A DNA stretch of 57,506 nt, taken from positions 1 through 57,506 of the IMG/VR virus record IMGVR_UViG_3300001336_000007. One strand, 5' to 3'. The DNA comes from a virus (Duplodnaviria > Caudoviricetes). The notes beneath the pieces were generated by a model. That model was not told the origin of the DNA and ran no database searches. It was given only the letters and a program-made list of their open reading frames with translations. This document shows positions 1 to 57,506 of the stretch, piece after piece (within the stretch, counting starts at the first letter, position 1; the number at the start of each line of letters is the position of its first letter). The position numbers and the translations under genes are program-made.

Positions 1-97
1 AATGTGGAGACAGTTTGTGTCAGATTTTACCAACCAAGCGGGGAATTGATATGGGAAGAGTAAGCCAAGAATCGAGGCTTGTTTAAGGAGACATCAA
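1..97. repeat. Terminal 97-bp direct repeat (copy 1), probably a circular assembly overlap
   Basis: 1-97 is identical to 57410-57506; the overlap cuts through the cro-like ORF. Confidence 0.95.
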
Positions 98-324
98 TGA
101 ATCAAGGCTGGCTAAACATAACGCAATCGGCAGCCTATGCCGGGGTAAATCGAAAGACAATGGCGGTATGGATCAACGAGGGACTGAAACACAGCAGAAT
201 AGGAACACTCGTCAGAGTCAAGCCGGAAAACATCGACGAGTATATCGAAAATTTCGAAAAGACATCAAGTCTCGATTCCGTGCTTGATGGGATCGTCGGC
301 AAAAAACGGAGAAAAGTAAAATGA
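97..324 (+). CDS. xis: Excisionase-like helix-turn-helix DNA-binding protein (HTH_17)
   Basis: WLNITQSAAYAGVNRKTMAVWINEGLKHSRIGTLVRV is a typical Xis pattern; AAGGAG RBS before ATG 97; follows cro across the junction. Confidence 0.75.
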   Translation: MNQGWLNITQSAAYAGVNRKTMAVWINEGLKHSRIGTLVRVKPENIDEYIENFEKTSSLDSVLDGIVGKKRRKVK

Positions 325-446
325 AACTCAAATTTAAGAACGTACTCGAAACAGCAGCATTTTCGGCAATAATCGGCGGCGTATTTTTCCTTGCGGCCTC
401 CGTCTTTTTTGTCCAGCTAGCTCAATACGGGTGGGTGATGCCATGA
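321..446 (+). CDS. Small membrane protein (41 aa, below the ORF-track cutoff)
   Basis: MKLKFKNVLETAAFSAIIGGVFFLAASVFFVQLAQYGWVMP; ATGA overlaps at both ends. Confidence 0.55.
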   Translation: MKLKFKNVLETAAFSAIIGGVFFLAASVFFVQLAQYGWVMP

Positions 447-631
447 GACGAGCAGACCGATCAAACGCAGACCGATTTACCGTTTATACCCGTAGCCGAC
501 ACAGCGCGGAAATTGCGCGGCGGCACAGGGAGGAGGCAGAGCGGACGCGCAGCGAGATCAATTGGCGCTTTCTTGCCGTCTCCGTTGCGGTCGTTGCGGC
601 ATGGGCTATCGTATTGGGGGTAATGATATGA
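443..631 (+). CDS. Small protein with C-terminal TM helix
   Basis: ATGA-coupled to neighbours; hydrophobic C-terminus. Confidence 0.55.
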   Translation: MRRADRSNADRFTVYTRSRHSAEIARRHREEAERTRSEINWRFLAVSVAVVAAWAIVLGVMI

Positions 632-972
632 TCAGCGACAAACCAATCCCGACAAAGTTTCTGTCCCTTGAGCCCAAGATGCTGATGTCGGACAGCAACA
701 CAAGAGGGCAACGGATGCACAAGTGCTATCTCACCGATGTTGGTTGGCTTAACGTCCGGGAGATGGAACGACGAACGGGCGTTAATCACAACACCATAGC
801 GACCAGGATATACCGCTACGGGGCAGGCGTGGAAGGGATTTTTGGTAAAAACCTGTCACTCACTCCAACCGGGAACGGTTCGCCGGATTGGAAAAACTTG
901 AGTGGTAAACCGAGAACAGGAAACTTGGCGAAGATAAGGCCAGAATCAAAGTGGGAAAGGGAGAATTTATAA
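628..972 (+). CDS. Hypothetical protein with HTH-like segment
   Basis: LNVREMERRTGVNHNTIATRIYR; coupled to neighbours. Confidence 0.55.
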   Translation: MISDKPIPTKFLSLEPKMLMSDSNTRGQRMHKCYLTDVGWLNVREMERRTGVNHNTIATRIYRYGAGVEGIFGKNLSLTPTGNGSPDWKNLSGKPRTGNLAKIRPESKWERENL

Positions 973-1451
973 TGAAGAGTATCTACATACCAGGCATACC
1001 GGACAGCAAAATGCGTCCGCGGACTACCAAGCGTGGCCATGTCTACGACCCGAACGCGCAGAAGAAAGAAGCATCCATTCAGAAGGCCGTGCTGACCGGA
1101 GACGCAGAGGTATATGAAGGTCCGCTCTATGTCATGTTCACCTTTGTTTTCCCCAGGCCGAAAAAGCATTACCGGACCGGCAAGAAGAGCCACATGCTCA
1201 GAGACGACGCGCCGTTGTTTTGGGACACATCAACAGTGGCGAAAGACGGCGATAATATGGAGAAATTCTATTGCGATTCATTTAACTCCATTCATTACCG
1301 CGACGACCGGCAGATCGTCAAGGCCGAACACTTTAAGAGATGGGCTTTTGAACCGCTCACTGGCGGTGAGATACCGCATGTCGAGATGGAAATCTACGAA
1401 GTCGGCAAAGAAGTTGAAATAGACGGCTTCGGCAAAGTTCGATTCTTCTAA
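972..1451 (+). CDS. rusA: RusA-family Holliday junction resolvase
   Basis: KMRPR...YDP N-terminus; DGDNMEKFYCDSFNSIHYRDDRQIV catalytic motif. Confidence 0.85.
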   Translation: MKSIYIPGIPDSKMRPRTTKRGHVYDPNAQKKEASIQKAVLTGDAEVYEGPLYVMFTFVFPRPKKHYRTGKKSHMLRDDAPLFWDTSTVAKDGDNMEKFYCDSFNSIHYRDDRQIVKAEHFKRWAFEPLTGGEIPHVEMEIYEVGKEVEIDGFGKVRFF

Positions 1452-1477
1452 AATCAAAATCACCAAGGGGGCTTGAA

Positions 1478-1633
1478 ATGCAACAGAAATACACCGGCCA
1501 TATTGCGGCCGCAGTGCTGATAAACGCGCTCACCCAGGTAGATGACGGATTCACAAGAGAAGCACCAAAAAAGCAGACGAACACCCGCAAAGCCAAAAAG
1601 GCCAGGTGGAAGAGAAGCATTACCTGGATGTAG
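1478..1633 (+). CDS. Small basic hypothetical protein (51 aa)
   Basis: AAGGGGG RBS; fills the gap in a + strand operon. Confidence 0.4.
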   Translation: MQQKYTGHIAAAVLINALTQVDDGFTREAPKKQTNTRKAKKARWKRSITWM

Positions 1634-1682
1634 GGGCGATAGTCGCCATAACAATAAATAAGAGTATAAAGGAATTCACAAA

Positions 1683-2087
1683 ATGGAAGAAAAAACACAA
1701 GAAGAAACGGCATCAGAACAGATCGAAGCCACCATCCATCAGTCGGCAATCGTGACATGCTCGCTATTTATCTCAGAACTGCAACGGGCAAACGAGAAAT
1801 ACCCGGTTGTTTTCCGGTCATCAATCGAGGCGCTCGGATCGATCCACAAACAGTGCATGATGCTGGAGCATGAAATTGCCAGCGTCAGGTCATGCGACGG
1901 GACCGTACTCGATGAAGAATCAGTCAACACCGAGGCTATCAAACGCGAAATCATCCAGCTCGGGGCAATGTGCCTGAAAACGGCATACTCACTGTGCAAT
2001 CTGGAAAAAGAGTGTGCTGAATTTTCGGAAACTCTGCGCTTGCAGACGATTGTTAACGGGATGGAGGAAGGGGAAGCAGCAGAATAA
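1683..2087 (+). CDS. Hypothetical helical protein
   Basis: AAGGA RBS; 134-aa ORF in operon. Confidence 0.65.
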   Translation: MEEKTQEETASEQIEATIHQSAIVTCSLFISELQRANEKYPVVFRSSIEALGSIHKQCMMLEHEIASVRSCDGTVLDEESVNTEAIKREIIQLGAMCLKTAYSLCNLEKECAEFSETLRLQTIVNGMEEGEAAE

Positions 2088-2122
2088 AAAACCCGGCAGG
2101 AAGCGGCAACTTCCAGCCGGGA
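2087..2122. terminator. Hairpin with A-tract on the left (minus-strand terminator-like)
   Basis: AAAAA-CCCGGC-AGGAAG-cggcaa-CTTCC-AGCCGGG. Confidence 0.45.
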
Positions 2123-2155
2123 GACGAAAAACAGAACCATGTGAAGGATAACAAA

Positions 2156-2467
2156 ATGCAGAAAAAAAGCAACACAGAATTAAGGGATCTGGCCGGAGAG
2201 ATCTACATCGAGGCCGAGGTTATGCCGGGAGCCGGGGGTAAGACGGAGTTGCAGCGTATAAAATCCGTCTCCTGCATGATCGGCGGAAAGGGCAAGACGG
2301 TCCATATCAACCTCAACGATTTCAGGGACCGGAGCGGAAACAAGATACAGAACATCATTGAGCAGGAAGCAGCAACCATCGAGGCATTGATCGACATGCA
2401 GGACCAGGCAGAGAAAGCAGAAGCAGAGGCCACCAAATCCGAAGATATTTTAAGGAGATATATATAA
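2156..2467 (+). CDS. Hypothetical protein
   Basis: AAGGA RBS before ATG; operon context; start approximate. Confidence 0.6.
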   Translation: MQKKSNTELRDLAGEIYIEAEVMPGAGGKTELQRIKSVSCMIGGKGKTVHINLNDFRDRSGNKIQNIIEQEAATIEALIDMQDQAEKAEAEATKSEDILRRYI

Positions 2468-2470
2468 TAC

Positions 2471-3682
2471 ATGGGAAATTTAGCAACAGTGATAGACCAG
2501 GAAGGACCGGAGGGAGTAATCGACATCACCCCCGAAGATTTACTGAGTAGTCGGGTAGTCAAATATAATGTCACCTTCGCGCAGATAGCCAAGTTGCGCA
2601 CCGAGTATGCAGTCGTTCCCGAAGATCTGAGCGTCAAGGAAAACTATGCAATGGTCAAAAAGGCAGCTTCTCATTTGCGGGGGCTGAGGACCGACGTGGA
2701 AAAACGCCGGAAAGAGCTGAAAGCAGATGCACTGGCATGGGGCAAGAAGGTTGACGGGGCGGCGAAAAAGTTAACTTCGAAACTGGTCGAGATCGAAGAA
2801 CCTTTCTCGCTCGCGAAGAAGGACTACGACACCGCCGAAGAAATCCGCAAGCGGGAGATTGCCATTGCCGAAGAGAGGCGGGTTGATGGTATTGCCGAAC
2901 GGATAGCCGGGATAAAGGCACTTGTCGAAGCAAATATTTCATCTGATTCAGCGACCATCAAAGCAATTCTGGATCGTTTCTCTTTCGATGACGTTCCATA
3001 TGTAACATGGGCCATGGAGTTCGCTGACAAGGCAGAGATTGCTACCAAGGAAACCGTAGCCAAACTGGAAGAACTCTACAGCCTGAAATCTCAACAGGAA
3101 ACTTTCGCCAAGCAGCAGGCCGAAGTCGAAGCAAAACGCATTGCAGAAGAAGATTTCGCCAGGAGGCAACGGGAACTGGCGGCAGAGGTTGAACGGGCCC
3201 GCCTAGAAGCCGAACGGGCAGCAATGGCCGCCGAGGTCGAAAAGATGAGAAAAGCCGCTGAAGAATTGGCCGCGTTCAATGCCGCGAAAGAAGCCGAACG
3301 AGAAGAGGCAGCAGAGGCGGAACGTTTGAAACTGGTTGAAGAACAGGCAGCAAGAGAGGCTTTGGCCAGGGCAGGGCAGGAAAAGAAGGATAAAGAGCGC
3401 GATGAATCTGAGGCTTACGCAGAGAATGAACGGCTGAAAATGGTCGCTGAAATAGAGGCCATGAAGAAGGCGCAGGAGGTTAAGGAAACGCCGGTTGTTG
3501 AGCCTGTCATTCAAAAGACACCTATAACCACCACGCCGGAAATCACAACACCAACGGAAGATTACCGGGCAGCCGGCAATGCCATGATGCAATTCATTGG
3601 CAACAAAATAACAACCAAAAACTTACTTGATTCGATCATCAACGGGGATGTCCCCAACATTAAATTCACCGGAGAAGTGTAA
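2471..3682 (+). CDS. Coiled-coil protein (DUF1351-like N-terminus) of the recombination module
   Basis: LRGLRTDVEKRRKELKADAL motif followed by a long E/A/R-rich coil; AGGAG RBS. Confidence 0.7.
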   Translation: MGNLATVIDQEGPEGVIDITPEDLLSSRVVKYNVTFAQIAKLRTEYAVVPEDLSVKENYAMVKKAASHLRGLRTDVEKRRKELKADALAWGKKVDGAAKKLTSKLVEIEEPFSLAKKDYDTAEEIRKREIAIAEERRVDGIAERIAGIKALVEANISSDSATIKAILDRFSFDDVPYVTWAMEFADKAEIATKETVAKLEELYSLKSQQETFAKQQAEVEAKRIAEEDFARRQRELAAEVERARLEAERAAMAAEVEKMRKAAEELAAFNAAKEAEREEAAEAERLKLVEEQAAREALARAGQEKKDKERDESEAYAENERLKMVAEIEAMKKAQEVKETPVVEPVIQKTPITTTPEITTPTEDYRAAGNAMMQFIGNKITTKNLLDSIINGDVPNIKFTGEV

Positions 3683-3683
3683 C

Positions 3684-4505
3684 ATGCCAAGTAAAAACGA
3701 AGTAGCCACCATCGACCAAACCACCACCGCAGCAGCCGTATACCAGGGACCAGTTGAAACCGGTCTTGAAGAGATGGATGCAGGGGATTTAATTATCCCG
3801 AGAATGTCCATTACTCAACCGACATCACCGGACATCGACGCGGCGAATCAGGGAAAATTCCTGGTGAATATCACCGGCGACTTTCAGGAAACAATGACCG
3901 CTGTGCTTATCAAGCTGTCAAAGTCTCGAATCCTGTTTCCGGAAAAATACAAGCGTGACAACGAGCCCCTTTGTCGCTCCCATGATTTCAAAGTGCCTGC
4001 TAACGATATCCCTGGTGCAACACCAATGGCGGAATCTTGCGCGCTGTTGCCACTGGCGAACGGCGAGAAGAAACAAAAACACGCCTGTCCGTATGCCAAC
4101 TGGACCGTAGACGACAAGGGAAAGCCTGTTCCGCCTCGATGCCAGGAAACATGGAATACGCTGATTGTCGATCTGGAATCATATATGCCGATGTTTTTCT
4201 CGCTGAAATCGGCGGCACTGAAACCACTGCGTAAGATCGTATCAGCTATCTCAATGATTGCCCGTGCAAAGAACGTCCCTATGTGGTCGTTGAAGTTCGA
4301 CATGGCGATTGAAAAGGTCACAAACGACTCAGGCACCTTTTATATCCCCACTTTCAACGGGCTTTCCGCACTGGAAAAAGACGATGCCGAGAACATGGCC
4401 GCGATTCGCCAACAACTTGCCGGGGTGAATATCAGCGAGAACGACGCCGAACCGGAAGCACCGACGGAAGCAGGAAAGACTGAAAGAGATACCTCAGCGT
4501 TCTAA
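3684..4505 (+). CDS. Putative ssDNA-binding/annealing protein
   Basis: GLEEMDAGDLIIPRMSITQPTSP N-terminal motif; acidic tail ending in F as in phage SSBs. Confidence 0.55.
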   Translation: MPSKNEVATIDQTTTAAAVYQGPVETGLEEMDAGDLIIPRMSITQPTSPDIDAANQGKFLVNITGDFQETMTAVLIKLSKSRILFPEKYKRDNEPLCRSHDFKVPANDIPGATPMAESCALLPLANGEKKQKHACPYANWTVDDKGKPVPPRCQETWNTLIVDLESYMPMFFSLKSAALKPLRKIVSAISMIARAKNVPMWSLKFDMAIEKVTNDSGTFYIPTFNGLSALEKDDAENMAAIRQQLAGVNISENDAEPEAPTEAGKTERDTSAF

Positions 4506-4538
4506 GATAATCCAGACATAAGGCATAAGTATTTAATC

Positions 4539-4574
4539 AAGATCCTGTGTTTCTAAGGGGACACAGGATCTTTT
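4539..4574 (+). terminator. Intrinsic terminator
   Basis: AAGATCCTGTGT-loop-ACACAGGATCTT followed by T residues. Confidence 0.7.
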
Positions 4575-4591
4575 CACTTCAAGGAAACGAT

Positions 4592-4933
4592 ATGACAGAA
4601 ACAGACCCAACAGGCAAAGCACCATCAGACCCAGGCGCCAAGCTCGACGACGGTAAACCGAAATGCGCGCAAATTCTCCGCATGTTCTCCCGGGCATTGT
4701 GGGAAGTCTCCCGCGTCGGCACCTTCGGAGCAGCCAAGTACAGTATGGGCGGTTGGCAGTTTGTGGAGGATGGCGTCAACAGATACGCGGATGCCGAAAT
4801 GCGTCATTGGCTCAAGCGAGGCATGGGGCATGAGTTCGATGCTGATTCTGAGTTGCTGCATCTCTCGCAAGAGTGCTGGAACAAGCTCGCAGAACTGGAG
4901 CTTTACTTGCGCGAGCAGGAGGAGGACAAATGA
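4592..4933 (+). CDS. dATP/dGTP diphosphohydrolase domain protein (DUF5664)
   Basis: GAKLDDGKP...EVSRVGTFGAAKY..GGW..V..G..RYADAEMRH signature. Confidence 0.85.
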   Translation: MTETDPTGKAPSDPGAKLDDGKPKCAQILRMFSRALWEVSRVGTFGAAKYSMGGWQFVEDGVNRYADAEMRHWLKRGMGHEFDADSELLHLSQECWNKLAELELYLREQEEDK

Positions 4934-5598
4934 TTAAGGCATGTGTACTCGGATCAGGATCAAAAGGTAATTGTATCTACATCCAAGTAGACTACCAACA
5001 TCTATTGATCGACTGCGGCTTCACCAAAAAACAAACAATCTGTCGCCTGGCCATGATCGGCAGACGGCTTGAAGATATCGACAATATTTACATTACGCAC
5101 GACCACAAAGACCATTGTGCGCCGTGGATTATGAAAGAAAATCGTGTTCCGGGATTGTTGCCAAAGAATATCCGGCAATTTCCACTCTCTCACGATTCAG
5201 AATGTGTCGGCTACACCATCACCGATAAGGACGGCAATAAAGCGGTAATCGCGGTTGATACCGGCTGTATCAGCGAAGAGGCACTGAAACATTTCTTTGA
5301 TGCTTCCATGATCCTTATCGAAACGAACTACGATGTTTTTATGTTGGCCAAAGGCAAATACGGAGTTGATTTACTTGAAAGGATTGCTAGCGATAAAGGC
5401 CACCTGAGAAATGAATGTGCATCTGAGGTTATCGAGTTGGTTGATAACCAAAACCTCCGATACGTGGTGTGTATGCACATGAGCAGTAGCAATAACAATC
5501 CTGTATTGGCAAGGTTCTGTATGAAATCGACCGGGACAAAAGCAGAGGTGGTTATGAGTGAACAGAATAAGCCAACAAAACTGATGGTGGTGATATGA
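4930..5598 (+). CDS. MBL-fold metallo-hydrolase (YycJ/WalJ-like)
   Basis: LGSGSKGNC, IDCG, THDHKDH, ETNYD and GHL motifs. Confidence 0.9.
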   Translation: MIKACVLGSGSKGNCIYIQVDYQHLLIDCGFTKKQTICRLAMIGRRLEDIDNIYITHDHKDHCAPWIMKENRVPGLLPKNIRQFPLSHDSECVGYTITDKDGNKAVIAVDTGCISEEALKHFFDASMILIETNYDVFMLAKGKYGVDLLERIASDKGHLRNECASEVIELVDNQNLRYVVCMHMSSSNNNPVLARFCMKSTGTKAEVVMSEQNKPTKLMVVI

Positions 5599-6296
5599 CA
5601 AAAGAAAATGGAAACATATTTGTCGGGGAAAGGTTCGGGATGCTTGTTGTAATCGCGGATGGTGGGCGCAATAAACATGGGCAGGTCAGGGTTGTAGCTG
5701 TTTGTGACTGCGGAAACGAAAAAGAATTTTCGTTATATCATCTCAAAAGCAAGCATACGTCTTCTTGTGGATGCAATAGAGCAATCTCTACGATTGCCAC
5801 ACACACAACTCACGGGAAGTCAAAGGACAAGCTCTATTACGTGTGGAACAACATGAAAGAGAGATGCCGCAAAGAGAATCATAAAGACTATCACTATTAT
5901 GGCGGTAAAGGAGTGATCGTCTGTGATGAATGGAATAACGACTTTTCCGCTTTTTGTCAGTTTGCCATAAACAATGGATATATTGAGGGGTTGCAAATTG
6001 ACAGGATTGATAACAACAAAGGTTACGGTCCGGATAACTGTAGGTTTGTGACACGAAAAGTAAATATGAATAACACCAGATTGCTAAGTACGACAAATAC
6101 ATCAGGATATAGAGGGGTTTATTATGATAAGAACAAAAACAAATTTTGTTCTTATGGGTCCATATCTGGATATAAAAAATTCTATAAGAGAGGCTTTCTA
6201 ACAGCAAAGGAAGCGGCTGTATACAGAGATAATTATTACCGAAACCTGGGTGTTGAGACTGTCTTTAATTTTCAAGAGGCAACGTCACGGACATGA
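5595..6296 (+). CDS. HNH-type homing-endonuclease-like protein with AP2-like C-terminal domain
   Basis: CDCG, SCGC, YGGKGVIVCDEW, IDRIDNNKGYGPDNCRFVT, NTSGYRGV; visibly AT-richer than flanks. Confidence 0.8.
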   Translation: MTKENGNIFVGERFGMLVVIADGGRNKHGQVRVVAVCDCGNEKEFSLYHLKSKHTSSCGCNRAISTIATHTTHGKSKDKLYYVWNNMKERCRKENHKDYHYYGGKGVIVCDEWNNDFSAFCQFAINNGYIEGLQIDRIDNNKGYGPDNCRFVTRKVNMNNTRLLSTTNTSGYRGVYYDKNKNKFCSYGSISGYKKFYKRGFLTAKEAAVYRDNYYRNLGVETVFNFQEATSRT

Positions 6297-7201
6297 CCAA
6301 ACCGAAAACAACCATATCGGGCGAAATATCAACCATCAGGTTTCGTAATTCAGAGAACTGGTCAGTCTTTGTTATCAAGGATATGTCCACAGGCCATATA
6401 ACCACCTGCACTGGAACACTGGCGGCAATGATCGATGTCGGCACGGAAGTAACGGCAACCGGCACCAAGGAAGACAGCAAATACGGCCAGCAGCTAAAGT
6501 GCGAGAAGATCGTTCCAGCTGCTCCAGATGTCTCCACCGATGCCGGGGTAGTTAAGCTCCTGCAGCGCCTGCCCGGTATCGGACCAAAGAAAGCCATGCA
6601 GGCAGTACAGAAATTCGGCCATGAAGAGGCCTGGAAACTGGCCTGCACCGACCCGGAAAAGATAGGCGTCAAGACCGAGCACAGAGAAGCAGCCCTGGCC
6701 ATTTCAGCGACATTGCTCGAATCGTATGAGGCTACTGTTTATCTCCTGAGTATCGGCCTGACTGACCACCAGGCCGCGATCATCTACCGGGAGTACCAGG
6801 AGAAGACAATCGAGACAGTCTCGAACAATCCTTATTGGATGACCGAGATAGACGGTTTTGGCTTTCTCACTGTAGACAAGATAGCCCTCAAGGCCGGAAT
6901 GAGTGTCAGCAACCAAGCCAGGATAGCAGCCTGTATTCTCTACACCCTCGACGATGCATCAAGCAACGGCGGTAATATCTGGCTCAACGGTTGGACCCTT
7001 GTTGATATCGTCAAAGAAACATTGACCGGCACGGCAATCAAAGCAGAGGTCTCCATGATCGATGCACCAGGAGACGACGATGTAAGAAAAATAGTTCATT
7101 ACCTGTCCGCTGAAAACAAGCTCTTTATCAGCAAGGGCCGGGTTTTCAGCAATCAATTACTACAGGCGGAAAAGAAAGTTTTAGAGTTCGTGGGGGTTTG
7201 A
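6293..7201 (+). CDS. RecD2 N-terminal (OB/HhH) domain protein
   Basis: SKYGQQLK, LPGIGPKKA, NPYWMTEIDGFGFLTVDKIA. Confidence 0.85.
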   Translation: MTKPKTTISGEISTIRFRNSENWSVFVIKDMSTGHITTCTGTLAAMIDVGTEVTATGTKEDSKYGQQLKCEKIVPAAPDVSTDAGVVKLLQRLPGIGPKKAMQAVQKFGHEEAWKLACTDPEKIGVKTEHREAALAISATLLESYEATVYLLSIGLTDHQAAIIYREYQEKTIETVSNNPYWMTEIDGFGFLTVDKIALKAGMSVSNQARIAACILYTLDDASSNGGNIWLNGWTLVDIVKETLTGTAIKAEVSMIDAPGDDDVRKIVHYLSAENKLFISKGRVFSNQLLQAEKKVLEFVGV

Positions 7202-8481
7202 CAATGGTAACACTCGATCAATCTCAACAAGCAGCAGTCGATAATATATCAAAACTGACACACAATATTCATCTCCTTATTGGGGCTGGAGGAAGCGGCA
7301 AAACCTTTACCATTCAGCACCTTCTTACTCAATTGTGGAACGACCAGGACAACGATATATCCAGCGACACAACATATCTTGCCTGTCCGACAGGCAAAGC
7401 GGCAAAGGTTTTAAATGATGCCTTCGCGCAGGACGAATTCAAGGTGAACAACGAAGCCAAGACCATTCACCGGCTACTCCAATACAACCCAGGTACCGGC
7501 GAATGGACGTACAACCAATTTAACAGACTCCCGGCAAAGCTGGTTATTCTCGATGAGGTGTCAATGGTTGATTCCCTCATGCTGGAAAAGGTTGTCGACG
7601 CTCTACCTAAAGATTGTCAGTTGATTCTTGTTGGTGACGATGAGCAATTACCACCTGTCGGGCCGGGACAGCCTTTTTCTGATCTTATCGTTCACGGCCC
7701 CCGCGAGATCATCAACAGACTGACGACAAACCACCGCCAAGCCCAGGGCTCTTTGATTGCCGGCGGTTGCCTGGACATCCTGGCTGGCCGTACGCCGACA
7801 TGGGGAACATGGGGACTTAACACCATGGGCGGAATCCTGAAAGACGATCTGTTCTTTATTGAAGAACCGGAAAAAGAAGAGATTCCCTTCATCGTTTCAG
7901 AAGTCTGCTACCCCTGGCACATGGCCGGATGTGATTATGCCGTACTTGCTCCACAGAAGACAGGGGTGTGCGGGGTGGATGCCATGAACAAGTATCTGCA
8001 GGAAACGCTTAACCCGGCAGCCGAAGACAAACCTGAAATAAATGTTGCCTGGCTTACTTTGCGGGTAGGTGACAAGGTGTTGCAGCAAAAGAACAACTAT
8101 GACCTTGGCGTATTCAATGGGTTCACCGGCATTGTGCAGGAGATAGGTATCAATTTTGACGGAGAGCAAACAATCACGGTCAACTTCGACGGGCAGATTG
8201 TCAGATATGAGGAAAAAGAGCATATCAAACAATTGACGCTTGGCTACTGTTTGACCGTCCATAAATCACAGGGTTCACAATTCAAGTATGGCGTGTTGAT
8301 CTGCCATTCATCCCATTATTATATGTGGTCGCGGTCTTTGCTCTATACAGGGGTGAGCAGGTTCCGTCAGGAGTTACATGTTGTTGGCGACCGAAAGGCA
8401 ATCAAGCGGGGGCTCAGTAATGTGGTTTCAGGCGAGAGAAATACTTTCTTGAAGTTAGCTCTTGCCGGGGAGGAAGTGTGA
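7198..8481 (+). CDS. recD: RecD-like SF1B helicase (catalytic part)
   Basis: GAGGSGKT, TIHRLL, DEVSM, GDDEQLPPVG, TVHKSQGSQF. Confidence 0.92.
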   Translation: MTMVTLDQSQQAAVDNISKLTHNIHLLIGAGGSGKTFTIQHLLTQLWNDQDNDISSDTTYLACPTGKAAKVLNDAFAQDEFKVNNEAKTIHRLLQYNPGTGEWTYNQFNRLPAKLVILDEVSMVDSLMLEKVVDALPKDCQLILVGDDEQLPPVGPGQPFSDLIVHGPREIINRLTTNHRQAQGSLIAGGCLDILAGRTPTWGTWGLNTMGGILKDDLFFIEEPEKEEIPFIVSEVCYPWHMAGCDYAVLAPQKTGVCGVDAMNKYLQETLNPAAEDKPEINVAWLTLRVGDKVLQQKNNYDLGVFNGFTGIVQEIGINFDGEQTITVNFDGQIVRYEEKEHIKQLTLGYCLTVHKSQGSQFKYGVLICHSSHYYMWSRSLLYTGVSRFRQELHVVGDRKAIKRGLSNVVSGERNTFLKLALAGEEV

Positions 8482-8488
8482 AAACACG

Positions 8489-8602
8489 ATGGATAACGAA
8501 ACGATATTCTGTTTAAAGGCTCTGCTTATAGCTGGAATAATCATGATTTTGATGGTGCTTCCTGAATGGTTCGATGACGACGACGGGACAGGGGATTGGT
8601 GA
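8489..8602 (+). CDS. Small membrane protein (37 aa)
   Basis: MDNETIFCLKALLIAGIIMILMVLPEWFDDDDGTGDW; one TM segment; fills an operon gap. Confidence 0.45.
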   Translation: MDNETIFCLKALLIAGIIMILMVLPEWFDDDDGTGDW

Positions 8603-8605
8603 AAG

Positions 8606-9454
8606 ATGAAAATTATAAGAGTTTTCCCTCGAAGAACAGCAGCAACACCGGATGACATGAACGTTCGTATTGCCTGCCCGCCATCCTTGTTTGATGAAGC
8701 CGACGAAATACATATTTCTGTTGCTTTTACTTGGGACTTGCCAATGGTCGAACGGCTTGAAAAGATGTGGCGGCAGGTTTCCCCGGTTCGGATCGGCGGT
8801 CCTGCAATGAACGAACGAGGCGGCGATTTCGTGCCCGGCAAATACGTCAAAGAAGGGTATGTGCTCACATCGCGGGGATGTCCGAACCGCTGTTGGTTCT
8901 GTCAAGTATGGCGGCGAGAGGGTGGAGAGATTCGGGAATTGCCTATAACGACCGGCTGGAATTTGCTTGATGATAACCTTCTGGCCTGCTCGGAACAGCA
9001 CCAAAAGGCGGTATTTGACATGCTGCTCGGTCAAAAGAAATCCGGTCATAGGGTTGAGCTTACCGGGGGATTAGAGGCGGCAAGGTTGCAAGATTGGCAC
9101 GTTGAAAAACTGCGGGAAATCAGGCCAAAACAGATGTTTTTTGCATATGACACGCCGGATGATCTGGAACCATTGCAGCAGGCCGGTAAAATGCTACTCG
9201 GTGCAGGGTGGACAACGGCAAGCCACACACTCCGGGCTTATGTGCTGTGCGGTTATCCAGAAGACACCATGGCGGCAGCGGCAAAACGGATGCGCGAAAC
9301 GTTGGCAGCTGGATTTGTTCCTATGGCCATGCTTTACCGAGACAGCGAAGGGAAACGCGATCCTGATTGGATGCGATGGGCGCGGCAATGGATACGACCG
9401 GCGATGATATGCAGCTCGTCTTTTGATGAATTATGTGTTGGTGATCTTATATGA
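8606..9454 (+). CDS. Radical SAM protein
   Basis: TSRGCPNRCWFC CxxxCxxC motif; LLDDNLL. Confidence 0.85.
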   Translation: MKIIRVFPRRTAATPDDMNVRIACPPSLFDEADEIHISVAFTWDLPMVERLEKMWRQVSPVRIGGPAMNERGGDFVPGKYVKEGYVLTSRGCPNRCWFCQVWRREGGEIRELPITTGWNLLDDNLLACSEQHQKAVFDMLLGQKKSGHRVELTGGLEAARLQDWHVEKLREIRPKQMFFAYDTPDDLEPLQQAGKMLLGAGWTTASHTLRAYVLCGYPEDTMAAAAKRMRETLAAGFVPMAMLYRDSEGKRDPDWMRWARQWIRPAMICSSSFDELCVGDLI

Positions 9455-11895
9455 GCCAATCAAGAGAAATAGCCAGCTTTTACGGGCAAGGAAAAGAAGT
9501 AAAGAACGGCGCAGGCTGGCTCACTCTCTGCCCGGTCCACGCGAACGAGAAGACACCTGCCCTTGCGGTCACCGACAACTCAACCGGAGACGTCGATGTG
9601 TATTGCCATGCTGGCTGTAACTGGAAAGAGATCAAGGACCGGTTCCGCGCCGACGGTGTTCTCCCTGAATGGGTACCGGAGAAAAGGAACGGCACGAAAA
9701 CGACCAGTCACACGCCACCACCACAAGAAACAAAGGAAGAAAAAGAGTCTTTCGTATGGACAAAGGCCAGTGTCGACCATGACGACTATATCAAAAAGTA
9801 TCTGGCCGGCAGAGCAATCAACCTGGATACTCTTCCTATCTGTCTCCGCTGGAACAGCTACAAGGATAAAATCACCGGCGACACGAATCATATGGTGGTG
9901 GCCGCAGCATCTCAGCCAAGCGATACCGCAGTCTATGCCGTGCAACGCCTGTTCATCGATATAGATGATTTCACCAAAGCAGGCGCCAAGATGCTTGGCA
10001 ACTGCGACGGCCGAGGTATCTGGTTCGACAGCAAGGGCGATAAGACCGAGATCGTCATAGGTGAAGGAATAGAAACTGTCATCTCTGCGATCCAGGCCAC
10101 CAGGAAAAACGGAGTGGCGGCACTGTCGACGGCCGGAATGAAAAACCTGATTCTCCCGGAGGAAACCACCACCATATATATATGTGCTGATTCGGACCCG
10201 GTAAGAGAAAAAGAACAAGCATCCATGCCCGGACAGAAGGCTGCATATGTCCTGGCCGAACGTTTTGAGGCCGAAAAACAGGGGGGCAAGGCATACATAG
10301 TGTCGCCTGACGACAGTTGTTTCACCACGGCCCCTTTAAAGCTCGACTTCAACGACCTGCTCAAAGAGGATCCTTCAGGGGAAACTATCCGGGCTCGGTT
10401 TGAAAAAGCAATCAGCTTCAAGGATATGACCTGGAAACCGGCTGAAGAAGTGGCCGGTGAAGAGACGACAGAGAGCAAAGAGAACGATCTATCAGCAGAG
10501 GCCGCCATGTTCAACAGGTTCGTCTTCCTGGCCTCTGAAAACAAGATCATCGATACAGTAGGCCATGATATCAAGGATTCGGTAATGATCGAACGGGCTT
10601 TCACGCTCTCACAGTCTGGACCGATGCACTATTACAAGGATGAAAACGGCAAGGACAAGGCAATCCCATTGTCGCAGCACTGGCTATTCTCCGATAACAA
10701 AAAAGTTGCCTCGTCACTCAGGTACGCACCGGGGAAACCAATATTTTTTGATAACGGCGACGGGCGCAGCTACTACAACACATTCAGGTTTCCTTATCAA
10801 CTGTCCGAACCAATACCCACAGACGAGCAAAACGAAAGATTGGGCCTATGGCATAAGATCATGGACAGAGTTTTTCACGAACACCGGTCTTACATCGAGG
10901 ATTGGTTTGCCTACTCAATACAGTACCCGGAGAAACGAACGGGAATAATGCCGGTCTGTATATCCGACGTCGGGCTCGGGAAATCATTAATCATGGCAGC
11001 AATAAGCAGGGTAATAGGCAGACAGAATTTTTCCAACGCAAAAATACTGGACGTTACCGGGCTCGGTAAATCAGGGGTGCAATGGGGGGATTGGATCTAT
11101 AACAAGAAAATATCCTGTATCGAGGAAATCGACCCGGAAGGCGACAATGGCATATCTTACAAGATCCTGGACGCCCTGAAGGATATCATCACCAATGAAA
11201 CCTTATCCCTGAACCTAAAGGGTGGGAGGAATGGAACGTTTCAGGTGTTTTCCAACATCATTGGATTTTCCAACCATAAGAACTGTGTGAAAATCCCCTT
11301 CGGCGATAGGCGGCTTTACATTATCGATTCTACCGGGCAGAAAAATCTCAGCAAAGAGGAATACGGGGCGCTTTGGGATTGGGTCACTGTCGAGAGAAAC
11401 AGCGAGGCCGTTTATCAATACCTGCTTAATCGTGAAATAAGCGATGAATTCCAGCCTGGCCAGGCGAAGATGACCGACGAGAAAAAAAGTATGCAGGCCG
11501 ATGGCAGGAGTGTAATGCAAATGGCCTTTGATTTAATGATAGAACAATTCCCTTGCGACCTGATGACAAACGGCGAGATACAATTAGCAGTTGCCCAGGC
11601 TCTCGCCCATATTGAACCAGATAACGACGACTACGGACAACGAAACTGGAATGCCGACAAACAATTCCAATATATATTGAAGAACTCCACGGCACTCGTC
11701 GCCAAGGGGAAAAGAATACGGGTTCGCCGGGAAGGAGGGGAGCGGTTGCAGCCGTCAATGATTCGCGCAATTCGCAATTCCCAGGACTGGAATAGCTCCA
11801 CAAGTGACGAAATCAGAGCGGCAATGTCGGTGGTTATTCCAAACAAGTGGATCACGGAAAAAGAAGACGGTCCTGAAGATTTCATCCTTTTTTAG
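9451..11895 (+). CDS. Primase-helicase (Zn finger + TOPRIM + SF3/DUF5906-like NTPase)
   Basis: CPVH...CHAGC zinc finger; IGEGIET and ICADSD TOPRIM motifs; DFND; GLGKS Walker A; FSNH and DRR motifs. Confidence 0.88.
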   Translation: MSQSREIASFYGQGKEVKNGAGWLTLCPVHANEKTPALAVTDNSTGDVDVYCHAGCNWKEIKDRFRADGVLPEWVPEKRNGTKTTSHTPPPQETKEEKESFVWTKASVDHDDYIKKYLAGRAINLDTLPICLRWNSYKDKITGDTNHMVVAAASQPSDTAVYAVQRLFIDIDDFTKAGAKMLGNCDGRGIWFDSKGDKTEIVIGEGIETVISAIQATRKNGVAALSTAGMKNLILPEETTTIYICADSDPVREKEQASMPGQKAAYVLAERFEAEKQGGKAYIVSPDDSCFTTAPLKLDFNDLLKEDPSGETIRARFEKAISFKDMTWKPAEEVAGEETTESKENDLSAEAAMFNRFVFLASENKIIDTVGHDIKDSVMIERAFTLSQSGPMHYYKDENGKDKAIPLSQHWLFSDNKKVASSLRYAPGKPIFFDNGDGRSYYNTFRFPYQLSEPIPTDEQNERLGLWHKIMDRVFHEHRSYIEDWFAYSIQYPEKRTGIMPVCISDVGLGKSLIMAAISRVIGRQNFSNAKILDVTGLGKSGVQWGDWIYNKKISCIEEIDPEGDNGISYKILDALKDIITNETLSLNLKGGRNGTFQVFSNIIGFSNHKNCVKIPFGDRRLYIIDSTGQKNLSKEEYGALWDWVTVERNSEAVYQYLLNREISDEFQPGQAKMTDEKKSMQADGRSVMQMAFDLMIEQFPCDLMTNGEIQLAVAQALAHIEPDNDDYGQRNWNADKQFQYILKNSTALVAKGKRIRVRREGGERLQPSMIRAIRNSQDWNSSTSDEIRAAMSVVIPNKWITEKEDGPEDFILF

Positions 11896-12190
11896 TGGAG
11901 CGGAATAATAATGCACACTCTAAGGCACGAGAGCACACTTTCAAAAAACGATTGTGACTTAAAGTGTGCTCTCTGTGCGCTCCAAAATTAATATGAAACT
12001 CAGCTACGAGCCCCTATTTATAAGGGCACGACGCAAAAGTGTGTCTTAGGTCTTATATTTCTCTATTAGTATGTAATAAAAAGAATATAGGCCTAGACAC
12101 AGGAATAAGCCTTGTTTACGTCTTCCATGATCCGCGCTGGCAATTTGAGTATCAGACACACAGCGCATACTTTGTTGTTAGGAATCATTC
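11896..12190. other. Non-coding region with long inverted repeats; candidate replication origin
   Basis: GAGAGCACACTTT (11929-41)/AAAGTGTGCTCTC (11961-73); second imperfect IR 12041-12100; AT-rich; directly after the primase-helicase gene. Confidence 0.45.
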
Positions 12191-12202
12191 AAGGGTGATA
12201 AA

Positions 12203-12676
12203 ATGGCGGTAATGTCCTTCGCACATTTAAAAAACAAAAAGCAGAAACAAGAGATCCTTGCAGAGCAAATAGCCCCTTCACCTTCACGGGCTGTTGTTGC
12301 TCCTGAGATCATCCAGCAGGCCACCAGGCCAGCAGTTCAAAAAGGGGGAATACTCAGCTTCGCCCACATGAAAAAATCGAAGCAGGGGGCAATGCCGGCA
12401 ATACCTGAAACAGTCATCGAAACAAAAAAGGAATCTTCCAGGGATGCAATCTTCAGAATACCCGCTGTGATGCCAACAGCTCGCCTCCAGGCAACAAACT
12501 ACTGCCAAGGGTGTGGAAGGTTCCTTCCATCTGGAAATGACGAGAAGGGGCTAGGAAACGCATATGGCCGATGTCTTCGCAAAGGTGAGATCGATTCAGA
12601 GACGGAAACCGAAGTTTGGAAAGTAATACCAGCGGCAGCCACGGTGGCCAGGTGCTGGTTCAATATCAAAAAGTAA
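12203..12676 (+). CDS. Hypothetical protein with a duplicated SFAH motif and Cys-rich C-terminus
   Basis: MSFAHLKNKKQ / LSFAHMKKSKQ; CxxC...C...C. Confidence 0.7.
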   Translation: MAVMSFAHLKNKKQKQEILAEQIAPSPSRAVVAPEIIQQATRPAVQKGGILSFAHMKKSKQGAMPAIPETVIETKKESSRDAIFRIPAVMPTARLQATNYCQGCGRFLPSGNDEKGLGNAYGRCLRKGEIDSETETEVWKVIPAAATVARCWFNIKK

Positions 12677-12689
12677 AAGGATAACGACC

Positions 12690-12902
12690 ATGGAAGAAGA
12701 AAAGCCAGATGTGGAGGACGGATTGCGACACCTGATAAAATCTGAAGACGATAACATTTACCTGTTTATCTCCGAACCAGGAAAACACGAAGTGACGATC
12801 CCCGACGAAAACAGGCGGGAGAACGAGAGGGAGAGACGGCACATGGACGCGGTAATGCGGCGGCTGTCGGAGCTACACGGACATTTTGACATGGAGGCGT
12901 GA
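12690..12902 (+). CDS. Hypothetical protein
   Basis: AAGGA RBS; coupled to the next ORF. Confidence 0.6.
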   Translation: MEEEKPDVEDGLRHLIKSEDDNIYLFISEPGKHEVTIPDENRRENERERRHMDAVMRRLSELHGHFDMEA

Positions 12903-13162
12903 GAGTGAGAGCAGCAAGGAGACACCATAGGCGCAGGATGATCAGCAAGGTCCGCTGGTATCACGGGGGAGACAGGGTTTACGCCGACGCCGGCCACGCG
13001 ATTGTCACCGAAAACAGCACGGATATTTGTGCAAGAATTTCCGCAGCGCGACAATCATGCTCCCGCCCGATGTGCTGTGGAAATCCACGCAGAATCAGGG
13101 GGAGAAAATATATTACCCGGCAGGAAATTTTGGCCGGGGTAACTGGGAGTTATAGGGGGTAA
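12899..13162 (+). CDS. Small basic phage protein (CSxxxCCGNPRR motif)
   Basis: GGAGG RBS before GTG; motif seen in phage accessory proteins. Confidence 0.6.
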   Translation: MRVRAARRHHRRRMISKVRWYHGGDRVYADAGHAIVTENSTDICARISAARQSCSRPMCCGNPRRIRGRKYITRQEILAGVTGSYRG

Positions 13163-13163
13163 G

Positions 13164-13661
13164 ATGAGTAAAGAATCGGACCAGGCAATAACCATGCTGT
13201 CAATCATAATGGGCGGCATGCTGACAATGACGATATCAAAATCATTCGCCAAAATCGAACTTAAAAAGGCCATTGAGCAGTCAGGAGTAGCAGCAAAGAG
13301 AGCGCGTGATAATTGGCCAATACGATATAATAAACCGTGGATAAAAGAGCGGTATAAACAATTCGTCGAGGTCGTCAATCCACCGGACCGGACGGACGAA
13401 TACACGCCAATCGAAATGACGCTTGTAGCGGAACGGCTGGCAATCGATTTGCAGGATATGTATCCCTTCGGGCTGCGTGGCGAACTGGTAAAACCGATTC
13501 TGCCGGGTATCAAGGTGTTGCTCGAACACATGGACCCCAATGGCACGAATTATGGAGCGATGGATGCCGCAAGCGAGAACATGGATAAGCTGTATGAGAT
13601 TTTGGGGATACAGGAAGAGCAGTTTGGTAAGGTTCGGACGGTGGGATTGGAGACGGTATGA
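13164..13661 (+). CDS. Hypothetical protein
   Basis: GGGGGT RBS; 165 aa. Confidence 0.7.
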   Translation: MSKESDQAITMLSIIMGGMLTMTISKSFAKIELKKAIEQSGVAAKRARDNWPIRYNKPWIKERYKQFVEVVNPPDRTDEYTPIEMTLVAERLAIDLQDMYPFGLRGELVKPILPGIKVLLEHMDPNGTNYGAMDAASENMDKLYEILGIQEEQFGKVRTVGLETV

Positions 13662-13959
13662 ATTGATAAGAAAGTAAGTATCAACCACAGGTAAATATAT
13701 GAACGATTATGATTGGACTGGAAATATTAAAGAGCTGGAGAAGATTGCAAATAGCTGGAAGACTGAACCTCTTGCCGTTGGAGTTCTGCAACTTGCCCAA
13801 GAAATTCTATACTTACACGGTTGTGTCAAGCGTGGTCGTGGTGAAGACATATACCCAAATCAACCCGGCAGAAACGTTTTTGAATACATCAAAGAGCTCG
13901 AAGCGAAATTGAACACCAAGATTGGCAAGGTTCGGATGGTTGAAGGGGAGACGGTATGA
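13624..13959 (+). repeat. 38-bp imperfect direct repeat (13624-13661 and 13922-13959) bracketing one gene
   Basis: 32/38 identical; encodes GKVRTVGLETV and GKVRMVEGETV. Confidence 0.85.
13699..13959 (+). CDS. Hypothetical protein
   Basis: 86-aa ORF in operon. Confidence 0.6.
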   Translation: MNDYDWTGNIKELEKIANSWKTEPLAVGVLQLAQEILYLHGCVKRGRGEDIYPNQPGRNVFEYIKELEAKLNTKIGKVRMVEGETV

Positions 13960-14219
13960 CAAAAAGTAAAGACATTGACGAGTTCATGGTGTGCGAATGG
14001 TGTGAGGACAAAGCCATCGTTGCAAAGAAAGAGTGTCACACGGAAAGTATTTGTTTTTCAATGCTGTATGACGACACTATAGAAGAAAATCGAAAAGATT
14101 ATGGGAAACTGTCAGTTTATACAAGTGAAGATGTTGGGGAGGTTTTTTTGGTGTATTTGAGCAGAGCAGAGGCGTTAAGGTTTGCCAAGCGGCTTATCGC
14201 ATGTATAGAGGCGTATTAA
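13956..14219 (+). CDS. Hypothetical protein
   Basis: GGAG RBS; ATGA overlap. Confidence 0.65.
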   Translation: MTKSKDIDEFMVCEWCEDKAIVAKKECHTESICFSMLYDDTIEENRKDYGKLSVYTSEDVGEVFLVYLSRAEALRFAKRLIACIEAY

Positions 14220-14224
14220 CAAGA

Positions 14225-14256
14225 AACCCGGACGTTGGGCGCGTCCGGGTTGGTTT
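14225..14256. terminator. Bidirectional terminator between convergent operons
   Basis: AACCCGGACG-ttgggcg-CGTCCGGGTT. Confidence 0.75.
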
Positions 14257-14259
14257 AGA

Positions 14260-14706
14260 CTACGAAAACCAACTGTACTTGTCTAACTCTTCGCACAGGA
14301 TGTCATGGAGATACGGGGCAGACGCTACGTTTACGCCATATTTTTCAGCCCTGGTTGCTGCAAATCTCGCGGCATCGTCTCTTGTCCTGTCTTCTTCTGC
14401 TGCGATTTCAACGGCGTTGGCAATTATTTCTTTTTCTTCTGCGAGTTTCATTTCAATATCCTCCTTTGGATTAGCGACCGGATTCAATTCACAGTTGTGG
14501 TAAAGATGCCAGGGACGGAAACAATCCGGGCAAAGACCATATACTTCAGCCATGGCCGATTCGATCAGCAGCGCCCTGGAATCCTCTTGGCTGTCCATCC
14601 AGGCTATCAGCCTGGGCGGCAGCTTGATAAGCACCGGGCGCTTTCTCTCGTCTTCTGGAAGGGGCTTTCGGCCTGCTCCTTGTCGGTGTCCTCCGTGGGT
14701 TTTCAT
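14260..14706 (-). CDS. Ribbon-helix-helix-like regulator fused in frame to a small acidic protein that has its own start at 14451
   Basis: HGGHRQGAGRKP...VLIKLPPRLIAWMD RHH pattern; internal AAAGGAGG-N8-ATG. Confidence 0.65.
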   Translation of the reverse strand: MKTHGGHRQGAGRKPLPEDERKRPVLIKLPPRLIAWMDSQEDSRALLIESAMAEVYGLCPDCFRPWHLYHNCELNPVANPKEDIEMKLAEEKEIIANAVEIAAEEDRTRDDAARFAATRAEKYGVNVASAPYLHDILCEELDKYSWFS

Positions 14707-14708
14707 AG

Positions 14709-15107
14709 TTACCACTCCCATTTTGCGTTTGGGTCATTCCAAAAAACAGCGACATGGTGTAAGAGGCTGATTCTTTCAGCGATAGAGAGACCCCTGATAC
14801 GCTCCACAAGATTTGTCGTGTCGAACTGGCTGGCCTCAACGTCACTATATTTTATCCACTCTGAGGCCATCCAATCCATTGACCTGATCTCGTGTAGCGT
14901 ATCAGGTCCGAAAAAATGGCCGTTGTAAGCGGCGCACATTGACAGCCACTCATCGCGGGTAAGGTTGGGCTTGCACTGTTCAACGATAACGCGGTATTTG
15001 TCGGCAATGTCGTTGATGATCGACGAAACTTTTCCTTCCTGACCTTTGAGCTGAAGGAGAAGTGACTCCAGGGATGATCCTACGTAAATGCTTGGTCTTT
15101 TATTCAT
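14709..15107 (-). CDS. Phage protein with RHH-like N-terminus (putative regulator)
   Basis: KRPSIYV...VSSIINDIADKYR, C-terminal LVERIRGLSIAERISLLHHVAVFW; AAGGA RBS. Confidence 0.65.
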   Translation of the reverse strand: MNKRPSIYVGSSLESLLLQLKGQEGKVSSIINDIADKYRVIVEQCKPNLTRDEWLSMCAAYNGHFFGPDTLHEIRSMDWMASEWIKYSDVEASQFDTTNLVERIRGLSIAERISLLHHVAVFWNDPNAKWEW

Positions 15108-15147
15108 CTCACAGTTCCTTTACCCGGATTGCTCCGGGCGGTTTGGA

Positions 15148-15939
15148 TTATATTAACAGAGCGGCGATTTCAGCAACCGGGCGAACCTGGGTAACACAAA
15201 TTTTCTTATTATCGTGCAGATAGCGTCGACCGGAACACTCGCACTCCAGCAGGGAGTATTTTTCGGCGGTCATCCACTCGTCGGCAAAGACTAAACGGGC
15301 ATTCCATGCGACCAATGCTGCCTCAACGCTTGGGAACACGTAGAATCCGCCATCGTGATTGCTGGTTGATGCTTCACGGCGAGCAACGCCGATTGACCAG
15401 GAAGAGTTGTCGAAAACACTGATAAAATCATCGGCAACGGCAACTATTTTGTAGCAGATTTGTTTATCAAGAGATGCGACGGCGGATTGAAGTTTTTTCT
15501 TGCCGATGCATACGGCGATGGCATCTCCTGGATTGATTGCCTGTTTCGCGGCTTTGGCTGCCTTTGATTTAGGAGCTGGCTGAACCCGGACACCTTTACC
15601 ATGGGTTGAGACTATGAAATATTCTTTTGAGGTGGTGCGGACTCCGTATTTGCTTCCTTCGGTCTCCCTGACACAAAGAAGAAGGTGCCTAGCATCGTCG
15701 GAAATGTCGTAAATCTCATGATGTCTTGCGGACCCTTCAGCGCGCCGCTTGCGATCAAAAGAGATATCATCGTAAGCGGCATCTATTTTCTTTGATTTTA
15801 CTGCCAGCTTGATGAGGTGGCATGTTTCGGCGTATAGGTCACAGGCGTATTGAGATGAACAGGTTCCACCGAAAGCGTTTGCTGCCGCTACTGGTTTAAC
15901 GATCTCGCCGTAAGAATTTCTTTGGAATAAATTTTTCAT
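15148..15939 (-). CDS. Hypothetical 263-aa accessory protein, first gene of the leftward operon
   Basis: GGAGG RBS; own promoter. Confidence 0.75.
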   Translation of the reverse strand: MKNLFQRNSYGEIVKPVAAANAFGGTCSSQYACDLYAETCHLIKLAVKSKKIDAAYDDISFDRKRRAEGSARHHEIYDISDDARHLLLCVRETEGSKYGVRTTSKEYFIVSTHGKGVRVQPAPKSKAAKAAKQAINPGDAIAVCIGKKKLQSAVASLDKQICYKIVAVADDFISVFDNSSWSIGVARREASTSNHDGGFYVFPSVEAALVAWNARLVFADEWMTAEKYSLLECECSGRRYLHDNKKICVTQVRPVAEIAALLI

Positions 15940-16017
15940 GGTGTGTCCTCCAGTTCTGCCGCGTCTTTCGACCGGCTATTTCTGTGTCGGATGAGATATT
16001 CATCCTTTGTTGATTAT

Positions 16018-16046
16018 ATAGTAGCACCTAAGTAGCACCATTGCAA
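16018..16046 (-). promoter_or_regulatory. Leftward sigma70 promoter with a direct-repeat operator in the spacer
   Basis: TTGCAA-N17-TACTAT on minus; AGTAGCACC at 16020-28 and 16031-39. Confidence 0.65.
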
Positions 16047-16089
16047 AGGGGAAGTGCACTTTTTTATCACCTATGCAAAATAATTCACC

Positions 16090-16149
16090 GCAACCGAAAA
16101 GTTGCAATGCAACTAAAAAGTTGCACCAAAAACTAAACTTTGGTACAAT
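16090..16149 (+). promoter_or_regulatory. Rightward promoter for the terminase operon with tandem palindromic operators
   Basis: GCAAC-N6-GTTGC at 16090-105 and 16109-124; TTGCAC-N17-TACAAT with extended TG. Confidence 0.65.
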
Positions 16150-16185
16150 ATTGCCTAAACGGTTAATTTTTCTCCGGGGATAAAA

Positions 16186-16371
16186 TTGAAACTAAACGAT
16201 GAAAAAATTATAGAGATAAAACGCGGCATGGAAGATGCTCTATTGCTCATCCTTAAGGCCGGTCGCGTTGGTGAGCATCAGATAAACGTCAAGATCAATT
16301 GCGGCAGTGGTGGCGGGCTAAGCAAGGCTCGTATCGGCGTTTTGATCGACAGTCCTGTGGAGTTTGGCTAA
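16186..16371 (+). CDS. Small 61-aa protein heading the packaging operon
   Basis: GGGGA RBS before TTG; TAATG overlap with terS. Confidence 0.55.
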   Translation: MKLNDEKIIEIKRGMEDALLLILKAGRVGEHQINVKINCGSGGGLSKARIGVLIDSPVEFG

Positions 16372-16991
16372 TGGCCGTGAAGCCTAAAATTGATTGGGAT
16401 GCCATAGAGCCCCATTACCGTGCAGGGATAAGAACGTTTAAAGATCTTGGTGCGGAGTTTGGTGTTTCCGATGCAGGAATAATCAAACACGCAAAGAGGT
16501 TTGGATGGACTAGAAACCTTAAAGGGAAGATCCAGGCGTTAGCAGAAAAAAAAGTTAGTGAGTTGGAAGTTAGCGAAGGGGTTAGTGTTGAGGGAAAGTT
16601 AACCGAATTCGAAAGGGTAGAGTTTGATTCTACTCAAATCGCCAAGATACATTACCGGGAAAGAAAAGACCTGGTTGTCCTCCGTGATAGATTCAGAAGT
16701 ATGGCTGAAGAGTTCGGTATTCTTTGCGACAGCCAGGAGGACTTGGCTAAACTTGGAGAGTTGATGCGGGACAAGGACGCGTCGCTTGACAAACTGAACG
16801 CCGTTTATCAAAAAGTTATTTCCTTTGACGGTCGCGTTGAAAGCGGCAAGAAATTGGTTGAGACAACACGAATGCTTTATGACATGGAGTCCAAGGTATT
16901 CAAACTGCACGACACCCCTGACAACAAAGACCCGCTCGCCCAAATTCTGGACGCTGTAGCATCCAGGCGAAACCCACTCGTTGAGGAATAA
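16371..16991 (+). CDS. terS: Terminase small subunit
   Basis: IDWDAIEPHYRAG...FGVSDAGIIKHAKRFGWTR HTH; immediately upstream of terL. Confidence 0.8.
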   Translation: MAVKPKIDWDAIEPHYRAGIRTFKDLGAEFGVSDAGIIKHAKRFGWTRNLKGKIQALAEKKVSELEVSEGVSVEGKLTEFERVEFDSTQIAKIHYRERKDLVVLRDRFRSMAEEFGILCDSQEDLAKLGELMRDKDASLDKLNAVYQKVISFDGRVESGKKLVETTRMLYDMESKVFKLHDTPDNKDPLAQILDAVASRRNPLVEE

Positions 16992-18493
16992 TGAGCAGGG
17001 CAGAGGTTATAGATAATTTCTCAAATCCCCGGTGGCGCCTGAGTAACCTGTATTACTGCGTCGACGAGGACGCACGCAAGGTTCCCTTCATACCAAACTC
17101 GGCACAGCAGAAGTTCCTTGATGAGATGTGGTATTTCAATCTCATCCTAAAATCGAGGCAGCATGGGTTTACCACTCTCGTTGATATCCTGGCACTCGAC
17201 CAGGCTCTTTTTAACAACGACTGGGCATCTGGGATCTGCGCTCACACCCGCGAGGATGTCGAGAAAATATTCGAGAAGAAGGTCAAGTTTCCCTACGACA
17301 ATTTACCGGACGGCATCAAGACGGCCCGGGCAGCAGATACCGACAGCGCCAAGAAACTGAAATTCTCCAATGGTTCATCAATCGAGGTAGGCACAAGCCT
17401 ACGATCTGGGACATATCAGTTTGTCCATATCTCCGAATTCGGCAAACTCTGTGCAAAGTGGCCGGAAAAAGCCAAGGAGGTTGTTACCGGGACGCTGGAA
17501 ACTGTCCACCCAAAAAATTACGTCATCATTGAATCTACAGCAGAGGGCAAGGAAGGGTATTTTTATAAATACTGCAAGGAAGCTCTCGACCGGCAGAAAG
17601 AGGGGAAGAAGCCGAACGAGCAGCAGTACAAGATCCATTTCTTCGCCTGGTTTGATGACCGACGCAACCAGATTGACCCGCATATGGTCGTTATCACCAA
17701 GGATCTGCGGGAATATTTCGAAAAACTCAACTGCGCCGGGATTGAGTTAAGTGACGAGCAGAAAGCATGGTATGCGGAGAAGCGCAATAAACTAGGCGAT
17801 CTGATAACCCAGGAGCACCCATCAACCCCGGAGGAGGCGTTCGCGTCATCGGTCGAGGGCACGTATTTTCACACGCAAATGGCTATTGTCCGAAGACGTG
17901 GCCAGATACTGCGAGTGCCGCACATTCCAAACATCGCTGTCAATACCGGGTGGGATATCGGCATAAACGACATGGCCACAATCTGGTTTCATCAGCGAGT
18001 AGGCATGGAACACAGGATAATCAATTATATCCAAGATAACGGCGAGGGCTTTGAATATTACGTCGAAAGGATGCAAAAACTTGGCTATCTATGGGGTGAG
18101 CATTACCTCCCCCATGACGCTGATCATCGGCAATTTGCCGTCAAGGGTGGGAAGTCGGTACAGCATCAAATAGAAGACATGGGGCTGAGGAACACATTTA
18201 TCGTGCCCAGGACACCGAGCGACATATCGGCGATCCAAGAATCCAGATCATTTATCCCGCTTTGTTTCTTCGACGAGGAGAATTGCGCCGAGGGAATTAA
18301 GTGTATCGACAATTTCAAGAAAGAATGGGACGACCGCACGGGGACGTTCAAGAACAAATACAAGCACGATTGGTCCTCACACGGCTACAAAGGTTTTGAA
18401 TCACTGTGCCGTGGCCTGATGCTTAACCAGGGGCTGGCGTCGACCGGATCACTCAAGACAAGATCAAGGGCAAAGTCCTGGAGGACAGCATGA
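16991..18493 (+). CDS. terL: Terminase large subunit
   Basis: LKSRQHGFTT Walker A, HISE Walker B, IESTAEG, GWDIG nuclease motif. Confidence 0.95.
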   Translation: MSRAEVIDNFSNPRWRLSNLYYCVDEDARKVPFIPNSAQQKFLDEMWYFNLILKSRQHGFTTLVDILALDQALFNNDWASGICAHTREDVEKIFEKKVKFPYDNLPDGIKTARAADTDSAKKLKFSNGSSIEVGTSLRSGTYQFVHISEFGKLCAKWPEKAKEVVTGTLETVHPKNYVIIESTAEGKEGYFYKYCKEALDRQKEGKKPNEQQYKIHFFAWFDDRRNQIDPHMVVITKDLREYFEKLNCAGIELSDEQKAWYAEKRNKLGDLITQEHPSTPEEAFASSVEGTYFHTQMAIVRRRGQILRVPHIPNIAVNTGWDIGINDMATIWFHQRVGMEHRIINYIQDNGEGFEYYVERMQKLGYLWGEHYLPHDADHRQFAVKGGKSVQHQIEDMGLRNTFIVPRTPSDISAIQESRSFIPLCFFDEENCAEGIKCIDNFKKEWDDRTGTFKNKYKHDWSSHGYKGFESLCRGLMLNQGLASTGSLKTRSRAKSWRTA

Positions 18494-18909
18494 ATAAATT
18501 GAAGCCACACCAAGAGTGTATCAATGACGGAGTATCAGGAGAGTTGTTCAGCATAGCCAACGATCAGGTCTTGTTCACCGCCATAGTTTGCCACAATGTA
18601 AACCGGGCGTACTGCCAGGCCATTGGCGATCAAAGTCAACTGCCTTGGGACGATGCTCCGGAATGGGCGAAAGACAGTGCGGTGACCGGGGTGCATTTTC
18701 ACATTACTCATCCTGACGCGGGACCGGAAGGTAGTCACGAATCATGGATGAAAGAAAAGATCGATACAGGATGGAAATATGGTCCGGTCAAAGATCCAGA
18801 AAAGAAAGAACACCCATGCCTCGTGCCGTTTCCCGAATTACCCAAAGAACAACAGGCGAAAGATTTTATTTTCAGGGAAATAGTTCACACAATGTTGGGG
18901 GTTGATTAA
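18490..18909 (+). CDS. RyR (ryanodine receptor repeat) domain protein
   Basis: SHESWMKEKIDTGWKYGPVKDPEKKEHPCLVPFPELPKEQQAKD. Confidence 0.85.
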   Translation: MNKLKPHQECINDGVSGELFSIANDQVLFTAIVCHNVNRAYCQAIGDQSQLPWDDAPEWAKDSAVTGVHFHITHPDAGPEGSHESWMKEKIDTGWKYGPVKDPEKKEHPCLVPFPELPKEQQAKDFIFREIVHTMLGVD

Positions 18910-18910
18910 A

Positions 18911-19300
18911 ATGATTATTCACCCACACGGAAAACTTCTGCGTAAATTCATCTACACCGACGCAGGCAACGACGACGGCCGGGAAGAGCCTGCCATGTTT
19001 CTGTACCGCAGAGATGTAAAAGGCAAGTCGGCGCTTATCCCATTGGCATGTGCCTATAAATACGCTGAACCGAGAGGAAAGGAAGAGATCTTCACAGTCA
19101 TGGTTGAGTGCCTGTCGATTGCCTCTGCCCTGGATTACCCGGTAAACCAACAATCGGCGGTAACCATCATGTTGACGATTCAGGACGGGCTGGATGAATT
19201 GATCAAAATGCCTGCACGGGAAATAAAGAAACATGAAATTGGCGAAGCGACACTAACAGTCAACGGAGAGCGGCAAGCGTCAACAGCCGTTATGGTGTAA
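18911..19300 (+). CDS. Hypothetical protein upstream of portal
   Basis: EPAMFL...IQDGLDELIKMP; position typical of BPP-1-like phages. Confidence 0.65.
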   Translation: MIIHPHGKLLRKFIYTDAGNDDGREEPAMFLYRRDVKGKSALIPLACAYKYAEPRGKEEIFTVMVECLSIASALDYPVNQQSAVTIMLTIQDGLDELIKMPAREIKKHEIGEATLTVNGERQASTAVMV

Positions 19301-19306
19301 GTGTAA

Positions 19307-21406
19307 ATGGAAAATATCAGGACAGTAAAAGCCTACGAGCCGCAAGCCGACAGGTACGCAGAGCCGGAAGATAAGCAGGATGATATCTCGGTCGACGATC
19401 TGACGGCGGAACGTTTTCGAAAAATAGAGTCATGGTTTTACGGTGAGCAGCAGGCGCAGGCCGAGAACCGCTGGAGTATGGCCCGAGCGCAGGATTTTAT
19501 TGACGGGGACCAGTGGACCGAGGAAGACAAGGAAGAGCTTGCCTCCAGAAATCAGCCGGCAATGGTCTTTAATCTCATGGGTACAACTATCAGGTGGATC
19601 ACCGGCACGGAAAAAAGAACCAGGGTAGATTACTCCGTGGTCGGCCGCGGCAAGGAAGATACGGATAGCGCCGAGAACAAGACTGCACTGCTAAAGTATC
19701 TGGATGATGTCAATAACGGCGGGTACTATCGATCGAAAGCCTTTGAGGACGCTGTAGGTGCCGGGCTCGGTTGGCTTGATGTTGGAGTCCATGGCGACCC
19801 AGGCAAAGAACCGCTCTATGAGAGATACGAGAGCTGGCGGAACGTTTGGCATGATAGATTTTCCATTGAGCCTGATTGCGCCGATGGCCGGTATATATTC
19901 AGGGCGAGATGGGTTGATTTAGATGTTGCGAAAAAGTATTTCCCTGAAAAGGCGGCAGAGTTGGAGTTGGCAGCAGAGGACCATGAATATTATTACGCCG
20001 ATGACGAGTTTGCCGTGGATAGCCTGGATTTTGAGTCTCAATCACAAGCCCTTGGGGTGCAGGCAGATAATCACCACAATAAGCGGCGGCGCGTCCGGCT
20101 GGTGGAGTGCTGGTACAGGGAAGCGGAAGAGTGTGATGTCGTTCGCAGCAAAAACGCGGCAAACGGGGCTATCGTTAATGATGAAGATACACTCCTGGCA
20201 AGCATGGCTGATGAGGTGTATCAGGCTATCCGTCAGATAATGCGCCTGATGATTTTCGTCTCCGGTCGGGAAAACAGAACAGGGCAGGTGCTGTATGATG
20301 GAAAATCGCCGTACTGGCACAATAGGTTCCCGCTGGTTCCTGTGTGGGGATACCGTAGAAAGCGTACCAATCTGCCATATGGCGCGGCTGAAGGGCTTAT
20401 TGACCCGCAGATAGACCTCAACAAGCGCAAGAGCAAGGCGCAATTCATCCTGTCCACCAAAGGCGTTATCATGGACAAAGGCGCCGTTGACGATATGGAC
20501 CGGCTGGCCGAGGAGATAGCGCGGCCGGACTACATCATCGAAAAGAAAGTCGGTGCTGAATTTCGAGTAGACAGCGACAGAAGCCTGGCCGCCGAGCACG
20601 TCAACCTCATGAATCAGGATGCCGAGTATATTCAAAAGGTCGGCGGGGTAACTGATGAGAATCTTGGCAGGCAGACCAACGCGACCAGCGGAAAGGCGAT
20701 TGAAGCACGGCAGGACCAGGGAACGACGGTCAATACCGATCTGTTCGAGAACCTGTGGATCGCCATGAAGGTTGCCGGGGAATTGAAATTGTCGCTCATC
20801 GAACAGTATTACACCGAGCAGAAGGTTGTTCGGCTGATAGGTGAGCGCGGCAAGATCGAATTCAAGGATATCAACGGCGAAGGTTTTCTATCCATCCAGG
20901 AAACCCAGGCGGATTTTATTGTCGACCGGCAGGCGTTCAATCAATCTGTGCGCCGGGCGATGTTCGAACAACTGATGGCGATGGTTGCCAAGTTACCGCC
21001 GGAAATAGCGCTGAAGCTGCTTGATGTGGTTATAGAGATGTCGGATATTCCCGAAAGAGACGAGATCGTTGCGCGGATTCGGCAGATTAACGGTATGCGG
21101 GACAAGGACGCTGAGCCGACACCGGAAGAGCAGGCGCAGATAGAGGCGGAGCAGGCCGCGATGCAGGAGAAGCTGGATCTTGAAAAAAGAATGGCCAATG
21201 CCAATGTCAGTTTGATTGAAGCAAAGGCCGGAGAGGCACAGGGCAGGGCGAAGGATTACGAATCAAAAGCAATGATGACCGCACTTGATGCAGTGCTTAA
21301 GAAGCTGACTACGTTCGAGGCTGCATTGGCGGTGGCCGGACTACTGCAGCAGAACCCGACGATTGGGGCCGGTGCAGATCAGGTTATTGAGGATGTGACA
21401 AGATAG
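19307..21406 (+). CDS. Portal protein (P22/BPP-1-like)
   Basis: 699 aa; DGDQW, GTEKRTRVD, RRRVRLVECWY, SPYWHNRFP, NATSGKAIEARQDQG. Confidence 0.9.
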   Translation: MENIRTVKAYEPQADRYAEPEDKQDDISVDDLTAERFRKIESWFYGEQQAQAENRWSMARAQDFIDGDQWTEEDKEELASRNQPAMVFNLMGTTIRWITGTEKRTRVDYSVVGRGKEDTDSAENKTALLKYLDDVNNGGYYRSKAFEDAVGAGLGWLDVGVHGDPGKEPLYERYESWRNVWHDRFSIEPDCADGRYIFRARWVDLDVAKKYFPEKAAELELAAEDHEYYYADDEFAVDSLDFESQSQALGVQADNHHNKRRRVRLVECWYREAEECDVVRSKNAANGAIVNDEDTLLASMADEVYQAIRQIMRLMIFVSGRENRTGQVLYDGKSPYWHNRFPLVPVWGYRRKRTNLPYGAAEGLIDPQIDLNKRKSKAQFILSTKGVIMDKGAVDDMDRLAEEIARPDYIIEKKVGAEFRVDSDRSLAAEHVNLMNQDAEYIQKVGGVTDENLGRQTNATSGKAIEARQDQGTTVNTDLFENLWIAMKVAGELKLSLIEQYYTEQKVVRLIGERGKIEFKDINGEGFLSIQETQADFIVDRQAFNQSVRRAMFEQLMAMVAKLPPEIALKLLDVVIEMSDIPERDEIVARIRQINGMRDKDAEPTPEEQAQIEAEQAAMQEKLDLEKRMANANVSLIEAKAGEAQGRAKDYESKAMMTALDAVLKKLTTFEAALAVAGLLQQNPTIGAGADQVIEDVTR

Positions 21407-21422
21407 CATTGTCAACAATAAA

Positions 21423-21554
21423 TTGTGCAAACTGAATAAATTTGTTATAATTGATCAATAGTATACATTTTTGAAAAAACCATAGGTTACTGACGGACCG
21501 CGCAAGCGAAATCCCAAGGCCCAACTAGACATTGTTCTGGTTGGGCCTTTTTTT
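21423..21554 (+). promoter_or_regulatory. Late promoter + structured leader + intrinsic terminator (unit 1)
   Basis: TTGTGC-N17-TATAAT; TTACTGA-cGGA-c-CGC-GCAA-GCG-aaa-TCC; AAGGCCCAACTAGA/TCTGGTTGGGCC-T7. Confidence 0.7.
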
Positions 21555-21582
21555 ATTTAAAAACAAACAGGAGCACAGGCGC

Positions 21583-22362
21583 ATGAGCACCGAAGATTAC
21601 ACGGAAGGCGAGTACACGGAAGACGAACTGGCAGGACTGAGCGACGAAGAGCGCGACGCAATTTCCACCGATGATGAATCAGCATCTGCCGATACAGTGA
21701 CGGATGAGGTTGACGCCAACGGACCAGACGGAGGGGAAATTGTACCGCTGCAGGACGATCATGTTCAGGAGCAGGAAAAAGCGCCTGTTGTCCATCATGA
21801 CACCGTACCCCTTCCTTCAGACATAGCCGAACAGTTCAAGGCGGAACGTTCCGAGCTGGCCAGACAGTTTGACGAGGGAGAGATCGAGCTTGCAGACCTC
21901 CTTGACAGACGTGATGATGTGGCCAGGATGGAGCGTGACGCCGAAGAAAAGCATAATGTGGATGTCCGGGCCGCAAACGATTGGCAGGCAGCCCAGGATA
22001 AGTTCTTTTCTGATAACGGCCAATATCTCACCGACAAGGACAGGCACATTGCCTTGGATGCCTGCGTAAAAGCCGTGGCAAACATGCCCGGAGTCCTCTC
22101 GTTTGATGACTGCCTTGGTAAAGCGAAGAGAATGGAAGAAGCGATGAATGGGCACGTTGCTGTATCAAAGCCGCCTCCTCCAGCAGAAAAAGGGAAATCG
22201 CCACGGCCTGAAGCCCCGAGCATTGTTGACCTCCCTGCTTCAGCAGCTAATGAATCGGCAGGAGAGTTTGACTATATCGACAAACTAACCGGGGTTGAAC
22301 TGGAAGACGCATTGTCGAAGTTGTCAGAAGCGAAGCAAGAGCGGTACCTGTCCGGTAAATGA
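21583..22362 (+). CDS. Scaffolding protein
   Basis: Acidic, helical, between portal and capsid; AGGAG RBS. Confidence 0.7.
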   Translation: MSTEDYTEGEYTEDELAGLSDEERDAISTDDESASADTVTDEVDANGPDGGEIVPLQDDHVQEQEKAPVVHHDTVPLPSDIAEQFKAERSELARQFDEGEIELADLLDRRDDVARMERDAEEKHNVDVRAANDWQAAQDKFFSDNGQYLTDKDRHIALDACVKAVANMPGVLSFDDCLGKAKRMEEAMNGHVAVSKPPPPAEKGKSPRPEAPSIVDLPASAANESAGEFDYIDKLTGVELEDALSKLSEAKQERYLSGK

Positions 22363-22541
22363 GCACCCTTTATCTGGACATAGACGCTGGACGGTCAATT
22401 TACGTTGGCAAGGCAAAAGTTACGGTCGAAAAGAAGACAGGCCGAAAAGTAAGATTACGGATTGATGCAGACAGTTCTGTGTGCGTAACACAGGATGGCG
22501 GGCATATCGCCCAAAAAAAACCGATAGCTCAAGAGGGCTGA
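22359..22541 (+). CDS. CsrA/RsmA-like small RNA-binding protein
   Basis: LYLDIDAGRSIYVG.AKVTVEKKTGRKVRLRIDAD.SV follows the CsrA beta-strand pattern. Confidence 0.6.
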   Translation: MSTLYLDIDAGRSIYVGKAKVTVEKKTGRKVRLRIDADSSVCVTQDGGHIAQKKPIAQEG

Positions 22542-22558
22542 AAGCGGAGAGTTAAGCT

Positions 22559-23659
22559 ATGGCACGAACTATTGTTGGCCTGGGCGACGCGAAGGCTGTC
22601 AAAAAGTTTTCGGGTATGCTCGCAGTAGATGTAAGTCGGGAGATGTATTGGGAACGTAAGTTTATCGGCAAGGGGCGTACTGCCTCTGCTCCCATTATGC
22701 AGCTCACCGAGCTTGAAAACGATGCAGGCGAATTGATTACCTATGATTTGTCCATGCAGCTCACTCAACAGCCTATCGAGGGAGACGAAACGCAGGAAGG
22801 AACCGAGGAAGCCCTGCAGTTCTACACCGACTCCCTGTATATTGATCAGGCCAGGGGCGGCGTGAATGGCGGCGGAAGAATGACCCGCAAGCGGACCCTG
22901 CACAATTTGCGTATGGTCGGTAAGGACCGCATGGCAGAGTGGTGGTCACGGATGTTTGATGAATTGATTTTTATCTATATGTCCGGGGCTCGCGGGATCA
23001 ATGCGGATTTCATCTATCCAACTACCTGGACCGGTCGGGCGAACAACGCTATCACGGCACCTGACGCATCCCACCTTCATGTTGCCGGTGGACACGCCAA
23101 GGGAACCCTGATCGCTGATGACAAGATGAGTCTTGCCGAGGTCGACAAGGCGCTTGTCAAGGTGAAAGCCATGGGTGGCGGTACCCAGGGCGTACCAAAG
23201 ATGAAACCGATCAAGATTAACGGCGAGATGCACTACGTCTTGGTTATGGGCACCCGACAGGCAAGCGATATGCGGATTTCTACCGGAACCGGCGGGTGGC
23301 TTGATCTGCAAAAAGCAGCCGCTACCGCTGAAGGGCGTAACTCCCCTATCTTTAAGGGCGGTCTTGGCGCGTATAACAACGTCGTTCTCCATGAACATGA
23401 GGCGGTTGTTAGATTTTCCGACTACGGATTAGGCTCAAATGTCGGCGCCGCACGGGCACTGCTGCTCGGTAACCAGGCCGGTGCGCTCGCTTATGGATCA
23501 CCGGGCACCGGGTTGCGCTACGACTGGCACGAAGAGTCCCGGGATAACGGAAACGTTGTCGTCATTTCTTCGAGCTGTATTTTTGGCTTCAAGAAAACAA
23601 CCTATAACGGGCTGGATTTCGGCGTCATGGCAGTAGACACCGCGTCTCTGGCCATTTAA
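22559..23659 (+). CDS. Major capsid protein (N4-gp56 family/DUF4043)
   Basis: ELENDAGELITYDL, IDQAR, MTRKRTLHNLR, SPIFKGGLGAYNNVVLHEH, DFGVMAVDT. Confidence 0.92.
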   Translation: MARTIVGLGDAKAVKKFSGMLAVDVSREMYWERKFIGKGRTASAPIMQLTELENDAGELITYDLSMQLTQQPIEGDETQEGTEEALQFYTDSLYIDQARGGVNGGGRMTRKRTLHNLRMVGKDRMAEWWSRMFDELIFIYMSGARGINADFIYPTTWTGRANNAITAPDASHLHVAGGHAKGTLIADDKMSLAEVDKALVKVKAMGGGTQGVPKMKPIKINGEMHYVLVMGTRQASDMRISTGTGGWLDLQKAAATAEGRNSPIFKGGLGAYNNVVLHEHEAVVRFSDYGLGSNVGAARALLLGNQAGALAYGSPGTGLRYDWHEESRDNGNVVVISSSCIFGFKKTTYNGLDFGVMAVDTASLAI

Positions 23660-23671
23660 CGGAGGATAATA

Positions 23672-24118
23672 ATGGCACTTTTAAAAGCAGCAGAAGTTCT
23701 TAAAGTTCCGATCACCTTGGACCAGGCCGGGCAAATGGTTGTCTCTGTCGGAACGTATGAGGTACCTGATACCCTGGCCGCAAACGACATCGTTGCCCTG
23801 TGTCACCTCCCTGCCGAGCATGAGATCGTTGATTTCACGCTTCAGTCAGACGACCTTGACACGGGAACTCCAGCCATTGCCGTATCGGTAGGGGTGCTCA
23901 ACGCGGGTATGACCGATTTAGTATCCGGGACGAACCTCCTTACCACATCTACCGTTGCACAGGCTGGAGGTGTAGCAAGGGCGTCTGTGGTTGATGGCCT
24001 CCAGTTGTCTGCGTCGGATGCCAACAGAGTCGTTGGTGTTAAAGTGACTACTGCGGCTGATACTGCAGCAGCCGGAACACTGCGGGGAGTTCTCACCTAC
24101 CGTAGGGCGCGTAGTTAA
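23672..24118 (+). CDS. Capsid decoration/minor capsid protein
   Basis: Beta-rich, directly after MCP; DDLDTG motif. Confidence 0.65.
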   Translation: MALLKAAEVLKVPITLDQAGQMVVSVGTYEVPDTLAANDIVALCHLPAEHEIVDFTLQSDDLDTGTPAIAVSVGVLNAGMTDLVSGTNLLTTSTVAQAGGVARASVVDGLQLSASDANRVVGVKVTTAADTAAAGTLRGVLTYRRARS

Positions 24119-24136
24119 ATTTAACATTTAGCTGTA

Positions 24137-24178
24137 TGGGCGGGGGGAGTAAAATCCCCCCGCCCGTTGAGGTTTTTT
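24137..24178 (+). terminator. Intrinsic terminator after capsid genes
   Basis: GGGCGGGGGGA-gtaaaa-TCCCCCCGCCC followed by a T run. Confidence 0.75.
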
Positions 24179-24619
24179 ATGAAAATACAATGCCTGATAG
24201 ACAGGGACGGCGTGACGACAGTCATGTACAACGGAATCCGGATGGATTTCGAAAAAAACGAGCACGGTGATTATGTCTGCGACGTCTGCAACCCAGGTTC
24301 AGTTGACTATCTGTTGAAGACGTTTGGCGGTCGATTTTACCGGGAGTATGTCGAACCTGTCATGCCGACCTCTCCTTTTGTCATGCCCACCTCCCCCCTT
24401 GAAACAATGTTGTTTAACGCGGGAGATACCAGCGCCACTGAACCGGTGGCCGAACAAACCGACAGGCAAAGTGCCAAGGAATTCTATCAGTCATTGACCG
24501 AAAAAGAAGACGTGGAGAGGTATTGTCTGCAGGATTTCGGAGTTAACCTGTCTCGTCGCTTCTCGCTGGAGAACATGAAAGAGCAGGTCTTTGCCATCAT
24601 CGACAAGGAGTATGAATAA
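24179..24619 (+). CDS. Hypothetical virion-module protein
   Basis: GAGG RBS; VMPTSP tandem duplication. Confidence 0.65.
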   Translation: MKIQCLIDRDGVTTVMYNGIRMDFEKNEHGDYVCDVCNPGSVDYLLKTFGGRFYREYVEPVMPTSPFVMPTSPLETMLFNAGDTSATEPVAEQTDRQSAKEFYQSLTEKEDVERYCLQDFGVNLSRRFSLENMKEQVFAIIDKEYE

Positions 24620-25278
24620 TGGGAGTTATACTTGCTTCGGCAATAATCACCAAGGCGCAGACGATTATCCAGGATGCAACCGGTGTGCGGTGGCCGGAAG
24701 CGGAATTACTCGGGTGGATCAACGAGGGCCAGCGGGAAATAGTTCTGCTGAAACCCGACTCCTCGGTAAGAAACGAATCGAAAATTCTCATTGCCGGTAC
24801 AAAGCAGTCCATTCCTGCCGATGGTATCGTCTTAATAAGCGTTGTCCGAAACATGGGCACCACGGGAACCAGTCCCGGCAAGGCGGTACGGTCCATCAAC
24901 CGGCAGATTCTCGACGAGCAGGTACCCGACTGGCACGCGGCAACCACTGATGCCAGTGCGGCCTACTGCGTTTATGATGGCCGTAACCCGAAAGTCTTTT
25001 ACGTGTACCCGCCGCAGCCTGCAGTTTCCCCAGGATATGTTGAATTGATCTATTCGGCGGCACCTGCCGACATGGCGACGGTGAGCAGTGCCATCACCCT
25101 TGATGATATTTATTCCGGATCATTGCTGGATTACTGCCTGTTTCGGGCGTATTCGAAAGACGCAAACTATGCCGGAAACAACGAAAGGGCCATGGCGCAT
25201 TACCAAAAATTCGTTGAAACGTTGTCTCTTAAAGAAAAAATTGAGGGCGCCACGGAAATGACCTCGGGTGAGAGATGA
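24619..25278 (+). CDS. Head-tail adaptor protein (DUF6682-like)
   Basis: VRWPEAELLGWINEGQREI, FYVYPP, DYCLFRAYSKD. Confidence 0.75.
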   Translation: MGVILASAIITKAQTIIQDATGVRWPEAELLGWINEGQREIVLLKPDSSVRNESKILIAGTKQSIPADGIVLISVVRNMGTTGTSPGKAVRSINRQILDEQVPDWHAATTDASAAYCVYDGRNPKVFYVYPPQPAVSPGYVELIYSAAPADMATVSSAITLDDIYSGSLLDYCLFRAYSKDANYAGNNERAMAHYQKFVETLSLKEKIEGATEMTSGER

Positions 25279-25883
25279 CCGGCGCACAACTTCTTGACAT
25301 GCTCATGCGGCGGATTGCCGCTATTGACAACAGTAGCGGCCTGTCGTTTATCGATGCGCTTAACTCTTCGGTTGAGGTCGCTTTTCTCAGGCTATGGGCG
25401 AAGCGATCGGAGATCGTTCAAGAGTCATTTGATATCTACGCCGACGACGAACCGTTTGCTCTTCCGGACAACTTCCGTGGCTTTGCCGATGGGCCGTACC
25501 TTGTTCGCGATTCTTCTACCATAGTGCTCGAGCCTCTTCCGCCAGGATCACTTGCCGAGGTTGCCAGCTATACCGGCACGCCCAGGTACTATTCGTTGCT
25601 TGGCGCCAATGTCGAGATTTATCCTCCGGCGCTCTACTCCGATGAGCTCAAGGGTCGGTTCTATGCCTCACCGGGGACACTCGGTATGGAGAGTACCTTA
25701 CCCTGGGGCGGGGTGTTCGACTGGCTTATAGCCGATGGAGTTATCGAGGCGACGAAAAACGGCGGAACGACTGCTCTCCTGGCTAACCAGGCGTTCTTGA
25801 TCACCATGGACGCATCTATCGACGCTATCCTCTCTGCACGGAATAATCCTGCCAGGAGACGGGTCAAAGCGCAATGGTTCTAA
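25275..25883 (+). CDS. Second adaptor-like virion protein
   Basis: FALPDNF, GTPRYY, IYPP motifs. Confidence 0.6.
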   Translation: MTGAQLLDMLMRRIAAIDNSSGLSFIDALNSSVEVAFLRLWAKRSEIVQESFDIYADDEPFALPDNFRGFADGPYLVRDSSTIVLEPLPPGSLAEVASYTGTPRYYSLLGANVEIYPPALYSDELKGRFYASPGTLGMESTLPWGGVFDWLIADGVIEATKNGGTTALLANQAFLITMDASIDAILSARNNPARRRVKAQWF

Positions 25884-25912
25884 TGTAGGTAAAAAATAAA
25901 AGGCGGGGCCAG

Positions 25913-27526
25913 GTGCTTATATCTATCAGATCGTTCAAGGGAACAATCCCTAAACTCGACGCGCGACTCATCCCTGAACCATACGGGCAAATTGCCGCGA
26001 ATTGCCGTACCGACCGGGGCAGTCTCCGGCCAATCAAGAATTTTCTCTCAGTCAATACCCCTTCTAAAGTCGGAACCAAGAAGACCATTTTTAAATATGG
26101 CCTGTTCTGGCTGCATTGGCTGGAAGATGTCGATGTCGTTCGCGGACCTATAGCCGGGGATACAACCGACCGGCTATACTGGACCGGAGAAGGTGTTCCG
26201 AAAGTATCCAACTCGACTATCATAACAGCCGGTGGAGGAACGAATTACCCAACGAACGCATACACCCTTGGTATTCCGGTACCGCCGTCAATGCCATCTC
26301 TTGCCGTAGTCGGTGAATCGGTGGACACGACGCAGGCGGAATCACGATCGTATGTCTATACCTACGTTTCAGCATGGGGAGAAGAGGGGCCGCCTTCTGC
26401 TCCATCGGGTATCATAGCGGTGGAACCGAGTCAGTCTGTCAACCTCTCTTTACTGTCTGTTTCCCCTACCGGATCCTACAATATAACCAGCAAGAGAATT
26501 TACCGGACAGCTACCGGGACAACCGGAACTGAGTATAAATATGTCGGGGCGGTGTCCATTGCCGCCACGACGTTTAGCGACACAGTAGCCACGGAAAGTC
26601 TTGGTGAAGCGTTGCCTTCCGTAACATGGGACGCTCCACCGGCCAATATGCACAGCCTTCACCTGCATCCATCCGGATTCATGGTCGGTATCAGCGGCAA
26701 GGATATTTGTTTCTCAGTGCCATACATGCCCCACGCATGGCCGGAAGCGTACCGGGTACCGATAGACTACACCCCGGTTGGTTTGGGGGTATTCGGCAAC
26801 TCAGTTCTAGTATTGACCAATGGCCGGCCATACCTGATTACCGGAACAGATCCGGAGTACATGACCAAAGAGCACCTTGAAATCAATCAATCGTGCGTGA
26901 GCAAACGGGGTATCTGTGATATCGGTGATGCCATTGCTTATCCATCTCCTGACGGGTTGATCGTTATCGGCCCCGGAACGGCAAAGAACATCACTGAGGA
27001 TGTTTTCACCCGCGAGCAGTGGCAGGCTCTTGTCCCTGCAAATCTCATTTCAGCTTTCCATGACGGCTGTTATTACGGGTTTACCGGAAATAGCGGAGTG
27101 GTGATCGATACCCGGGAGGACGGTGTAAAAACTCTCTCCACCATAACCGCTACCGCGGCCTATGAAGACAAGATAACCGATACTCTGTATTTGATGGTCG
27201 GCAGCAACATTATAGCTTGGGAAGGACACGCAACCGACAATTATTCCACGGCGAAATTCAGAAGCAAGAAATACTCGATGAACAGCCCGGTAACGCCGCC
27301 TTCTGTCGGCATGGTTACGGCTGCAGGGTACCCGGTAACGGCAAACCTCTATGCAGATGGAGTGCTGAAGCATACGCAAAACGTTGTGTCATCGGCTCCC
27401 TTCCGTATTCCCGGGGGGTATTATGCCAGTGAATACGAGATAGAGATTGTTTCCGCCTTTGAGATCTACAGCCCGGTACTGTTCGCCACAACCATGGAAG
27501 AATTACGCAAGGCAACCCACCCATGA
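25913..27526 (+). CDS. Tail nozzle/stabilization protein
   Basis: SRSYVYTYVSAWGEEGPPS, PHAWP, SCVSKR; podovirus tail position. Confidence 0.75.
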   Translation: MLISIRSFKGTIPKLDARLIPEPYGQIAANCRTDRGSLRPIKNFLSVNTPSKVGTKKTIFKYGLFWLHWLEDVDVVRGPIAGDTTDRLYWTGEGVPKVSNSTIITAGGGTNYPTNAYTLGIPVPPSMPSLAVVGESVDTTQAESRSYVYTYVSAWGEEGPPSAPSGIIAVEPSQSVNLSLLSVSPTGSYNITSKRIYRTATGTTGTEYKYVGAVSIAATTFSDTVATESLGEALPSVTWDAPPANMHSLHLHPSGFMVGISGKDICFSVPYMPHAWPEAYRVPIDYTPVGLGVFGNSVLVLTNGRPYLITGTDPEYMTKEHLEINQSCVSKRGICDIGDAIAYPSPDGLIVIGPGTAKNITEDVFTREQWQALVPANLISAFHDGCYYGFTGNSGVVIDTREDGVKTLSTITATAAYEDKITDTLYLMVGSNIIAWEGHATDNYSTAKFRSKKYSMNSPVTPPSVGMVTAAGYPVTANLYADGVLKHTQNVVSSAPFRIPGGYYASEYEIEIVSAFEIYSPVLFATTMEELRKATHP

Positions 27527-29694
27527 TAACGCCAAATATTCCAGTCATATCCCACAAGGCCACTGCCACCGAAGTAAAGCAGGCTATTGACCAGATTAGG
27601 GCTTTTTTTGCAGTTGTCCGGCAGCAAGGCGGTTTCCTGTCGGTTGCCGATGCGATCAACGGCACGTATCCGATAGCCGGAATTGACACGGGGGCAGGTG
27701 ATGAGATCTTTGATACGACGATACCGCCAGCCATAACGGGGCTTATTGCCACCGGTGCTTTCAACAGCATCATGCTGGAGTGGGACGGGCCGTCATACGC
27801 CAATCATTCATATACCGAGATCCACAGAGCGGACGTTGACGACTTAGGGCTTGCCGTATTTATCGGAGCGACGCGGGCGAACCTCTATGCTGACATTCCA
27901 CCTGATTCAAGGCTATCTCAGGTGTATTATTATTGGGTGCGGAACATCAGCACTTCAGGGATTGTCGGGCCCTTCAACCAGACAAGCGGTACTCCTGCAA
28001 GCACAGCCGATGAACCGGAATATGTTCGCGACCTCATGCTTTCGCAGTTGGGATATGAAGATGGTATTTTCCCGGTCAGGGCAGTTGATGTGCTGCCGTC
28101 ATTGCCCGATGAACTTTATCCCGTAGACTGCTCTGTTTTTCTCCGCCCTGACGGTCCGCTCTACTGGAACATTGCTAATGAATGGGTGGCAAAGATAGAG
28201 GCCGCTTTTATATCAGGACAATTGACAGATGACCAGCTTGCAGAGATATCGGCAGCTAAGATTGCTGGTCAATTAACAGATGCCCAGTTAGCCAGCATCA
28301 ACGCGGCCAAGATCGCGGGCCAGATCGCTACTGACCAGATCGACAACGGGGCCATCACCGACGCAAAGATCGCAGGGCTGGCCGCATCAAAAATCACCGG
28401 CCAACTCACCGACGCGCAGATCGCAGCCGTGGCAGCAGCCAAAGTCACAGGCCAACTCACCGGCACCCAGATCACCGACAACGCCATTACCACCGCAAAA
28501 ATCAGCGCCGGAGCAATAACTGCCAGCCAGATCGCGGCCAATGCCATTACGGCAGACAAGGTTTCGGCAAATGCAATTACCAGCGCCAAGATCGACGCCG
28601 GAGCCATCACCGCCGCTAAGATCGCAGCGGGTTCTGTAGAGGCGGCCAAGATCGCCGCCGGGGCAATTACGGCAGGGAAAATAGCCGCAAGCGCCGTTAC
28701 GGCTGACACTATAGCCGCAAACGCAGTCACCACGGCAAAGATTAATGCGGGCGCAATCACTGCTTCTGAACTTGCGGCTGGTTCTGTCATTGCCGGGAAA
28801 ATTGCGGCTTTAAGTATCACAGCAACGCAAATAGCAAGTAATGCAATCACCGCTGCGAAAATTAGTGCTGGTACAATAACGGCGGATAAGATAGCTTCAA
28901 ATAGCTTAACTGCAGCTCAAATTGCAGCCAATGCTATTACTGCTTCTGAGCTTTCCGCTGGCTGTGTCATAGCCGGAAAAATTGCTACAGGAGCTATCGT
29001 TGCAGGTGACGGGGTTATAGGCAATGCAGCAATAACAACGGCACATATCGTTAATGCAAGCATCACCAGTGCCAAGATAGGAAGTCTGGCTGCTGATAAA
29101 ATTACAACTGGATATCTTGCTGCAGCCAGGATTAAAGCTGGTACAATAACGGCCGATAAGATAGCTTCAAATAGCCTTACTGCAACACAGATTGCCGCTA
29201 ATGCAATCACTGCTTCTGAGTTGGCAGCGAATTCTGTTACTTCTGGGCATATCGTAGCAGGAACCATCGTTGCTACAGATATAAATGCAGCCAGCGTAAG
29301 AGGCGTTGTAATGGTGGCCAACTCTGTTTACACAGAAACAATTAATGGTAATGCAGTAACATCCTATAGTTCAAGTACATCGTTTGCCTCTACGCTATCA
29401 CTGTATGGATATGCAGGTAGACAGATTGCTATTAAGATATATGCAATATTTTATGGCTTTTATAACTCAGATGCGAATAATTCGACTAGATGGCTTATCT
29501 CACTTAAACGTAATGGGGGTGTAATAAGAAATTTCACAATAATAGCTGATGATAGTTACACACAAGCTATGCTGCCATGGGTAGATACACTACCATGGAG
29601 TGATACCTACAGTTATACCATAACTGCAACAGTGACTCAAGGAGCTGGAACAATATATGAACCATACTTTGAAATAATTTCGTATAAGAGGTAA
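27523..29694 (+). CDS. Tail fibre/spike with AITAxKIAA repeats and an AT-rich tip
   Basis: Fn3-like YYYWVR N-terminus; long 10-residue repeat shaft. Confidence 0.8.
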   Translation: MITPNIPVISHKATATEVKQAIDQIRAFFAVVRQQGGFLSVADAINGTYPIAGIDTGAGDEIFDTTIPPAITGLIATGAFNSIMLEWDGPSYANHSYTEIHRADVDDLGLAVFIGATRANLYADIPPDSRLSQVYYYWVRNISTSGIVGPFNQTSGTPASTADEPEYVRDLMLSQLGYEDGIFPVRAVDVLPSLPDELYPVDCSVFLRPDGPLYWNIANEWVAKIEAAFISGQLTDDQLAEISAAKIAGQLTDAQLASINAAKIAGQIATDQIDNGAITDAKIAGLAASKITGQLTDAQIAAVAAAKVTGQLTGTQITDNAITTAKISAGAITASQIAANAITADKVSANAITSAKIDAGAITAAKIAAGSVEAAKIAAGAITAGKIAASAVTADTIAANAVTTAKINAGAITASELAAGSVIAGKIAALSITATQIASNAITAAKISAGTITADKIASNSLTAAQIAANAITASELSAGCVIAGKIATGAIVAGDGVIGNAAITTAHIVNASITSAKIGSLAADKITTGYLAAARIKAGTITADKIASNSLTATQIAANAITASELAANSVTSGHIVAGTIVATDINAASVRGVVMVANSVYTETINGNAVTSYSSSTSFASTLSLYGYAGRQIAIKIYAIFYGFYNSDANNSTRWLISLKRNGGVIRNFTIIADDSYTQAMLPWVDTLPWSDTYSYTITATVTQGAGTIYEPYFEIISYKR

Positions 29695-29696
29695 TA

Positions 29697-30107
29697 ATGC
29701 ATATATTTTATAATACAAATACAGGTGAATTAATCTGTAGAATAATGTGTCCAGACGAGGATCTACAAGCCAACATAGATAACCAAAGAGAAGGCTACGG
29801 GGTATTTCCGTACTATCCAAGTGATGATGATTCTATAATTGAAACTCATTACCACGATCTGGCTAATTCAATTCTCCCTCGCCCTGAAATAACCGCTGAA
29901 CCAGACAAACTTACCCTCTCCGCAGATAGTGTGGATTCAATCGTCATTCAAGACTTACCCCTCCCATGTACGGTCAAGGTAAATGAAACAGCATATGAGG
30001 TAAATGATGGAGAGTTTGAGTTCACAACCGATACTGTAGGTACCTTTACCGTCACCGTGGAACAGTTTCCATATATCACCAAATCCTGGGAGATAGAAGC
30101 CGTATGA
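29697..30107 (+). CDS. Tail fibre accessory protein
   Basis: GAGG RBS; follows the fibre; LPLPCTVKVN...YEVNDGEFEF. Confidence 0.6.
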   Translation: MHIFYNTNTGELICRIMCPDEDLQANIDNQREGYGVFPYYPSDDDSIIETHYHDLANSILPRPEITAEPDKLTLSADSVDSIVIQDLPLPCTVKVNETAYEVNDGEFEFTTDTVGTFTVTVEQFPYITKSWEIEAV

Positions 30108-30454
30108 AAGTAGCCCTGAATACCGATTACCAGAAGGCTGAATTACTCCGTGCAGCCAAGCTCACCAGGGATACTGCTATATCAAGTGATATCACTGTAT
30201 TTGATGTCATATGGCAGGTCAACGAGAATGGTCGGGATAACATGCGTAATGCCATTGAAACGGCGGTAACACTCAACCTCCCGGTAGAAGAACAGAGAGG
30301 TTGGATACTGTCTGATAACTCCATTCGACCAACCACGGTAGAGGATCTACGCCAGGTGCTTATTGCCTATACCTACCGTATGGATCAGATATTTCAGCAG
30401 TACACTATCTGGCGGATGAGTGGGGCCAACACCGTGTTTGTTATCAACCAATAA
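30104..30454 (+). CDS. DUF4376-like tail fibre assembly protein
   Basis: AKLTRDTAI...WILSDNSIRPTTVEDL. Confidence 0.7.
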   Translation: MKVALNTDYQKAELLRAAKLTRDTAISSDITVFDVIWQVNENGRDNMRNAIETAVTLNLPVEEQRGWILSDNSIRPTTVEDLRQVLIAYTYRMDQIFQQYTIWRMSGANTVFVINQ

Positions 30455-30563
30455 TGGCACATAACAAAAAAATGTTGTAGAATAGATAAATCATATCACC
30501 AACGAACCCTTACAGGTAATTCAGCGGCCCTTCTCAGAAAACAAATGAGATGGGCCTTTTTTT
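30455..30563 (+). promoter_or_regulatory. Late promoter + structured leader + intrinsic terminator (unit 2)
   Basis: TGGCAC-N17-TAGAAT; GAA-c-CCT-TAC-AGG-taa-TTC; GGCCCTTCTCA/TGAGATGGGCC-T7. Confidence 0.6.
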
Positions 30564-30962
30564 ATGCGAATTCGAGACTACGACGAAAAGGATTTCCAAC
30601 AGGTGGTGTATCTCCTCAAGGAGTGCGGGGTTGATCCTCCATATGAGCCTGACGAGATTAAAGGGCTGTGCCTGGTAGCGGATGACGGCCAAGAAGTGTG
30701 TGGGGTGGTGTATGCGCTGGTTGGCCCGTCATCTAAAGCATACGGAGATTTCCTGGCTATCCGTGAAGATCTACGCGGAAGCCGGTTGTACTTCCGGCTT
30801 TTGACCACCATGGAAGCAAGGCTAAAGGAATTGGGGGTTAAGCGATACGTCTTTCATGTCGAAAAGCATAACCACAGCGCTTTCGCGCAACTTCACAAGT
30901 ACCGGGAAAAATACCGGATAACCATGTTGAACGATCTGCATTACTTCATGAGGACTCTATGA
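30564..30962 (+). CDS. GNAT-family acetyltransferase
   Basis: MRIRDYDEKD, LVADDGQEVCG, LAIREDLRGSRL. Confidence 0.75.
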   Translation: MRIRDYDEKDFQQVVYLLKECGVDPPYEPDEIKGLCLVADDGQEVCGVVYALVGPSSKAYGDFLAIREDLRGSRLYFRLLTTMEARLKELGVKRYVFHVEKHNHSAFAQLHKYREKYRITMLNDLHYFMRTL

Positions 30963-31651
30963 AAATATACACCACACTGGTTATGGATTTTTCCGGAAAA
31001 ATCCTGCACGAAGAATCTTACGACCACAAAGGGCCGGTTGCCTTAATGAAGGGCGATAACGAGGTAGAAGAAACTTCCCAGGAAATAGCACTTGCCCAGA
31101 TATCCCGAGAGCAATGGAACCAATACAACACAAGGCTCAAGCCATTCGAGGATGAGTGGATAGAAAATACCGCGATGGACGCCGGGGACCATGCCAAGAT
31201 GACCGGTCAGGTCAATACCGCGGTCGGTTCGGAGTTCGACAAGGAGCAGGCTGTTGGTGAAAGGCAGATGTTCCAGGCCGGTATGGACCCGAGCAGTGGC
31301 GCGTATAAGGCCATGACTTCCGGTGTTGCAACAGATAGAGGGGCGGCAACCGGCAAAGCACAAAGCATATCCAGCCAGGCCGTGGACGACCAGACCTATC
31401 AGGGCTTGCAACAGTCAGTAGCCATGGGTCGCGGCCAGGCGGTAGAAGCGGGCCGGGATATGACTTCTCTTGCCTATGACGCGACCGGGAAGGCTATTTC
31501 AGACACCATCAACCAGAATGACACTACGCAATCGTGGGTATCTTCCGGGATGAGTGCCGCAGGGATGGGCATTGCCGGATGGAATAATCGCACGACATCG
31601 ACAAGCAATCTTCTACCCACAAGTGAACTCGTAGCCAATGGAGAAGGATAA
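30959..31651 (+). CDS. Internal virion/ejection protein
   Basis: YDHKGPVALMKG N-terminus; G/A/Q-rich helical body. Confidence 0.65.
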   Translation: MKIYTTLVMDFSGKILHEESYDHKGPVALMKGDNEVEETSQEIALAQISREQWNQYNTRLKPFEDEWIENTAMDAGDHAKMTGQVNTAVGSEFDKEQAVGERQMFQAGMDPSSGAYKAMTSGVATDRGAATGKAQSISSQAVDDQTYQGLQQSVAMGRGQAVEAGRDMTSLAYDATGKAISDTINQNDTTQSWVSSGMSAAGMGIAGWNNRTTSTSNLLPTSELVANGEG

Positions 31652-32007
31652 TGGGCGTAGCTAGCGATACCTTAGCGGCAATAAACCGGGAGCAGTGGGA
31701 CGACTACAAGGCAAGGTTTATCCCGTTGGAAAATAAACTCATCGACGCATACGATAACCCGGAGCTCAGAAATAAAAGGATGTCGGCTGTAACCGATTAT
31801 GCGTCAAATGCGGCAGACAGTGCGCGGGGAGTGGCGAGTAGAACGATGTCTCGATATGGCGTTGACGGCAACACTCAGGCCGGGAATAGAGAGGCAGTTT
31901 TGGCCAAGACGACCTCAATTGTCGATGCCCAGAACACCAACAGAGATCAGATGAACGCTCGGGACCAGTTGTTACTGGCCGGCGGGCTTACTTCAAGGGG
32001 TGTGTAA
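31651..32007 (+). CDS. Internal virion protein
   Basis: REQWDDYKARFIPLE resembles REQWNQYNTRLKPFE of the previous gene. Confidence 0.6.
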   Translation: MGVASDTLAAINREQWDDYKARFIPLENKLIDAYDNPELRNKRMSAVTDYASNAADSARGVASRTMSRYGVDGNTQAGNREAVLAKTTSIVDAQNTNRDQMNARDQLLLAGGLTSRGV

Positions 32008-32262
32008 ATGAGCATAACGGGATTAGGCGCAAGCTATAAACAACAGGCGCTTTCCGGCTTGCGCGATGTGGCCGCCATGGAAGCCAAGCGCGAGACGGCC
32101 AACGAGCAAATGGCCGAACAGAAAAAACAATCACAGATAAGCAGCACTGTTACCGGGGCGGTGGGCGGGGCAATGCTCGGCTCGAAAGTAGGTTCCATTG
32201 GTGGCCCGTGGGGCGCTGTCGCGGGTGCAGCAGTTGGATTCTTAGCCTCATCTCTTTTTTAA
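32008..32262 (+). CDS. Small glycine-zipper internal virion protein
   Basis: GAVGGAMLGSKVGSIGGPWGAVAGAAVG. Confidence 0.65.
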   Translation: MSITGLGASYKQQALSGLRDVAAMEAKRETANEQMAEQKKQSQISSTVTGAVGGAMLGSKVGSIGGPWGAVAGAAVGFLASSLF

Positions 32263-32271
32263 GGAATCGCC

Positions 32272-33789
32272 ATGCCTAATTACGCTCTTGACGCAATGAG
32301 GGGATACGCCTTTGTTGACAATATTCATCGGCAAAACCGAAATGATAAGATCCAGCTTGAGGACAGGGCGTTGCAGAAGGAACGCTACGCCAAGCAGGAT
32401 GCATATAATGACAAACTGCGTGCCCGCGAAGAAAAGACCTACAATGACAGTATGGCATTGTGGGAAATAAATGCCGCGGAGATTGAGAGTATATTCGGCG
32501 CAGAATTGGCCGGAAATCCGCAGGCTGTTAAAAAGGTTGGTGGGCTTTTGCAAGACCCGGCCAGGACAGGAAAGATCATTGCAGCACACGATGAAATATC
32601 AAAATACATTTCATCCGGGAAAAACCCGCCGAACGAATTAACCACGGAACTCATTAACCTTATCGGTGCTGAAGAGTTGGCGGCCAGGGGGGGTGATGAT
32701 GGACTTAACAGAACGGCTGAGTCGGTTGTTCCGTCAAACAAAGAAGGTGAGGTGATGATAGGCTTCAACGTCACCGGAAAGGATGGTAAAACATACCAGG
32801 CACCGATGACCACAGGAGCCAGTGCCGATCCACAAGACAACCAGGTGCAATCTATCCCGGTTAACAGGCTTCTCGAATGGGGAAACGGCGGAGCGGCGAC
32901 GGCTAAAGCTATCGCCTTGGCCCGGGCCAAGGCTGGAGATAATTCTTTTCTTGAAGCGTATCGGACCACAAAGAAAGAACAGGCCGACCGGGCAATAGCC
33001 ATGGAAGATTATCAGATGCAGCGGCAAGATGGTCTGTCTGACTACGAAAGCAAAAAGAAGATTGATCAGAGATTCGAGGAGCGGTATGTCGGCGGCGGGA
33101 AAGGCGGGAAACCGCAAGCATTAAAAACGCAGTTCAACGACGATGGAAGCGTAAGTGTTTATGATCCAAATACCGACAAGCTGAAGGTTGTACGAACTGA
33201 AGAACAAAAAAAGGAGCTGTCGGTACAGATGGCCGAGCAGTGGGCTGAAGACCAAGCTGAAGGTGTCCTAAACCCAAGGCCGAAAGACGAGTTAATACAG
33301 GCCAAGCAGAAGGAGTTTTACAACCAGCTTAACGGAGGCACAGGGAGCCTGGAACCGATGGTCACAGTCACGCAGAACGGGCAGACGTTTCAGGTTCCGG
33401 CCTCTTCGGTGCAGCAACCTGCCCCAACCCAACCGGCACCGACACCGACACCGAAGCCGAAGCCGAAGCCGACACAGAAGCAAAAACCGGTTCAGGAAAA
33501 CCCGGCAAAAAAAGGCTTGTCTCCTGTCCAGACTGAGAACCCAACAGATATCCTCTCTTCACTTCCGCCGAAAACACGAAACACCCTTATGTCGTTGGCA
33601 GAAAGGTACAAGTCCACGACAGAAACAAATCTGACCGTTGAGGAAATAGCCGCCGAAATGTACAAAAAGCAAATGGCGAACAAAGGAAAAACAGGAGTGC
33701 ATGAGGCACTTGAGGGCCAGTACAATGCTCTTGACAACAGATTCAAGAGCCTGAGAAGTGGCCATTCAACATCTCCATGGAGTAGATAA
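32272..33789 (+). CDS. Ejection/DNA-transfer protein
   Basis: 505 aa, helical with a PT/PK linker, precedes the giant gene. Confidence 0.6.
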   Translation: MPNYALDAMRGYAFVDNIHRQNRNDKIQLEDRALQKERYAKQDAYNDKLRAREEKTYNDSMALWEINAAEIESIFGAELAGNPQAVKKVGGLLQDPARTGKIIAAHDEISKYISSGKNPPNELTTELINLIGAEELAARGGDDGLNRTAESVVPSNKEGEVMIGFNVTGKDGKTYQAPMTTGASADPQDNQVQSIPVNRLLEWGNGGAATAKAIALARAKAGDNSFLEAYRTTKKEQADRAIAMEDYQMQRQDGLSDYESKKKIDQRFEERYVGGGKGGKPQALKTQFNDDGSVSVYDPNTDKLKVVRTEEQKKELSVQMAEQWAEDQAEGVLNPRPKDELIQAKQKEFYNQLNGGTGSLEPMVTVTQNGQTFQVPASSVQQPAPTQPAPTPTPKPKPKPTQKQKPVQENPAKKGLSPVQTENPTDILSSLPPKTRNTLMSLAERYKSTTETNLTVEEIAAEMYKKQMANKGKTGVHEALEGQYNALDNRFKSLRSGHSTSPWSR

Positions 33790-36700
33790 ATGCCATTCGA
33801 TCCAGACAAGCCCTTCGATATAATAGAGAACAGCAACACCGGATTCGACCCGAACAAGCCCTTTGAAATAGTCGAGGATATCCCAAGGCAGACATGGGGC
33901 GGAGTTATCAAGGACACTGCCATTGACGCGGCCAAGGGTGTTGTTGGTGGCGGCAGGGCCATTGTTGGTCTTACGAATATTTTCACCGGCAACCTTGCAG
34001 GCAAGGGGTTATCGAAGGTCGGCTACGATCCAGAAGCGACAAACGAGATACTCTCATCCGGGTACAGCGACCGACGCAAATACACCAACCAGAAGGTATC
34101 CGAGGCAGAAGGCTTCTGGCCTACTATCGTTGCACTGGTCGACCATCCGTCAGTTGCCTTTGGCGCCATAGTCGAATCGGCACCAATGACCCTAACCGGA
34201 GTAGCGGCGGCACGGACAGCAGCGGTCAAGATGCTTGGTTCAGCATTGGCTAAGAACAATATCGCCGCAGGGACAGAAGCAGCAAAAGCATTTGCCGGGA
34301 AATTCTTTGCGGACAAAACGGTGCAGGGAACGCTCGTCGCGGTCGGCGCAGGAACAGAAGGCGCACAGACAGCCGGTGGAATTCAGGAGCAGGGCCGACA
34401 TGCCGGCAGATCATACGGCGAAACGATAGGACCGGCACTGGCGGCAGGACTCACCACTACCGCAATAGGCGCTGTAACCTCGAAAATACCCGGTTTGCGT
34501 GATGCAGAGGCGAGTATTGCCACGGCTGGACTCGGCGCACAGCGGTCCGGAAGTGGTATTCTTGGCTCTGCTAAAGAAGTCGGAAAGGCAATGGTCAAAG
34601 AAGGACCGATTGAAGAGAACCTTCAGTCAGGCCAGGAGCAATATTTTACCAATGTGGCCATGGGTGAAGACGATACTGCAAAAGGCGTCACAAAGGCGAT
34701 GGCAACCGGCACAGTGGTAGGTGCGATGCAGGGCGGGGGCATGAGCCTTGGTTCTGAATTGCTTAAGGCACCGATCGACAAGACCAAGCAGAGCAACCTT
34801 GGCACTATCGCGGCAAATGTCGTTGTCGAAGACCAGGAGCAGGCTACCGACGAGGTTATCGCGGAAACAGGCGGAATGGAGGATGTTATTGCAGATAATG
34901 TCACCATTATTGACCCTGCTACCGGAGAATTCACTACATCGACGGGAAAACCATTTGTCAGCGAGAGCGCCCTTCGCACTCATGCCCGGTTAAAGCATGT
35001 CGACCTGGACAACTACTCTATAACTCGGAGAGATAACGGGTTTGTCGCTGTTCCTTTTGCGAAAGAGGATATTATTGAAGGTGGTACGGATAACGCTTTT
35101 GATAGCATCGATATCACCACAGAGCAGAAGAGCGCCACTGATCCGGCCAAGGAGATCCAACAACAGCCGGACCTGGAGGACGTGAAGCGGCTCGGTCCTC
35201 ATTTGCGTGAAATGTGGGGCTCTATTGAGCAGGGAACGAATCCAGATTTCGTCAAACCGAAGGTATTAAATGATTGGGAGAAGCAGACCGGCGAACCAGT
35301 AAAGAGTTATGTGTCGTCTACCAGTGCCAAGGAAACACTTCTCGCAGTAGGCAACGGTGAGCAGCTGACCGAGGAACAGGCGAAAGTCTGGAGCTACCTG
35401 AAGAGTGTCGCCGAGAACAAGGCCATGGTTGCAGAGCAGGGCACCGGGGAGTTTTCGGCTGATTTTGGCGGGGAAGCACCAGCACCAGCGAACAACACCG
35501 AAGGGGAAAGTGACAAGGGATGGAGTGCTGTAAATAAAAAATTCACCGACTCCCCATCAAAGGAAACAGCTCAGGAGACAGGTTCTTGGTTGCTATCTAA
35601 TGCAGAAGAAGGAGACACGCTCAATTTCCCTGAAGGAGATGGGTATAAAGTAACCAGGGTAACGGTATCGAAAACAACAGGGAGGAAGTCTGTAGAATTG
35701 ATACCGTTCGATGAAAATGGCGAAGAGAATGTTCCGGCCATGATTATTTTCAACGAAGATGATCCAGGTAGTGGGGTGGTTGGTAAAATTCCAGACAATA
35801 CCCACCTGTTGCATGAGTACACCTACACCTCTGCAAGCAGCGGCGAACGGGTAACACAAAGATCACGATATGAAAAAAACATATCTGCACCAGCACCGGC
35901 CAAGCCGTCTCAGCGTACCATGGTGGACCCTGAAACCGGCGAGACATTCGATATTGATACCGGCGAGATTGTTGCGCCGGTCGAACCTGAAGGGGAACCT
36001 GTTCAACCTGTTACTCCGGATGTCTCACCGGAAGACCGTGATTTACTCGACACAAACGACATTATGAACGACTTCGCCGACTCTTCGCAGGATGGACAGT
36101 TGCGCGAAAACGAGAAGTATCGGCAGGCGAAGTTTGAACGGATGCAAAAAGACACCGAACCACAAGGAGCGATAAATGATTCTGTTCAAGAGACTGGAAA
36201 TCAGATTACTCCAGAAACCGACACACCAGCTAACCTTGAAGGAAAAGAGGGAACTGTACCTGAAGGAACGCAAGGAGATTCAGGAGCGGAGGCAGGGCCG
36301 GAAAGGAAAGGGTTGGTTGATGACTCGGGAGAGGTAGGTGGGAAAGAATTACCCGTAAAGGTCAGAGACACGCGCGGCGACACTTATTACGTGATGCAGA
36401 GCGACATTGACAATGGGAACAGAACAATACTCCCAATCTATAAAAAAGACGGCAGCAAGAGCAACCTGAAGGTACCCGCGTTACATCGAGACAATATAAA
36501 GACTGACGACGAAATCAAGGCGAATTACGACACCTACATATGGCCTTTAGACGGACAGGACGGAAAGGGGTATACGTCGGAAGCGTCAACAATCAGGGAA
36601 ATAAACAAAATAGGTCAGAAAGTCTCTGACTACGATATTGTTGAAGATAATGGAAGGTTTGTTGCGAACAGGACAAAAGCATGGCTTGACGCGCACAAAC

Positions 36701-39700
36701 AACCAGACCCAGTAACAGCCAATGAAGAAGGTGTGGCAGAGGGTAACGGGAGCGACTCCGACCGCGTAAACAATCCTTCTTCATTGGTCGAACATACAGT
36801 CAAAAAGTCCGGCAAGATCATCAAGGGTATTGTCCGTACCGATCTGACCAAGGAAGAAGCAAAAAAGATCGACCCTTACACCTTCAAAAAAGACGGCGGC
36901 TTCTTTATCCGGGAAAAGTATCTTACCGACGCTGAAAAGAATCCTGTTGTGTCTCAAGAAACGACAACAAGCCCTGTTGTGGCTCAAGAAACCGATAATG
37001 TGAGCGATAAAGGGGGTGATCAAATATCTCCTGTAGAGCCGACAGGTGAAACGGTTCAGGGAAAAAGTAATGCGCAGGTTGGAGATACAGTAAGGGGCGA
37101 GGCTGGAATTGACATGGAAGTCATATCCTCATACGCCAACCAAGACGACGCGATGAAGTCTGAAGTTTTGCTCAACAAAGACACTGGTAAGTTTCACTCA
37201 GTGTTGACCGACGTTGATTCCGGCAGCGTGGTGGGTGTCAAGATATTCAATGATAAGAAGCTCGCAGACGAAGATGCCCGTGCCAAGGCAAATCTAACGC
37301 CTACCGAAGAGCCAGCAGCCGAGAAGCCAAAAATCAAAAACAATTATTGGCAGAATGACAGCGATACCGGATGGGATGGAAAGCCTTTACCTGCAGAAGA
37401 CGAGGCTGTTGTCGGCTCACAGTCAAGCAAAACCACTGAGCAAAAACAACCAGTTAACGCAAAGGAAGAGGCTGTTGTCGGTTCTGAGTCAAGTAAAGAC
37501 CAATTCGCCAACAACAAGTTATTTACCGCCGACGCAGTAGAAGCAGCCAGGGCCAGGCTCAAGGCGAAAAGAAATTCTCTTAATGCCGGGCTCGATCCAG
37601 AACTCATTCAGGACATGCTTACCCTGGGCGGCGCATACTTCGAAGCCGGGATCAGGGATTTTGCCACATGGTCAAAGACTGTCCTGTCGGATATCGGCGA
37701 CGAATTTAAACCGTTTCTTCGCGGCACTTACGAGAATTTACGATATTACCCGGGGCTGGACACCGAAGGGATTACGTCACATGCGGATGTTGACGCCATT
37801 CTTTCAGATGAGAAAAAGTTGCTTTCTCCTGAAAAAGAACCTACTATCAAAGAAACGCAGTCAACTACAACCGATGGGGTGAACAATGGCACTTTGGCAG
37901 CAAGGAATGAGAAAGGAACGGCTGAAGATGATCGAGACGGCACTAAGGGAGACGTCACCGAAAGTGTATCACCTGATAAAAGAGGTGGAGAAGGAACTAC
38001 CGGAATTTCTGGAACTGAGGGAAGCGGCCTTAATGGAGGAATTCGAGACGGCAAGCTACCAGATGGAACAGCAGGTCAAGAAAATGGACCTGTCGCCAAT
38101 GAAGCAGGCCCAGGAAATAGAGATGCGGACAAGGATGATCTGGGAAGTAGCCCTGGCGGACAACCTAATATTCCCGGAAAGCCTCTACATGCCGGACGAG
38201 ACTACCGAATACCAGCAGGAGGAATAAAGCGGGAAGGATCCTGGAAGGCCACGGCCAAGCGCAACCTTGATATCATCGAGCTTGCCAAGAAACTTGATAA
38301 AGAAAATCGGCCGGCAACGCCAGAAGAACAAGAACTTCTCTCTCTTTATACCGGGTTCGGCGCAAGTGAGATAGCCAACAATCTTTTTCCAGGGTACGCG
38401 CAGAATGGAAAAGTTATGCCGAATTGGGCGAGAGACGAGGGCTGGAAGGAACTCGCTACCCGGCTAACGGACATTCTCACCAAAGACGAAATAAAGACCG
38501 CAGCACGGTCCACGCAGTACGCCCACTACACCAGTGAGGCTGTCATTAATTCCATATACAGCGCCCTGCAGAAGTTTGGTTTCAAGGGCGGTAAGGTTCT
38601 TGAACCAGGCGCGGGAGTGTCCTCCTTTTGGGGGCTGATACCAAAGTCCATGCACAACAATTCCAACTATACCGGAATTGAAATGGATCATGTCACGGCG
38701 CTTATAGCAAAACATCTCTATCCACAGCAGAACATACTGCGAGCTGATTTTACTCAACAGAAGCTGCCCGGTAACTTCTTTGACCTGGCTATAGGCAATC
38801 CTCCTTTCAGCGATACCAAGATAACTTCAGATCCGGACTACAAAAGAAACAAGTTCATGCTCCATGACTATTTCTTTGCCAAGTCGGTGGATAAGGTCCG
38901 TCCAGGTGGATTGCTGGTCTTTGTTACATCAAAAGGTACCATGGACAAGGGTAATGACTCAGCTCGTCAATATCTTGCAGATCGTGCTGATTTACTTGGA
39001 GCTATACGGCTACCACAGACCGCTTTCAAGCAAAATGCAGGGACGGAGGTAGTAACAGACGTCCTGTTCTTTAAAAAGCGTGAGGAAGGGCAGTTAGCAG
39101 GCGGGGAGGCATGGCTCGACCTGGGGGAAGTTACCACACCTGAAGGGCCGACGCTCATCAATGAATACTTTGTCGCTCACCCGGAAATGATTCTCGGTAC
39201 CAACTCCCTGCAGGGGACGCGGTACCGGGCGAACGAATACACGGTCCTCCCTCTTGAAGGGAACATTGAAGATCATTTCGCCAAGGCAATAGAGAATCTG
39301 CCTTCTTCGGTTTACAGCAAGGCCAAGGAAAAAGCGAAGCCGAAGAAGACCAAGAAAACCGGCAAGAAGGCGGAAAAGAGAGAGGATGTTGTCGAGTACG
39401 AGTTTGACCTGAAAAACAAGAAGGAAGGCGGGCTCTACCTCAACGACAAGGGAAAGCTCATGCGGGTGAAGAGCGGCGCGGGAATGACAGTTACCTCCCT
39501 CGACGGATTGACGGAAAAACAGATAACATGGCTGAAAGACTACGTGCCGCTACGCGATGCGGTCAAGAAAGCACAGCATGACCAACTCACAAATGGGGAT
39601 TGGGAAAAATCCCTGAAAGCACTGAACAAGGCTTACGACAAGTTTGTTGCCAAAAACGGACCTATCCACGACAATACCATCACGGAAAAGATCGTCATTG

Positions 39701-42700
39701 ATGAGGACGGGGAAAAGCAAGTCAACATCACCAAGAGATACAAGAACAAGAAGGTCATGTTCTTCGATGCCGATTCACCGGCTGTACGGGCTCTTGAAAA
39801 GGAGGATGACAACGGCAATGTAACCAAGGGGCCATTCCTTACCGGGCGCAGCATCCAGAAACCGGAAAGAAAGAAGCCGGAAACAATTGCCGACGCATTG
39901 GCGCTCAGTCTTGATTTTCACGGTGTTCTCGACCTTGCCGACATTGCCGATTCGATAGGAATAACCGAACAGGAAGCCATAGACGGGCTCGGGGATTTGA
40001 TTTACAAGAATCCGGAGGGCGCAGCCTGGGAAACCAGGGACGGCTACCTTGCGGGCGATGTCAAAGGAAAACTTGCCATAGCAAAAGCGGCGGCGGCGGC
40101 GGATAGCCAGTACGAAAGAAACGTCAAGGCATTGACCGAAGTGCAACCGGCACCGCTGAAAGCGGCTGATGTTACCGTCAAACTCGGGGTACCGTGGATC
40201 GATACCAATATCATTCAGCAGTTTGCCAGTGAGGTTTTTGGTGTCGGAGTGAGTATTGAATACTCCCCGTCGACCAACTATTACAAGGTAAGCCCCACTG
40301 GCAACAACACGGTACAGGGCGGACGCGGCGAGGCGAGCGAGTGGGCGACGCAGAGACGATCATCCATTGAATTGCTCGACAGCGTGTTGAACAACCGTAC
40401 CATCAAGGTTGTTGATACAATCGACAAGAAGACCGTACCAGACGTTACCGGGACAGTTGCGGCGAACGAAATCGCGGACAAAATGCGTAAGCGGTTCTCT
40501 TCATGGGTATGGGAAGACGCAGGCAGGGCCGGGAATATTCTTGATGAATACAACGAGAAGTATAACAACCTGTCCGGGCGTAAGTTTGATGGTTCTCATT
40601 TGACATTGCCGGGCGTGTCCTTGCGGTTCAACCTGCACCCACATCAAAAAAATGCTATCTGGCGAATCATCCAGACCGGCAATACGTACCTAGGCCATGC
40701 GGTAGGCGCCGGTAAAACCATGATCATGATTGCCGCAGGAATGGAGATGAAGCGGCTTGGCTTGGTGCACAAGCCTATTTATGTTGTCCCTAAGCATATG
40801 CTCGCGCAATTCTCCAATGAATTCCTTGAACTGTACCCCATGGCAAATATCATGGTTGCCGACGAGGAAAACTTCCATACCGACAATCGGCGCAGCTTTA
40901 TTGCCCAGGCGGCATTGAATAGCCCTGATGCGATCATTATTACTCACCCGTCACTTGCAAAGCTCGGGATGCGTCAGGAGAACATCGATGTTGTCGGCGA
41001 TGAAATGATACAGGATCTTCGTGACTCCCTGGCGGAAATGGAAGCAGACGATTCGCAGGGCAACAGGTTCCTGATTAAACGGGTAGAAAGCAGGATAGAA
41101 AAACTCGAACAGATGCTTGCCGGAATGGTAAGCCAGGATCGCGACCAATCCATGACCTTTGAGGAAATCGGCGCCGACTTCATGTTCGTCGACGAGGCGC
41201 ACGAATTCCGTAAGCTGGATTTTGCCACCAACCGGCAGGCGAAAGGTATCGACAGCAAGGGCTCAATGAAGGCAATCGATCTATTTATCAAGACGAAATG
41301 GCTCGGGACACAAAGCCCAGGACGATCACACGCCTTTGCTTCAGGTACTCCGGTAACGAACACCATGGGCGAGCTGTATAACCTGATGCGGTTCTTTATA
41401 GACGACCAGATGGAAGCCGAAGGAATCAGGCATTTTGACGCATGGGCTTCGATGTTCGGGGAAGTTGCACCTGACTTTGAACGTAACGCGGCAGGTAAAC
41501 CGGTCATTGTGGAACGATTCGCTAAATTCGTCAATGTCCCTGAATTGATGAAGCGGGTACGATCATTCATGGACGTGCTTACCTTTACCGACCTTGGTGC
41601 CTTCGTTAAGCGGCCTGATGTTTCGGGCGGTGTTCCGAAGATGGTTATCTCCAAACAATCAAAAGAACTGACGGCATACCTCAAGGGGGAATTGAGCAAC
41701 AGGATAGAAGAATCTTTAGCCTTTAAGCCGTCAAAGCAGCAACCCGGCAACCCTGACCCGATGATCAACATTATCACCGACGGACGGCTTGCCTCTATCG
41801 ATATGCGCTATATCAATCCCCGTTTACCGAATGACCCGGGCAGCAAGCTAAATACCATGATAGACGGGATCATCGAGACATGGAAGAATACCGGCGAACT
41901 CGCCTATGATGAGAAAATAGGCGGCGGCCCAAGTAAGATGAAGGGCGCGGCGCAGATTGTTTTCTTCAATCTTGGTTTCGGCGATGGGGTCAAACAGCGC
42001 GGGTTCGATGCGCGGTCCTGGATGACGAAGAGATTAAAGGAGGCGGGAATACCGGCCAGCGAAATAGGCTGGATGGAAGATGCAAATACGGCAGCCAAAA
42101 AGGACAAACTTTTCACGGCAGTAAGAAGCGGAGAGAAGAAGATAATTATCGGTTCCGCCAAACAGATGGGGACCGGTGTCAATGTGCAGAACAGGTTGCA
42201 TACCCTGCATTATATGGATGCCCCCTGGTTCCCGGCAGATGTCGAGCAGCCACTTGGCAGGATAATTAGACAGGGCAACCAGAACGAGATGATTGATATC
42301 TTCTGGTATGCAACGGAAGGTTCCTACGATTCGACCATGTGGCAGATGGTCGCCCGTAAGTCGAAGTTTATCGAACAGGCCTTCTCGGGTGACGATTCGG
42401 TTCGGTCCATTGAAGATGTTTCCGCCTCCAGTACCTACGAAATGGCGACGGCAATAGCTTCGGGGGATTCAAGGGTTATACAGCTTGCCGGCCTACGAAA
42501 CGAGATAGAGCGGCTCGAAAGACTGAAGACGGCACACGCCGACAATCAGCGAACCATGGCGTCTAATCGCAGGATGGCAGAAAACTCTCTTGCCTGGCAC
42601 GTAAGGCAGGCGAAATACCTTACCGAAGCGGCGGCCAAGGTTGGCGGCTTTATTCGTGAACCAGACGGCATTGTTGATGGAAAGTCATTTGAGAAACGGG

Positions 42701-45700
42701 CCGAACTTGGCCAGGCTATCCAGGAAAAGGTTCAGGCGAGGGTTGAAGAAGTCGGCGAAATCAAAGACAGTGCTGTTGCAAAAGATGTCGGAAAACTTAA
42801 CGGATATCCTCTTGTTGCTCTTATCGGCAGAAGGGGTGCCAATCTGCAGTTGGTCATAACCAAGAATGTTAAACTTGAGGTGAATCACGAAGGTGATGCT
42901 GCAGGACTTGTTACCCGTCTGATGAACACTCTTAATGGTGTTGCGACAAAAAAACGGGACAATGAAGGCAAGATAGAGGATTACAAGGACGAGATAGCCA
43001 AGTATGACAAAAAGCTCGGTGCGCCATACGAGCACGGAGCCGAGCTCAATCAGAAGATAGCCGAGGCGCAGCAGCTGCAAAATGAACTTACCTCAGAAGA
43101 TGACGCACCGCCGATACCGAGCGACGGCATACTGATTTCCATGGACGAAGGATTAAGCCTGGAAGAAGCCGGGCTGAGAAAAGGCCATGCTGTAAGTAAT
43201 AAAGGTGTTTCTCCCAATCGGGTGCATTGGGCAAAGGAAGCAACGGACGACGACCAGGGCCAGGCGGCGCCCAAGCAATCGCAATCCAGCCAGAAGGTAA
43301 AGAATCCCTCTTCACTTGCGGACCTGTCCCGAGATCAACGGGCGGTTATTCAGCCGATGATCGATTCAGGCGATATGGTTATGCTTTCGGCGGCAGAGGC
43401 AGAGGCGATCTTGGTTGAAGCTGGCGTGAGTGCTGAACAGGCTAAATTTATGGTTGCCTGGCATGGCTCCCCGCATGACCATGATGGATTTCGCATGGAT
43501 AAGGTTGGTACCGGCGAAGGGGCGCAAATTTACGGCCATGGTTTATATTTTGCCGGGAGCAAGGAAGTTGCAGAGTGGTATCGTAAAAAACTTGGGAAAA
43601 ACCTTGTCGCATACCTGAACGGCAAGAAGATAGCGGACCAGGCCGGATATCTTGCAACACATATAAGAAACATCATGAGTGCTTTTGATTTCAAGCAGGG
43701 CAAAGAAGATGCAATTGCCGACTTGAAATTTCGTCTTGCCGTGGAAGAGAAGAGTGTCGGTAGCGGTTGGCTGAAAGATGCAACAACACAGGATATAAAA
43801 AAGGCGATAGCAACCATAGAGGAAGCCAACGAAGGCGACATAGACGCACGAAAAGGAACTCTCTACCAAGTAGAACTAGCACCCGAACAAGAAGATTATC
43901 TTGATTGGGATAAACCTTTGAGCGAGCAGAGTGAGGTTGTTAAGGAAGCCATTCAGAACGCTTTTAACGATATTGTCAATAACGAGAGTGATTATCATAA
44001 GGCGAGCAAATTAAGCCGAGAATTGACCGTTGAAAACTTTAAAGAAAAAGACGGCAATGACATTTACAGAACCATCTCAAGAGAGCATGGTTCAGACAAA
44101 GCAGCCTCCGAATACCTCCACTCCCTGGGAATCAGAGGAATCCGCTACCTAGACGGTTCCAGCCGGGGCAAAGGTGAAGGTGATTCGAACTTTGTAATCT
44201 TCGACGAATCGGATGTGTCTATCACCGCTAAATACTCCGCAGACGGCAAGGTACAGGGTTTCGCCATGCCCGACGGCAAAGTCTACCTGATACCGGAAAA
44301 TATCGAGCAGGGTAAATTGTGGGGCGTCATCAAGCATGAGGTTGGTGTTCATGTCGGTCAAGTCCTGCATAACAACAAAGAGTTTCAAAACCTCCTTCGC
44401 AGCCTGGAAAAACGGCAATTCGAGCAGACACCGACCGGCGAGGCGTTACGCGAGGCTTTCAAGCGGGTACCGAAGAACACCAAGAAAGAGCACGTATCGG
44501 AAGAGGTTCTTGCCTACATGGTCGAGAATCATCCTGAAGTTACCCTGGTGCGCCGGGTAATCGCTCTCATCAAGCGGATCCTCTTCAAGATGGGCGTGGA
44601 TGCGAAAATATTCACAGCTGCTGATTTCGCGGCACTGGCTGATATGGCGGTGCGGGTAAATTCGATGAAGGGCGGTGCTGTCAGTACCGGGAAAGCGAAG
44701 CTACCAAAGAGTAATGACGGTACCCGCTTCTCAGTCTCCAAAGAAACACCAACCTCCCCACTCTCGACAGAATCACTCGCCGAGACAGCCGGGCAGATGG
44801 GTACTCTTACCGTTCTGAAAAACAAGAAGGTTGATTCAACGTTCCTTGACCGGATACTTTCGACCCCTGAATATTATTTCAAGAAATTTGCAGCGGCCGG
44901 CAGGGTGCTGCAGGCGGCGTTACTCCGCCGGGATATCCGCTACGAGAAGGAACAGGCGGTGCTCGGGGATTTCGTTACCTACATCAAGGAACTGCGGGAG
45001 AAGTTTAAGGATGCCTATAAGGAGGCAAACGACTACCTGTTAAATACCGATCAGACCGGCGACGGCTTCCGGATCAAAACCCTGGACAGTGGTAAGTATC
45101 AGGTGTCCAAGCCGGAATCGGCACTGACCGAAGAAGAGATCCAGGAGATAGAAGACAGTATCGACAGGACGCAATCCCCGGACAAGCAGGCCCACGACCG
45201 ATGGAAAGCCATCGAAGAAAAGCGCATTGTCGGTGAGTTTGTCGAGGAAGAGGACGGCGTAAAGGCCATGCTTGACGCAGAATCGGCACTACTCAAGGAG
45301 CGGGGCTACTCGGAAGAGGCGATCGTGGCGATCAGAAAGGGACGTGAGCTGACCAACCGGGGCTTTGATATCATGGCGGCGGACATGCGGCGGATCATCC
45401 AGGAAGCCAAGGACAATGGCCTGCCCAACCCGTTTATTGGAGACGGCAAGATTGATGAGTCCGGGCGGTACGGTGTTTATGCAGCCGGAAAGTCAAAACC
45501 GATTGCTCTCTTTGCCACACAGAAAGAGGCAAACGAGATGCTCGACAATGCCGCGCAGATGATTTCTTATGTTGTCACCAGCAGGAAAAAGGGGCGGCGG
45601 ACCTTCACCAACGAGCTGAAGGCGAAGCGATGGGCAAAAGCGCATTCGGGCACGGTGAAGGGCAACAAGGCTTTCCAGAACCTTACCGTCAAGAAACGAT

Positions 45701-47862
45701 CGGACAAGGATATGCGGCCTTTGACCGTCAAAGCGGCACTGGCACAAATGGGCGATCTTCGCGGCACGTTCTTTCCGCGAATACGTGAATCAGGGGAATA
45801 CGTGCTCATTGCCCGAAAGGACGGGGAAAATCCTATCCGGAAACATTTTGATATCCCTGCAGTCGGCGACGACAAGCCGACCTTACAGGCATTTCTAAGC
45901 AAGACAACACCGATAGGCCGCGAAATAAAGGCACTGAGGTTGCGGGGCTACAACGTCACCACCGAGAAGGACAAGTCACCGAGTGAAGATGTCTTCGAGG
46001 CGACCAACCTCATTACCTCCCTTGATGCGCTCCTGCAAAGTTCCATGGAGGTTGTCAACAAGAACGAGGACATGAGCGTCAAGGCCGGGCAGCATATCAA
46101 CAAGATTCTCACTATGCAAATTGCCGATATCTTCAAGTCCCGCGGTTATCTGTCGAGCAGATTGAAACGGCTTGCCGGGGATGAGGTGTGGGAAGGCTAC
46201 GAAGAGGACATGGGCAAGGCCCTAACTCAATACGGGAAGAGCGTTGCAGCCGGTACCGCCAAACGTGATACTGCCCGGGCAATGGTTCTGGCCTTTTCCG
46301 GGCGCGACTACACCTGGGAGCAGTACAAGACCGATGTCGAGAAGCCGGAGTGGGCGGAATACCAGCGGATCGTTGAAGAGCGCAGGATTGACGAGAGAAC
46401 ACAAAAAAACCTTTTCAGGGATGTGCGGTCTTTCATGATCGATATCTTGAGAAACGACGAGCAGGTAGACCGGATAATCGGCACACTCAAGGGGCTTGCG
46501 GTGTTGAAGTATCTTGGCTTCCGGGTAAGTTCGGCGGCGGTGAACTTAACCAATATGGCGCAGGGTGTCCCGGCCACCATTTCCGGCCATACCGGCGAAT
46601 CACTCACCAAGGCTATAGGCCGGGTCATATCGGCGGCGACCGCTTACGGGAAATATCGTTTAGGTAAAGATATCAGCGACGACGACCGTAAAATATTCGA
46701 GTACATCTCCGCCAAAGGGTGGGATGAAGCGCAATTCAACCACGAAGCGGCAAGCGAATTGCGCGGAAAATTGGGTGAAGGCTGGAATAAATTCATGACT
46801 GCCGGCATGTATATGTTTGGTGCGGCCGAGAAAGTCAACCGGGCGACAACCCTGTTTGCCGCTTACAAGGCCGTGGATGCGAAAGAAACAACGGCGGAAG
46901 AGTCGGTCAAATGGGAGAAGGCGAAAGAGATCAGCGACCGGGCGCACGGTGTTTACGGCAAAGAAACCATTCCGGCATGGGCACGGGGGAAATACAATAT
47001 CCTGCGATTGACGTATCTCTTCCAGAAATTTTCCCACAACTACATGCTGAATATGATCGATCTTGGATTCAATAGGAAAGAATACAAAGCTGCTGCGTAT
47101 ATGCTCCTATCTCCTGCGCTTCTGGCCGGGTCCAGTGCATCGTTGGCCGGTCCCGTATTATTTGCTCTTGCCGGTGCGTTCGGTATCGGCGGTGACGATC
47201 CTGAAGAAGCCTGGTACAAATGGGCGGAAGATACTTTTGGCGCGGGGGATTATGCCCGTCATGGCGTTTTCGGTGGCCTGGTCGGTGTCAACATCAAGGG
47301 TAGTCTGCAGATGAATAACCCGATGCCAACCTCCTTAACTGAACTTGTCGGAGCAGCTGGCGGAGTGGTGGCGGACACCGGCAAGGGTATCAATCATTTG
47401 TTTCATGGCGAGCTGGCCAAGGGCGCCGAAATGCTCTTACCGACCGCCTTTGGTTCCTGGTCAAAATCTATCCGGGAAGGAAGAGAGGGAATAACGACCA
47501 GTAATTACGGCTCGGTATTCTACGGTGACGAGCCCTTGAAGGCGGACGCGGCGGACCAGATTATCAGGTTCCTGTCGTTCAATCCTTCGCGGATATCCGG
47601 GATAAGAGAAAAACAGTGGAATGAGAAAGAGGTTGCGGCCGGGTACCAGGGAGACAGGGCCGAGATTTATTCGAGCATCAAGCGGCGGCATCTTCAGGGC
47701 AAGTCGATCACGCCGGAGATATACAAGGCCATCTACAAGTATAATGAGCGGGTAAAGAGATCGGGGAGAAAAGATATTTCTCTTATTACGCCAAAAAATA
47801 TAAGGATCATGATGAAGAGGAATAGCAAACCGAACAGGACAGAAAGGTACCGGGATATTTAA
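33790..47862 (+). CDS. Giant polyvalent ejection protein: N6-adenine MTase + SNF2 helicase (DarB-like) + ART-like/LPD + zincin-like + PLxRFG-type C-terminus
   Basis: 4690 aa; VLEPGAG and IGNPPF; HAVGAGKT, VDEAH, QPLGRIIRQGN; WHGSPH..GTGEGAQIYGHGLYF; KHEVGVH. Confidence 0.9.
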   Translation: MPFDPDKPFDIIENSNTGFDPNKPFEIVEDIPRQTWGGVIKDTAIDAAKGVVGGGRAIVGLTNIFTGNLAGKGLSKVGYDPEATNEILSSGYSDRRKYTNQKVSEAEGFWPTIVALVDHPSVAFGAIVESAPMTLTGVAAARTAAVKMLGSALAKNNIAAGTEAAKAFAGKFFADKTVQGTLVAVGAGTEGAQTAGGIQEQGRHAGRSYGETIGPALAAGLTTTAIGAVTSKIPGLRDAEASIATAGLGAQRSGSGILGSAKEVGKAMVKEGPIEENLQSGQEQYFTNVAMGEDDTAKGVTKAMATGTVVGAMQGGGMSLGSELLKAPIDKTKQSNLGTIAANVVVEDQEQATDEVIAETGGMEDVIADNVTIIDPATGEFTTSTGKPFVSESALRTHARLKHVDLDNYSITRRDNGFVAVPFAKEDIIEGGTDNAFDSIDITTEQKSATDPAKEIQQQPDLEDVKRLGPHLREMWGSIEQGTNPDFVKPKVLNDWEKQTGEPVKSYVSSTSAKETLLAVGNGEQLTEEQAKVWSYLKSVAENKAMVAEQGTGEFSADFGGEAPAPANNTEGESDKGWSAVNKKFTDSPSKETAQETGSWLLSNAEEGDTLNFPEGDGYKVTRVTVSKTTGRKSVELIPFDENGEENVPAMIIFNEDDPGSGVVGKIPDNTHLLHEYTYTSASSGERVTQRSRYEKNISAPAPAKPSQRTMVDPETGETFDIDTGEIVAPVEPEGEPVQPVTPDVSPEDRDLLDTNDIMNDFADSSQDGQLRENEKYRQAKFERMQKDTEPQGAINDSVQETGNQITPETDTPANLEGKEGTVPEGTQGDSGAEAGPERKGLVDDSGEVGGKELPVKVRDTRGDTYYVMQSDIDNGNRTILPIYKKDGSKSNLKVPALHRDNIKTDDEIKANYDTYIWPLDGQDGKGYTSEASTIREINKIGQKVSDYDIVEDNGRFVANRTKAWLDAHKQPDPVTANEEGVAEGNGSDSDRVNNPSSLVEHTVKKSGKIIKGIVRTDLTKEEAKKIDPYTFKKDGGFFIREKYLTDAEKNPVVSQETTTSPVVAQETDNVSDKGGDQISPVEPTGETVQGKSNAQVGDTVRGEAGIDMEVISSYANQDDAMKSEVLLNKDTGKFHSVLTDVDSGSVVGVKIFNDKKLADEDARAKANLTPTEEPAAEKPKIKNNYWQNDSDTGWDGKPLPAEDEAVVGSQSSKTTEQKQPVNAKEEAVVGSESSKDQFANNKLFTADAVEAARARLKAKRNSLNAGLDPELIQDMLTLGGAYFEAGIRDFATWSKTVLSDIGDEFKPFLRGTYENLRYYPGLDTEGITSHADVDAILSDEKKLLSPEKEPTIKETQSTTTDGVNNGTLAARNEKGTAEDDRDGTKGDVTESVSPDKRGGEGTTGISGTEGSGLNGGIRDGKLPDGTAGQENGPVANEAGPGNRDADKDDLGSSPGGQPNIPGKPLHAGRDYRIPAGGIKREGSWKATAKRNLDIIELAKKLDKENRPATPEEQELLSLYTGFGASEIANNLFPGYAQNGKVMPNWARDEGWKELATRLTDILTKDEIKTAARSTQYAHYTSEAVINSIYSALQKFGFKGGKVLEPGAGVSSFWGLIPKSMHNNSNYTGIEMDHVTALIAKHLYPQQNILRADFTQQKLPGNFFDLAIGNPPFSDTKITSDPDYKRNKFMLHDYFFAKSVDKVRPGGLLVFVTSKGTMDKGNDSARQYLADRADLLGAIRLPQTAFKQNAGTEVVTDVLFFKKREEGQLAGGEAWLDLGEVTTPEGPTLINEYFVAHPEMILGTNSLQGTRYRANEYTVLPLEGNIEDHFAKAIENLPSSVYSKAKEKAKPKKTKKTGKKAEKREDVVEYEFDLKNKKEGGLYLNDKGKLMRVKSGAGMTVTSLDGLTEKQITWLKDYVPLRDAVKKAQHDQLTNGDWEKSLKALNKAYDKFVAKNGPIHDNTITEKIVIDEDGEKQVNITKRYKNKKVMFFDADSPAVRALEKEDDNGNVTKGPFLTGRSIQKPERKKPETIADALALSLDFHGVLDLADIADSIGITEQEAIDGLGDLIYKNPEGAAWETRDGYLAGDVKGKLAIAKAAAAADSQYERNVKALTEVQPAPLKAADVTVKLGVPWIDTNIIQQFASEVFGVGVSIEYSPSTNYYKVSPTGNNTVQGGRGEASEWATQRRSSIELLDSVLNNRTIKVVDTIDKKTVPDVTGTVAANEIADKMRKRFSSWVWEDAGRAGNILDEYNEKYNNLSGRKFDGSHLTLPGVSLRFNLHPHQKNAIWRIIQTGNTYLGHAVGAGKTMIMIAAGMEMKRLGLVHKPIYVVPKHMLAQFSNEFLELYPMANIMVADEENFHTDNRRSFIAQAALNSPDAIIITHPSLAKLGMRQENIDVVGDEMIQDLRDSLAEMEADDSQGNRFLIKRVESRIEKLEQMLAGMVSQDRDQSMTFEEIGADFMFVDEAHEFRKLDFATNRQAKGIDSKGSMKAIDLFIKTKWLGTQSPGRSHAFASGTPVTNTMGELYNLMRFFIDDQMEAEGIRHFDAWASMFGEVAPDFERNAAGKPVIVERFAKFVNVPELMKRVRSFMDVLTFTDLGAFVKRPDVSGGVPKMVISKQSKELTAYLKGELSNRIEESLAFKPSKQQPGNPDPMINIITDGRLASIDMRYINPRLPNDPGSKLNTMIDGIIETWKNTGELAYDEKIGGGPSKMKGAAQIVFFNLGFGDGVKQRGFDARSWMTKRLKEAGIPASEIGWMEDANTAAKKDKLFTAVRSGEKKIIIGSAKQMGTGVNVQNRLHTLHYMDAPWFPADVEQPLGRIIRQGNQNEMIDIFWYATEGSYDSTMWQMVARKSKFIEQAFSGDDSVRSIEDVSASSTYEMATAIASGDSRVIQLAGLRNEIERLERLKTAHADNQRTMASNRRMAENSLAWHVRQAKYLTEAAAKVGGFIREPDGIVDGKSFEKRAELGQAIQEKVQARVEEVGEIKDSAVAKDVGKLNGYPLVALIGRRGANLQLVITKNVKLEVNHEGDAAGLVTRLMNTLNGVATKKRDNEGKIEDYKDEIAKYDKKLGAPYEHGAELNQKIAEAQQLQNELTSEDDAPPIPSDGILISMDEGLSLEEAGLRKGHAVSNKGVSPNRVHWAKEATDDDQGQAAPKQSQSSQKVKNPSSLADLSRDQRAVIQPMIDSGDMVMLSAAEAEAILVEAGVSAEQAKFMVAWHGSPHDHDGFRMDKVGTGEGAQIYGHGLYFAGSKEVAEWYRKKLGKNLVAYLNGKKIADQAGYLATHIRNIMSAFDFKQGKEDAIADLKFRLAVEEKSVGSGWLKDATTQDIKKAIATIEEANEGDIDARKGTLYQVELAPEQEDYLDWDKPLSEQSEVVKEAIQNAFNDIVNNESDYHKASKLSRELTVENFKEKDGNDIYRTISREHGSDKAASEYLHSLGIRGIRYLDGSSRGKGEGDSNFVIFDESDVSITAKYSADGKVQGFAMPDGKVYLIPENIEQGKLWGVIKHEVGVHVGQVLHNNKEFQNLLRSLEKRQFEQTPTGEALREAFKRVPKNTKKEHVSEEVLAYMVENHPEVTLVRRVIALIKRILFKMGVDAKIFTAADFAALADMAVRVNSMKGGAVSTGKAKLPKSNDGTRFSVSKETPTSPLSTESLAETAGQMGTLTVLKNKKVDSTFLDRILSTPEYYFKKFAAAGRVLQAALLRRDIRYEKEQAVLGDFVTYIKELREKFKDAYKEANDYLLNTDQTGDGFRIKTLDSGKYQVSKPESALTEEEIQEIEDSIDRTQSPDKQAHDRWKAIEEKRIVGEFVEEEDGVKAMLDAESALLKERGYSEEAIVAIRKGRELTNRGFDIMAADMRRIIQEAKDNGLPNPFIGDGKIDESGRYGVYAAGKSKPIALFATQKEANEMLDNAAQMISYVVTSRKKGRRTFTNELKAKRWAKAHSGTVKGNKAFQNLTVKKRSDKDMRPLTVKAALAQMGDLRGTFFPRIRESGEYVLIARKDGENPIRKHFDIPAVGDDKPTLQAFLSKTTPIGREIKALRLRGYNVTTEKDKSPSEDVFEATNLITSLDALLQSSMEVVNKNEDMSVKAGQHINKILTMQIADIFKSRGYLSSRLKRLAGDEVWEGYEEDMGKALTQYGKSVAAGTAKRDTARAMVLAFSGRDYTWEQYKTDVEKPEWAEYQRIVEERRIDERTQKNLFRDVRSFMIDILRNDEQVDRIIGTLKGLAVLKYLGFRVSSAAVNLTNMAQGVPATISGHTGESLTKAIGRVISAATAYGKYRLGKDISDDDRKIFEYISAKGWDEAQFNHEAASELRGKLGEGWNKFMTAGMYMFGAAEKVNRATTLFAAYKAVDAKETTAEESVKWEKAKEISDRAHGVYGKETIPAWARGKYNILRLTYLFQKFSHNYMLNMIDLGFNRKEYKAAAYMLLSPALLAGSSASLAGPVLFALAGAFGIGGDDPEEAWYKWAEDTFGAGDYARHGVFGGLVGVNIKGSLQMNNPMPTSLTELVGAAGGVVADTGKGINHLFHGELAKGAEMLLPTAFGSWSKSIREGREGITTSNYGSVFYGDEPLKADAADQIIRFLSFNPSRISGIREKQWNEKEVAAGYQGDRAEIYSSIKRRHLQGKSITPEIYKAIYKYNERVKRSGRKDISLITPKNIRIMMKRNSKPNRTERYRDI
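36176..36337 (+). CDS. Nested +1-frame ORF (53 aa, basic helical) inside the giant gene
   Basis: AAGGAG-N6-ATG; MILFKRLEIRLLQKPTHQLTLKEKRELYLKERKEIQERRQGRKGKGWLMTRER; host frame is a disordered linker here. Confidence 0.45.
   Translation: MILFKRLEIRLLQKPTHQLTLKEKRELYLKERKEIQERRQGRKGKGWLMTRER
37886..38227 (+). CDS. Nested +1-frame ORF (113 aa, TnpV-like helical protein) inside the giant gene
   Basis: GGGGTGA SD; amphipathic sequence LRETSPKVYHLI...ELPEFLELREAALMEEF...RMIWEVALADNLIFP; host frame is G/D/T-rich over the same span. Confidence 0.65.
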   Translation: MALWQQGMRKERLKMIETALRETSPKVYHLIKEVEKELPEFLELREAALMEEFETASYQMEQQVKKMDLSPMKQAQEIEMRTRMIWEVALADNLIFPESLYMPDETTEYQQEE

Positions 47863-47881
47863 GCACCACAATCACAACCAA

Positions 47882-47992
47882 TTGCAGCAAAGAAATAAAT
47901 ACAGTATAATACCCATATCCGCTTACTGAAAGATCCCGCAAGGGAAATCTAAAGCCCGGTGAAGAGAAGACTCTTTGCCGGGCCTTTTTTTT
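47882..47992 (+). promoter_or_regulatory. Late promoter + structured leader + intrinsic terminator (unit 3)
   Basis: TTGCAG-N17-TATAAT; TTACTGA-a-AGAT-CCC-GCAA-GGG-aa-ATCT; GCCCGGTGAAGAG/CTCTTTGCCGGGC-c-T8. Confidence 0.7.
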
Positions 47993-48020
47993 GTAAAAAT
48001 GGGGACGTATGGGCGGCGTC

Positions 48021-48179
48021 ATGTTTTCGATTTATAAAAAACCGACATCGCGAGATCCGGCAAACGACATCAGCCATAGGCTTGACAGTGGGCCTGCACC
48101 ACGCCTGTCGGAAGAGTCGAGAATTGTTGATCTGACCTGGCTCGTTAAACTGCTTATTAAAACATTCAGGAGAAAATGA
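48021..48179 (+). CDS. Small hypothetical protein (52 aa)
   Basis: Open frame ending in an ATGA overlap with the next gene; start uncertain. Confidence 0.4.
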   Translation: MFSIYKKPTSRDPANDISHRLDSGPAPRLSEESRIVDLTWLVKLLIKTFRRK

Positions 48180-48445
48180 TGCTGAAACTTTTGCTGAAAA
48201 TTGCCCCTGCATTGGCGGCAGGCAAAGAACTGCGTAACGTCCGTCTTTGGAAAAATGTCCAGGATGTAACCAATAAGATTGCCGCCGTCCTGGCACTACT
48301 CATCGCAGTAGCACGGATGGCATGGCCGGAAATGGTGCCGATATCTGACGGGGACATTATTATATATTCCGCATGGATTGCAACAGGGCTCGGGTTTGTA
48401 AACTCTTTTCTAACACGAGCGACAACCAAAAAAATAGGGAACTGA
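48176..48445 (+). CDS. Holin-like membrane protein
   Basis: Two TM segments, ATTKKIG C-terminus, AGGAG RBS. Confidence 0.65.
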   Translation: MMLKLLLKIAPALAAGKELRNVRLWKNVQDVTNKIAAVLALLIAVARMAWPEMVPISDGDIIIYSAWIATGLGFVNSFLTRATTKKIGN

Positions 48446-48446
48446 A

Positions 48447-48728
48447 ATGGAAAAATTTAAATTCATCGTGTCGGGTTTATGGGCTTTTCTGTCTCCGTTT
48501 ATCAAAATATTACTGACCACCGGCGGCACCATCCTTATCCAATCCTGCATGGCGGCGGTGACTGCGGTCGCGACAAATATGCAGGATAGTAGCGGCGAGG
48601 AAAAAAGGGCACAGGCATTGAGAATCATCCAGGCTGACTTGACAAACAAGGGGATCGCCATGACCGCCAGCGTCATCAATGCCGCACTGGAAGCTGCCGT
48701 CGTCAAAATGAAAAACGAGTTAAGGTAA
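48447..48728 (+). CDS. Holin-like protein (LL-H type motif)
   Basis: SGEEKRAQA...INAALEAAVVKMK. Confidence 0.6.
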   Translation: MEKFKFIVSGLWAFLSPFIKILLTTGGTILIQSCMAAVTAVATNMQDSSGEEKRAQALRIIQADLTNKGIAMTASVINAALEAAVVKMKNELR

Positions 48729-48734
48729 TCATTC

Positions 48735-49010
48735 ATGGCCCTATCCGAATCGGATCTCGCGAGAATAATTGAGGCAGTCAAGACATCCGCGTATCACGAA
48801 CATTGCCGGTTCGGCGACATCGAACCCGAAGATCTACGAGCAATGGTCGAGGCGCACAAAAGGTTCAATTCCGCCATGACTGATTCAAAGACCGTCGTCA
48901 GGCGGTTTTTTTTGGTGCTGGTACTGACCGGAATTTCCGGCTACGCGGTGATTGGCTGGTGGTCGAAAATCGTCGATACGGCAAAGAAAGCTGTCACGGG
49001 CGGGCCGTGA
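48735..49010 (+). CDS. Membrane protein (holin/antiholin-like)
   Basis: Single C-terminal TM helix. Confidence 0.55.
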   Translation: MALSESDLARIIEAVKTSAYHEHCRFGDIEPEDLRAMVEAHKRFNSAMTDSKTVVRRFFLVLVLTGISGYAVIGWWSKIVDTAKKAVTGGP

Positions 49011-49042
49011 ACTTATGAAACAACACAACCTTGGAGCACTCC

Positions 49043-49417
49043 ATGCCTGAATTTATACGGCTCAATGATCATCGTCGCGGGGACACCTGGCCGGGTATTC
49101 TGTCTATCGGACCAGTGACTTTTTTACTCAACGACAGTGACGTGTCCTTGCCGGAAAACCCGTTAGCGAGTTGTCGTATGCAGTTTCGCGACAAGAAAGA
49201 CGTGCTTGGGTGTGAACTCTCCACGTCTCCGGAGGAAGGGCAGGGCACCATCACTATTGTCGATGCCGATTCCTGGCTGATCAGTATTCCCGCTCAGGCC
49301 TTGCCGCTTAATGACGGGACGTGGTTGTGGGATTTCGAAGCGACGGACTCCGCCGGCTGGACGATTACCCTGTACGAGGGGAAAATGACTGTAAGAAAGG
49401 ATGTTACCCATGACTGA
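49043..49417 (+). CDS. BppU-N-like fibre adaptor protein
   Basis: RGDTW...CRMQFR...WDFEATD...TLYEGKMTVRKDVT. Confidence 0.6.
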   Translation: MPEFIRLNDHRRGDTWPGILSIGPVTFLLNDSDVSLPENPLASCRMQFRDKKDVLGCELSTSPEEGQGTITIVDADSWLISIPAQALPLNDGTWLWDFEATDSAGWTITLYEGKMTVRKDVTHD

Positions 49418-51821
49418 TATGACAATTATCAACCAGACGATTAGCGCCCCTGTTTCCCTTGGTCCCGCCGGGGCAAAAGGCGATAAAGGCGACAAAGGCG
49501 ATACTGGCGACATTACCGCCGCCGCCGCCGCCAGTGCTGCCCTGTGTGCGTCAAATGCCGCGTCAACCGCTGCCGACAAGGTTCATACCGGGGAGGATCG
49601 GGCACAAACCGGGAAAGATGTTATCTCAACCGCCGCCGACCGGGTGCAGACCGGCCTTGACAAGTCCGCGTGCGATTCGTTGCTGACGGACTGTGTGGCG
49701 AGTACCGCCGAGGCCTGGACATCGAAGGAGACGGCTGTCGAAGCCGCCGAGAGCGCCGCGGCATCCATGGCAACGTGCGATGCGGACAAGGCTTTGGTGC
49801 TGGCTTACAAGAACACGGCTTCCGGGCGGGCTGATGCTGCTCTTGTTTCGGAAAATGCCGCTCTGGCCTCTGCCGGTGTTGCTGCTGAACAAGCAGCAAT
49901 TGCCACCACTCAAGCAGGCGTAGCAACCACGCAATCAGGGATAGCCGCAACCCAGGCAGACGAGGCCGAGGAACAAGCAGGCATTGCTACGACTCAAGCA
50001 GGGATAGCCACTACTGCCGCCGCAGATACCGACCTTGACAGAGTACAGACCGGGGAGGACAGAAGCGCGTGTGCAGAGTATCGCGAGGCCACCCTGGCGG
50101 ATGTCGTTATAACTCACGGTGATGTTGAGTCGGCGGATATGGCCGCAGAACTTGCCACGACGAAAGCTGGCGAAGCCTCTGCCAGTGCTGCTGTTGCCGG
50201 GGCAAGTGCCCAGGCTGCCCAGGAGGCACTAGATAATGCCGTGGCCGTGGTTTATGAAGGTGATGCGAGCATTGTGCCAAGTCCTGGAAAACTGCCGGTT
50301 GCCGGGGCTGATGGGCGCATTGATGCTACCTGGATCAGGCAGCATACCAATGATATCGGGCAACAGGGTGCGCAGGGTTTTGGCGTAGGCATTTGCCCTG
50401 AAGAACTTCCGGTCGGTATGGTCGAGATGACCGGCACCAGGGATAAAGCCTCGGACAACTACGGCAATTACCAGTATTCCGACGGCTCGATCATGTGTTG
50501 GGTTCCGGCATTCTTCTACAAATACGGCGATGGGGCCAATGGTCTGGCGGTCAATGACGTAGAGATTCGACCATTCCATTATTATGCAAATGTTTCGGCT
50601 GCAAACGATGAAGGGTTTGCTCTGCACCGCGCCTTTTATGATGGCGGGGTGATTAAGTCTGGATTCTTCGTCGATAAATACGAGTGCTCCAATAATGCCG
50701 GGATAGCCTCTTCGATCAAAAATGGCGCGCCGCTTACCTCGGCTGCCGTACATAATCCTTTTTCCGGTTTAAACGGTGCTCCCGCCAATATACTAGGTGG
50801 GGCTATAGCTGCCGCCAAGACGCGCGGGACGGATTTCTTCTGTTTGTCGATGTTTGGTCGCGGTGCGCTCGCATTATTATCCTTGGCGCATGGCCTGCGG
50901 GCTACGTCTGCAACATGGTGTGCCTGGTACGATGCCGGGGGGGTGACGAGTTTTCCGAAAGGAAACAACAATAACGCCCTGTCTGACTATAACGATTCAA
51001 GCATATCCTATGTCACGGACGGTTATCCGAATTGCGGCCTCACCGGCTCAGGCGTGCCCTTTGCCAAAACGACCCATAACGGGCAAGAATCGGGGTGTGC
51101 CGATCTGAATGGTAATCTTTGGGAGATTAGTCCAGGGCTGACAACAATCGGCGTATCGCGGACTATTGTCGGCATATCGCCCGCCAACCCGTGTGTCGTC
51201 AATGTCCCAGGGCACGGCCTCGCGACCGGCGATGTGGTCAGGATATCCGGCATAGTTGGGCCAGTGGCGATGAACGACAAGATCTATCAAATCACTGTTG
51301 TTGACGGGGATTATACAAGTTTAGACGGGGTGGACTCCAGCGGACTACCGGCGTATGTGTCTGGTGGTGTGGTCTATAAAAGCAGTTTTTACGCATTGAA
51401 AACGAGCACGGCGATGAAAGATGTCACCGGTGGGAGTACCATTGCCACCGACATGTGGGGGGCGGTCGGTATCGCGGCAATTTGCGAACCCGTTGCGTTG
51501 AATTTTAACACGACATATCCAGGCAACTCATATGTGCAGCGGTTTGGCAACGCTGACGCTCAAGTGTTGCCGTCATCTGTCAACGGAAACGACTGGGCGT
51601 TGGCCGGAATGGGTCTGCCGGCAATCGGTGGCGTGTCCGGCGGAGGATCAAATTCATTCGGTGCAGATTATTATTATACATCAATGCCGAATGAGCTGTG
51701 TCCGCGCGCGGGTGGCGGCTGGTACGACAGCTACGGCGCAGGGGTCTGGACGTTGCATCTGGGCACTGTGCGCGGCTACTCGCCCTACACTTCGGGTTTT
51801 CGCGCGGCCTTGTATCTCTGA
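49410..51821 (+). CDS. DGR target protein: receptor-binding fibre with collagen triplets, Ala-rich stalk and C-terminal C-type-lectin (Mtd/FGE-like) domain
   Basis: GPAGAKGDKGDKGD; GFFVDKYE; ADLNGNLWE; RAGGGW...SGFRAA; carries the VR. Confidence 0.9.
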   Translation: MTDMTIINQTISAPVSLGPAGAKGDKGDKGDTGDITAAAAASAALCASNAASTAADKVHTGEDRAQTGKDVISTAADRVQTGLDKSACDSLLTDCVASTAEAWTSKETAVEAAESAAASMATCDADKALVLAYKNTASGRADAALVSENAALASAGVAAEQAAIATTQAGVATTQSGIAATQADEAEEQAGIATTQAGIATTAAADTDLDRVQTGEDRSACAEYREATLADVVITHGDVESADMAAELATTKAGEASASAAVAGASAQAAQEALDNAVAVVYEGDASIVPSPGKLPVAGADGRIDATWIRQHTNDIGQQGAQGFGVGICPEELPVGMVEMTGTRDKASDNYGNYQYSDGSIMCWVPAFFYKYGDGANGLAVNDVEIRPFHYYANVSAANDEGFALHRAFYDGGVIKSGFFVDKYECSNNAGIASSIKNGAPLTSAAVHNPFSGLNGAPANILGGAIAAAKTRGTDFFCLSMFGRGALALLSLAHGLRATSATWCAWYDAGGVTSFPKGNNNNALSDYNDSSISYVTDGYPNCGLTGSGVPFAKTTHNGQESGCADLNGNLWEISPGLTTIGVSRTIVGISPANPCVVNVPGHGLATGDVVRISGIVGPVAMNDKIYQITVVDGDYTSLDGVDSSGLPAYVSGGVVYKSSFYALKTSTAMKDVTGGSTIATDMWGAVGIAAICEPVALNFNTTYPGNSYVQRFGNADAQVLPSSVNGNDWALAGMGLPAIGGVSGGGSNSFGADYYYTSMPNELCPRAGGGWYDSYGAGVWTLHLGTVRGYSPYTSGFRAALYL
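51696..51810 (+). repeat. DGR variable repeat (VR)
   Basis: Ungapped 115-bp match to TR; 22 mismatches, 21 at TR adenines. Confidence 0.97.
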
Positions 51822-51838
51822 GGCCCTGAGCGATAGCG

Positions 51839-52228
51839 ATGGGGCTACATTCCGAAGCGGGTCTGGATAAAAAGTTTATTGAGTTTGCAAAATTGATGAA
51901 CGTCTATCTTAACCATTTTCCGAAACATGAGCGGCACGGTCTGGCACTGGAGATCCGCCGGGCCGCTTACGATATGTACGGCATGATCGTTGAATGTCAA
52001 AAACGCTATCACAAGAAAACCACCCTGACCGGGCTTGATATCCGCCACGAACAGTTGCGGATGCTGGTCAGGTTGGCCAGTGAGCTGGGGTATTTTGCTT
52101 ACCGCGATGGCGCAAACAACAGCGATAAGGGCCGGGGCGAACATCGGTATCTGGTGTTATCGGCACTGATTGACGAATTAGGCAGGATGATCGGCGGATG
52201 GATCGTCGCCGATCGCGACAAGAAGTAA
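51839..52228 (+). CDS. avd: DGR accessory variability determinant
   Basis: FPKHERHGLALEIR, KKTTLTGLD, IDELGRMIGGWI. Confidence 0.93.
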   Translation: MGLHSEAGLDKKFIEFAKLMNVYLNHFPKHERHGLALEIRRAAYDMYGMIVECQKRYHKKTTLTGLDIRHEQLRMLVRLASELGYFAYRDGANNSDKGRGEHRYLVLSALIDELGRMIGGWIVADRDKK

Positions 52229-52253
52229 AGCAGTAAACGGGAGATATCTTAAC

Positions 52254-52368
52254 ATGTGTCCGATCGCGGGTGGCAACTGGAACAACAGCAACAACGCAGG
52301 AGTCTGGACGTTGAATCTGAACAATGTACGCGGCAACTCGAACAACAATTCGGGTTTTCGCGCGGACT
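52254..52368 (+). ncRNA. DGR template repeat (TR)
   Basis: AAC/AAT-rich copy of the VR (12 AAY codons) between avd and RT. Confidence 0.95.
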
Positions 52369-52531
52369 CGGCTAAACCTCGAAGCCTGTATCAGGGGCAT
52401 GGTGGAACCAAGGGGGATATTTTCCGGCGCGTGGATTTTCCACGGCGAAATCGGTGTGTCGCATTCTTTCTGGTAGCTCTGGCCTTTGTGGTGATCCATG
52501 CGGGCGCGAACGTCAGAATGTGGTGGCGTAA

Positions 52532-53566
52532 ATGAAACGATACGGCAATCTTTTTGAGCGTGCATTCACAAGGGAGGCACTGCTTGACGCGTACCACGAT
52601 GCGGCAAAGAGCAAGCGGGGCAAGCGGGCCTGTTTTAGCTTTGAGCGCAACCTCGGCTCGCAACTGTCGGCATTGTATACAGAGCTGCAGTCAGGAGTAT
52701 ACAAGCCGCGTCCATACTTTACCTTTACTGTCCTCCATCCTAAACCACGGCTGATACATGCTCCGGCTTTTCGCGACTGCGTGGTGCAACATGCCATTTA
52801 CCGGGTGATCTCACCGATATTTCAGCGGACGTTTATCGACCAGTCATTTGCCTGCCGGGTTGGTTTCGGCACCCATAAGGCCGCTGACTATGCCCAGCGG
52901 GCGCTGCAGTTAAGCCCGGAAGGAAGCTACACCCTGCAGTTGGATATCCGTAAATTTTTCTATCGTATCGACCGGGGCATACTGCGGGGCCTGGTGGAGC
53001 GCAAGATAAAAGATCGGCGGTTTGTGGACTTGATGATGGCCTTTGCCGAGCATGGCGAGCCTCTCGGGATTCCGATCGGCAATCTGCTGTCACAGATTTA
53101 TGCGCTGATCTATCTCGACCCCCTTGACCACTTTATCAAACGCGAGCTGCAGGTTGAGCGGTATTGCCGGTACGTTGACGATTTTGTGCTTTTTGGTATT
53201 ACGCGGGAGCTGGCTGTTGAGTACCGCAAAAAAATCATTTCTTTTATTGCCGAAAAACTTAACCTCGAGTTATCGCGGTCGACCATCGCCAAGACCAGAC
53301 GAGGGCTGAACTTTGTTGGCTATCGCGCATGGGCGTCGAAACGCTTTATTCGCAGGCGCAGTCTTTACAATCACCGGCAGGCGGTGAAGCGGGGCAACCT
53401 TGCTGCCGTTATTTCCATCATAGGCCATGCCGGGAAAACGCACACAATGAAACATCTTATCAATTACACGAGAAGGAATAATCATGGGATCTATAGTCAG
53501 CTACCAAAAAAGTACCGATCAATACAGCACCTACACCCTCAGAGAACCGGACGATATGCAGGATGA
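52532..53566 (+). CDS. DGR reverse transcriptase
   Basis: KPRLIHAPAFRDCVVQHA, LDIRKFF, GIPIGNLLSQ (DGR-type), RYVDD, FVGY. Confidence 0.97.
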   Translation: MKRYGNLFERAFTREALLDAYHDAAKSKRGKRACFSFERNLGSQLSALYTELQSGVYKPRPYFTFTVLHPKPRLIHAPAFRDCVVQHAIYRVISPIFQRTFIDQSFACRVGFGTHKAADYAQRALQLSPEGSYTLQLDIRKFFYRIDRGILRGLVERKIKDRRFVDLMMAFAEHGEPLGIPIGNLLSQIYALIYLDPLDHFIKRELQVERYCRYVDDFVLFGITRELAVEYRKKIISFIAEKLNLELSRSTIAKTRRGLNFVGYRAWASKRFIRRRSLYNHRQAVKRGNLAAVISIIGHAGKTHTMKHLINYTRRNNHGIYSQLPKKYRSIQHLHPQRTGRYAG

Positions 53567-53939
53567 CACCCCGAGATGCACCGAACTCTGCACCCTGGAC
53601 GATATTACCTATGTGTATGTCCCTGATGGCGCTGTCTTGCCCGAACAACCTGAGCAGATAGCCGCCAGTGTGCAGGTGGTAGAGTTGACACCTGACCTAC
53701 GCGACAGAATCAAACTGGCATCGCCGCATGTGTCGCTGATCAGCCAAAGGATGGTGGAAACTATCCGGTCCATGTATTCGATCGACGACGAGATGTATTT
53801 CGCTCGTATTGGCGTGGGTGCGGCGACAGGCATGTATGTCCCTGAACCTGGGGAGATGGACGAGATGGCGCAGTTTGGCAGCTTTGTCGAAGGGGTGCGG
53901 CAGTGGGGCCGGGATGCACGGGCGAAGTTGGGGCTATAG
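53484..53939 (+). CDS. Protein downstream of the DGR RT (possible fibre chaperone)
   Basis: AAGGA RBS; ELCTLDDITYVYVP, IRSMYSIDDE, GRDARAKLGL; overlaps the RT 3' end by 83 nt. Confidence 0.7.
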   Translation: MGSIVSYQKSTDQYSTYTLREPDDMQDDTPRCTELCTLDDITYVYVPDGAVLPEQPEQIAASVQVVELTPDLRDRIKLASPHVSLISQRMVETIRSMYSIDDEMYFARIGVGAATGMYVPEPGEMDEMAQFGSFVEGVRQWGRDARAKLGL

Positions 53940-53956
53940 TGAATGGAGGGGTATAG

Positions 53957-54124
53957 ATGACACCGGTTGAACGAGTGGAGCGCATGTTATCAATGGAGTG
54001 TGTTAAAGAAAAAGACGATGCCGGGATTTTTATTCCGGCGGCTATGGATTCGGTAATTAAGCGAAAAGCATATGAAGAGTGCTTGAGGGTGATGAAAAGA
54101 AAGGAGGAAAATGGACCACTTTGA
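53957..54124 (+). CDS. Small hypothetical protein (55 aa)
   Basis: GGAGGGG RBS; MTPVERVERMLSMEC...KRKAYEECLRVM. Confidence 0.5.
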   Translation: MTPVERVERMLSMECVKEKDDAGIFIPAAMDSVIKRKAYEECLRVMKRKEENGPL

Positions 54125-54650
54125 GACGGCATTTCTTGCAACCATGGAGCATGAGGGATTCGGCAAACTCACGGACAACAAAGTTGATCCAGGCAGGCAG
54201 ACGTATTCCGGCATATCGCGCGTCTACTGGCCAGATTGGGCAGGATGGGATTTTATCATTAGAGGGGAGCATCCGCCCGCTAAAGTTATCGAGTCGTTTT
54301 ACCGGGTGAATTTCTGGAATCGTATTCAGGGGAATCGGCTGGCGGAAATATCACCAGGGGTGGCCTACGAGATATTTGATACCTCGGTCAATGTCGGGGT
54401 GACGGGCGCCGTAAAGTTTCTTCAGACAGCCTACAATATTGCCCGGGGAACCTATGACGATGATCTTCTTGTTGATGGCAAGTTAGGTCAAAGGACAATC
54501 TCGGCGCTTGATCGGTATATGTCGTCACGTCCTGGCAGCAAAGAACTAAACGAAGAGATCCTGCTTAATTGCATGAACGGCGAGCAGTATATTTTTTATA
54601 AAGGCAACCCGAAACACAAGGTTTTTCGGGGATGGTTTACGCGGGTATGA
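54111..54650 (+). CDS. Endolysin, glycoside hydrolase family 108
   Basis: HEG...DPGRQTYSGIS, FDTSVNVG, VDGKLGQRT, FRGWFTRV. Confidence 0.9.
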   Translation: MDHFETAFLATMEHEGFGKLTDNKVDPGRQTYSGISRVYWPDWAGWDFIIRGEHPPAKVIESFYRVNFWNRIQGNRLAEISPGVAYEIFDTSVNVGVTGAVKFLQTAYNIARGTYDDDLLVDGKLGQRTISALDRYMSSRPGSKELNEEILLNCMNGEQYIFYKGNPKHKVFRGWFTRV

Positions 54651-54829
54651 GCAAGACAAAGCAGAATATAGCCAAGAGCGCAAGGGGCGACGGTGCGGAA
54701 TTATGGTCACGCCGGCCATTGTCCGGTTGGCCTGTATGCTCGGAAAGCAAAAGGCTGTGTCGAAGGATCGAGCGGCGGCGGAAGTGGCGGGATATTATGC
54801 GGGAGTTTCGGTTTTGGGGGATGGCTTAA
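54647..54829 (+). CDS. Small basic hypothetical protein
   Basis: ATGA overlap with the endolysin; ELWSRRP motif. Confidence 0.45.
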   Translation: MSKTKQNIAKSARGDGAELWSRRPLSGWPVCSESKRLCRRIERRRKWRDIMREFRFWGMA

Positions 54830-54874
54830 AAAAAAACAGCCGCAACAATCCGCAAGCTATCGGCATTGTGACGA

Positions 54875-54912
54875 AAAATCCCCCGCAACATATTAATATT
54901 ACGGGGGATTTT
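54875..54912. terminator. Bidirectional terminator beside attP
   Basis: AAAATCCCCCG...CGGGGGATTTT. Confidence 0.75.
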
Positions 54913-54917
54913 AATCG

Positions 54918-54934
54918 TGGCGGAGAGGGTGAGA
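54918..54934 (-). mobile_element. attP: attP core matching a tRNA(Ser)-type 3' end
   Basis: Minus strand reads TCTCACCCTCTCCGCCA (ends in CCA), just downstream of the integrase. Confidence 0.75.
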
Positions 54935-55015
54935 GTCAAACAACCGCTAGTAAGTATTTGATATTATTGCAATTCGTGTTTTCAAAATTGCTTATTTTTT
55001 GCCTTGAAACGTCAC

Positions 55016-56131
55016 CTATACGCAATTATTCCCGCCGTTACGCACGTCTTTATAAACTATACTTTTCTGCTCGTCAAGAGCATTTATCGAGCCCTGATTT
55101 TCTGACGGCATATAATGCGTATATTGGCTCAAGGTGATAGCCGAGGAAGAGTGACCAAGAAGCCTGCTCACGTAAGCAAGAGGCACTCCCCTGGAAAGCA
55201 GGATTGATGCCGTGGTGTGTCGGATATCATGGACCGTGCGTGATGGTATGCCGACCCGTTTACAAGCCATGGTGAGCTTCCTACGCAACGTATTCTGACT
55301 GAGTAACATTCCTTTTTCATGGAAGACGTGTTTTTGAGAGATCCCGAGCTTGAAACAAATCTCCTTGTCCGTCTTCTTCAGGCCGGCAAGTATTGAAAGA
55401 AGTTTATCGGAAACATCTATGGTCCGGTTGACATGGGTTTTGGTGCTCTTGGTAACATGCTGGTCCTTGGCTGTCTTGCAGATATAGATGGTCTTGTTTA
55501 TGAAATTGACATCGTTCCATTCAAGAGCACACAACTCCCCAACCCTTGCCCCTGTCTGAAATGCTGTTTCGAAGAAATCACGATAAGCCACTACCTGCAG
55601 GACAGCGGCAAATTCTGCAGCACTGAAAGGGGTAATCTCCTTGTTGTCCTTAATCATATCCATTTTGCGTAACAGCCTGGTAGTTGGCACGACAGTTATC
55701 AACTCGTCATCCAGTGCATGACCGAAGATCCCAGAGGCGACGGTGTGTATCAGGCCGATACTCGCCTTACTGGCTCCTGCCTTGTAGTGTTTCATCAACA
55801 GATCCCGCACATCGCCGCGAGTGATCTTGTCAATCGGTATACCGGACAAGCCCTTAAGTTTTACATTAACTATCCCGGCATATCTGCTTAATGTTCCGAT
55901 GCTACGGCTTGCGGCGACAAACTCCAGCCATTCCTTTGCAACCTGGCCGAACGTCGGGGCGGTGGGCGCGTCAAGTAAGCCGAGCTTGTCTTCAGCGAGT
56001 TTTATTTCTGCTTTCAGTGCCGCCTTGTTCGCTGCAGACTTTGTGCCGATAGATACAGTTTTGCGACGTCCCTTGTGGTCGATTCGCAACCCCCATACGC
56101 CGGGGGAAATTTCCCTTACTTTTACGCCCAT
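55016..56131 (-). CDS. int: Tyrosine integrase
   Basis: TGARVGELCALEW, HDIRHTTAS, LLGHSS, QYTH. Confidence 0.95.
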   Translation of the reverse strand: MGVKVREISPGVWGLRIDHKGRRKTVSIGTKSAANKAALKAEIKLAEDKLGLLDAPTAPTFGQVAKEWLEFVAASRSIGTLSRYAGIVNVKLKGLSGIPIDKITRGDVRDLLMKHYKAGASKASIGLIHTVASGIFGHALDDELITVVPTTRLLRKMDMIKDNKEITPFSAAEFAAVLQVVAYRDFFETAFQTGARVGELCALEWNDVNFINKTIYICKTAKDQHVTKSTKTHVNRTIDVSDKLLSILAGLKKTDKEICFKLGISQKHVFHEKGMLLSQNTLRRKLTMACKRVGIPSRTVHDIRHTTASILLSRGVPLAYVSRLLGHSSSAITLSQYTHYMPSENQGSINALDEQKSIVYKDVRNGGNNCV

Positions 56132-56133
56132 AA

Positions 56134-56925
56134 TTACACCTCCTCGTCGCGAACACTTGTAATCAAGACAATAAAATAATTCATCTCGTTTAAGCGCACA
56201 TGCGAGACGCTGATTTTGTATCTGATACCGCGTATTGTCCTATATCCAGTCGTCGGGTTTGTGTTTTTGTTGGCGATATGAGCCGGGCACTCGTCTTTCG
56301 ACTCGCATCCTCCACCTATGCACAGGGCACATATATCCTTCCCGGATATGTCGCCCCCCATGACGATACTCAGTTCGTTCTGATAGATTACCGACCCCTC
56401 CCGGATAATCAGCGCGGGTACTGGGAGCATCCCAAACATTTCCCTCCAGAACAGCAACCTGTCTTCGGTTTTCTGCGTAGCACAAACGAGCCGGCCTACG
56501 GATGTCATTACGTCGAGGTAGCTCCCCTGTTCTTCTACTGTGCTTTTTTCTGGGGTGTAGGCTTTGTCCTTCTTCTTTGGTGGCTGTTCTTTGTCTATAG
56601 GGATACCCTCAACTATACTGCGACCAATGCCAATAAACTCCATGTAGTTGCAATCGTAGCATTTTGCGATAGCCTGCTGCAAATCAGAAGACGCCCTTGT
56701 TTCTTGACCTCTTTTGTTCGTCCTTGCCTTGTATACAGCATTGAGGTGGCCTTTCGTACACTTCACCCCTGGGGCTTCTTCTTTGATTTTATCCACAAGC
56801 TCAATCTGCGTGTATTGTTTCTTCTTCACCTTATGCTGGAACGCAGCAAGCCAATAAATATAAGCATCTTCCATCGTTATCCCCTTTGTTGTCACAGCAA
56901 CGTCAACCAAAGTACCGTCAACCAT
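56134..56925 (-). CDS. Putative CI-like repressor: XRE-like HTH plus C-terminal Cys-rich PAS-like domain
   Basis: YTQIELVDKI...KGHLNAVYK...LQQAIAKCY HTH-like; MFGMLPVPALIIREGSVIYQN PAS start; divergent from cro; co-transcribed with int. Confidence 0.65.
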   Translation of the reverse strand: MVDGTLVDVAVTTKGITMEDAYIYWLAAFQHKVKKKQYTQIELVDKIKEEAPGVKCTKGHLNAVYKARTNKRGQETRASSDLQQAIAKCYDCNYMEFIGIGRSIVEGIPIDKEQPPKKKDKAYTPEKSTVEEQGSYLDVMTSVGRLVCATQKTEDRLLFWREMFGMLPVPALIIREGSVIYQNELSIVMGGDISGKDICALCIGGGCESKDECPAHIANKNTNPTTGYRTIRGIRYKISVSHVRLNEMNYFIVLITSVRDEEV

Positions 56926-56994
56926 ATTAACCTCCATTCATAGTCGTTTTTGGGGGAAACATAAACACTATTGTCACAAACAATCGTTATTAAT

Positions 56995-57165
56995 AATAGC
57001 GAATATTACGCTATTGTCAATATTTATTTTACTGTATAAAAACGGCGCTAAATTAGCTTTTTATACTTTAAATAGTGAACTAATCGCTACTTAACCTTGT
57101 ATTTATTGAGAAAATAGCGAAATAAATGCTTGCCTAGTAGCGAATAAAACGATATAAAGTTAGCG
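56995..57165. promoter_or_regulatory. Lysis/lysogeny switch with repeated operators
   Basis: AATAGCG-N7-CGCTATT (56995-57015) with variants at 57071, 57113, 57136 and a half site at 57159; AT-rich. Confidence 0.7.
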
Positions 57166-57203
57166 AAATAGCATTAATCAACAATCACTACCGAGGAAAA
57201 AAA

Positions 57204-57458
57204 ATGACGAAATCAGAAAAACAAGCACTGCTTATCGGGTCTATAACAATGAAAGCATTGTGCAGGGTGAAGAAGTGGAACTACGCACATTTCCAAAAAG
57301 TTATGACGGGCAAGACCCCTTGCGGCAGAAGTAAAGCAAGAACCTACCTGTCAGAGATTGGCGGCACCGAGTCAGACTGGATGTGCGGATGTGCGGAAAC
57401 GAAAGAGAAAATGTGGAGACAGTTTGTGTCAGATTTTACCAACCAAGCGGGGAATTGA
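57204..57458 (+). CDS. Cro-like small regulator
   Basis: GAGG RBS; ITMKALCRVKKWNYAHFQKVMTG HTH-like; first rightward gene. Confidence 0.6.
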   Translation: MTKSEKQALLIGSITMKALCRVKKWNYAHFQKVMTGKTPCGRSKARTYLSEIGGTESDWMCGCAETKEKMWRQFVSDFTNQAGN

Positions 57459-57506
57459 TATGGGAAGAGTAAGCCAAGAATCGAGGCTTGTTTAAGGAGA
57501 CATCAA
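57410..57506. repeat. Terminal 97-bp direct repeat (copy 2)
   Basis: Identical to 1-97. Confidence 0.95.

Follow-up and report, generated by a model that had tools for sequence, protein, structure and literature searches.

Why should a phage genome place a promoter-like site and, closely behind it, a strong terminator ahead of its late genes, and do so three times? The question is raised by the window, i.e., the whole stretch of DNA analysed here (57.5 kb), which represents the complete genome of a temperate podophage whose kin are Bcep22 and PBC5 and whose host group is probably the syntrophic deltaproteobacteria. As judged from the DNA, the three units are most likely switchable stop signs for late gene expression. 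The mechanism we favour, with a rough probability of 0.45 and thus somewhat short of even odds, is a factor-dependent processive antitermination in which the hairpin of each unit would serve as an RNA signal resembling nut/boxB.

Three promoter–hairpin–terminator units before the late genes

Each cassette consists of a sigma70-like promoter, a two-tier hairpin of 19–20 nt and a strong intrinsic terminator with a T7, T7 or T8 tail (Table 1). There are three of them in the window and no more, each on the coding strand (21423–21554, 30454–30563, and 47882–47992), and they precede the head (unit 1), ejection (unit 2), and lysis genes (unit 3). These units had been described before the late genes in an earlier, sequence-only reading of this DNA, and every feature that it named was found in its place. 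TTACTGA, which units 1 and 3 have in common together with their GCAA-loop hairpins, is present at 21487–21493 and 47923–47929, unit 2 shows the same hairpin topology (GAA-c-CCT-TAC-AGG-taa-TTC), and the unit 2 promoter, read as TGGCAC with a 17-nt spacer, is the same site as the one given in the table with an 18-nt spacer.

Table 1. Positions of the unit parts and of other features discussed in the text
Feature	Position	Strand	Remarks
Candidate trans factor	12899..13162	+	85–87 aa; arginine-rich N-terminus and Cys cluster; phrog_4499
Further (fourth) promoter-like site of this type, ahead of the small terminase gene	16121..16149	+	Without downstream hairpin or terminator
Unit 1 promoter-like site	21423..21451	+	TTGTGC-17-TATAAT
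Unit 1 linear motif, just 5′ of the hairpin	21482..21494	+	ATAGG + TTACTGA + C; identical in L001
Unit 1 two-tier hairpin	21495..21514	+	GGA-c-CGC-GCAA-GCG-aaa-TCC
Unit 1 intrinsic terminator	21518..21554	+	−20.9 kcal/mol; T7
Strong hairpin and T-run within the unit 1-to-unit 2 operon	24132..24178	+	Without leader motif
Unit 2 promoter-like site	30454..30483	+	ATGGCA-18-TAGAAT
Unit 2 conserved leader block and hairpin (30504–30522)	30488..30522	+	3-nt loop; model E 1.3e-5
Unit 2 intrinsic terminator	30526..30563	+	−16.3 kcal/mol; T7
Unit 3 promoter-like site	47882..47910	+	TTGCAG-17-TATAAT
Unit 3 TTACTGA and two-tier GCAA-loop hairpin (47931–47950)	47923..47950	+
Unit 3 intrinsic terminator	47954..47992	+	−22.2 kcal/mol; T8

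The unit 1 hairpin has a GCAA loop, a 1-nt bulge on its 5′ side and a 3-nt bulge on its 3′ side. A GCAA loop on a 3-bp upper stem occurs in units 1 and 3 and in unit 1 of the closest relative (L001), and a 3-nt loop in unit 2 of both phages. Since unit 2 contains neither the GCAA loop nor TTACTGA, a single factor acting on all units would need a looser recognition rule. An A-rich spacer sequence is common to units 1 and 3, and an A-rich stretch precedes the unit terminators.

The late genes follow almost immediately: 21583 is the start of the scaffold-like gene, the unit 2 terminator is directly followed by the GNAT gene with its ATG at 30564, and the lysis block opens with a small ORF at 48009. 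These gaps of 29, 0, and 16 nt for units 1, 2, and 3, respectively, have no room for a promoter, so that the late genes need read-through of the terminators. Only four hairpin-plus-T-run sites on the + strand of the late region reach −16 kcal/mol or lower, three of them being the units and the fourth the one at 24132. As this terminator lies inside an operon, with the genes at 24179–30454 depending on transcription that passes it and no good promoter behind it, processive read-through is called for.

A scan for TTGNNN-16..18-TANAAT gave four + strand matches (12175, 16121, 21423, and 47882), all of which, read against the ORF list, precede genes and fall within non-coding gaps or at their edges; both strands together gave 10 matches, and shuffled sequences 4.9 ± 2.2. 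When the window was scanned with a covariance model built from the hairpin region, the three units were the only matches (E values of 4e-9 to 1e-5, with the next best at about 1), and since these are the training sequences, they demonstrate uniqueness and not discovery. The 7-mer TTACTGA by itself shows no enrichment (5 occurrences vs. 4.9 expected). Contigs from the metatranscriptome runs X3 and X4 that are 90–99 % like the window cover approximately 22215–25567 and 29900–30070; among those listed, none spans a unit, and they are uninformative on transcript ends. The wastewater run X2 contains a relative that is 90–99 % alike and covers 27 of 30 bins of the window stretch 16001–36000.

The leader hairpin and the unit layout in related phages

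Covariation had been expected in relatives, and compensatory pair changes were indeed found in unit 1 of L001. Its hairpin differs from that of the window at 7 of 20 positions, and six of these differences make up three compensating pairs; all six base pairs are hence kept via three double changes, with the loop and the upstream 7-mer unchanged. The surrounding spacer has diverged while the ATAGG/TTACTGA/C motif remained identical. In a set of six hairpin sequences, 97 % of the cells pair and five of the six pairs change on both sides, which gives a covariation score of 0.87 as compared to 0.44 in shuffles (0 of 500 reach 0.87). Sliding the pairing partners abolishes this signal, and RNAalifold independently predicts the same two-tier hairpin. 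The compensatory changes in L001 show that selection acts on the structure of the hairpin.

Of the relatives, only two have a hairpin of this type. Unit 2 of L001 has a stem identical to that of the window and a TTT instead of a TAC loop, and in the unit 1 orthologue of L068 the closing pair and the tetraloop are gone. Base-for-base conservation of the unit 1 promoter hexamers is seen in neither L001 nor L068, and the best −10-like hexamer of L001 unit 2 lies 6 nt further downstream than in the window. When 86 related loci (1.08 Mb) were searched with covariance model R1, the matches were its own training sequences, so that the family must be very narrow; the suggested model search of relatives thus recovered the sequences that it was built from and no members beyond them. 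The exact unit 1/3 pattern matched eight times in IMG/VR, with L001, already known, as the one true unit; the seven others were rejected, being coding-like and without a terminator in the 70 nt shown. A record search found no near-identical phage. A metagenome scan with the capsid protein turned up no relative above 63 %, which makes that scan uninformative for the hairpin type. Scanning with the GNAT protein returned the L001 contig alone, and scanning with the holin returned three loci, all without units. A search of Rfam 15 gave no match at the gathering score in the window, L001, L050, L052, L197, or L200. The best sub-threshold match, SdsR/RyeB at unit 1 (E 3.5), is at chance level and was discarded.

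A comparable layout recurs in more distant records. G001 carries two units, one ahead of TerS and the other behind the giant gene, with a common leader motif of their own and a sequence unlike that of the window; G004 has two at the same positions, and its leader sequences likewise differ from the window. By eye, the motif of the G001 leader before TerS is similar to ATAGG/TTACTGA of unit 1, and the −35 hexamer and spacing of unit 3 recur at the equivalent place in G001 (L168). A multiple alignment of all units (window, L001, G001, and G004) was uninformative. Related prophages furthermore carry a larger, more distant element (type B), the conserved pairing of which surrounds the terminator and continues past the U-run and shows compensatory changes in 16 of 29 pairs; by eye, no promoter-like site is evident in the stretch of approximately 20 nt that separates this element from the portal stop codon. 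The G001/G004 layout and the type B element together suggest that gated late operons are common in the clade.

The type B elements also speak for a different reading, in which no dedicated factor is involved, partial stops or insulators set expression ratios and protect the late genes from transcription coming from upstream, and the hairpin is a stability, processing, or put-like signal. Pairing past the U-tract is more in line with a processing or stability element than with a simple gate and, together with the lack of an evident promoter, suggests a structured RNA within a read-through transcript. Moreover, most capsid relatives have no such element: 48 of 67 loci examined are without a six-T run within 1.1 kb upstream of the capsid gene, and at several loci the portal and scaffold genes abut. 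However, a promoter upstream of a strong terminator would be wasted output unless read-through were switched, the terminators are strong by computed energy, and a leaky stop before the unit 3 lysis genes would presumably be costly for a temperate phage. We therefore regard control without a factor as doubtful.

A candidate factor and known antitermination systems

If a trans-acting factor is involved, which window protein might it be? No Q or N homologue had been recognised previously, and in the ORFs scanned with Pfam and/or PHROGs there was likewise no match to an antiterminator family, Q and N included. A screen of the short ORFs for arginine-rich N-termini left 12899–13162, the one judged to be a real gene and part of an operon at 12203–14219, as a candidate antitermination factor, which we offer as a lead only. 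Its arginine-rich motif is kept in a homologue of 64–67 % identity and in two family members that are more distant; a word-based search for homologues returned two proteins and an exhaustive search 16 at E ≤ 1e-3. Neither Pfam (best E 0.078, for one family member) nor the PDB sequences gave a meaningful match, the protein atlas gave no usable one, and no literature match was found for the Cys-cluster motif. In a poor structure model (pLDDT 51), the arginine-rich N-terminus is predicted as a helix with low confidence. At seven IMG/VR loci that carry the family no comparable unit was seen, terminator sites being present only in L194 (three). The family was found in none of the five records G001–G004 and G006, an empty result that in this search shows nothing, and BLASTP of window ORFs against G001 ORFs revealed no early regulator in common.

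A report on the non-lambdoid phage mEp021 describes an N-like protein, Gp17, with an arginine-rich motif and three nut sites (PMC11893012). The window units resemble this system and lambda N/nut, the lambda side being general background, in their short hairpin, with a GNRA-type loop in units 1 and 3, the preceding linear element, the placement between promoter and terminator, and the presence of several sites; a small protein with an arginine-rich N-terminus encoded upstream would be a further likeness if the candidate is correct. In contrast to N/nut, which controls early operons, the units gate late ones, and each site directly abuts its own terminator. Furthermore, the stem is two-tiered and bulged, the unit 2 loop has 3 nt, and the candidate protein has a Cys cluster. 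TTACTGA, which a single nucleotide separates from the hairpin in units 1 and 3 as well as in L001, also does not resemble the enterobacterial boxA, a comparison that is weak because the host is probably not enterobacterial.

HK022 put makes RNA polymerase termination-resistant without a dedicated protein. As the window leaders might, it acts in cis as a structured leader RNA close behind its promoter; unlike them, it comprises two larger stem-loops of about 70 nt, whereas each window unit combines a single hairpin of about 20 nt with the terminator. If such a signal worked without a factor directly before its own terminator, the latter would serve no purpose other than insulation. Processive antitermination that requires a leader RNA element is also described for mobile elements, as bipartite RNA-plus-protein systems in the conjugative elements pLS20 (conAn) and Tn916 and with leader hairpins for LoaP (PMC11658703, PMC10325885, PMC12691694). 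The units share with these systems a leader RNA element near the promoter and downstream terminators that have to be passed. Hosts and proteins differ, LoaP being a NusG paralogue.

The layout corresponds to that of lambda PR′-tR′, a promoter closely followed by a terminator before the late genes (PMC9388147; 10.1101/651190). As in lambda Q/PR′-qut-tR′, a constitutive-looking promoter, a short leader, and a strong terminator (within about 70–110 nt of the promoter) precede late or lysis genes of a temperate phage, and processive read-through of later terminators is needed. Control could hence be Q-like, with a phage protein loading via a DNA site onto a promoter-proximally paused polymerase and the RNA hairpin being incidental. 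A CATA(T/G) motif that, by eye, recurs just after −10-like hexamers in the units of the window, G001, and G004 would fit such a mechanism, as would the A-rich spacer of units 1 and 3. However, the window has three units as compared to one in lambda, a Q homologue was not found, pairing is kept and sequence is not (pointing to RNA structure rather than a duplex DNA site), and the conserved motif lies about 35 nt from TATAAT in unit 1 vs. about 12 nt in unit 3. On balance, Q-like control appears clearly unlikely.

Even less probable is that the units are genes for three trans-acting sRNAs of about 65–100 nt with TTACTGA as a 5′ seed, the late genes being transcribed in another way. A promoter-like site of their own, a short body, a long U-tail, and the A-rich stretch do correspond to the usual sRNA layout, and the insignificant SdsR/RyeB match points in the same direction. 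Against this stand the gaps between terminators and genes, the exact location of all units at late-operon boundaries on the coding strand, and unit 2, which lacks the putative seed. That AT-rich promoter-like sequence, weak hairpins, and ordinary terminators lie together by chance is hardly credible: short hairpins and 9-of-12 promoter matches are common, general promoter scans gave no excess over shuffles, and the hairpins are thermodynamically ordinary (z = −0.22, +0.93, and −1.46), yet one topology occurs in three copies, L001 shows compensatory changes, positions are exactly conserved at two module boundaries, and the covariance model found nothing else in the window.

A proposed switch for late gene expression

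Under factor-dependent processive antitermination, each unit promoter would give rise to a short leader RNA ending at the strong terminator, and the head, ejection, and lysis genes would thus stay silent in the lysogen and in early infection. A phage product made earlier would then bind the nascent leader by its bulged hairpin and the preceding 7-mer, comparable to boxA plus boxB. RNA polymerase, thereby rendered termination-resistant, would pass the terminator of the unit and later ones such as that at 24132–24178; the product of ORF 12899–13162 is a candidate for the recognising factor. Promoter activity, termination, regulated read-through, recognition at the RNA level, and the identity of the factor are parts of this gate model that we infer. 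The earlier proposal that a leader RNA plus a trans factor controls late expression is borne out with respect to the units, the position that calls for read-through, and selection on structure, and is weakened by promoters that are not conserved base for base.

A wider reading would see here a novel system: a nut-like RNA signal present three times, read by a phrog_4499 protein and switching the late operons of phages of syntrophic deltaproteobacteria, with sister phages using RNA–factor pairs of their own. We consider this full combination unlikely. Literature searches, which do not prove the unit unpublished, found no published description of it and none that joins Bcep22 with antitermination.

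If true, the system would add a late-gene, multi-site example to the short list of phage antitermination systems, with an RNA signal of 20 nt and a small protein as its candidate parts. Transcription control in Bcep22/PBC5-like podophages with giant virion proteins and in their probable host group would thereby come into view for the first time, and the differing signals of the sister phages would then represent a family of matched RNA–factor pairs.

Gene order and the units ahead of the late genes

The record is a single contig of 57,506 bases, the window being its entirety, and represents a temperate tailed phage in which nearly all genes except the integrase lie on the plus strand, starting with early and replication genes (helicase, primase) and ending with a block of holin, diversity-generating retroelement (Avd, reverse transcriptase), and endolysin genes. 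Its capsid protein shares about 50-53% identity with the capsid proteins of Sinorhizobium phage PBC5, Agrobacterium phage Atu_ph08, and Burkholderia phage Bcep22. Since the nearest prophage capsids come from bins labelled Syntrophorhabdus (63%), Syntrophus (59%), and a deltaproteobacterium (57%), the host is probably of this kind. Several features along the gene order deserve mention in their own right: an ORF (4547-4933) matching the PHROG families 'endolysin; inhibits RNA polymerase' and dATP/dGTP pyrophosphohydrolase, a RyR domain in the ORF at 18490-18909 between the putative large terminase and portal ORFs, and a cassette (49401-53566) between the holin and endolysin genes that resembles a diversity-generating retroelement. 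The C-terminal part of the giant ORF is 67% identical to a 4508-aa ORF of G001, another giant-protein phage; Bcep22-like phages are known to have giant virion proteins. Moreover, one record of the metatranscriptome run X3 matches the window solely at 17600-17632 (33 nt, in the putative large terminase ORF). One sequence of 28-29 nt that does not fit the phage brackets this match at either end, an arrangement suggestive of a repeat-flanked CRISPR spacer, which would mean that a bacterium in the sample is immune to this phage.

Features of the window and of related loci
Feature	Position	Strand	Remark
Block of small genes	12203-14219		after early and replication genes
Candidate trans factor	12899-13162	plus	85 aa; arginine-rich motif included by the protein collection's gene caller
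Small terminase gene	16299 (start)		follows small-gene block
Putative large terminase ORF	16991-18493		assigned by position
Putative portal ORF	19307-21406		assigned by position in gene order
Unit 1	21423-21554
Scaffold-like gene	21583 (start)
Capsid gene	22559
Tail genes	up to 30454
Unit 2	30454-30563
GNAT gene	30564 (start)		ejection-type genes next
Giant ORF	33790-47862		single ORF, 4690 aa
Unit 3	47882-47992
Retroelement-like cassette, 806-aa ORF
Retroelement-like cassette, Avd-like protein	51839-52228
Retroelement-like cassette, reverse transcriptase	52532-53566
Integrase	55016-56131	minus
Units of G001	L174:2925-3062 and L175:13925-14090
Units of G004	L183:800-930 and L184:15300-15465
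Larger element, locus L050	7857-7962 and 13193-13300
Larger element, locus L052	4988-5094 and 10603-10705
Larger element, further carriers			alignment A8: L054, L047, L071, L197, L199, L200

The sequence-only reading had described three repeated promoter-leader-terminator units, and all of its features were found where it had placed them. Each unit combines a promoter-like site (TTG-type -35, spacer of 17 or 18 nt, -10 of TATAAT, TAGAAT, and TATAAT in units 1, 2, and 3) with a hairpin of 19-20 nt and a strong intrinsic terminator (-20.9, -16.3, and -22.2 kcal/mol, with T7, T7, and T8 tails). The hairpins consist of lower and upper stems of 3 bp each, a bulge of 1 nt on the 5' and of 3 A-rich nt on the 3' side, and a loop of 3 or 4 nt. 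The topology claimed to be common to all three units holds for unit 2 as well; this unit lacks both the GCAA loop and the TTACTGA 7-mer. Whole units fold far better than shuffled sequences (z of -4.2, -3.3, and -4.5) because of the terminator, the small hairpins being ordinary by themselves (-0.2, +0.9, and -1.5).

The terminators lie 29, 0, and 16 nt from the next start codon (units 1, 2, and 3), and therefore head, ejection, and lysis genes can be transcribed only by polymerases that pass them; unit 3 precedes the lysis cassette of a phage able to lysogenise. A further strong hairpin with T-run (24132-24178) lies inside the operon that starts at unit 1, and since no convincing promoter was found between it and unit 2, the tail genes would also need read-through; this suggests that the polymerase is modified processively. 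By analogy with lambda PR'-tR', a promoter before a strong terminator would be sensible if passage is switched and would make little sense as a fixed attenuator, so that gates on late transcription are a plausible and the best reading of the units. In two RNA libraries, contigs of a near relative are limited to the region around the capsid gene and a short piece at about 30000, and such contigs cannot show transcript ends.

Conservation and specificity of the leader hairpin

In the closest relative (L001, capsid 78% identical), one unit occupies the equivalent portal-scaffold boundary and another precedes its GNAT gene. Compensatory changes, already noted in the sequence-only reading, recur here: the unit 1 hairpin differs from that of the window at 7 of 20 positions, six of which make three compensating pairs, so that all six pairs are preserved. 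Neither the GCAA loop nor the ATAGG-TTACTGA block ahead of the hairpin has changed, despite a diverged surrounding spacer. In unit 2, the stem is identical and the loop alone differs. Across six hairpin sequences, 97% of cells pair and five of the six pairs show changes on both sides, in a tiny set that mixes paralogues with orthologues and supplied the structure itself. The covariation score of these six sequences (0.87 as compared to 0.44 in shuffles) was reached by none of 500 shuffles, and the signal collapses on shifting the pairing partners by 1-3 columns; RNAalifold, unprompted, predicts the same two-tier fold. In a third relative with a unit 1 orthologue (L068), closing pair and tetraloop are no longer present. 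The exact bases of the -35 and -10 hexamers differ between the window and either relative, although some promoter-like sequence is always nearby.

Within the window, a covariance model of 7-mer and hairpin, a check proposed in the sequence-only reading, matched the three units with no other match below E ~1, and in this respect they are unique; beyond the window, in an exact-pattern scan of IMG/VR and a model search of 86 related loci, the hairpin type was restricted to L001 and L068. A generic promoter scan (TTGNNN, 16-18 nt, TANAAT) gave four plus-strand matches (12175, 16121, 21423, and 47882), all of which, as judged from the ORF list and the sequences, precede genes and fall within non-coding gaps or at their borders; a narrower pattern, written after the sites had been seen and hence post hoc, gave three matches against 0.09 expected. 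The match at 16121-16149, a promoter-like site like those in units 1 and 3 but without hairpin or terminator, belongs to a divergent control region (15940-16150) with minus-strand genes (14709-15939) on one side and the small terminase gene on the other, which also contains a tandem direct repeat of about 9 nt and a 13-nt palindrome. In the 307-nt gap at 11896-12202, 3' of a primase-like gene, a motif of about 9 nt recurs several times by eye, in either orientation, and a scan listed two minus-strand terminator-like hairpins; the gap may be an origin or control region.

Possible antitermination and a candidate factor

Pairing survives sequence divergence, among orthologues as well as when units 1 and 3 of the one genome are compared, which favours recognition of RNA structure and would speak against a duplex DNA site. 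The order of conserved linear element, short hairpin with GNRA-type loop, and terminator would functionally resemble a nut site, and a precedent is Gp17 of the non-lambdoid phage mEp021, reported to be an N-like protein acting on three nut sites (PMC11893012). As regards the type of signal, lambda N/nut is the closest counterpart; as regards position and role, it is lambda Q/PR'-tR'. The units are assignable to neither, because no homologous protein was detected in the window ORFs scanned (neither Pfam nor PHROGs gave an N or Q family, in agreement with the sequence-only reading), no boxA is recognisable, and one unit is without a GNRA loop; nor do they have an Rfam entry. The proposed leader RNA with a trans factor is partly supported, as regards the units and their conserved structure, its mechanism being plausible. 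For factor-dependent, RNA-signalled antitermination we estimate a probability of roughly 0.45, slightly short of even odds. Weighing against it are the deviating loop and missing 7-mer of unit 2, the shifting promoter hexamers, the narrow distribution of the hairpin type, and, for the candidate factor treated next, its distribution and unreliable structure model.

When short ORFs of the window were screened for an arginine-rich N-terminus, eleven came up, of which only the candidate trans factor was judged a real gene; the other ten were dismissed because each is contained in a longer ORF on another frame or strand. Its motif, which we take to be reminiscent of the RNA-binding motifs of lambdoid N proteins, is also present in a homologue of 64-67% identity and in two remoter relatives. 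With 16 representatives at E <= 1e-3 in a collection of 1.84 billion proteins, the family is small; it corresponds to phrog_4499 (function unknown) and combines a basic N-terminus with an invariant Cys cluster, after which comes a conserved basic stretch; the structure model of the product is unreliable. Located in the small-gene block downstream of the promoter-like site 12175, the gene would plausibly suit a middle regulator. A search of five related phage records (G001-G004 and G006) did not find the family, and no comparable units were seen in the seven loci that carry it.

Related layouts and a larger element

The complete 58.8 kb genome of G001, with clear homologues to the window limited to the giant protein, endolysin, two small proteins, and distant head genes, carries two units, one before the small terminase gene and one after the giant gene ahead of the lysis genes, both with TTGCAG, 17 nt, a good -10, and a common leader motif of their own (~25 nt). 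A further giant-protein phage, G004, has two units at the same positions, with no obvious motif common to their leaders. The unit design thus recurs in phages sharing little else with the window. Many other capsid relatives do without such an element: of 67 loci examined, 48 lack any six-T run within the 1.1 kb that precedes the capsid gene, and portal and scaffold genes abut in several.

More distant relatives, including prophages of bins labelled Syntrophus and Syntrophorhabdus, have, likewise where portal and scaffold genes meet and 3' of the portal gene, a different element some 105 nt long, with a second copy about 5.3-5.6 kb downstream in L050, L052, and L200. No promoter-like site is evident in the ~20 nt between portal stop codon and element, and Rfam gave no match. 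In a by-reference alignment of 11 sequences from eight loci, RNAalifold predicts a three-way junction with compensatory changes in 16 of 29 pairs. Its parts are a first hairpin showing such changes, a junction motif C-G-N-A-A-G (N varying in two of 11 rows), and a long terminator-like hairpin, in which the A-rich flank is paired not only with the U-tract but also with bases past it. This element and the window units have in common a GG-TT start, the CGCAAG motif, and, ahead of the terminator stem, 9-11 nt of A-rich spacer. Pairing in the larger element encloses the terminator-like hairpin, its invariant 5' GGGU being paired with an invariant GCCC located 3' of the T-run; the RNA seems to be made past the U-run, which would fit an element of processing, stability, or read-through state. 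Summed up, the window units are well founded as an observation and, judged from sequence, plausible as a mechanism, and the larger element cautions against taking every such unit for a simple gate.

What the first reader, a model, noticed from the sequence alone, without database searches (positions are those of the whole stretch)
37886..38227. TnpV-like gene overprinted in the +1 frame immediately upstream of the MTase-helicase of the giant ejection protein
Seen: a 113-codon +1-frame ORF with a GGGGTGA Shine-Dalgarno encodes an amphipathic, E/L/M-rich helical protein. Over the same span the host frame is low-complexity G/D/T/E sequence (GVNNGTLAARNEKG...GRDYRIPAGG), and the ORF ends where the methyltransferase region begins. 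Knowledge: the pattern L.E..P..Y..L...EL.E.L...E.A...F...M......WEV.L..L resembles TnpV-family proteins as I recall them. Inference: the giant gene reads through a real, separately translated gene that may be a dedicated partner (inhibitor, chaperone or packaging factor) for the DarB-like enzyme. Standard gene callers would miss it.
Basis: partly seen in the sequence, partly recalled or inferred. Interest (0 to 1): 0.85.

Follow-up and report, generated by a model that had tools for sequence, protein, structure and literature searches.

The report
TnpV-like gene nested in giant gene
A real gene for a small acidic helical protein of the TnpV family lies one base out of frame inside the floppy linker of this phage's giant DarB-like gene; related phages keep the same layout, annotation misses it, and its function is unknown.

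Summary
Observation confirmed. ORF 37886-38227 (113 codons) lies in the +1 frame of the 4690-codon giant ORF 33790-47862. It has an SD-like GGGGTGA and ends 30 nt after the conserved start of the methyltransferase module.

Length and openness alone are not special. The ORF is nevertheless a real gene:
- Relatives keep it in the +1 frame: 25 of 27 viral loci fetched through the methyltransferase alone.
- ATG and Shine-Dalgarno are conserved: 14 of 17 starts against 4.9% of background ATGs.
- Substitutions peak at the +1-frame wobble (49/24/22; 79/52/279 in the flank).
- Its profile finds 141 clusters of small proteins.
- AlphaFold gives pLDDT 93.6, against 52.8 for the giant-frame reading.

TnpV kinship holds at profile level (29 of 145 relatives hit PF14198, three above cut-off; hhalign 99.1%). 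The window's own peptide does not hit the Pfam model.

The giant frame is also kept open by selection (P=0.0006). In the 40 listed rows (41 matching records) of Burkholderia and Ralstonia phages only one product name, a DarB-like protein or a 'hypothetical protein', lies under the match; in the two records opened it is the giant CDS. Translation is not shown and function is inferred. This scan noted the same layout before on other DNA (36 notes, at least 33 genomes).

The parts
33790..47862 (+). Giant ORF (4690 codons): a DarB-like polyvalent protein. This is the host frame ('frame 0').
   Evidence: PHROG phrog_10089 'DarB-like antirestriction', 1876.8 bits. Pfam Eco57I methylase at residues 1653-1733 and ResIII/SNF2/Helicase_C at 2280-2829.
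37876..37882 (+). Shine-Dalgarno-like GGGGTGA before the nested gene. Its last three bases (TGA, 37880-37882) are the +1-frame stop that bounds the nested ORF upstream.
   Evidence: In relatives the same place holds GGAG/GAGG in 14 of 17 non-redundant starts, against 4.9% of 2608 background ATGs. The window's own motif is weaker and did not meet that k-mer test.
37886..38227 (+). Nested gene 'X': 113 codons plus TAA, in the +1 frame. The product is an acidic (net -10, pI 4.67) four-helix protein of the TnpV superfamily.
37885..38196 (+). Giant-frame reading of the same DNA (about residues 1366-1469): a hydrophilic, poorly conserved and probably disordered linker.
   Evidence: Translation. Identity to L001 is 45% in this frame, 44% in the +2 control frame and 67% in the X frame. 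AlphaFold pLDDT 52.8, pTM 0.11, no secondary structure. The frame is open in only 0.06% of synonymous resamplings of X.
38197..39666 (+). Start of the conserved methyltransferase module (RDYRIPAGGIKREGSW...NLDIIEL...NPPF region). It overlaps the last 10 codons of X.
   Evidence: alignment A7, mean column identity 58%.

Best explanation
The 113-codon ORF at 37886-38227 is a genuine protein-coding gene ('X') nested wholly inside the giant DarB-like gene, one base out of frame.

Shown by comparison:
- X is kept by purifying selection.
- It has its own conserved ATG and Shine-Dalgarno.
- It belongs to a widespread family of acidic helical proteins of about 100-115 residues, a divergent branch of TnpV (PF14198).
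- The giant frame across the same DNA is also kept open by selection, but carries no conserved sequence. It serves as a disordered linker.

Inferred:
- X is the older reading, because relatives exist outside giant genes. The giant gene came to read through it in the frame whose first codon position is X's wobble position. That frame yields mostly hydrophilic residues and few stops.
- Ribosomes start X internally on the giant gene's mRNA. X ends exactly where the methyltransferase module begins.

My best guess for function, at about 35%: X acts on the methyltransferase-helicase part of the giant protein made from the same mRNA, as an assembly or packaging helper or as a brake on its activity. 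It would play a role like that of the small accessory proteins P1 needs for DarB. The function has not been tested.
For: (a) Conserved as a called protein. Four proteins of 113-114 aa are 65-71% identical over 96-100% of the query.

(b) Conserved place and frame.
- Of 27 viral loci fetched with the methyltransferase N-terminus only, 25 have an X-like ORF. It is always in the +1 frame and always ends at the methyltransferase start (family HMM, E from 2e-13 to 3.5e-4).
- The same layout holds in L001, L002, L032, L034, L036 and L037.
- No hit elsewhere in the six-frame translations reached E<=1.

(c) Start signals. An ATG is present at all 25 starts listed. GGAG/GAGG lies at -17..-5 in 14 of 17 non-redundant loci. 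The rate is 4.9% for 2608 ATGs inside the giant ORFs and 8.1% for 186 nearby ATGs.

(d) Selection phase, window against L001.
- Mismatches at giant-frame positions 1/2/3 are 49/24/22 in the overlap (p=8e-4). Position 1 is X's wobble.
- In the methyltransferase flank they are 79/52/279.
- L005-L009 gives 18/8/8 and L005-L004 gives 26/20/12.

(e) Amino-acid conservation. The X frame scores above the giant frame in 15 of 16 pairs, which are not independent of one another. For window-L001: X 67%, giant frame 45%, +2 control 44%.

(f) Family.
- The profile of 7 sequences finds 141 cluster representatives at E<=1e-3 and 46 at E<=1e-10 among 1.84 billion proteins. Nearly all are 85-165 aa.
- All 145 form one BLASTP single-linkage cluster at 1e-6.

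(g) TnpV link. The ESM Atlas gives a lead only.

(h) Fold. AlphaFold gives pLDDT 93.6 and pTM 0.81, with four helices. The giant-frame reading gives pLDDT 52.8 and pTM 0.11.

(i) The giant frame is selected too. P(open given the X protein) is 0.0006 for the window, 0.0002 for L001 and 0.0018 for L002.

(j) Relatives outside giant ORFs: L033 and L035.
Against: - No direct evidence of expression or translation. No RNA run is listed and I saw no proteomics.
- The window's own peptide gives no PF14198 hit at E<=10. Membership rests on profiles and intermediates, and the TnpV-side alignment A5 was drawn from hits of X's own profile.
- Openness of the +1 frame is cheap. P is 0.13 in the window and 0.64-0.94 in GC-rich relatives. 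L027 and L028 show junk +1 frames of 83-88 codons at the same place.
- The shifted GC-by-position signature in GC-rich relatives is not specific. Other Ala/Pro/Gly-rich linkers of the same genes show it with junk +1 frames.
- The window's Shine-Dalgarno is weaker than those of relatives and failed my k-mer test.
- Substitution phase flattens in diverged pairs, for example L005-L011 with 39/40/39.
- The two AlphaFold runs used alignments of different depth (145 rows against 16).
- Nothing measured bears on the proposed partner role. The family has no solved structure and no fold match.
- The 'stand-alone' cases number only two and lie in mobile or decayed contexts.
Confidence: 0.85

Rival explanations
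1. Shadow ORF. The +1 frame is open only because the giant-frame linker is hydrophilic and T-poor. The E/L/M-rich 'protein' is a by-product and is not made.
For: - Five open stretches of 108-114 codons exist in the sense alternative frames of the giant gene.
- P(+1 open given the linker protein) is 0.13.
- L027 and L028 have open junk +1 frames at the same place.
- There are no expression data.
Against: - The X frame is better conserved than the giant frame or the +2 control.
- Substitutions peak at the X wobble position.
- ATG and Shine-Dalgarno are conserved.
- 141 family clusters include members that pass Pfam TnpV.
- Relatives exist outside giant ORFs.
- AlphaFold pLDDT is 93.6.
Confidence: 0.03
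2. X is an ordinary gene lying between two separate genes. The giant frame is open across it by accident and is not translated there, so there is no dual coding.
For: - In L001 the upstream part is a separate gene. There is a stop near position 170 of the locus, and the large ORF restarts at 219.
- In GC-rich relatives the giant frame is open by chance in 12-28% of resamplings.
Against: - P(giant frame open) is 0.0002-0.0018 in the three mid-GC loci.
- The giant frame is continuous for at least 856 codons upstream of the methyltransferase in 26 of the 27 viral loci. L003 is cut by its contig end.
- Indels are in whole codons.
- The conserved DYRI block of the methyltransferase module starts before X's stop, so a downstream start would cut it.
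- Even in L001 the large ORF starts 106 codons before X.
Confidence: 0.05
3. X is made not from its own start but by a ribosomal frameshift out of the giant frame. The product would be the N-terminal 1365 residues fused to the X domain.
For: - In several relatives the +1 frame is open well upstream of the ATG, for example 30 codons in L005, 96 in L006 and 63 in L021.
- P0048 carries X in frame after the 'YYPGLETDG' motif that precedes X in the window.
Against: - In the window and L001 a +1-frame stop lies one codon before the ATG, and in L013 three codons before, which leaves no room for a shift site.
- ATG plus Shine-Dalgarno at the right spacing is conserved.
- I did not look for a slippery site.
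Confidence: 0.05
4. X is real but works as first postulated for TnpV of Tn4451. It would be an Xis-like DNA-binding factor for excision or recombination, unrelated to the giant protein.
For: [quoted passage not shown]
- X is a TnpV-superfamily member.
Against: - The family is acidic. Median net charge is -4 and median pI 5.04, and 86% of 118 members have pI<6. The window's X is -10.
- X sits in the virion/ejection gene, not beside the recombinase.
- Its place next to the methyltransferase start is kept in 25 of 27 loci.
- No fold match to Xis or any other solved structure at E<=0.001.
Confidence: 0.08

Closest known systems
TnpV (Pfam PF14198), named from the mobilisable transposons Tn4451/Tn4453 of Clostridium
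   Same: - Size: about 100-125 aa, with a Pfam model of 111 positions.
- All-helical and found on mobile elements.
- Profile-level homology: 29 of 145 relatives hit PF14198, three above the cut-off, and hhalign gives 99.1%.
- The matches are colinear, for example protein 15-90 to profile 28-106.
   Different: - The window's protein does not reach the Pfam model.
- It is nested out of frame in a giant gene rather than free-standing beside a serine recombinase.
- TnpV itself has only a postulated function (PMC3158075, passages seen).
Embedded spanin gene Rz1 inside Rz (lambda type; also in Bcep22-like phages)
   Same: A complete gene lies wholly inside another gene on the same strand in another frame, in tailed phages. 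[quoted passage not shown]
   Different: - Here the host is a gene of about 14 kb and the shared DNA is a disordered linker in the host frame.
- The nested gene belongs to an old family that also occurs outside giant genes, so the host frame looks like the newcomer.
- Rz and Rz1 are known partners. Partnership is only inferred here.
Accessory proteins of the P1 Dar anti-restriction system (DarA, Hdf, DdrA, DdrB, Ulx)
   Same: Small proteins are needed alongside DarB. [quoted passage not shown] X is a conserved small protein encoded with the DarB-like gene in exactly those phages.
   Different: - I neither found nor tested any sequence relation between X and these proteins.
- Those proteins are separate genes.
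- A role for X in loading or activity is untested.
DarB-like polyvalent proteins (Iyer et al. 2017, PMC5512222)
   Same: The host gene is one of these: methyltransferase plus SF2 helicase plus further domains in one polypeptide.
   Different: That paper's main text has no occurrence of 'TnpV', 'overlapping', 'frameshift' or 'alternative frame' (term search of the main text only). The nested gene is therefore not part of its description as far as that search shows.

Membership tests
TnpV (Pfam PF14198) | The protein itself scores above the Pfam gathering cut-off (27 bits). | tested here: not met
   P0001 has no PF14198 hit at E<=10. The best among nested relatives is L002 at 23.4 bits, E 6.1e-5.
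TnpV (Pfam PF14198) | Profile-level or transitive homology to members that do pass the cut-off. | tested here: met
   - P0138 (47.5 bits), P0116 (45.1) and P0126 (32.4) pass the cut-off and are hits of X's profile.
- 29 of 145 relatives hit TnpV at E<=0.01, and no other family is hit by more than 1.
- hhalign A2 against A5 gives 99.1%, E 1.3e-18.
- Caveat: A5 was chosen from X's own hits.
TnpV (Pfam PF14198) | A small (about 100-125 aa) helical protein carried on a mobile element. | tested here: met
   113 aa with four predicted helices. The window is a virus record.
TnpV (Pfam PF14198) | Free-standing gene next to a large serine recombinase (TnpX), as in Tn4451/Tn6104. | tested here: not met
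   X is nested in the giant virion gene at 37886-38227. The Tn6104 layout is taken from PMC3158075 (passages seen). I did not analyse the window's recombinase.
Same-strand overlapping (nested) gene | A complete ORF in another frame lies wholly inside a longer ORF. | tested here: met
Same-strand overlapping (nested) gene | Purifying selection acts in the nested frame. | tested here: met
   Substitution phase is 49/24/22 in the overlap against 79/52/279 in the flank. The X frame scores above the giant frame in 15 of 16 pairs.
Same-strand overlapping (nested) gene | The nested gene has its own translation start signals. | tested here: met
   ATG is conserved. A Shine-Dalgarno k-mer is present in 14 of 17 starts against 4.9% background. 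The window's own motif, GGGGTGA, is weaker.
Same-strand overlapping (nested) gene | The host frame is also maintained, so the DNA is truly dual-coding. | tested here: met
   P(giant frame open given the X protein) is 0.0006, 0.0002 and 0.0018 in the window, L001 and L002.
Same-strand overlapping (nested) gene | Both products are detected. | not testable with these tools
   No RNA holder is listed. I saw no proteomics data searched against X. The giant protein of JC1 is virion-associated by mass spectrometry according to PMC9144972 (passages seen).
P1 Dar accessory proteins (Ulx, DarA, Hdf, DdrA, DdrB) | Sequence homology to one of them. | not tested
   I compared X with none of these sequences. 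Pfam, PHROGs and NCBIfam gave X no named hit.

The most novel reading that the evidence does not exclude
The giant DarB-like genes arose by read-through fusion across an ancestral free-standing tnpV-like gene. The nesting is then kept because it is functional. X is made from an internal start on the same mRNA, right where the methyltransferase-helicase module emerges. It acts in cis as that module's dedicated chaperone, packaging adaptor or safety catch. X would be the missing Dar-type accessory factor of Bcep22-like and related phages, and this would give the uncharacterised TnpV family its first function.
Probability: 0.3. Interest if true: 0.85.

Novelty: new variant of a known kind. Interest (0 to 1): 0.72.

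Why it matters
- Long same-strand nested genes with good evidence are few in phages and bacteria, and annotation pipelines drop them. This one is an ancient family member kept in dual-coding DNA across distantly related phages. They include cultured Burkholderia phages (Bcep22, BcepIL02, DC1, BcepMigl, JC1, CSP3) and about 31 Ralstonia phage records. In the two records I opened only the giant CDS is annotated at that place; the other rows list a single product name under the match.
- It gives a concrete candidate for the accessory factor of DarB-like anti-restriction proteins. One paper says none has been found in these phages (PMC9144972, passages seen).
- It offers a route to a function for TnpV (PF14198), which has none established.
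- It shows how a gene fusion can pass through an intervening gene by using its hydrophilic, stop-poor shadow frame as a linker.

Searches for prior description found none:
- 'TnpV': 38 papers, 20 listed.
- 'DarB-like' with 'embedded' or 'alternative reading frame'.
- 'polyvalent proteins', 'overlapping gene', 'methyltransferase', 'bacteriophage'.
- 'Bcep22' with 'gp75'.
- Term searches inside PMC5512222 and PMC9144972.

These are word searches of an open-access library.

Tried and rejected
- Direct Pfam, PHROGs and NCBIfam scans of the window peptide gave no TnpV or other meaningful hit.
- tblastn of the window peptide against phage records found nothing at E<=10. Scans of viral contigs and genome contigs with alignment A1 found no confirmed relative.
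- Foldseek of the X model against the PDB and BFVD gave nothing at E<=0.001. A profile search of PDB sequences gave nothing below E 0.26.
- ESM Atlas: the top two clusters carry TnpV on 22% and 19% of members at scores 0.85 and 0.82. This is a lead only.
- Complex prediction of X with the methyltransferase module (496 + 113 residues, alignments A7 and A8) gave no verdict, score 0.00. It says nothing either way about binding.
- The look-up of sequencing runs listed no RNA holder.
- A search for fused long forms of X (lengths 'longer', A9) scored none. The tool itself calls this weak evidence. A search with A3 at near lengths gave only 12 hits, none with a Pfam label.
- Tests of whether bona fide TnpV members are also nested led nowhere. 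tblastn of P0138 and P0116 against plasmids, and of P0138 and the L036 X against phages, found no match. PF14198 in four genomes and 14 control genomes found no match. Earlier notes of this scan claim that Firmicute and actinobacterial elements share the layout; I did not verify that.
- GC content by codon position first looked decisive, because the canonical signature is shifted into the X frame in 12 of 12 GC-rich loci. I downgraded it. A scan for collapse of giant-frame GC3 finds X in 4 of 4 loci, but also other Ala/Pro/Gly-rich linkers whose +1 frames are junk.
- The idea of a 'repeated design' of nested genes in other linkers was not supported.
- A DNA-mimic or Xis-like role was considered. 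X is acidic, but much less so than I recall for Ocr or ArdA (from memory, not tested). Its acidity argues against a basic Xis-like DNA binder.
Full report
**What is there.** The window holds a 4690-codon ORF at 33790-47862 on the + strand. PHROGs calls it DarB-like antirestriction (phrog_10089, 1876.8 bits). Pfam finds an Eco57I-type methylase at residues 1653-1733 and SF2 helicase motifs at 2280-2829. Inside it, one base out of frame, lies an ATG-to-TAA ORF of 113 codons at 37886-38227. GGGGTGA sits at 37876-37882, and its TGA is the +1-frame stop just before the ATG. The giant frame reads the same DNA as a G/D/T/E/N-rich stretch. The conserved methyltransferase block (RDYRIPAGGIKREGSW...NLDIIEL) starts at 38197, 30 nt before the nested stop.

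**Is the open frame itself remarkable? No.**
- The giant gene has five open stretches of 108-114 codons in its two sense alternative frames, and longer ones on the other strand.
- The span has 14.9% T against 19.6% for the whole gene.
- A +1-frame stop needs T at the second position of a giant-frame codon, that is, a hydrophobic residue. A hydrophilic linker is therefore open in +1 almost for free.
- With the linker protein fixed and synonymous codons resampled from the gene's own usage, the +1 frame stays open in 12.6% of 5000 trials for the window, and in 64-94% for GC-rich relatives.
- Two relatives give a natural control. L027 and L028 have open +1 stretches of 83 and 88 codons at the same place. 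They read as junk and match nothing.

**Comparative evidence that it is a gene.**

*Called proteins and relatives.*
- A search of 5.8 billion proteins with the 113-aa product returned four called proteins of 113-114 aa. They are 65-71% identical over 96-100% of the query.
- A metagenome scan gave L001 (68% identity) and L002 (33%).
- A scan of viral contigs with only the methyltransferase N-terminus, which is blind to the nested ORF, gave 27 loci.
- An HMM of the wider family finds an X-like ORF in 25 of these 27 loci. It is always in the +1 frame of the giant ORF and always ends at the methyltransferase start.
- That HMM found no hit at E<=1 anywhere else in the six-frame translations of the window and the loci held at that point.
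- L032, L034, L036 and L037 show the same layout.
- Many loci are near-duplicates. I count about 17 non-redundant ones.

*Start signals.*
- Every X listed has an ATG at the aligned start (25 loci).
- GGAG or GAGG lies at -17..-5 in 14 of 17 non-redundant loci, and a 5-mer core in 12 of 17.
- Background rates are 4.9% (5-mer: 1.3%) of 2608 ATGs inside the same giant ORFs and 8.1% (1.6%) of 186 ATGs nearby.
- The window's own motif, GGGGTGA, is weaker and failed that k-mer test. It matches the longer consensus AAGGAGGTGA, recalled from memory, at 7 of 9 places.

*Selection.* Nucleotide alignments that ignore frame give the following.
- Mismatches in the methyltransferase flank peak at the giant frame's third position (window-L001 79/52/279).
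- In the overlap they peak at its first position, which is X's wobble (49/24/22, p=8e-4).
- L005-L009 gives 18/8/8 and L005-L004 gives 26/20/12.
- Diverged pairs are flat, for example L005-L011 with 39/40/39.

At the protein level the X frame scores above the giant frame in 15 of 16 pairs, which are not independent. The giant frame is no better conserved than the non-coding +2 frame: window-L001 gives 67%, 45% and 44%.

*Protein family.*
- A profile of seven sequences searched against 1.84 billion cluster representatives gave 141 hits at E<=1e-3 and 46 at E<=1e-10. Nearly all are 85-165 aa long.
- Together with the window peptide and its three other close relatives (145 sequences), they form one BLASTP cluster at 1e-6.
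- Two relatives in bacterial assemblies are not inside a giant ORF. L033 lies near an RHS gene and an IS transposase. L035 lies just after a Type ISP-like methylase gene.

*Fold.* AlphaFold with the 145-row alignment gives pLDDT 93.6 and pTM 0.81, with four helices at 6-23, 25-35, 38-65 and 71-93. The giant-frame reading with a 16-row alignment gives pLDDT 52.8, pTM 0.11 and no secondary structure. The alignment depths differ, so this contrast is only indicative.

**Both frames are kept.** With X's protein fixed and its synonymous codons resampled, the giant frame would be open in only 0.06% of trials for the window, 0.02% for L001 and 0.18% for L002. In GC-rich relatives the figure is 12-28%. 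The giant frame is continuous with at least 856 codons upstream in 26 of the 27 viral loci; L003 is cut by its contig end. Indels are in whole codons. This is therefore true dual coding, not a small gene lying between two genes. L001 is instructive. There the upstream part is a separate gene, yet the large ORF still starts 106 codons before X and runs through it.

**A signal I downgraded.** In 12 of 12 GC-rich loci the GC content by codon position in the overlap (about 0.87/0.63/0.45 in giant-frame positions) is the flank's canonical 0.65/0.45/0.90 shifted into X's frame. A scan for that collapse finds X in 4 of 4 loci. It also finds other Ala/Pro/Gly-rich linkers whose +1 frames are junk. The signature is consistent with a gene but not specific to one.

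**What family.**
- The window peptide gives no PF14198 hit at E<=10.
- TnpV is the top sub-threshold hit for 9 of 20 relatives scanned singly, and the matches are colinear; L002 scores E 6.1e-5.
- Of 145 family members, 29 hit TnpV at E<=0.01, best 2e-12. No other family is hit by more than one member.
- Three members pass the curated cut-off.
- hhalign of the window's close family (A2) against seven TnpV-matching members (A5) gives 99.1%, E 1.3e-18, over 86 columns. A5 was drawn from X's own hits.
- The ESM Atlas points the same way, but only as a lead.

I file X as a divergent branch of the TnpV superfamily, not as a Pfam-level member. TnpV has no shown function. [quoted passage not shown] No solved structure or fold match exists.

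**How it most likely works.**

*Shown:* the anatomy and the selection described above.

*Inferred:*
- X is the older reading, since its family exists outside giant genes. The giant gene reads through it in the frame whose first position is X's wobble. That frame yields mostly G/A/D/E/R/P codons and few stops.
- X is started internally on the giant mRNA. A frameshift fusion is unlikely because a stop lies one codon before the ATG in the window and in L001.
- The family is acidic: median net charge -4, median pI 5.04, and 86% of 118 members have pI<6. The window's X has net charge -10. This argues against an Xis-like DNA binder.
- X's place is fixed at the start of the methyltransferase module, and it stays there even when the N-terminal part is a separate gene (L001).
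- My best guess, at about 35%, is a partner of the methyltransferase-helicase part: a helper for folding or loading, or a brake on activity. This would be analogous to the small proteins that P1 needs for DarB. A paper on these phages says no homologues of those proteins have been found (PMC9144972, passages seen).
- X evolves faster than the methyltransferase: mean column identity is 34% against 58%.

**Novelty.**
- tblastn of the L005 X finds 41 phage records, of which 40 rows are listed. They are Burkholderia phages Bcep22, BcepIL02, DC1, BcepMigl, JC1 and CSP3, and 31 Ralstonia phage records.
- Each listed row shows one product name under the match: a DarB-like antirestriction or multidomain protein, or 'hypothetical protein'.
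- I opened two records, Bcep22 and Ralstonia phage Gerry. In both, that single feature is the giant CDS and no small CDS is annotated.
- Word searches of the open literature found no description.
- The kind is known: nested same-strand genes such as Rz1 in Rz. So is the family, TnpV. The combination, its breadth and the read-through origin are new as far as I could find.
- This scan has noted the same layout before on other DNA: 36 notes in at least 33 genomes, of which eight were shown, each with a follow-up reaching the same reading. Those are AI notes and not independent evidence. I read them after forming my view.

**Verdict.**
- Observation: confirmed.
- First reading: supported. TnpV kinship holds at profile level, and the partner role is still inference.
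- Confidence that this is a real, separately started nested gene: 0.85.
- Interest: 0.72.

Noticed in passing
L001:1-540 (metagenome relative): Here the giant gene is split. The upstream part ends with a stop near position 170. A new large ORF starts at 219 with an unrelated helical N-terminus of 106 codons, and then runs through X into the methyltransferase. X therefore stays with the methyltransferase-helicase gene and not with the N-terminal part.
   Followed up: partly
Proteins P0052, P0062, P0066 (hits): These called proteins are chimeras. They switch between the X reading and the giant-frame reading part way through; P0066, for example, runs from X's C-terminus into 'GGIKREGSWKE'. They are probably frameshift errors in short assemblies, but natural frame switches are not excluded.
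   Followed up: no
Proteins P0048 and P0085: X also occurs fused in frame to the 'YYPGL(D/E)T.GM' domain that precedes it in the window's giant frame. X lies after that domain in P0048 and before it in P0085. X and that domain therefore travel together in more than one arrangement.
   Followed up: no
L033:6968-7267 and L035:6971-7276: These X relatives are not inside a giant ORF. One lies near an RHS-repeat gene and an IS (rve) transposase in a Desulfospira assembly. The other lies directly after a Type ISP-like N6-methylase gene in a deltaproteobacterial assembly.
   Followed up: partly
The best tblastn hit has E=2.0.
   Followed up: partly
window 37583-37882: A 99-codon ATG ORF in the same +1 frame ends one codon before X's ATG. 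It overlaps the well-conserved 'YYPGLDTEG' part of the giant frame. I did not test it and assume it is chance.
   Followed up: no
L005:2799-3099, L014:2916-3246, L016:1653-2013: Other Ala/Pro/Gly-rich linkers of the giant genes in GC-rich relatives also lose the giant-frame GC3 bias (down to about 0.5 from 0.9). Their +1 frames are Arg/Pro-rich junk. Why linkers lose GC3 is unexplained.
   Followed up: partly
L027 and L028, about 4741-5028: These two more distant giant genes (methyltransferase 39-44% identical) have a hydrophilic linker and an open +1 frame of 83-88 codons, but no X-like protein. They serve as a natural negative control, or they may mark loss of X.
   Followed up: partly
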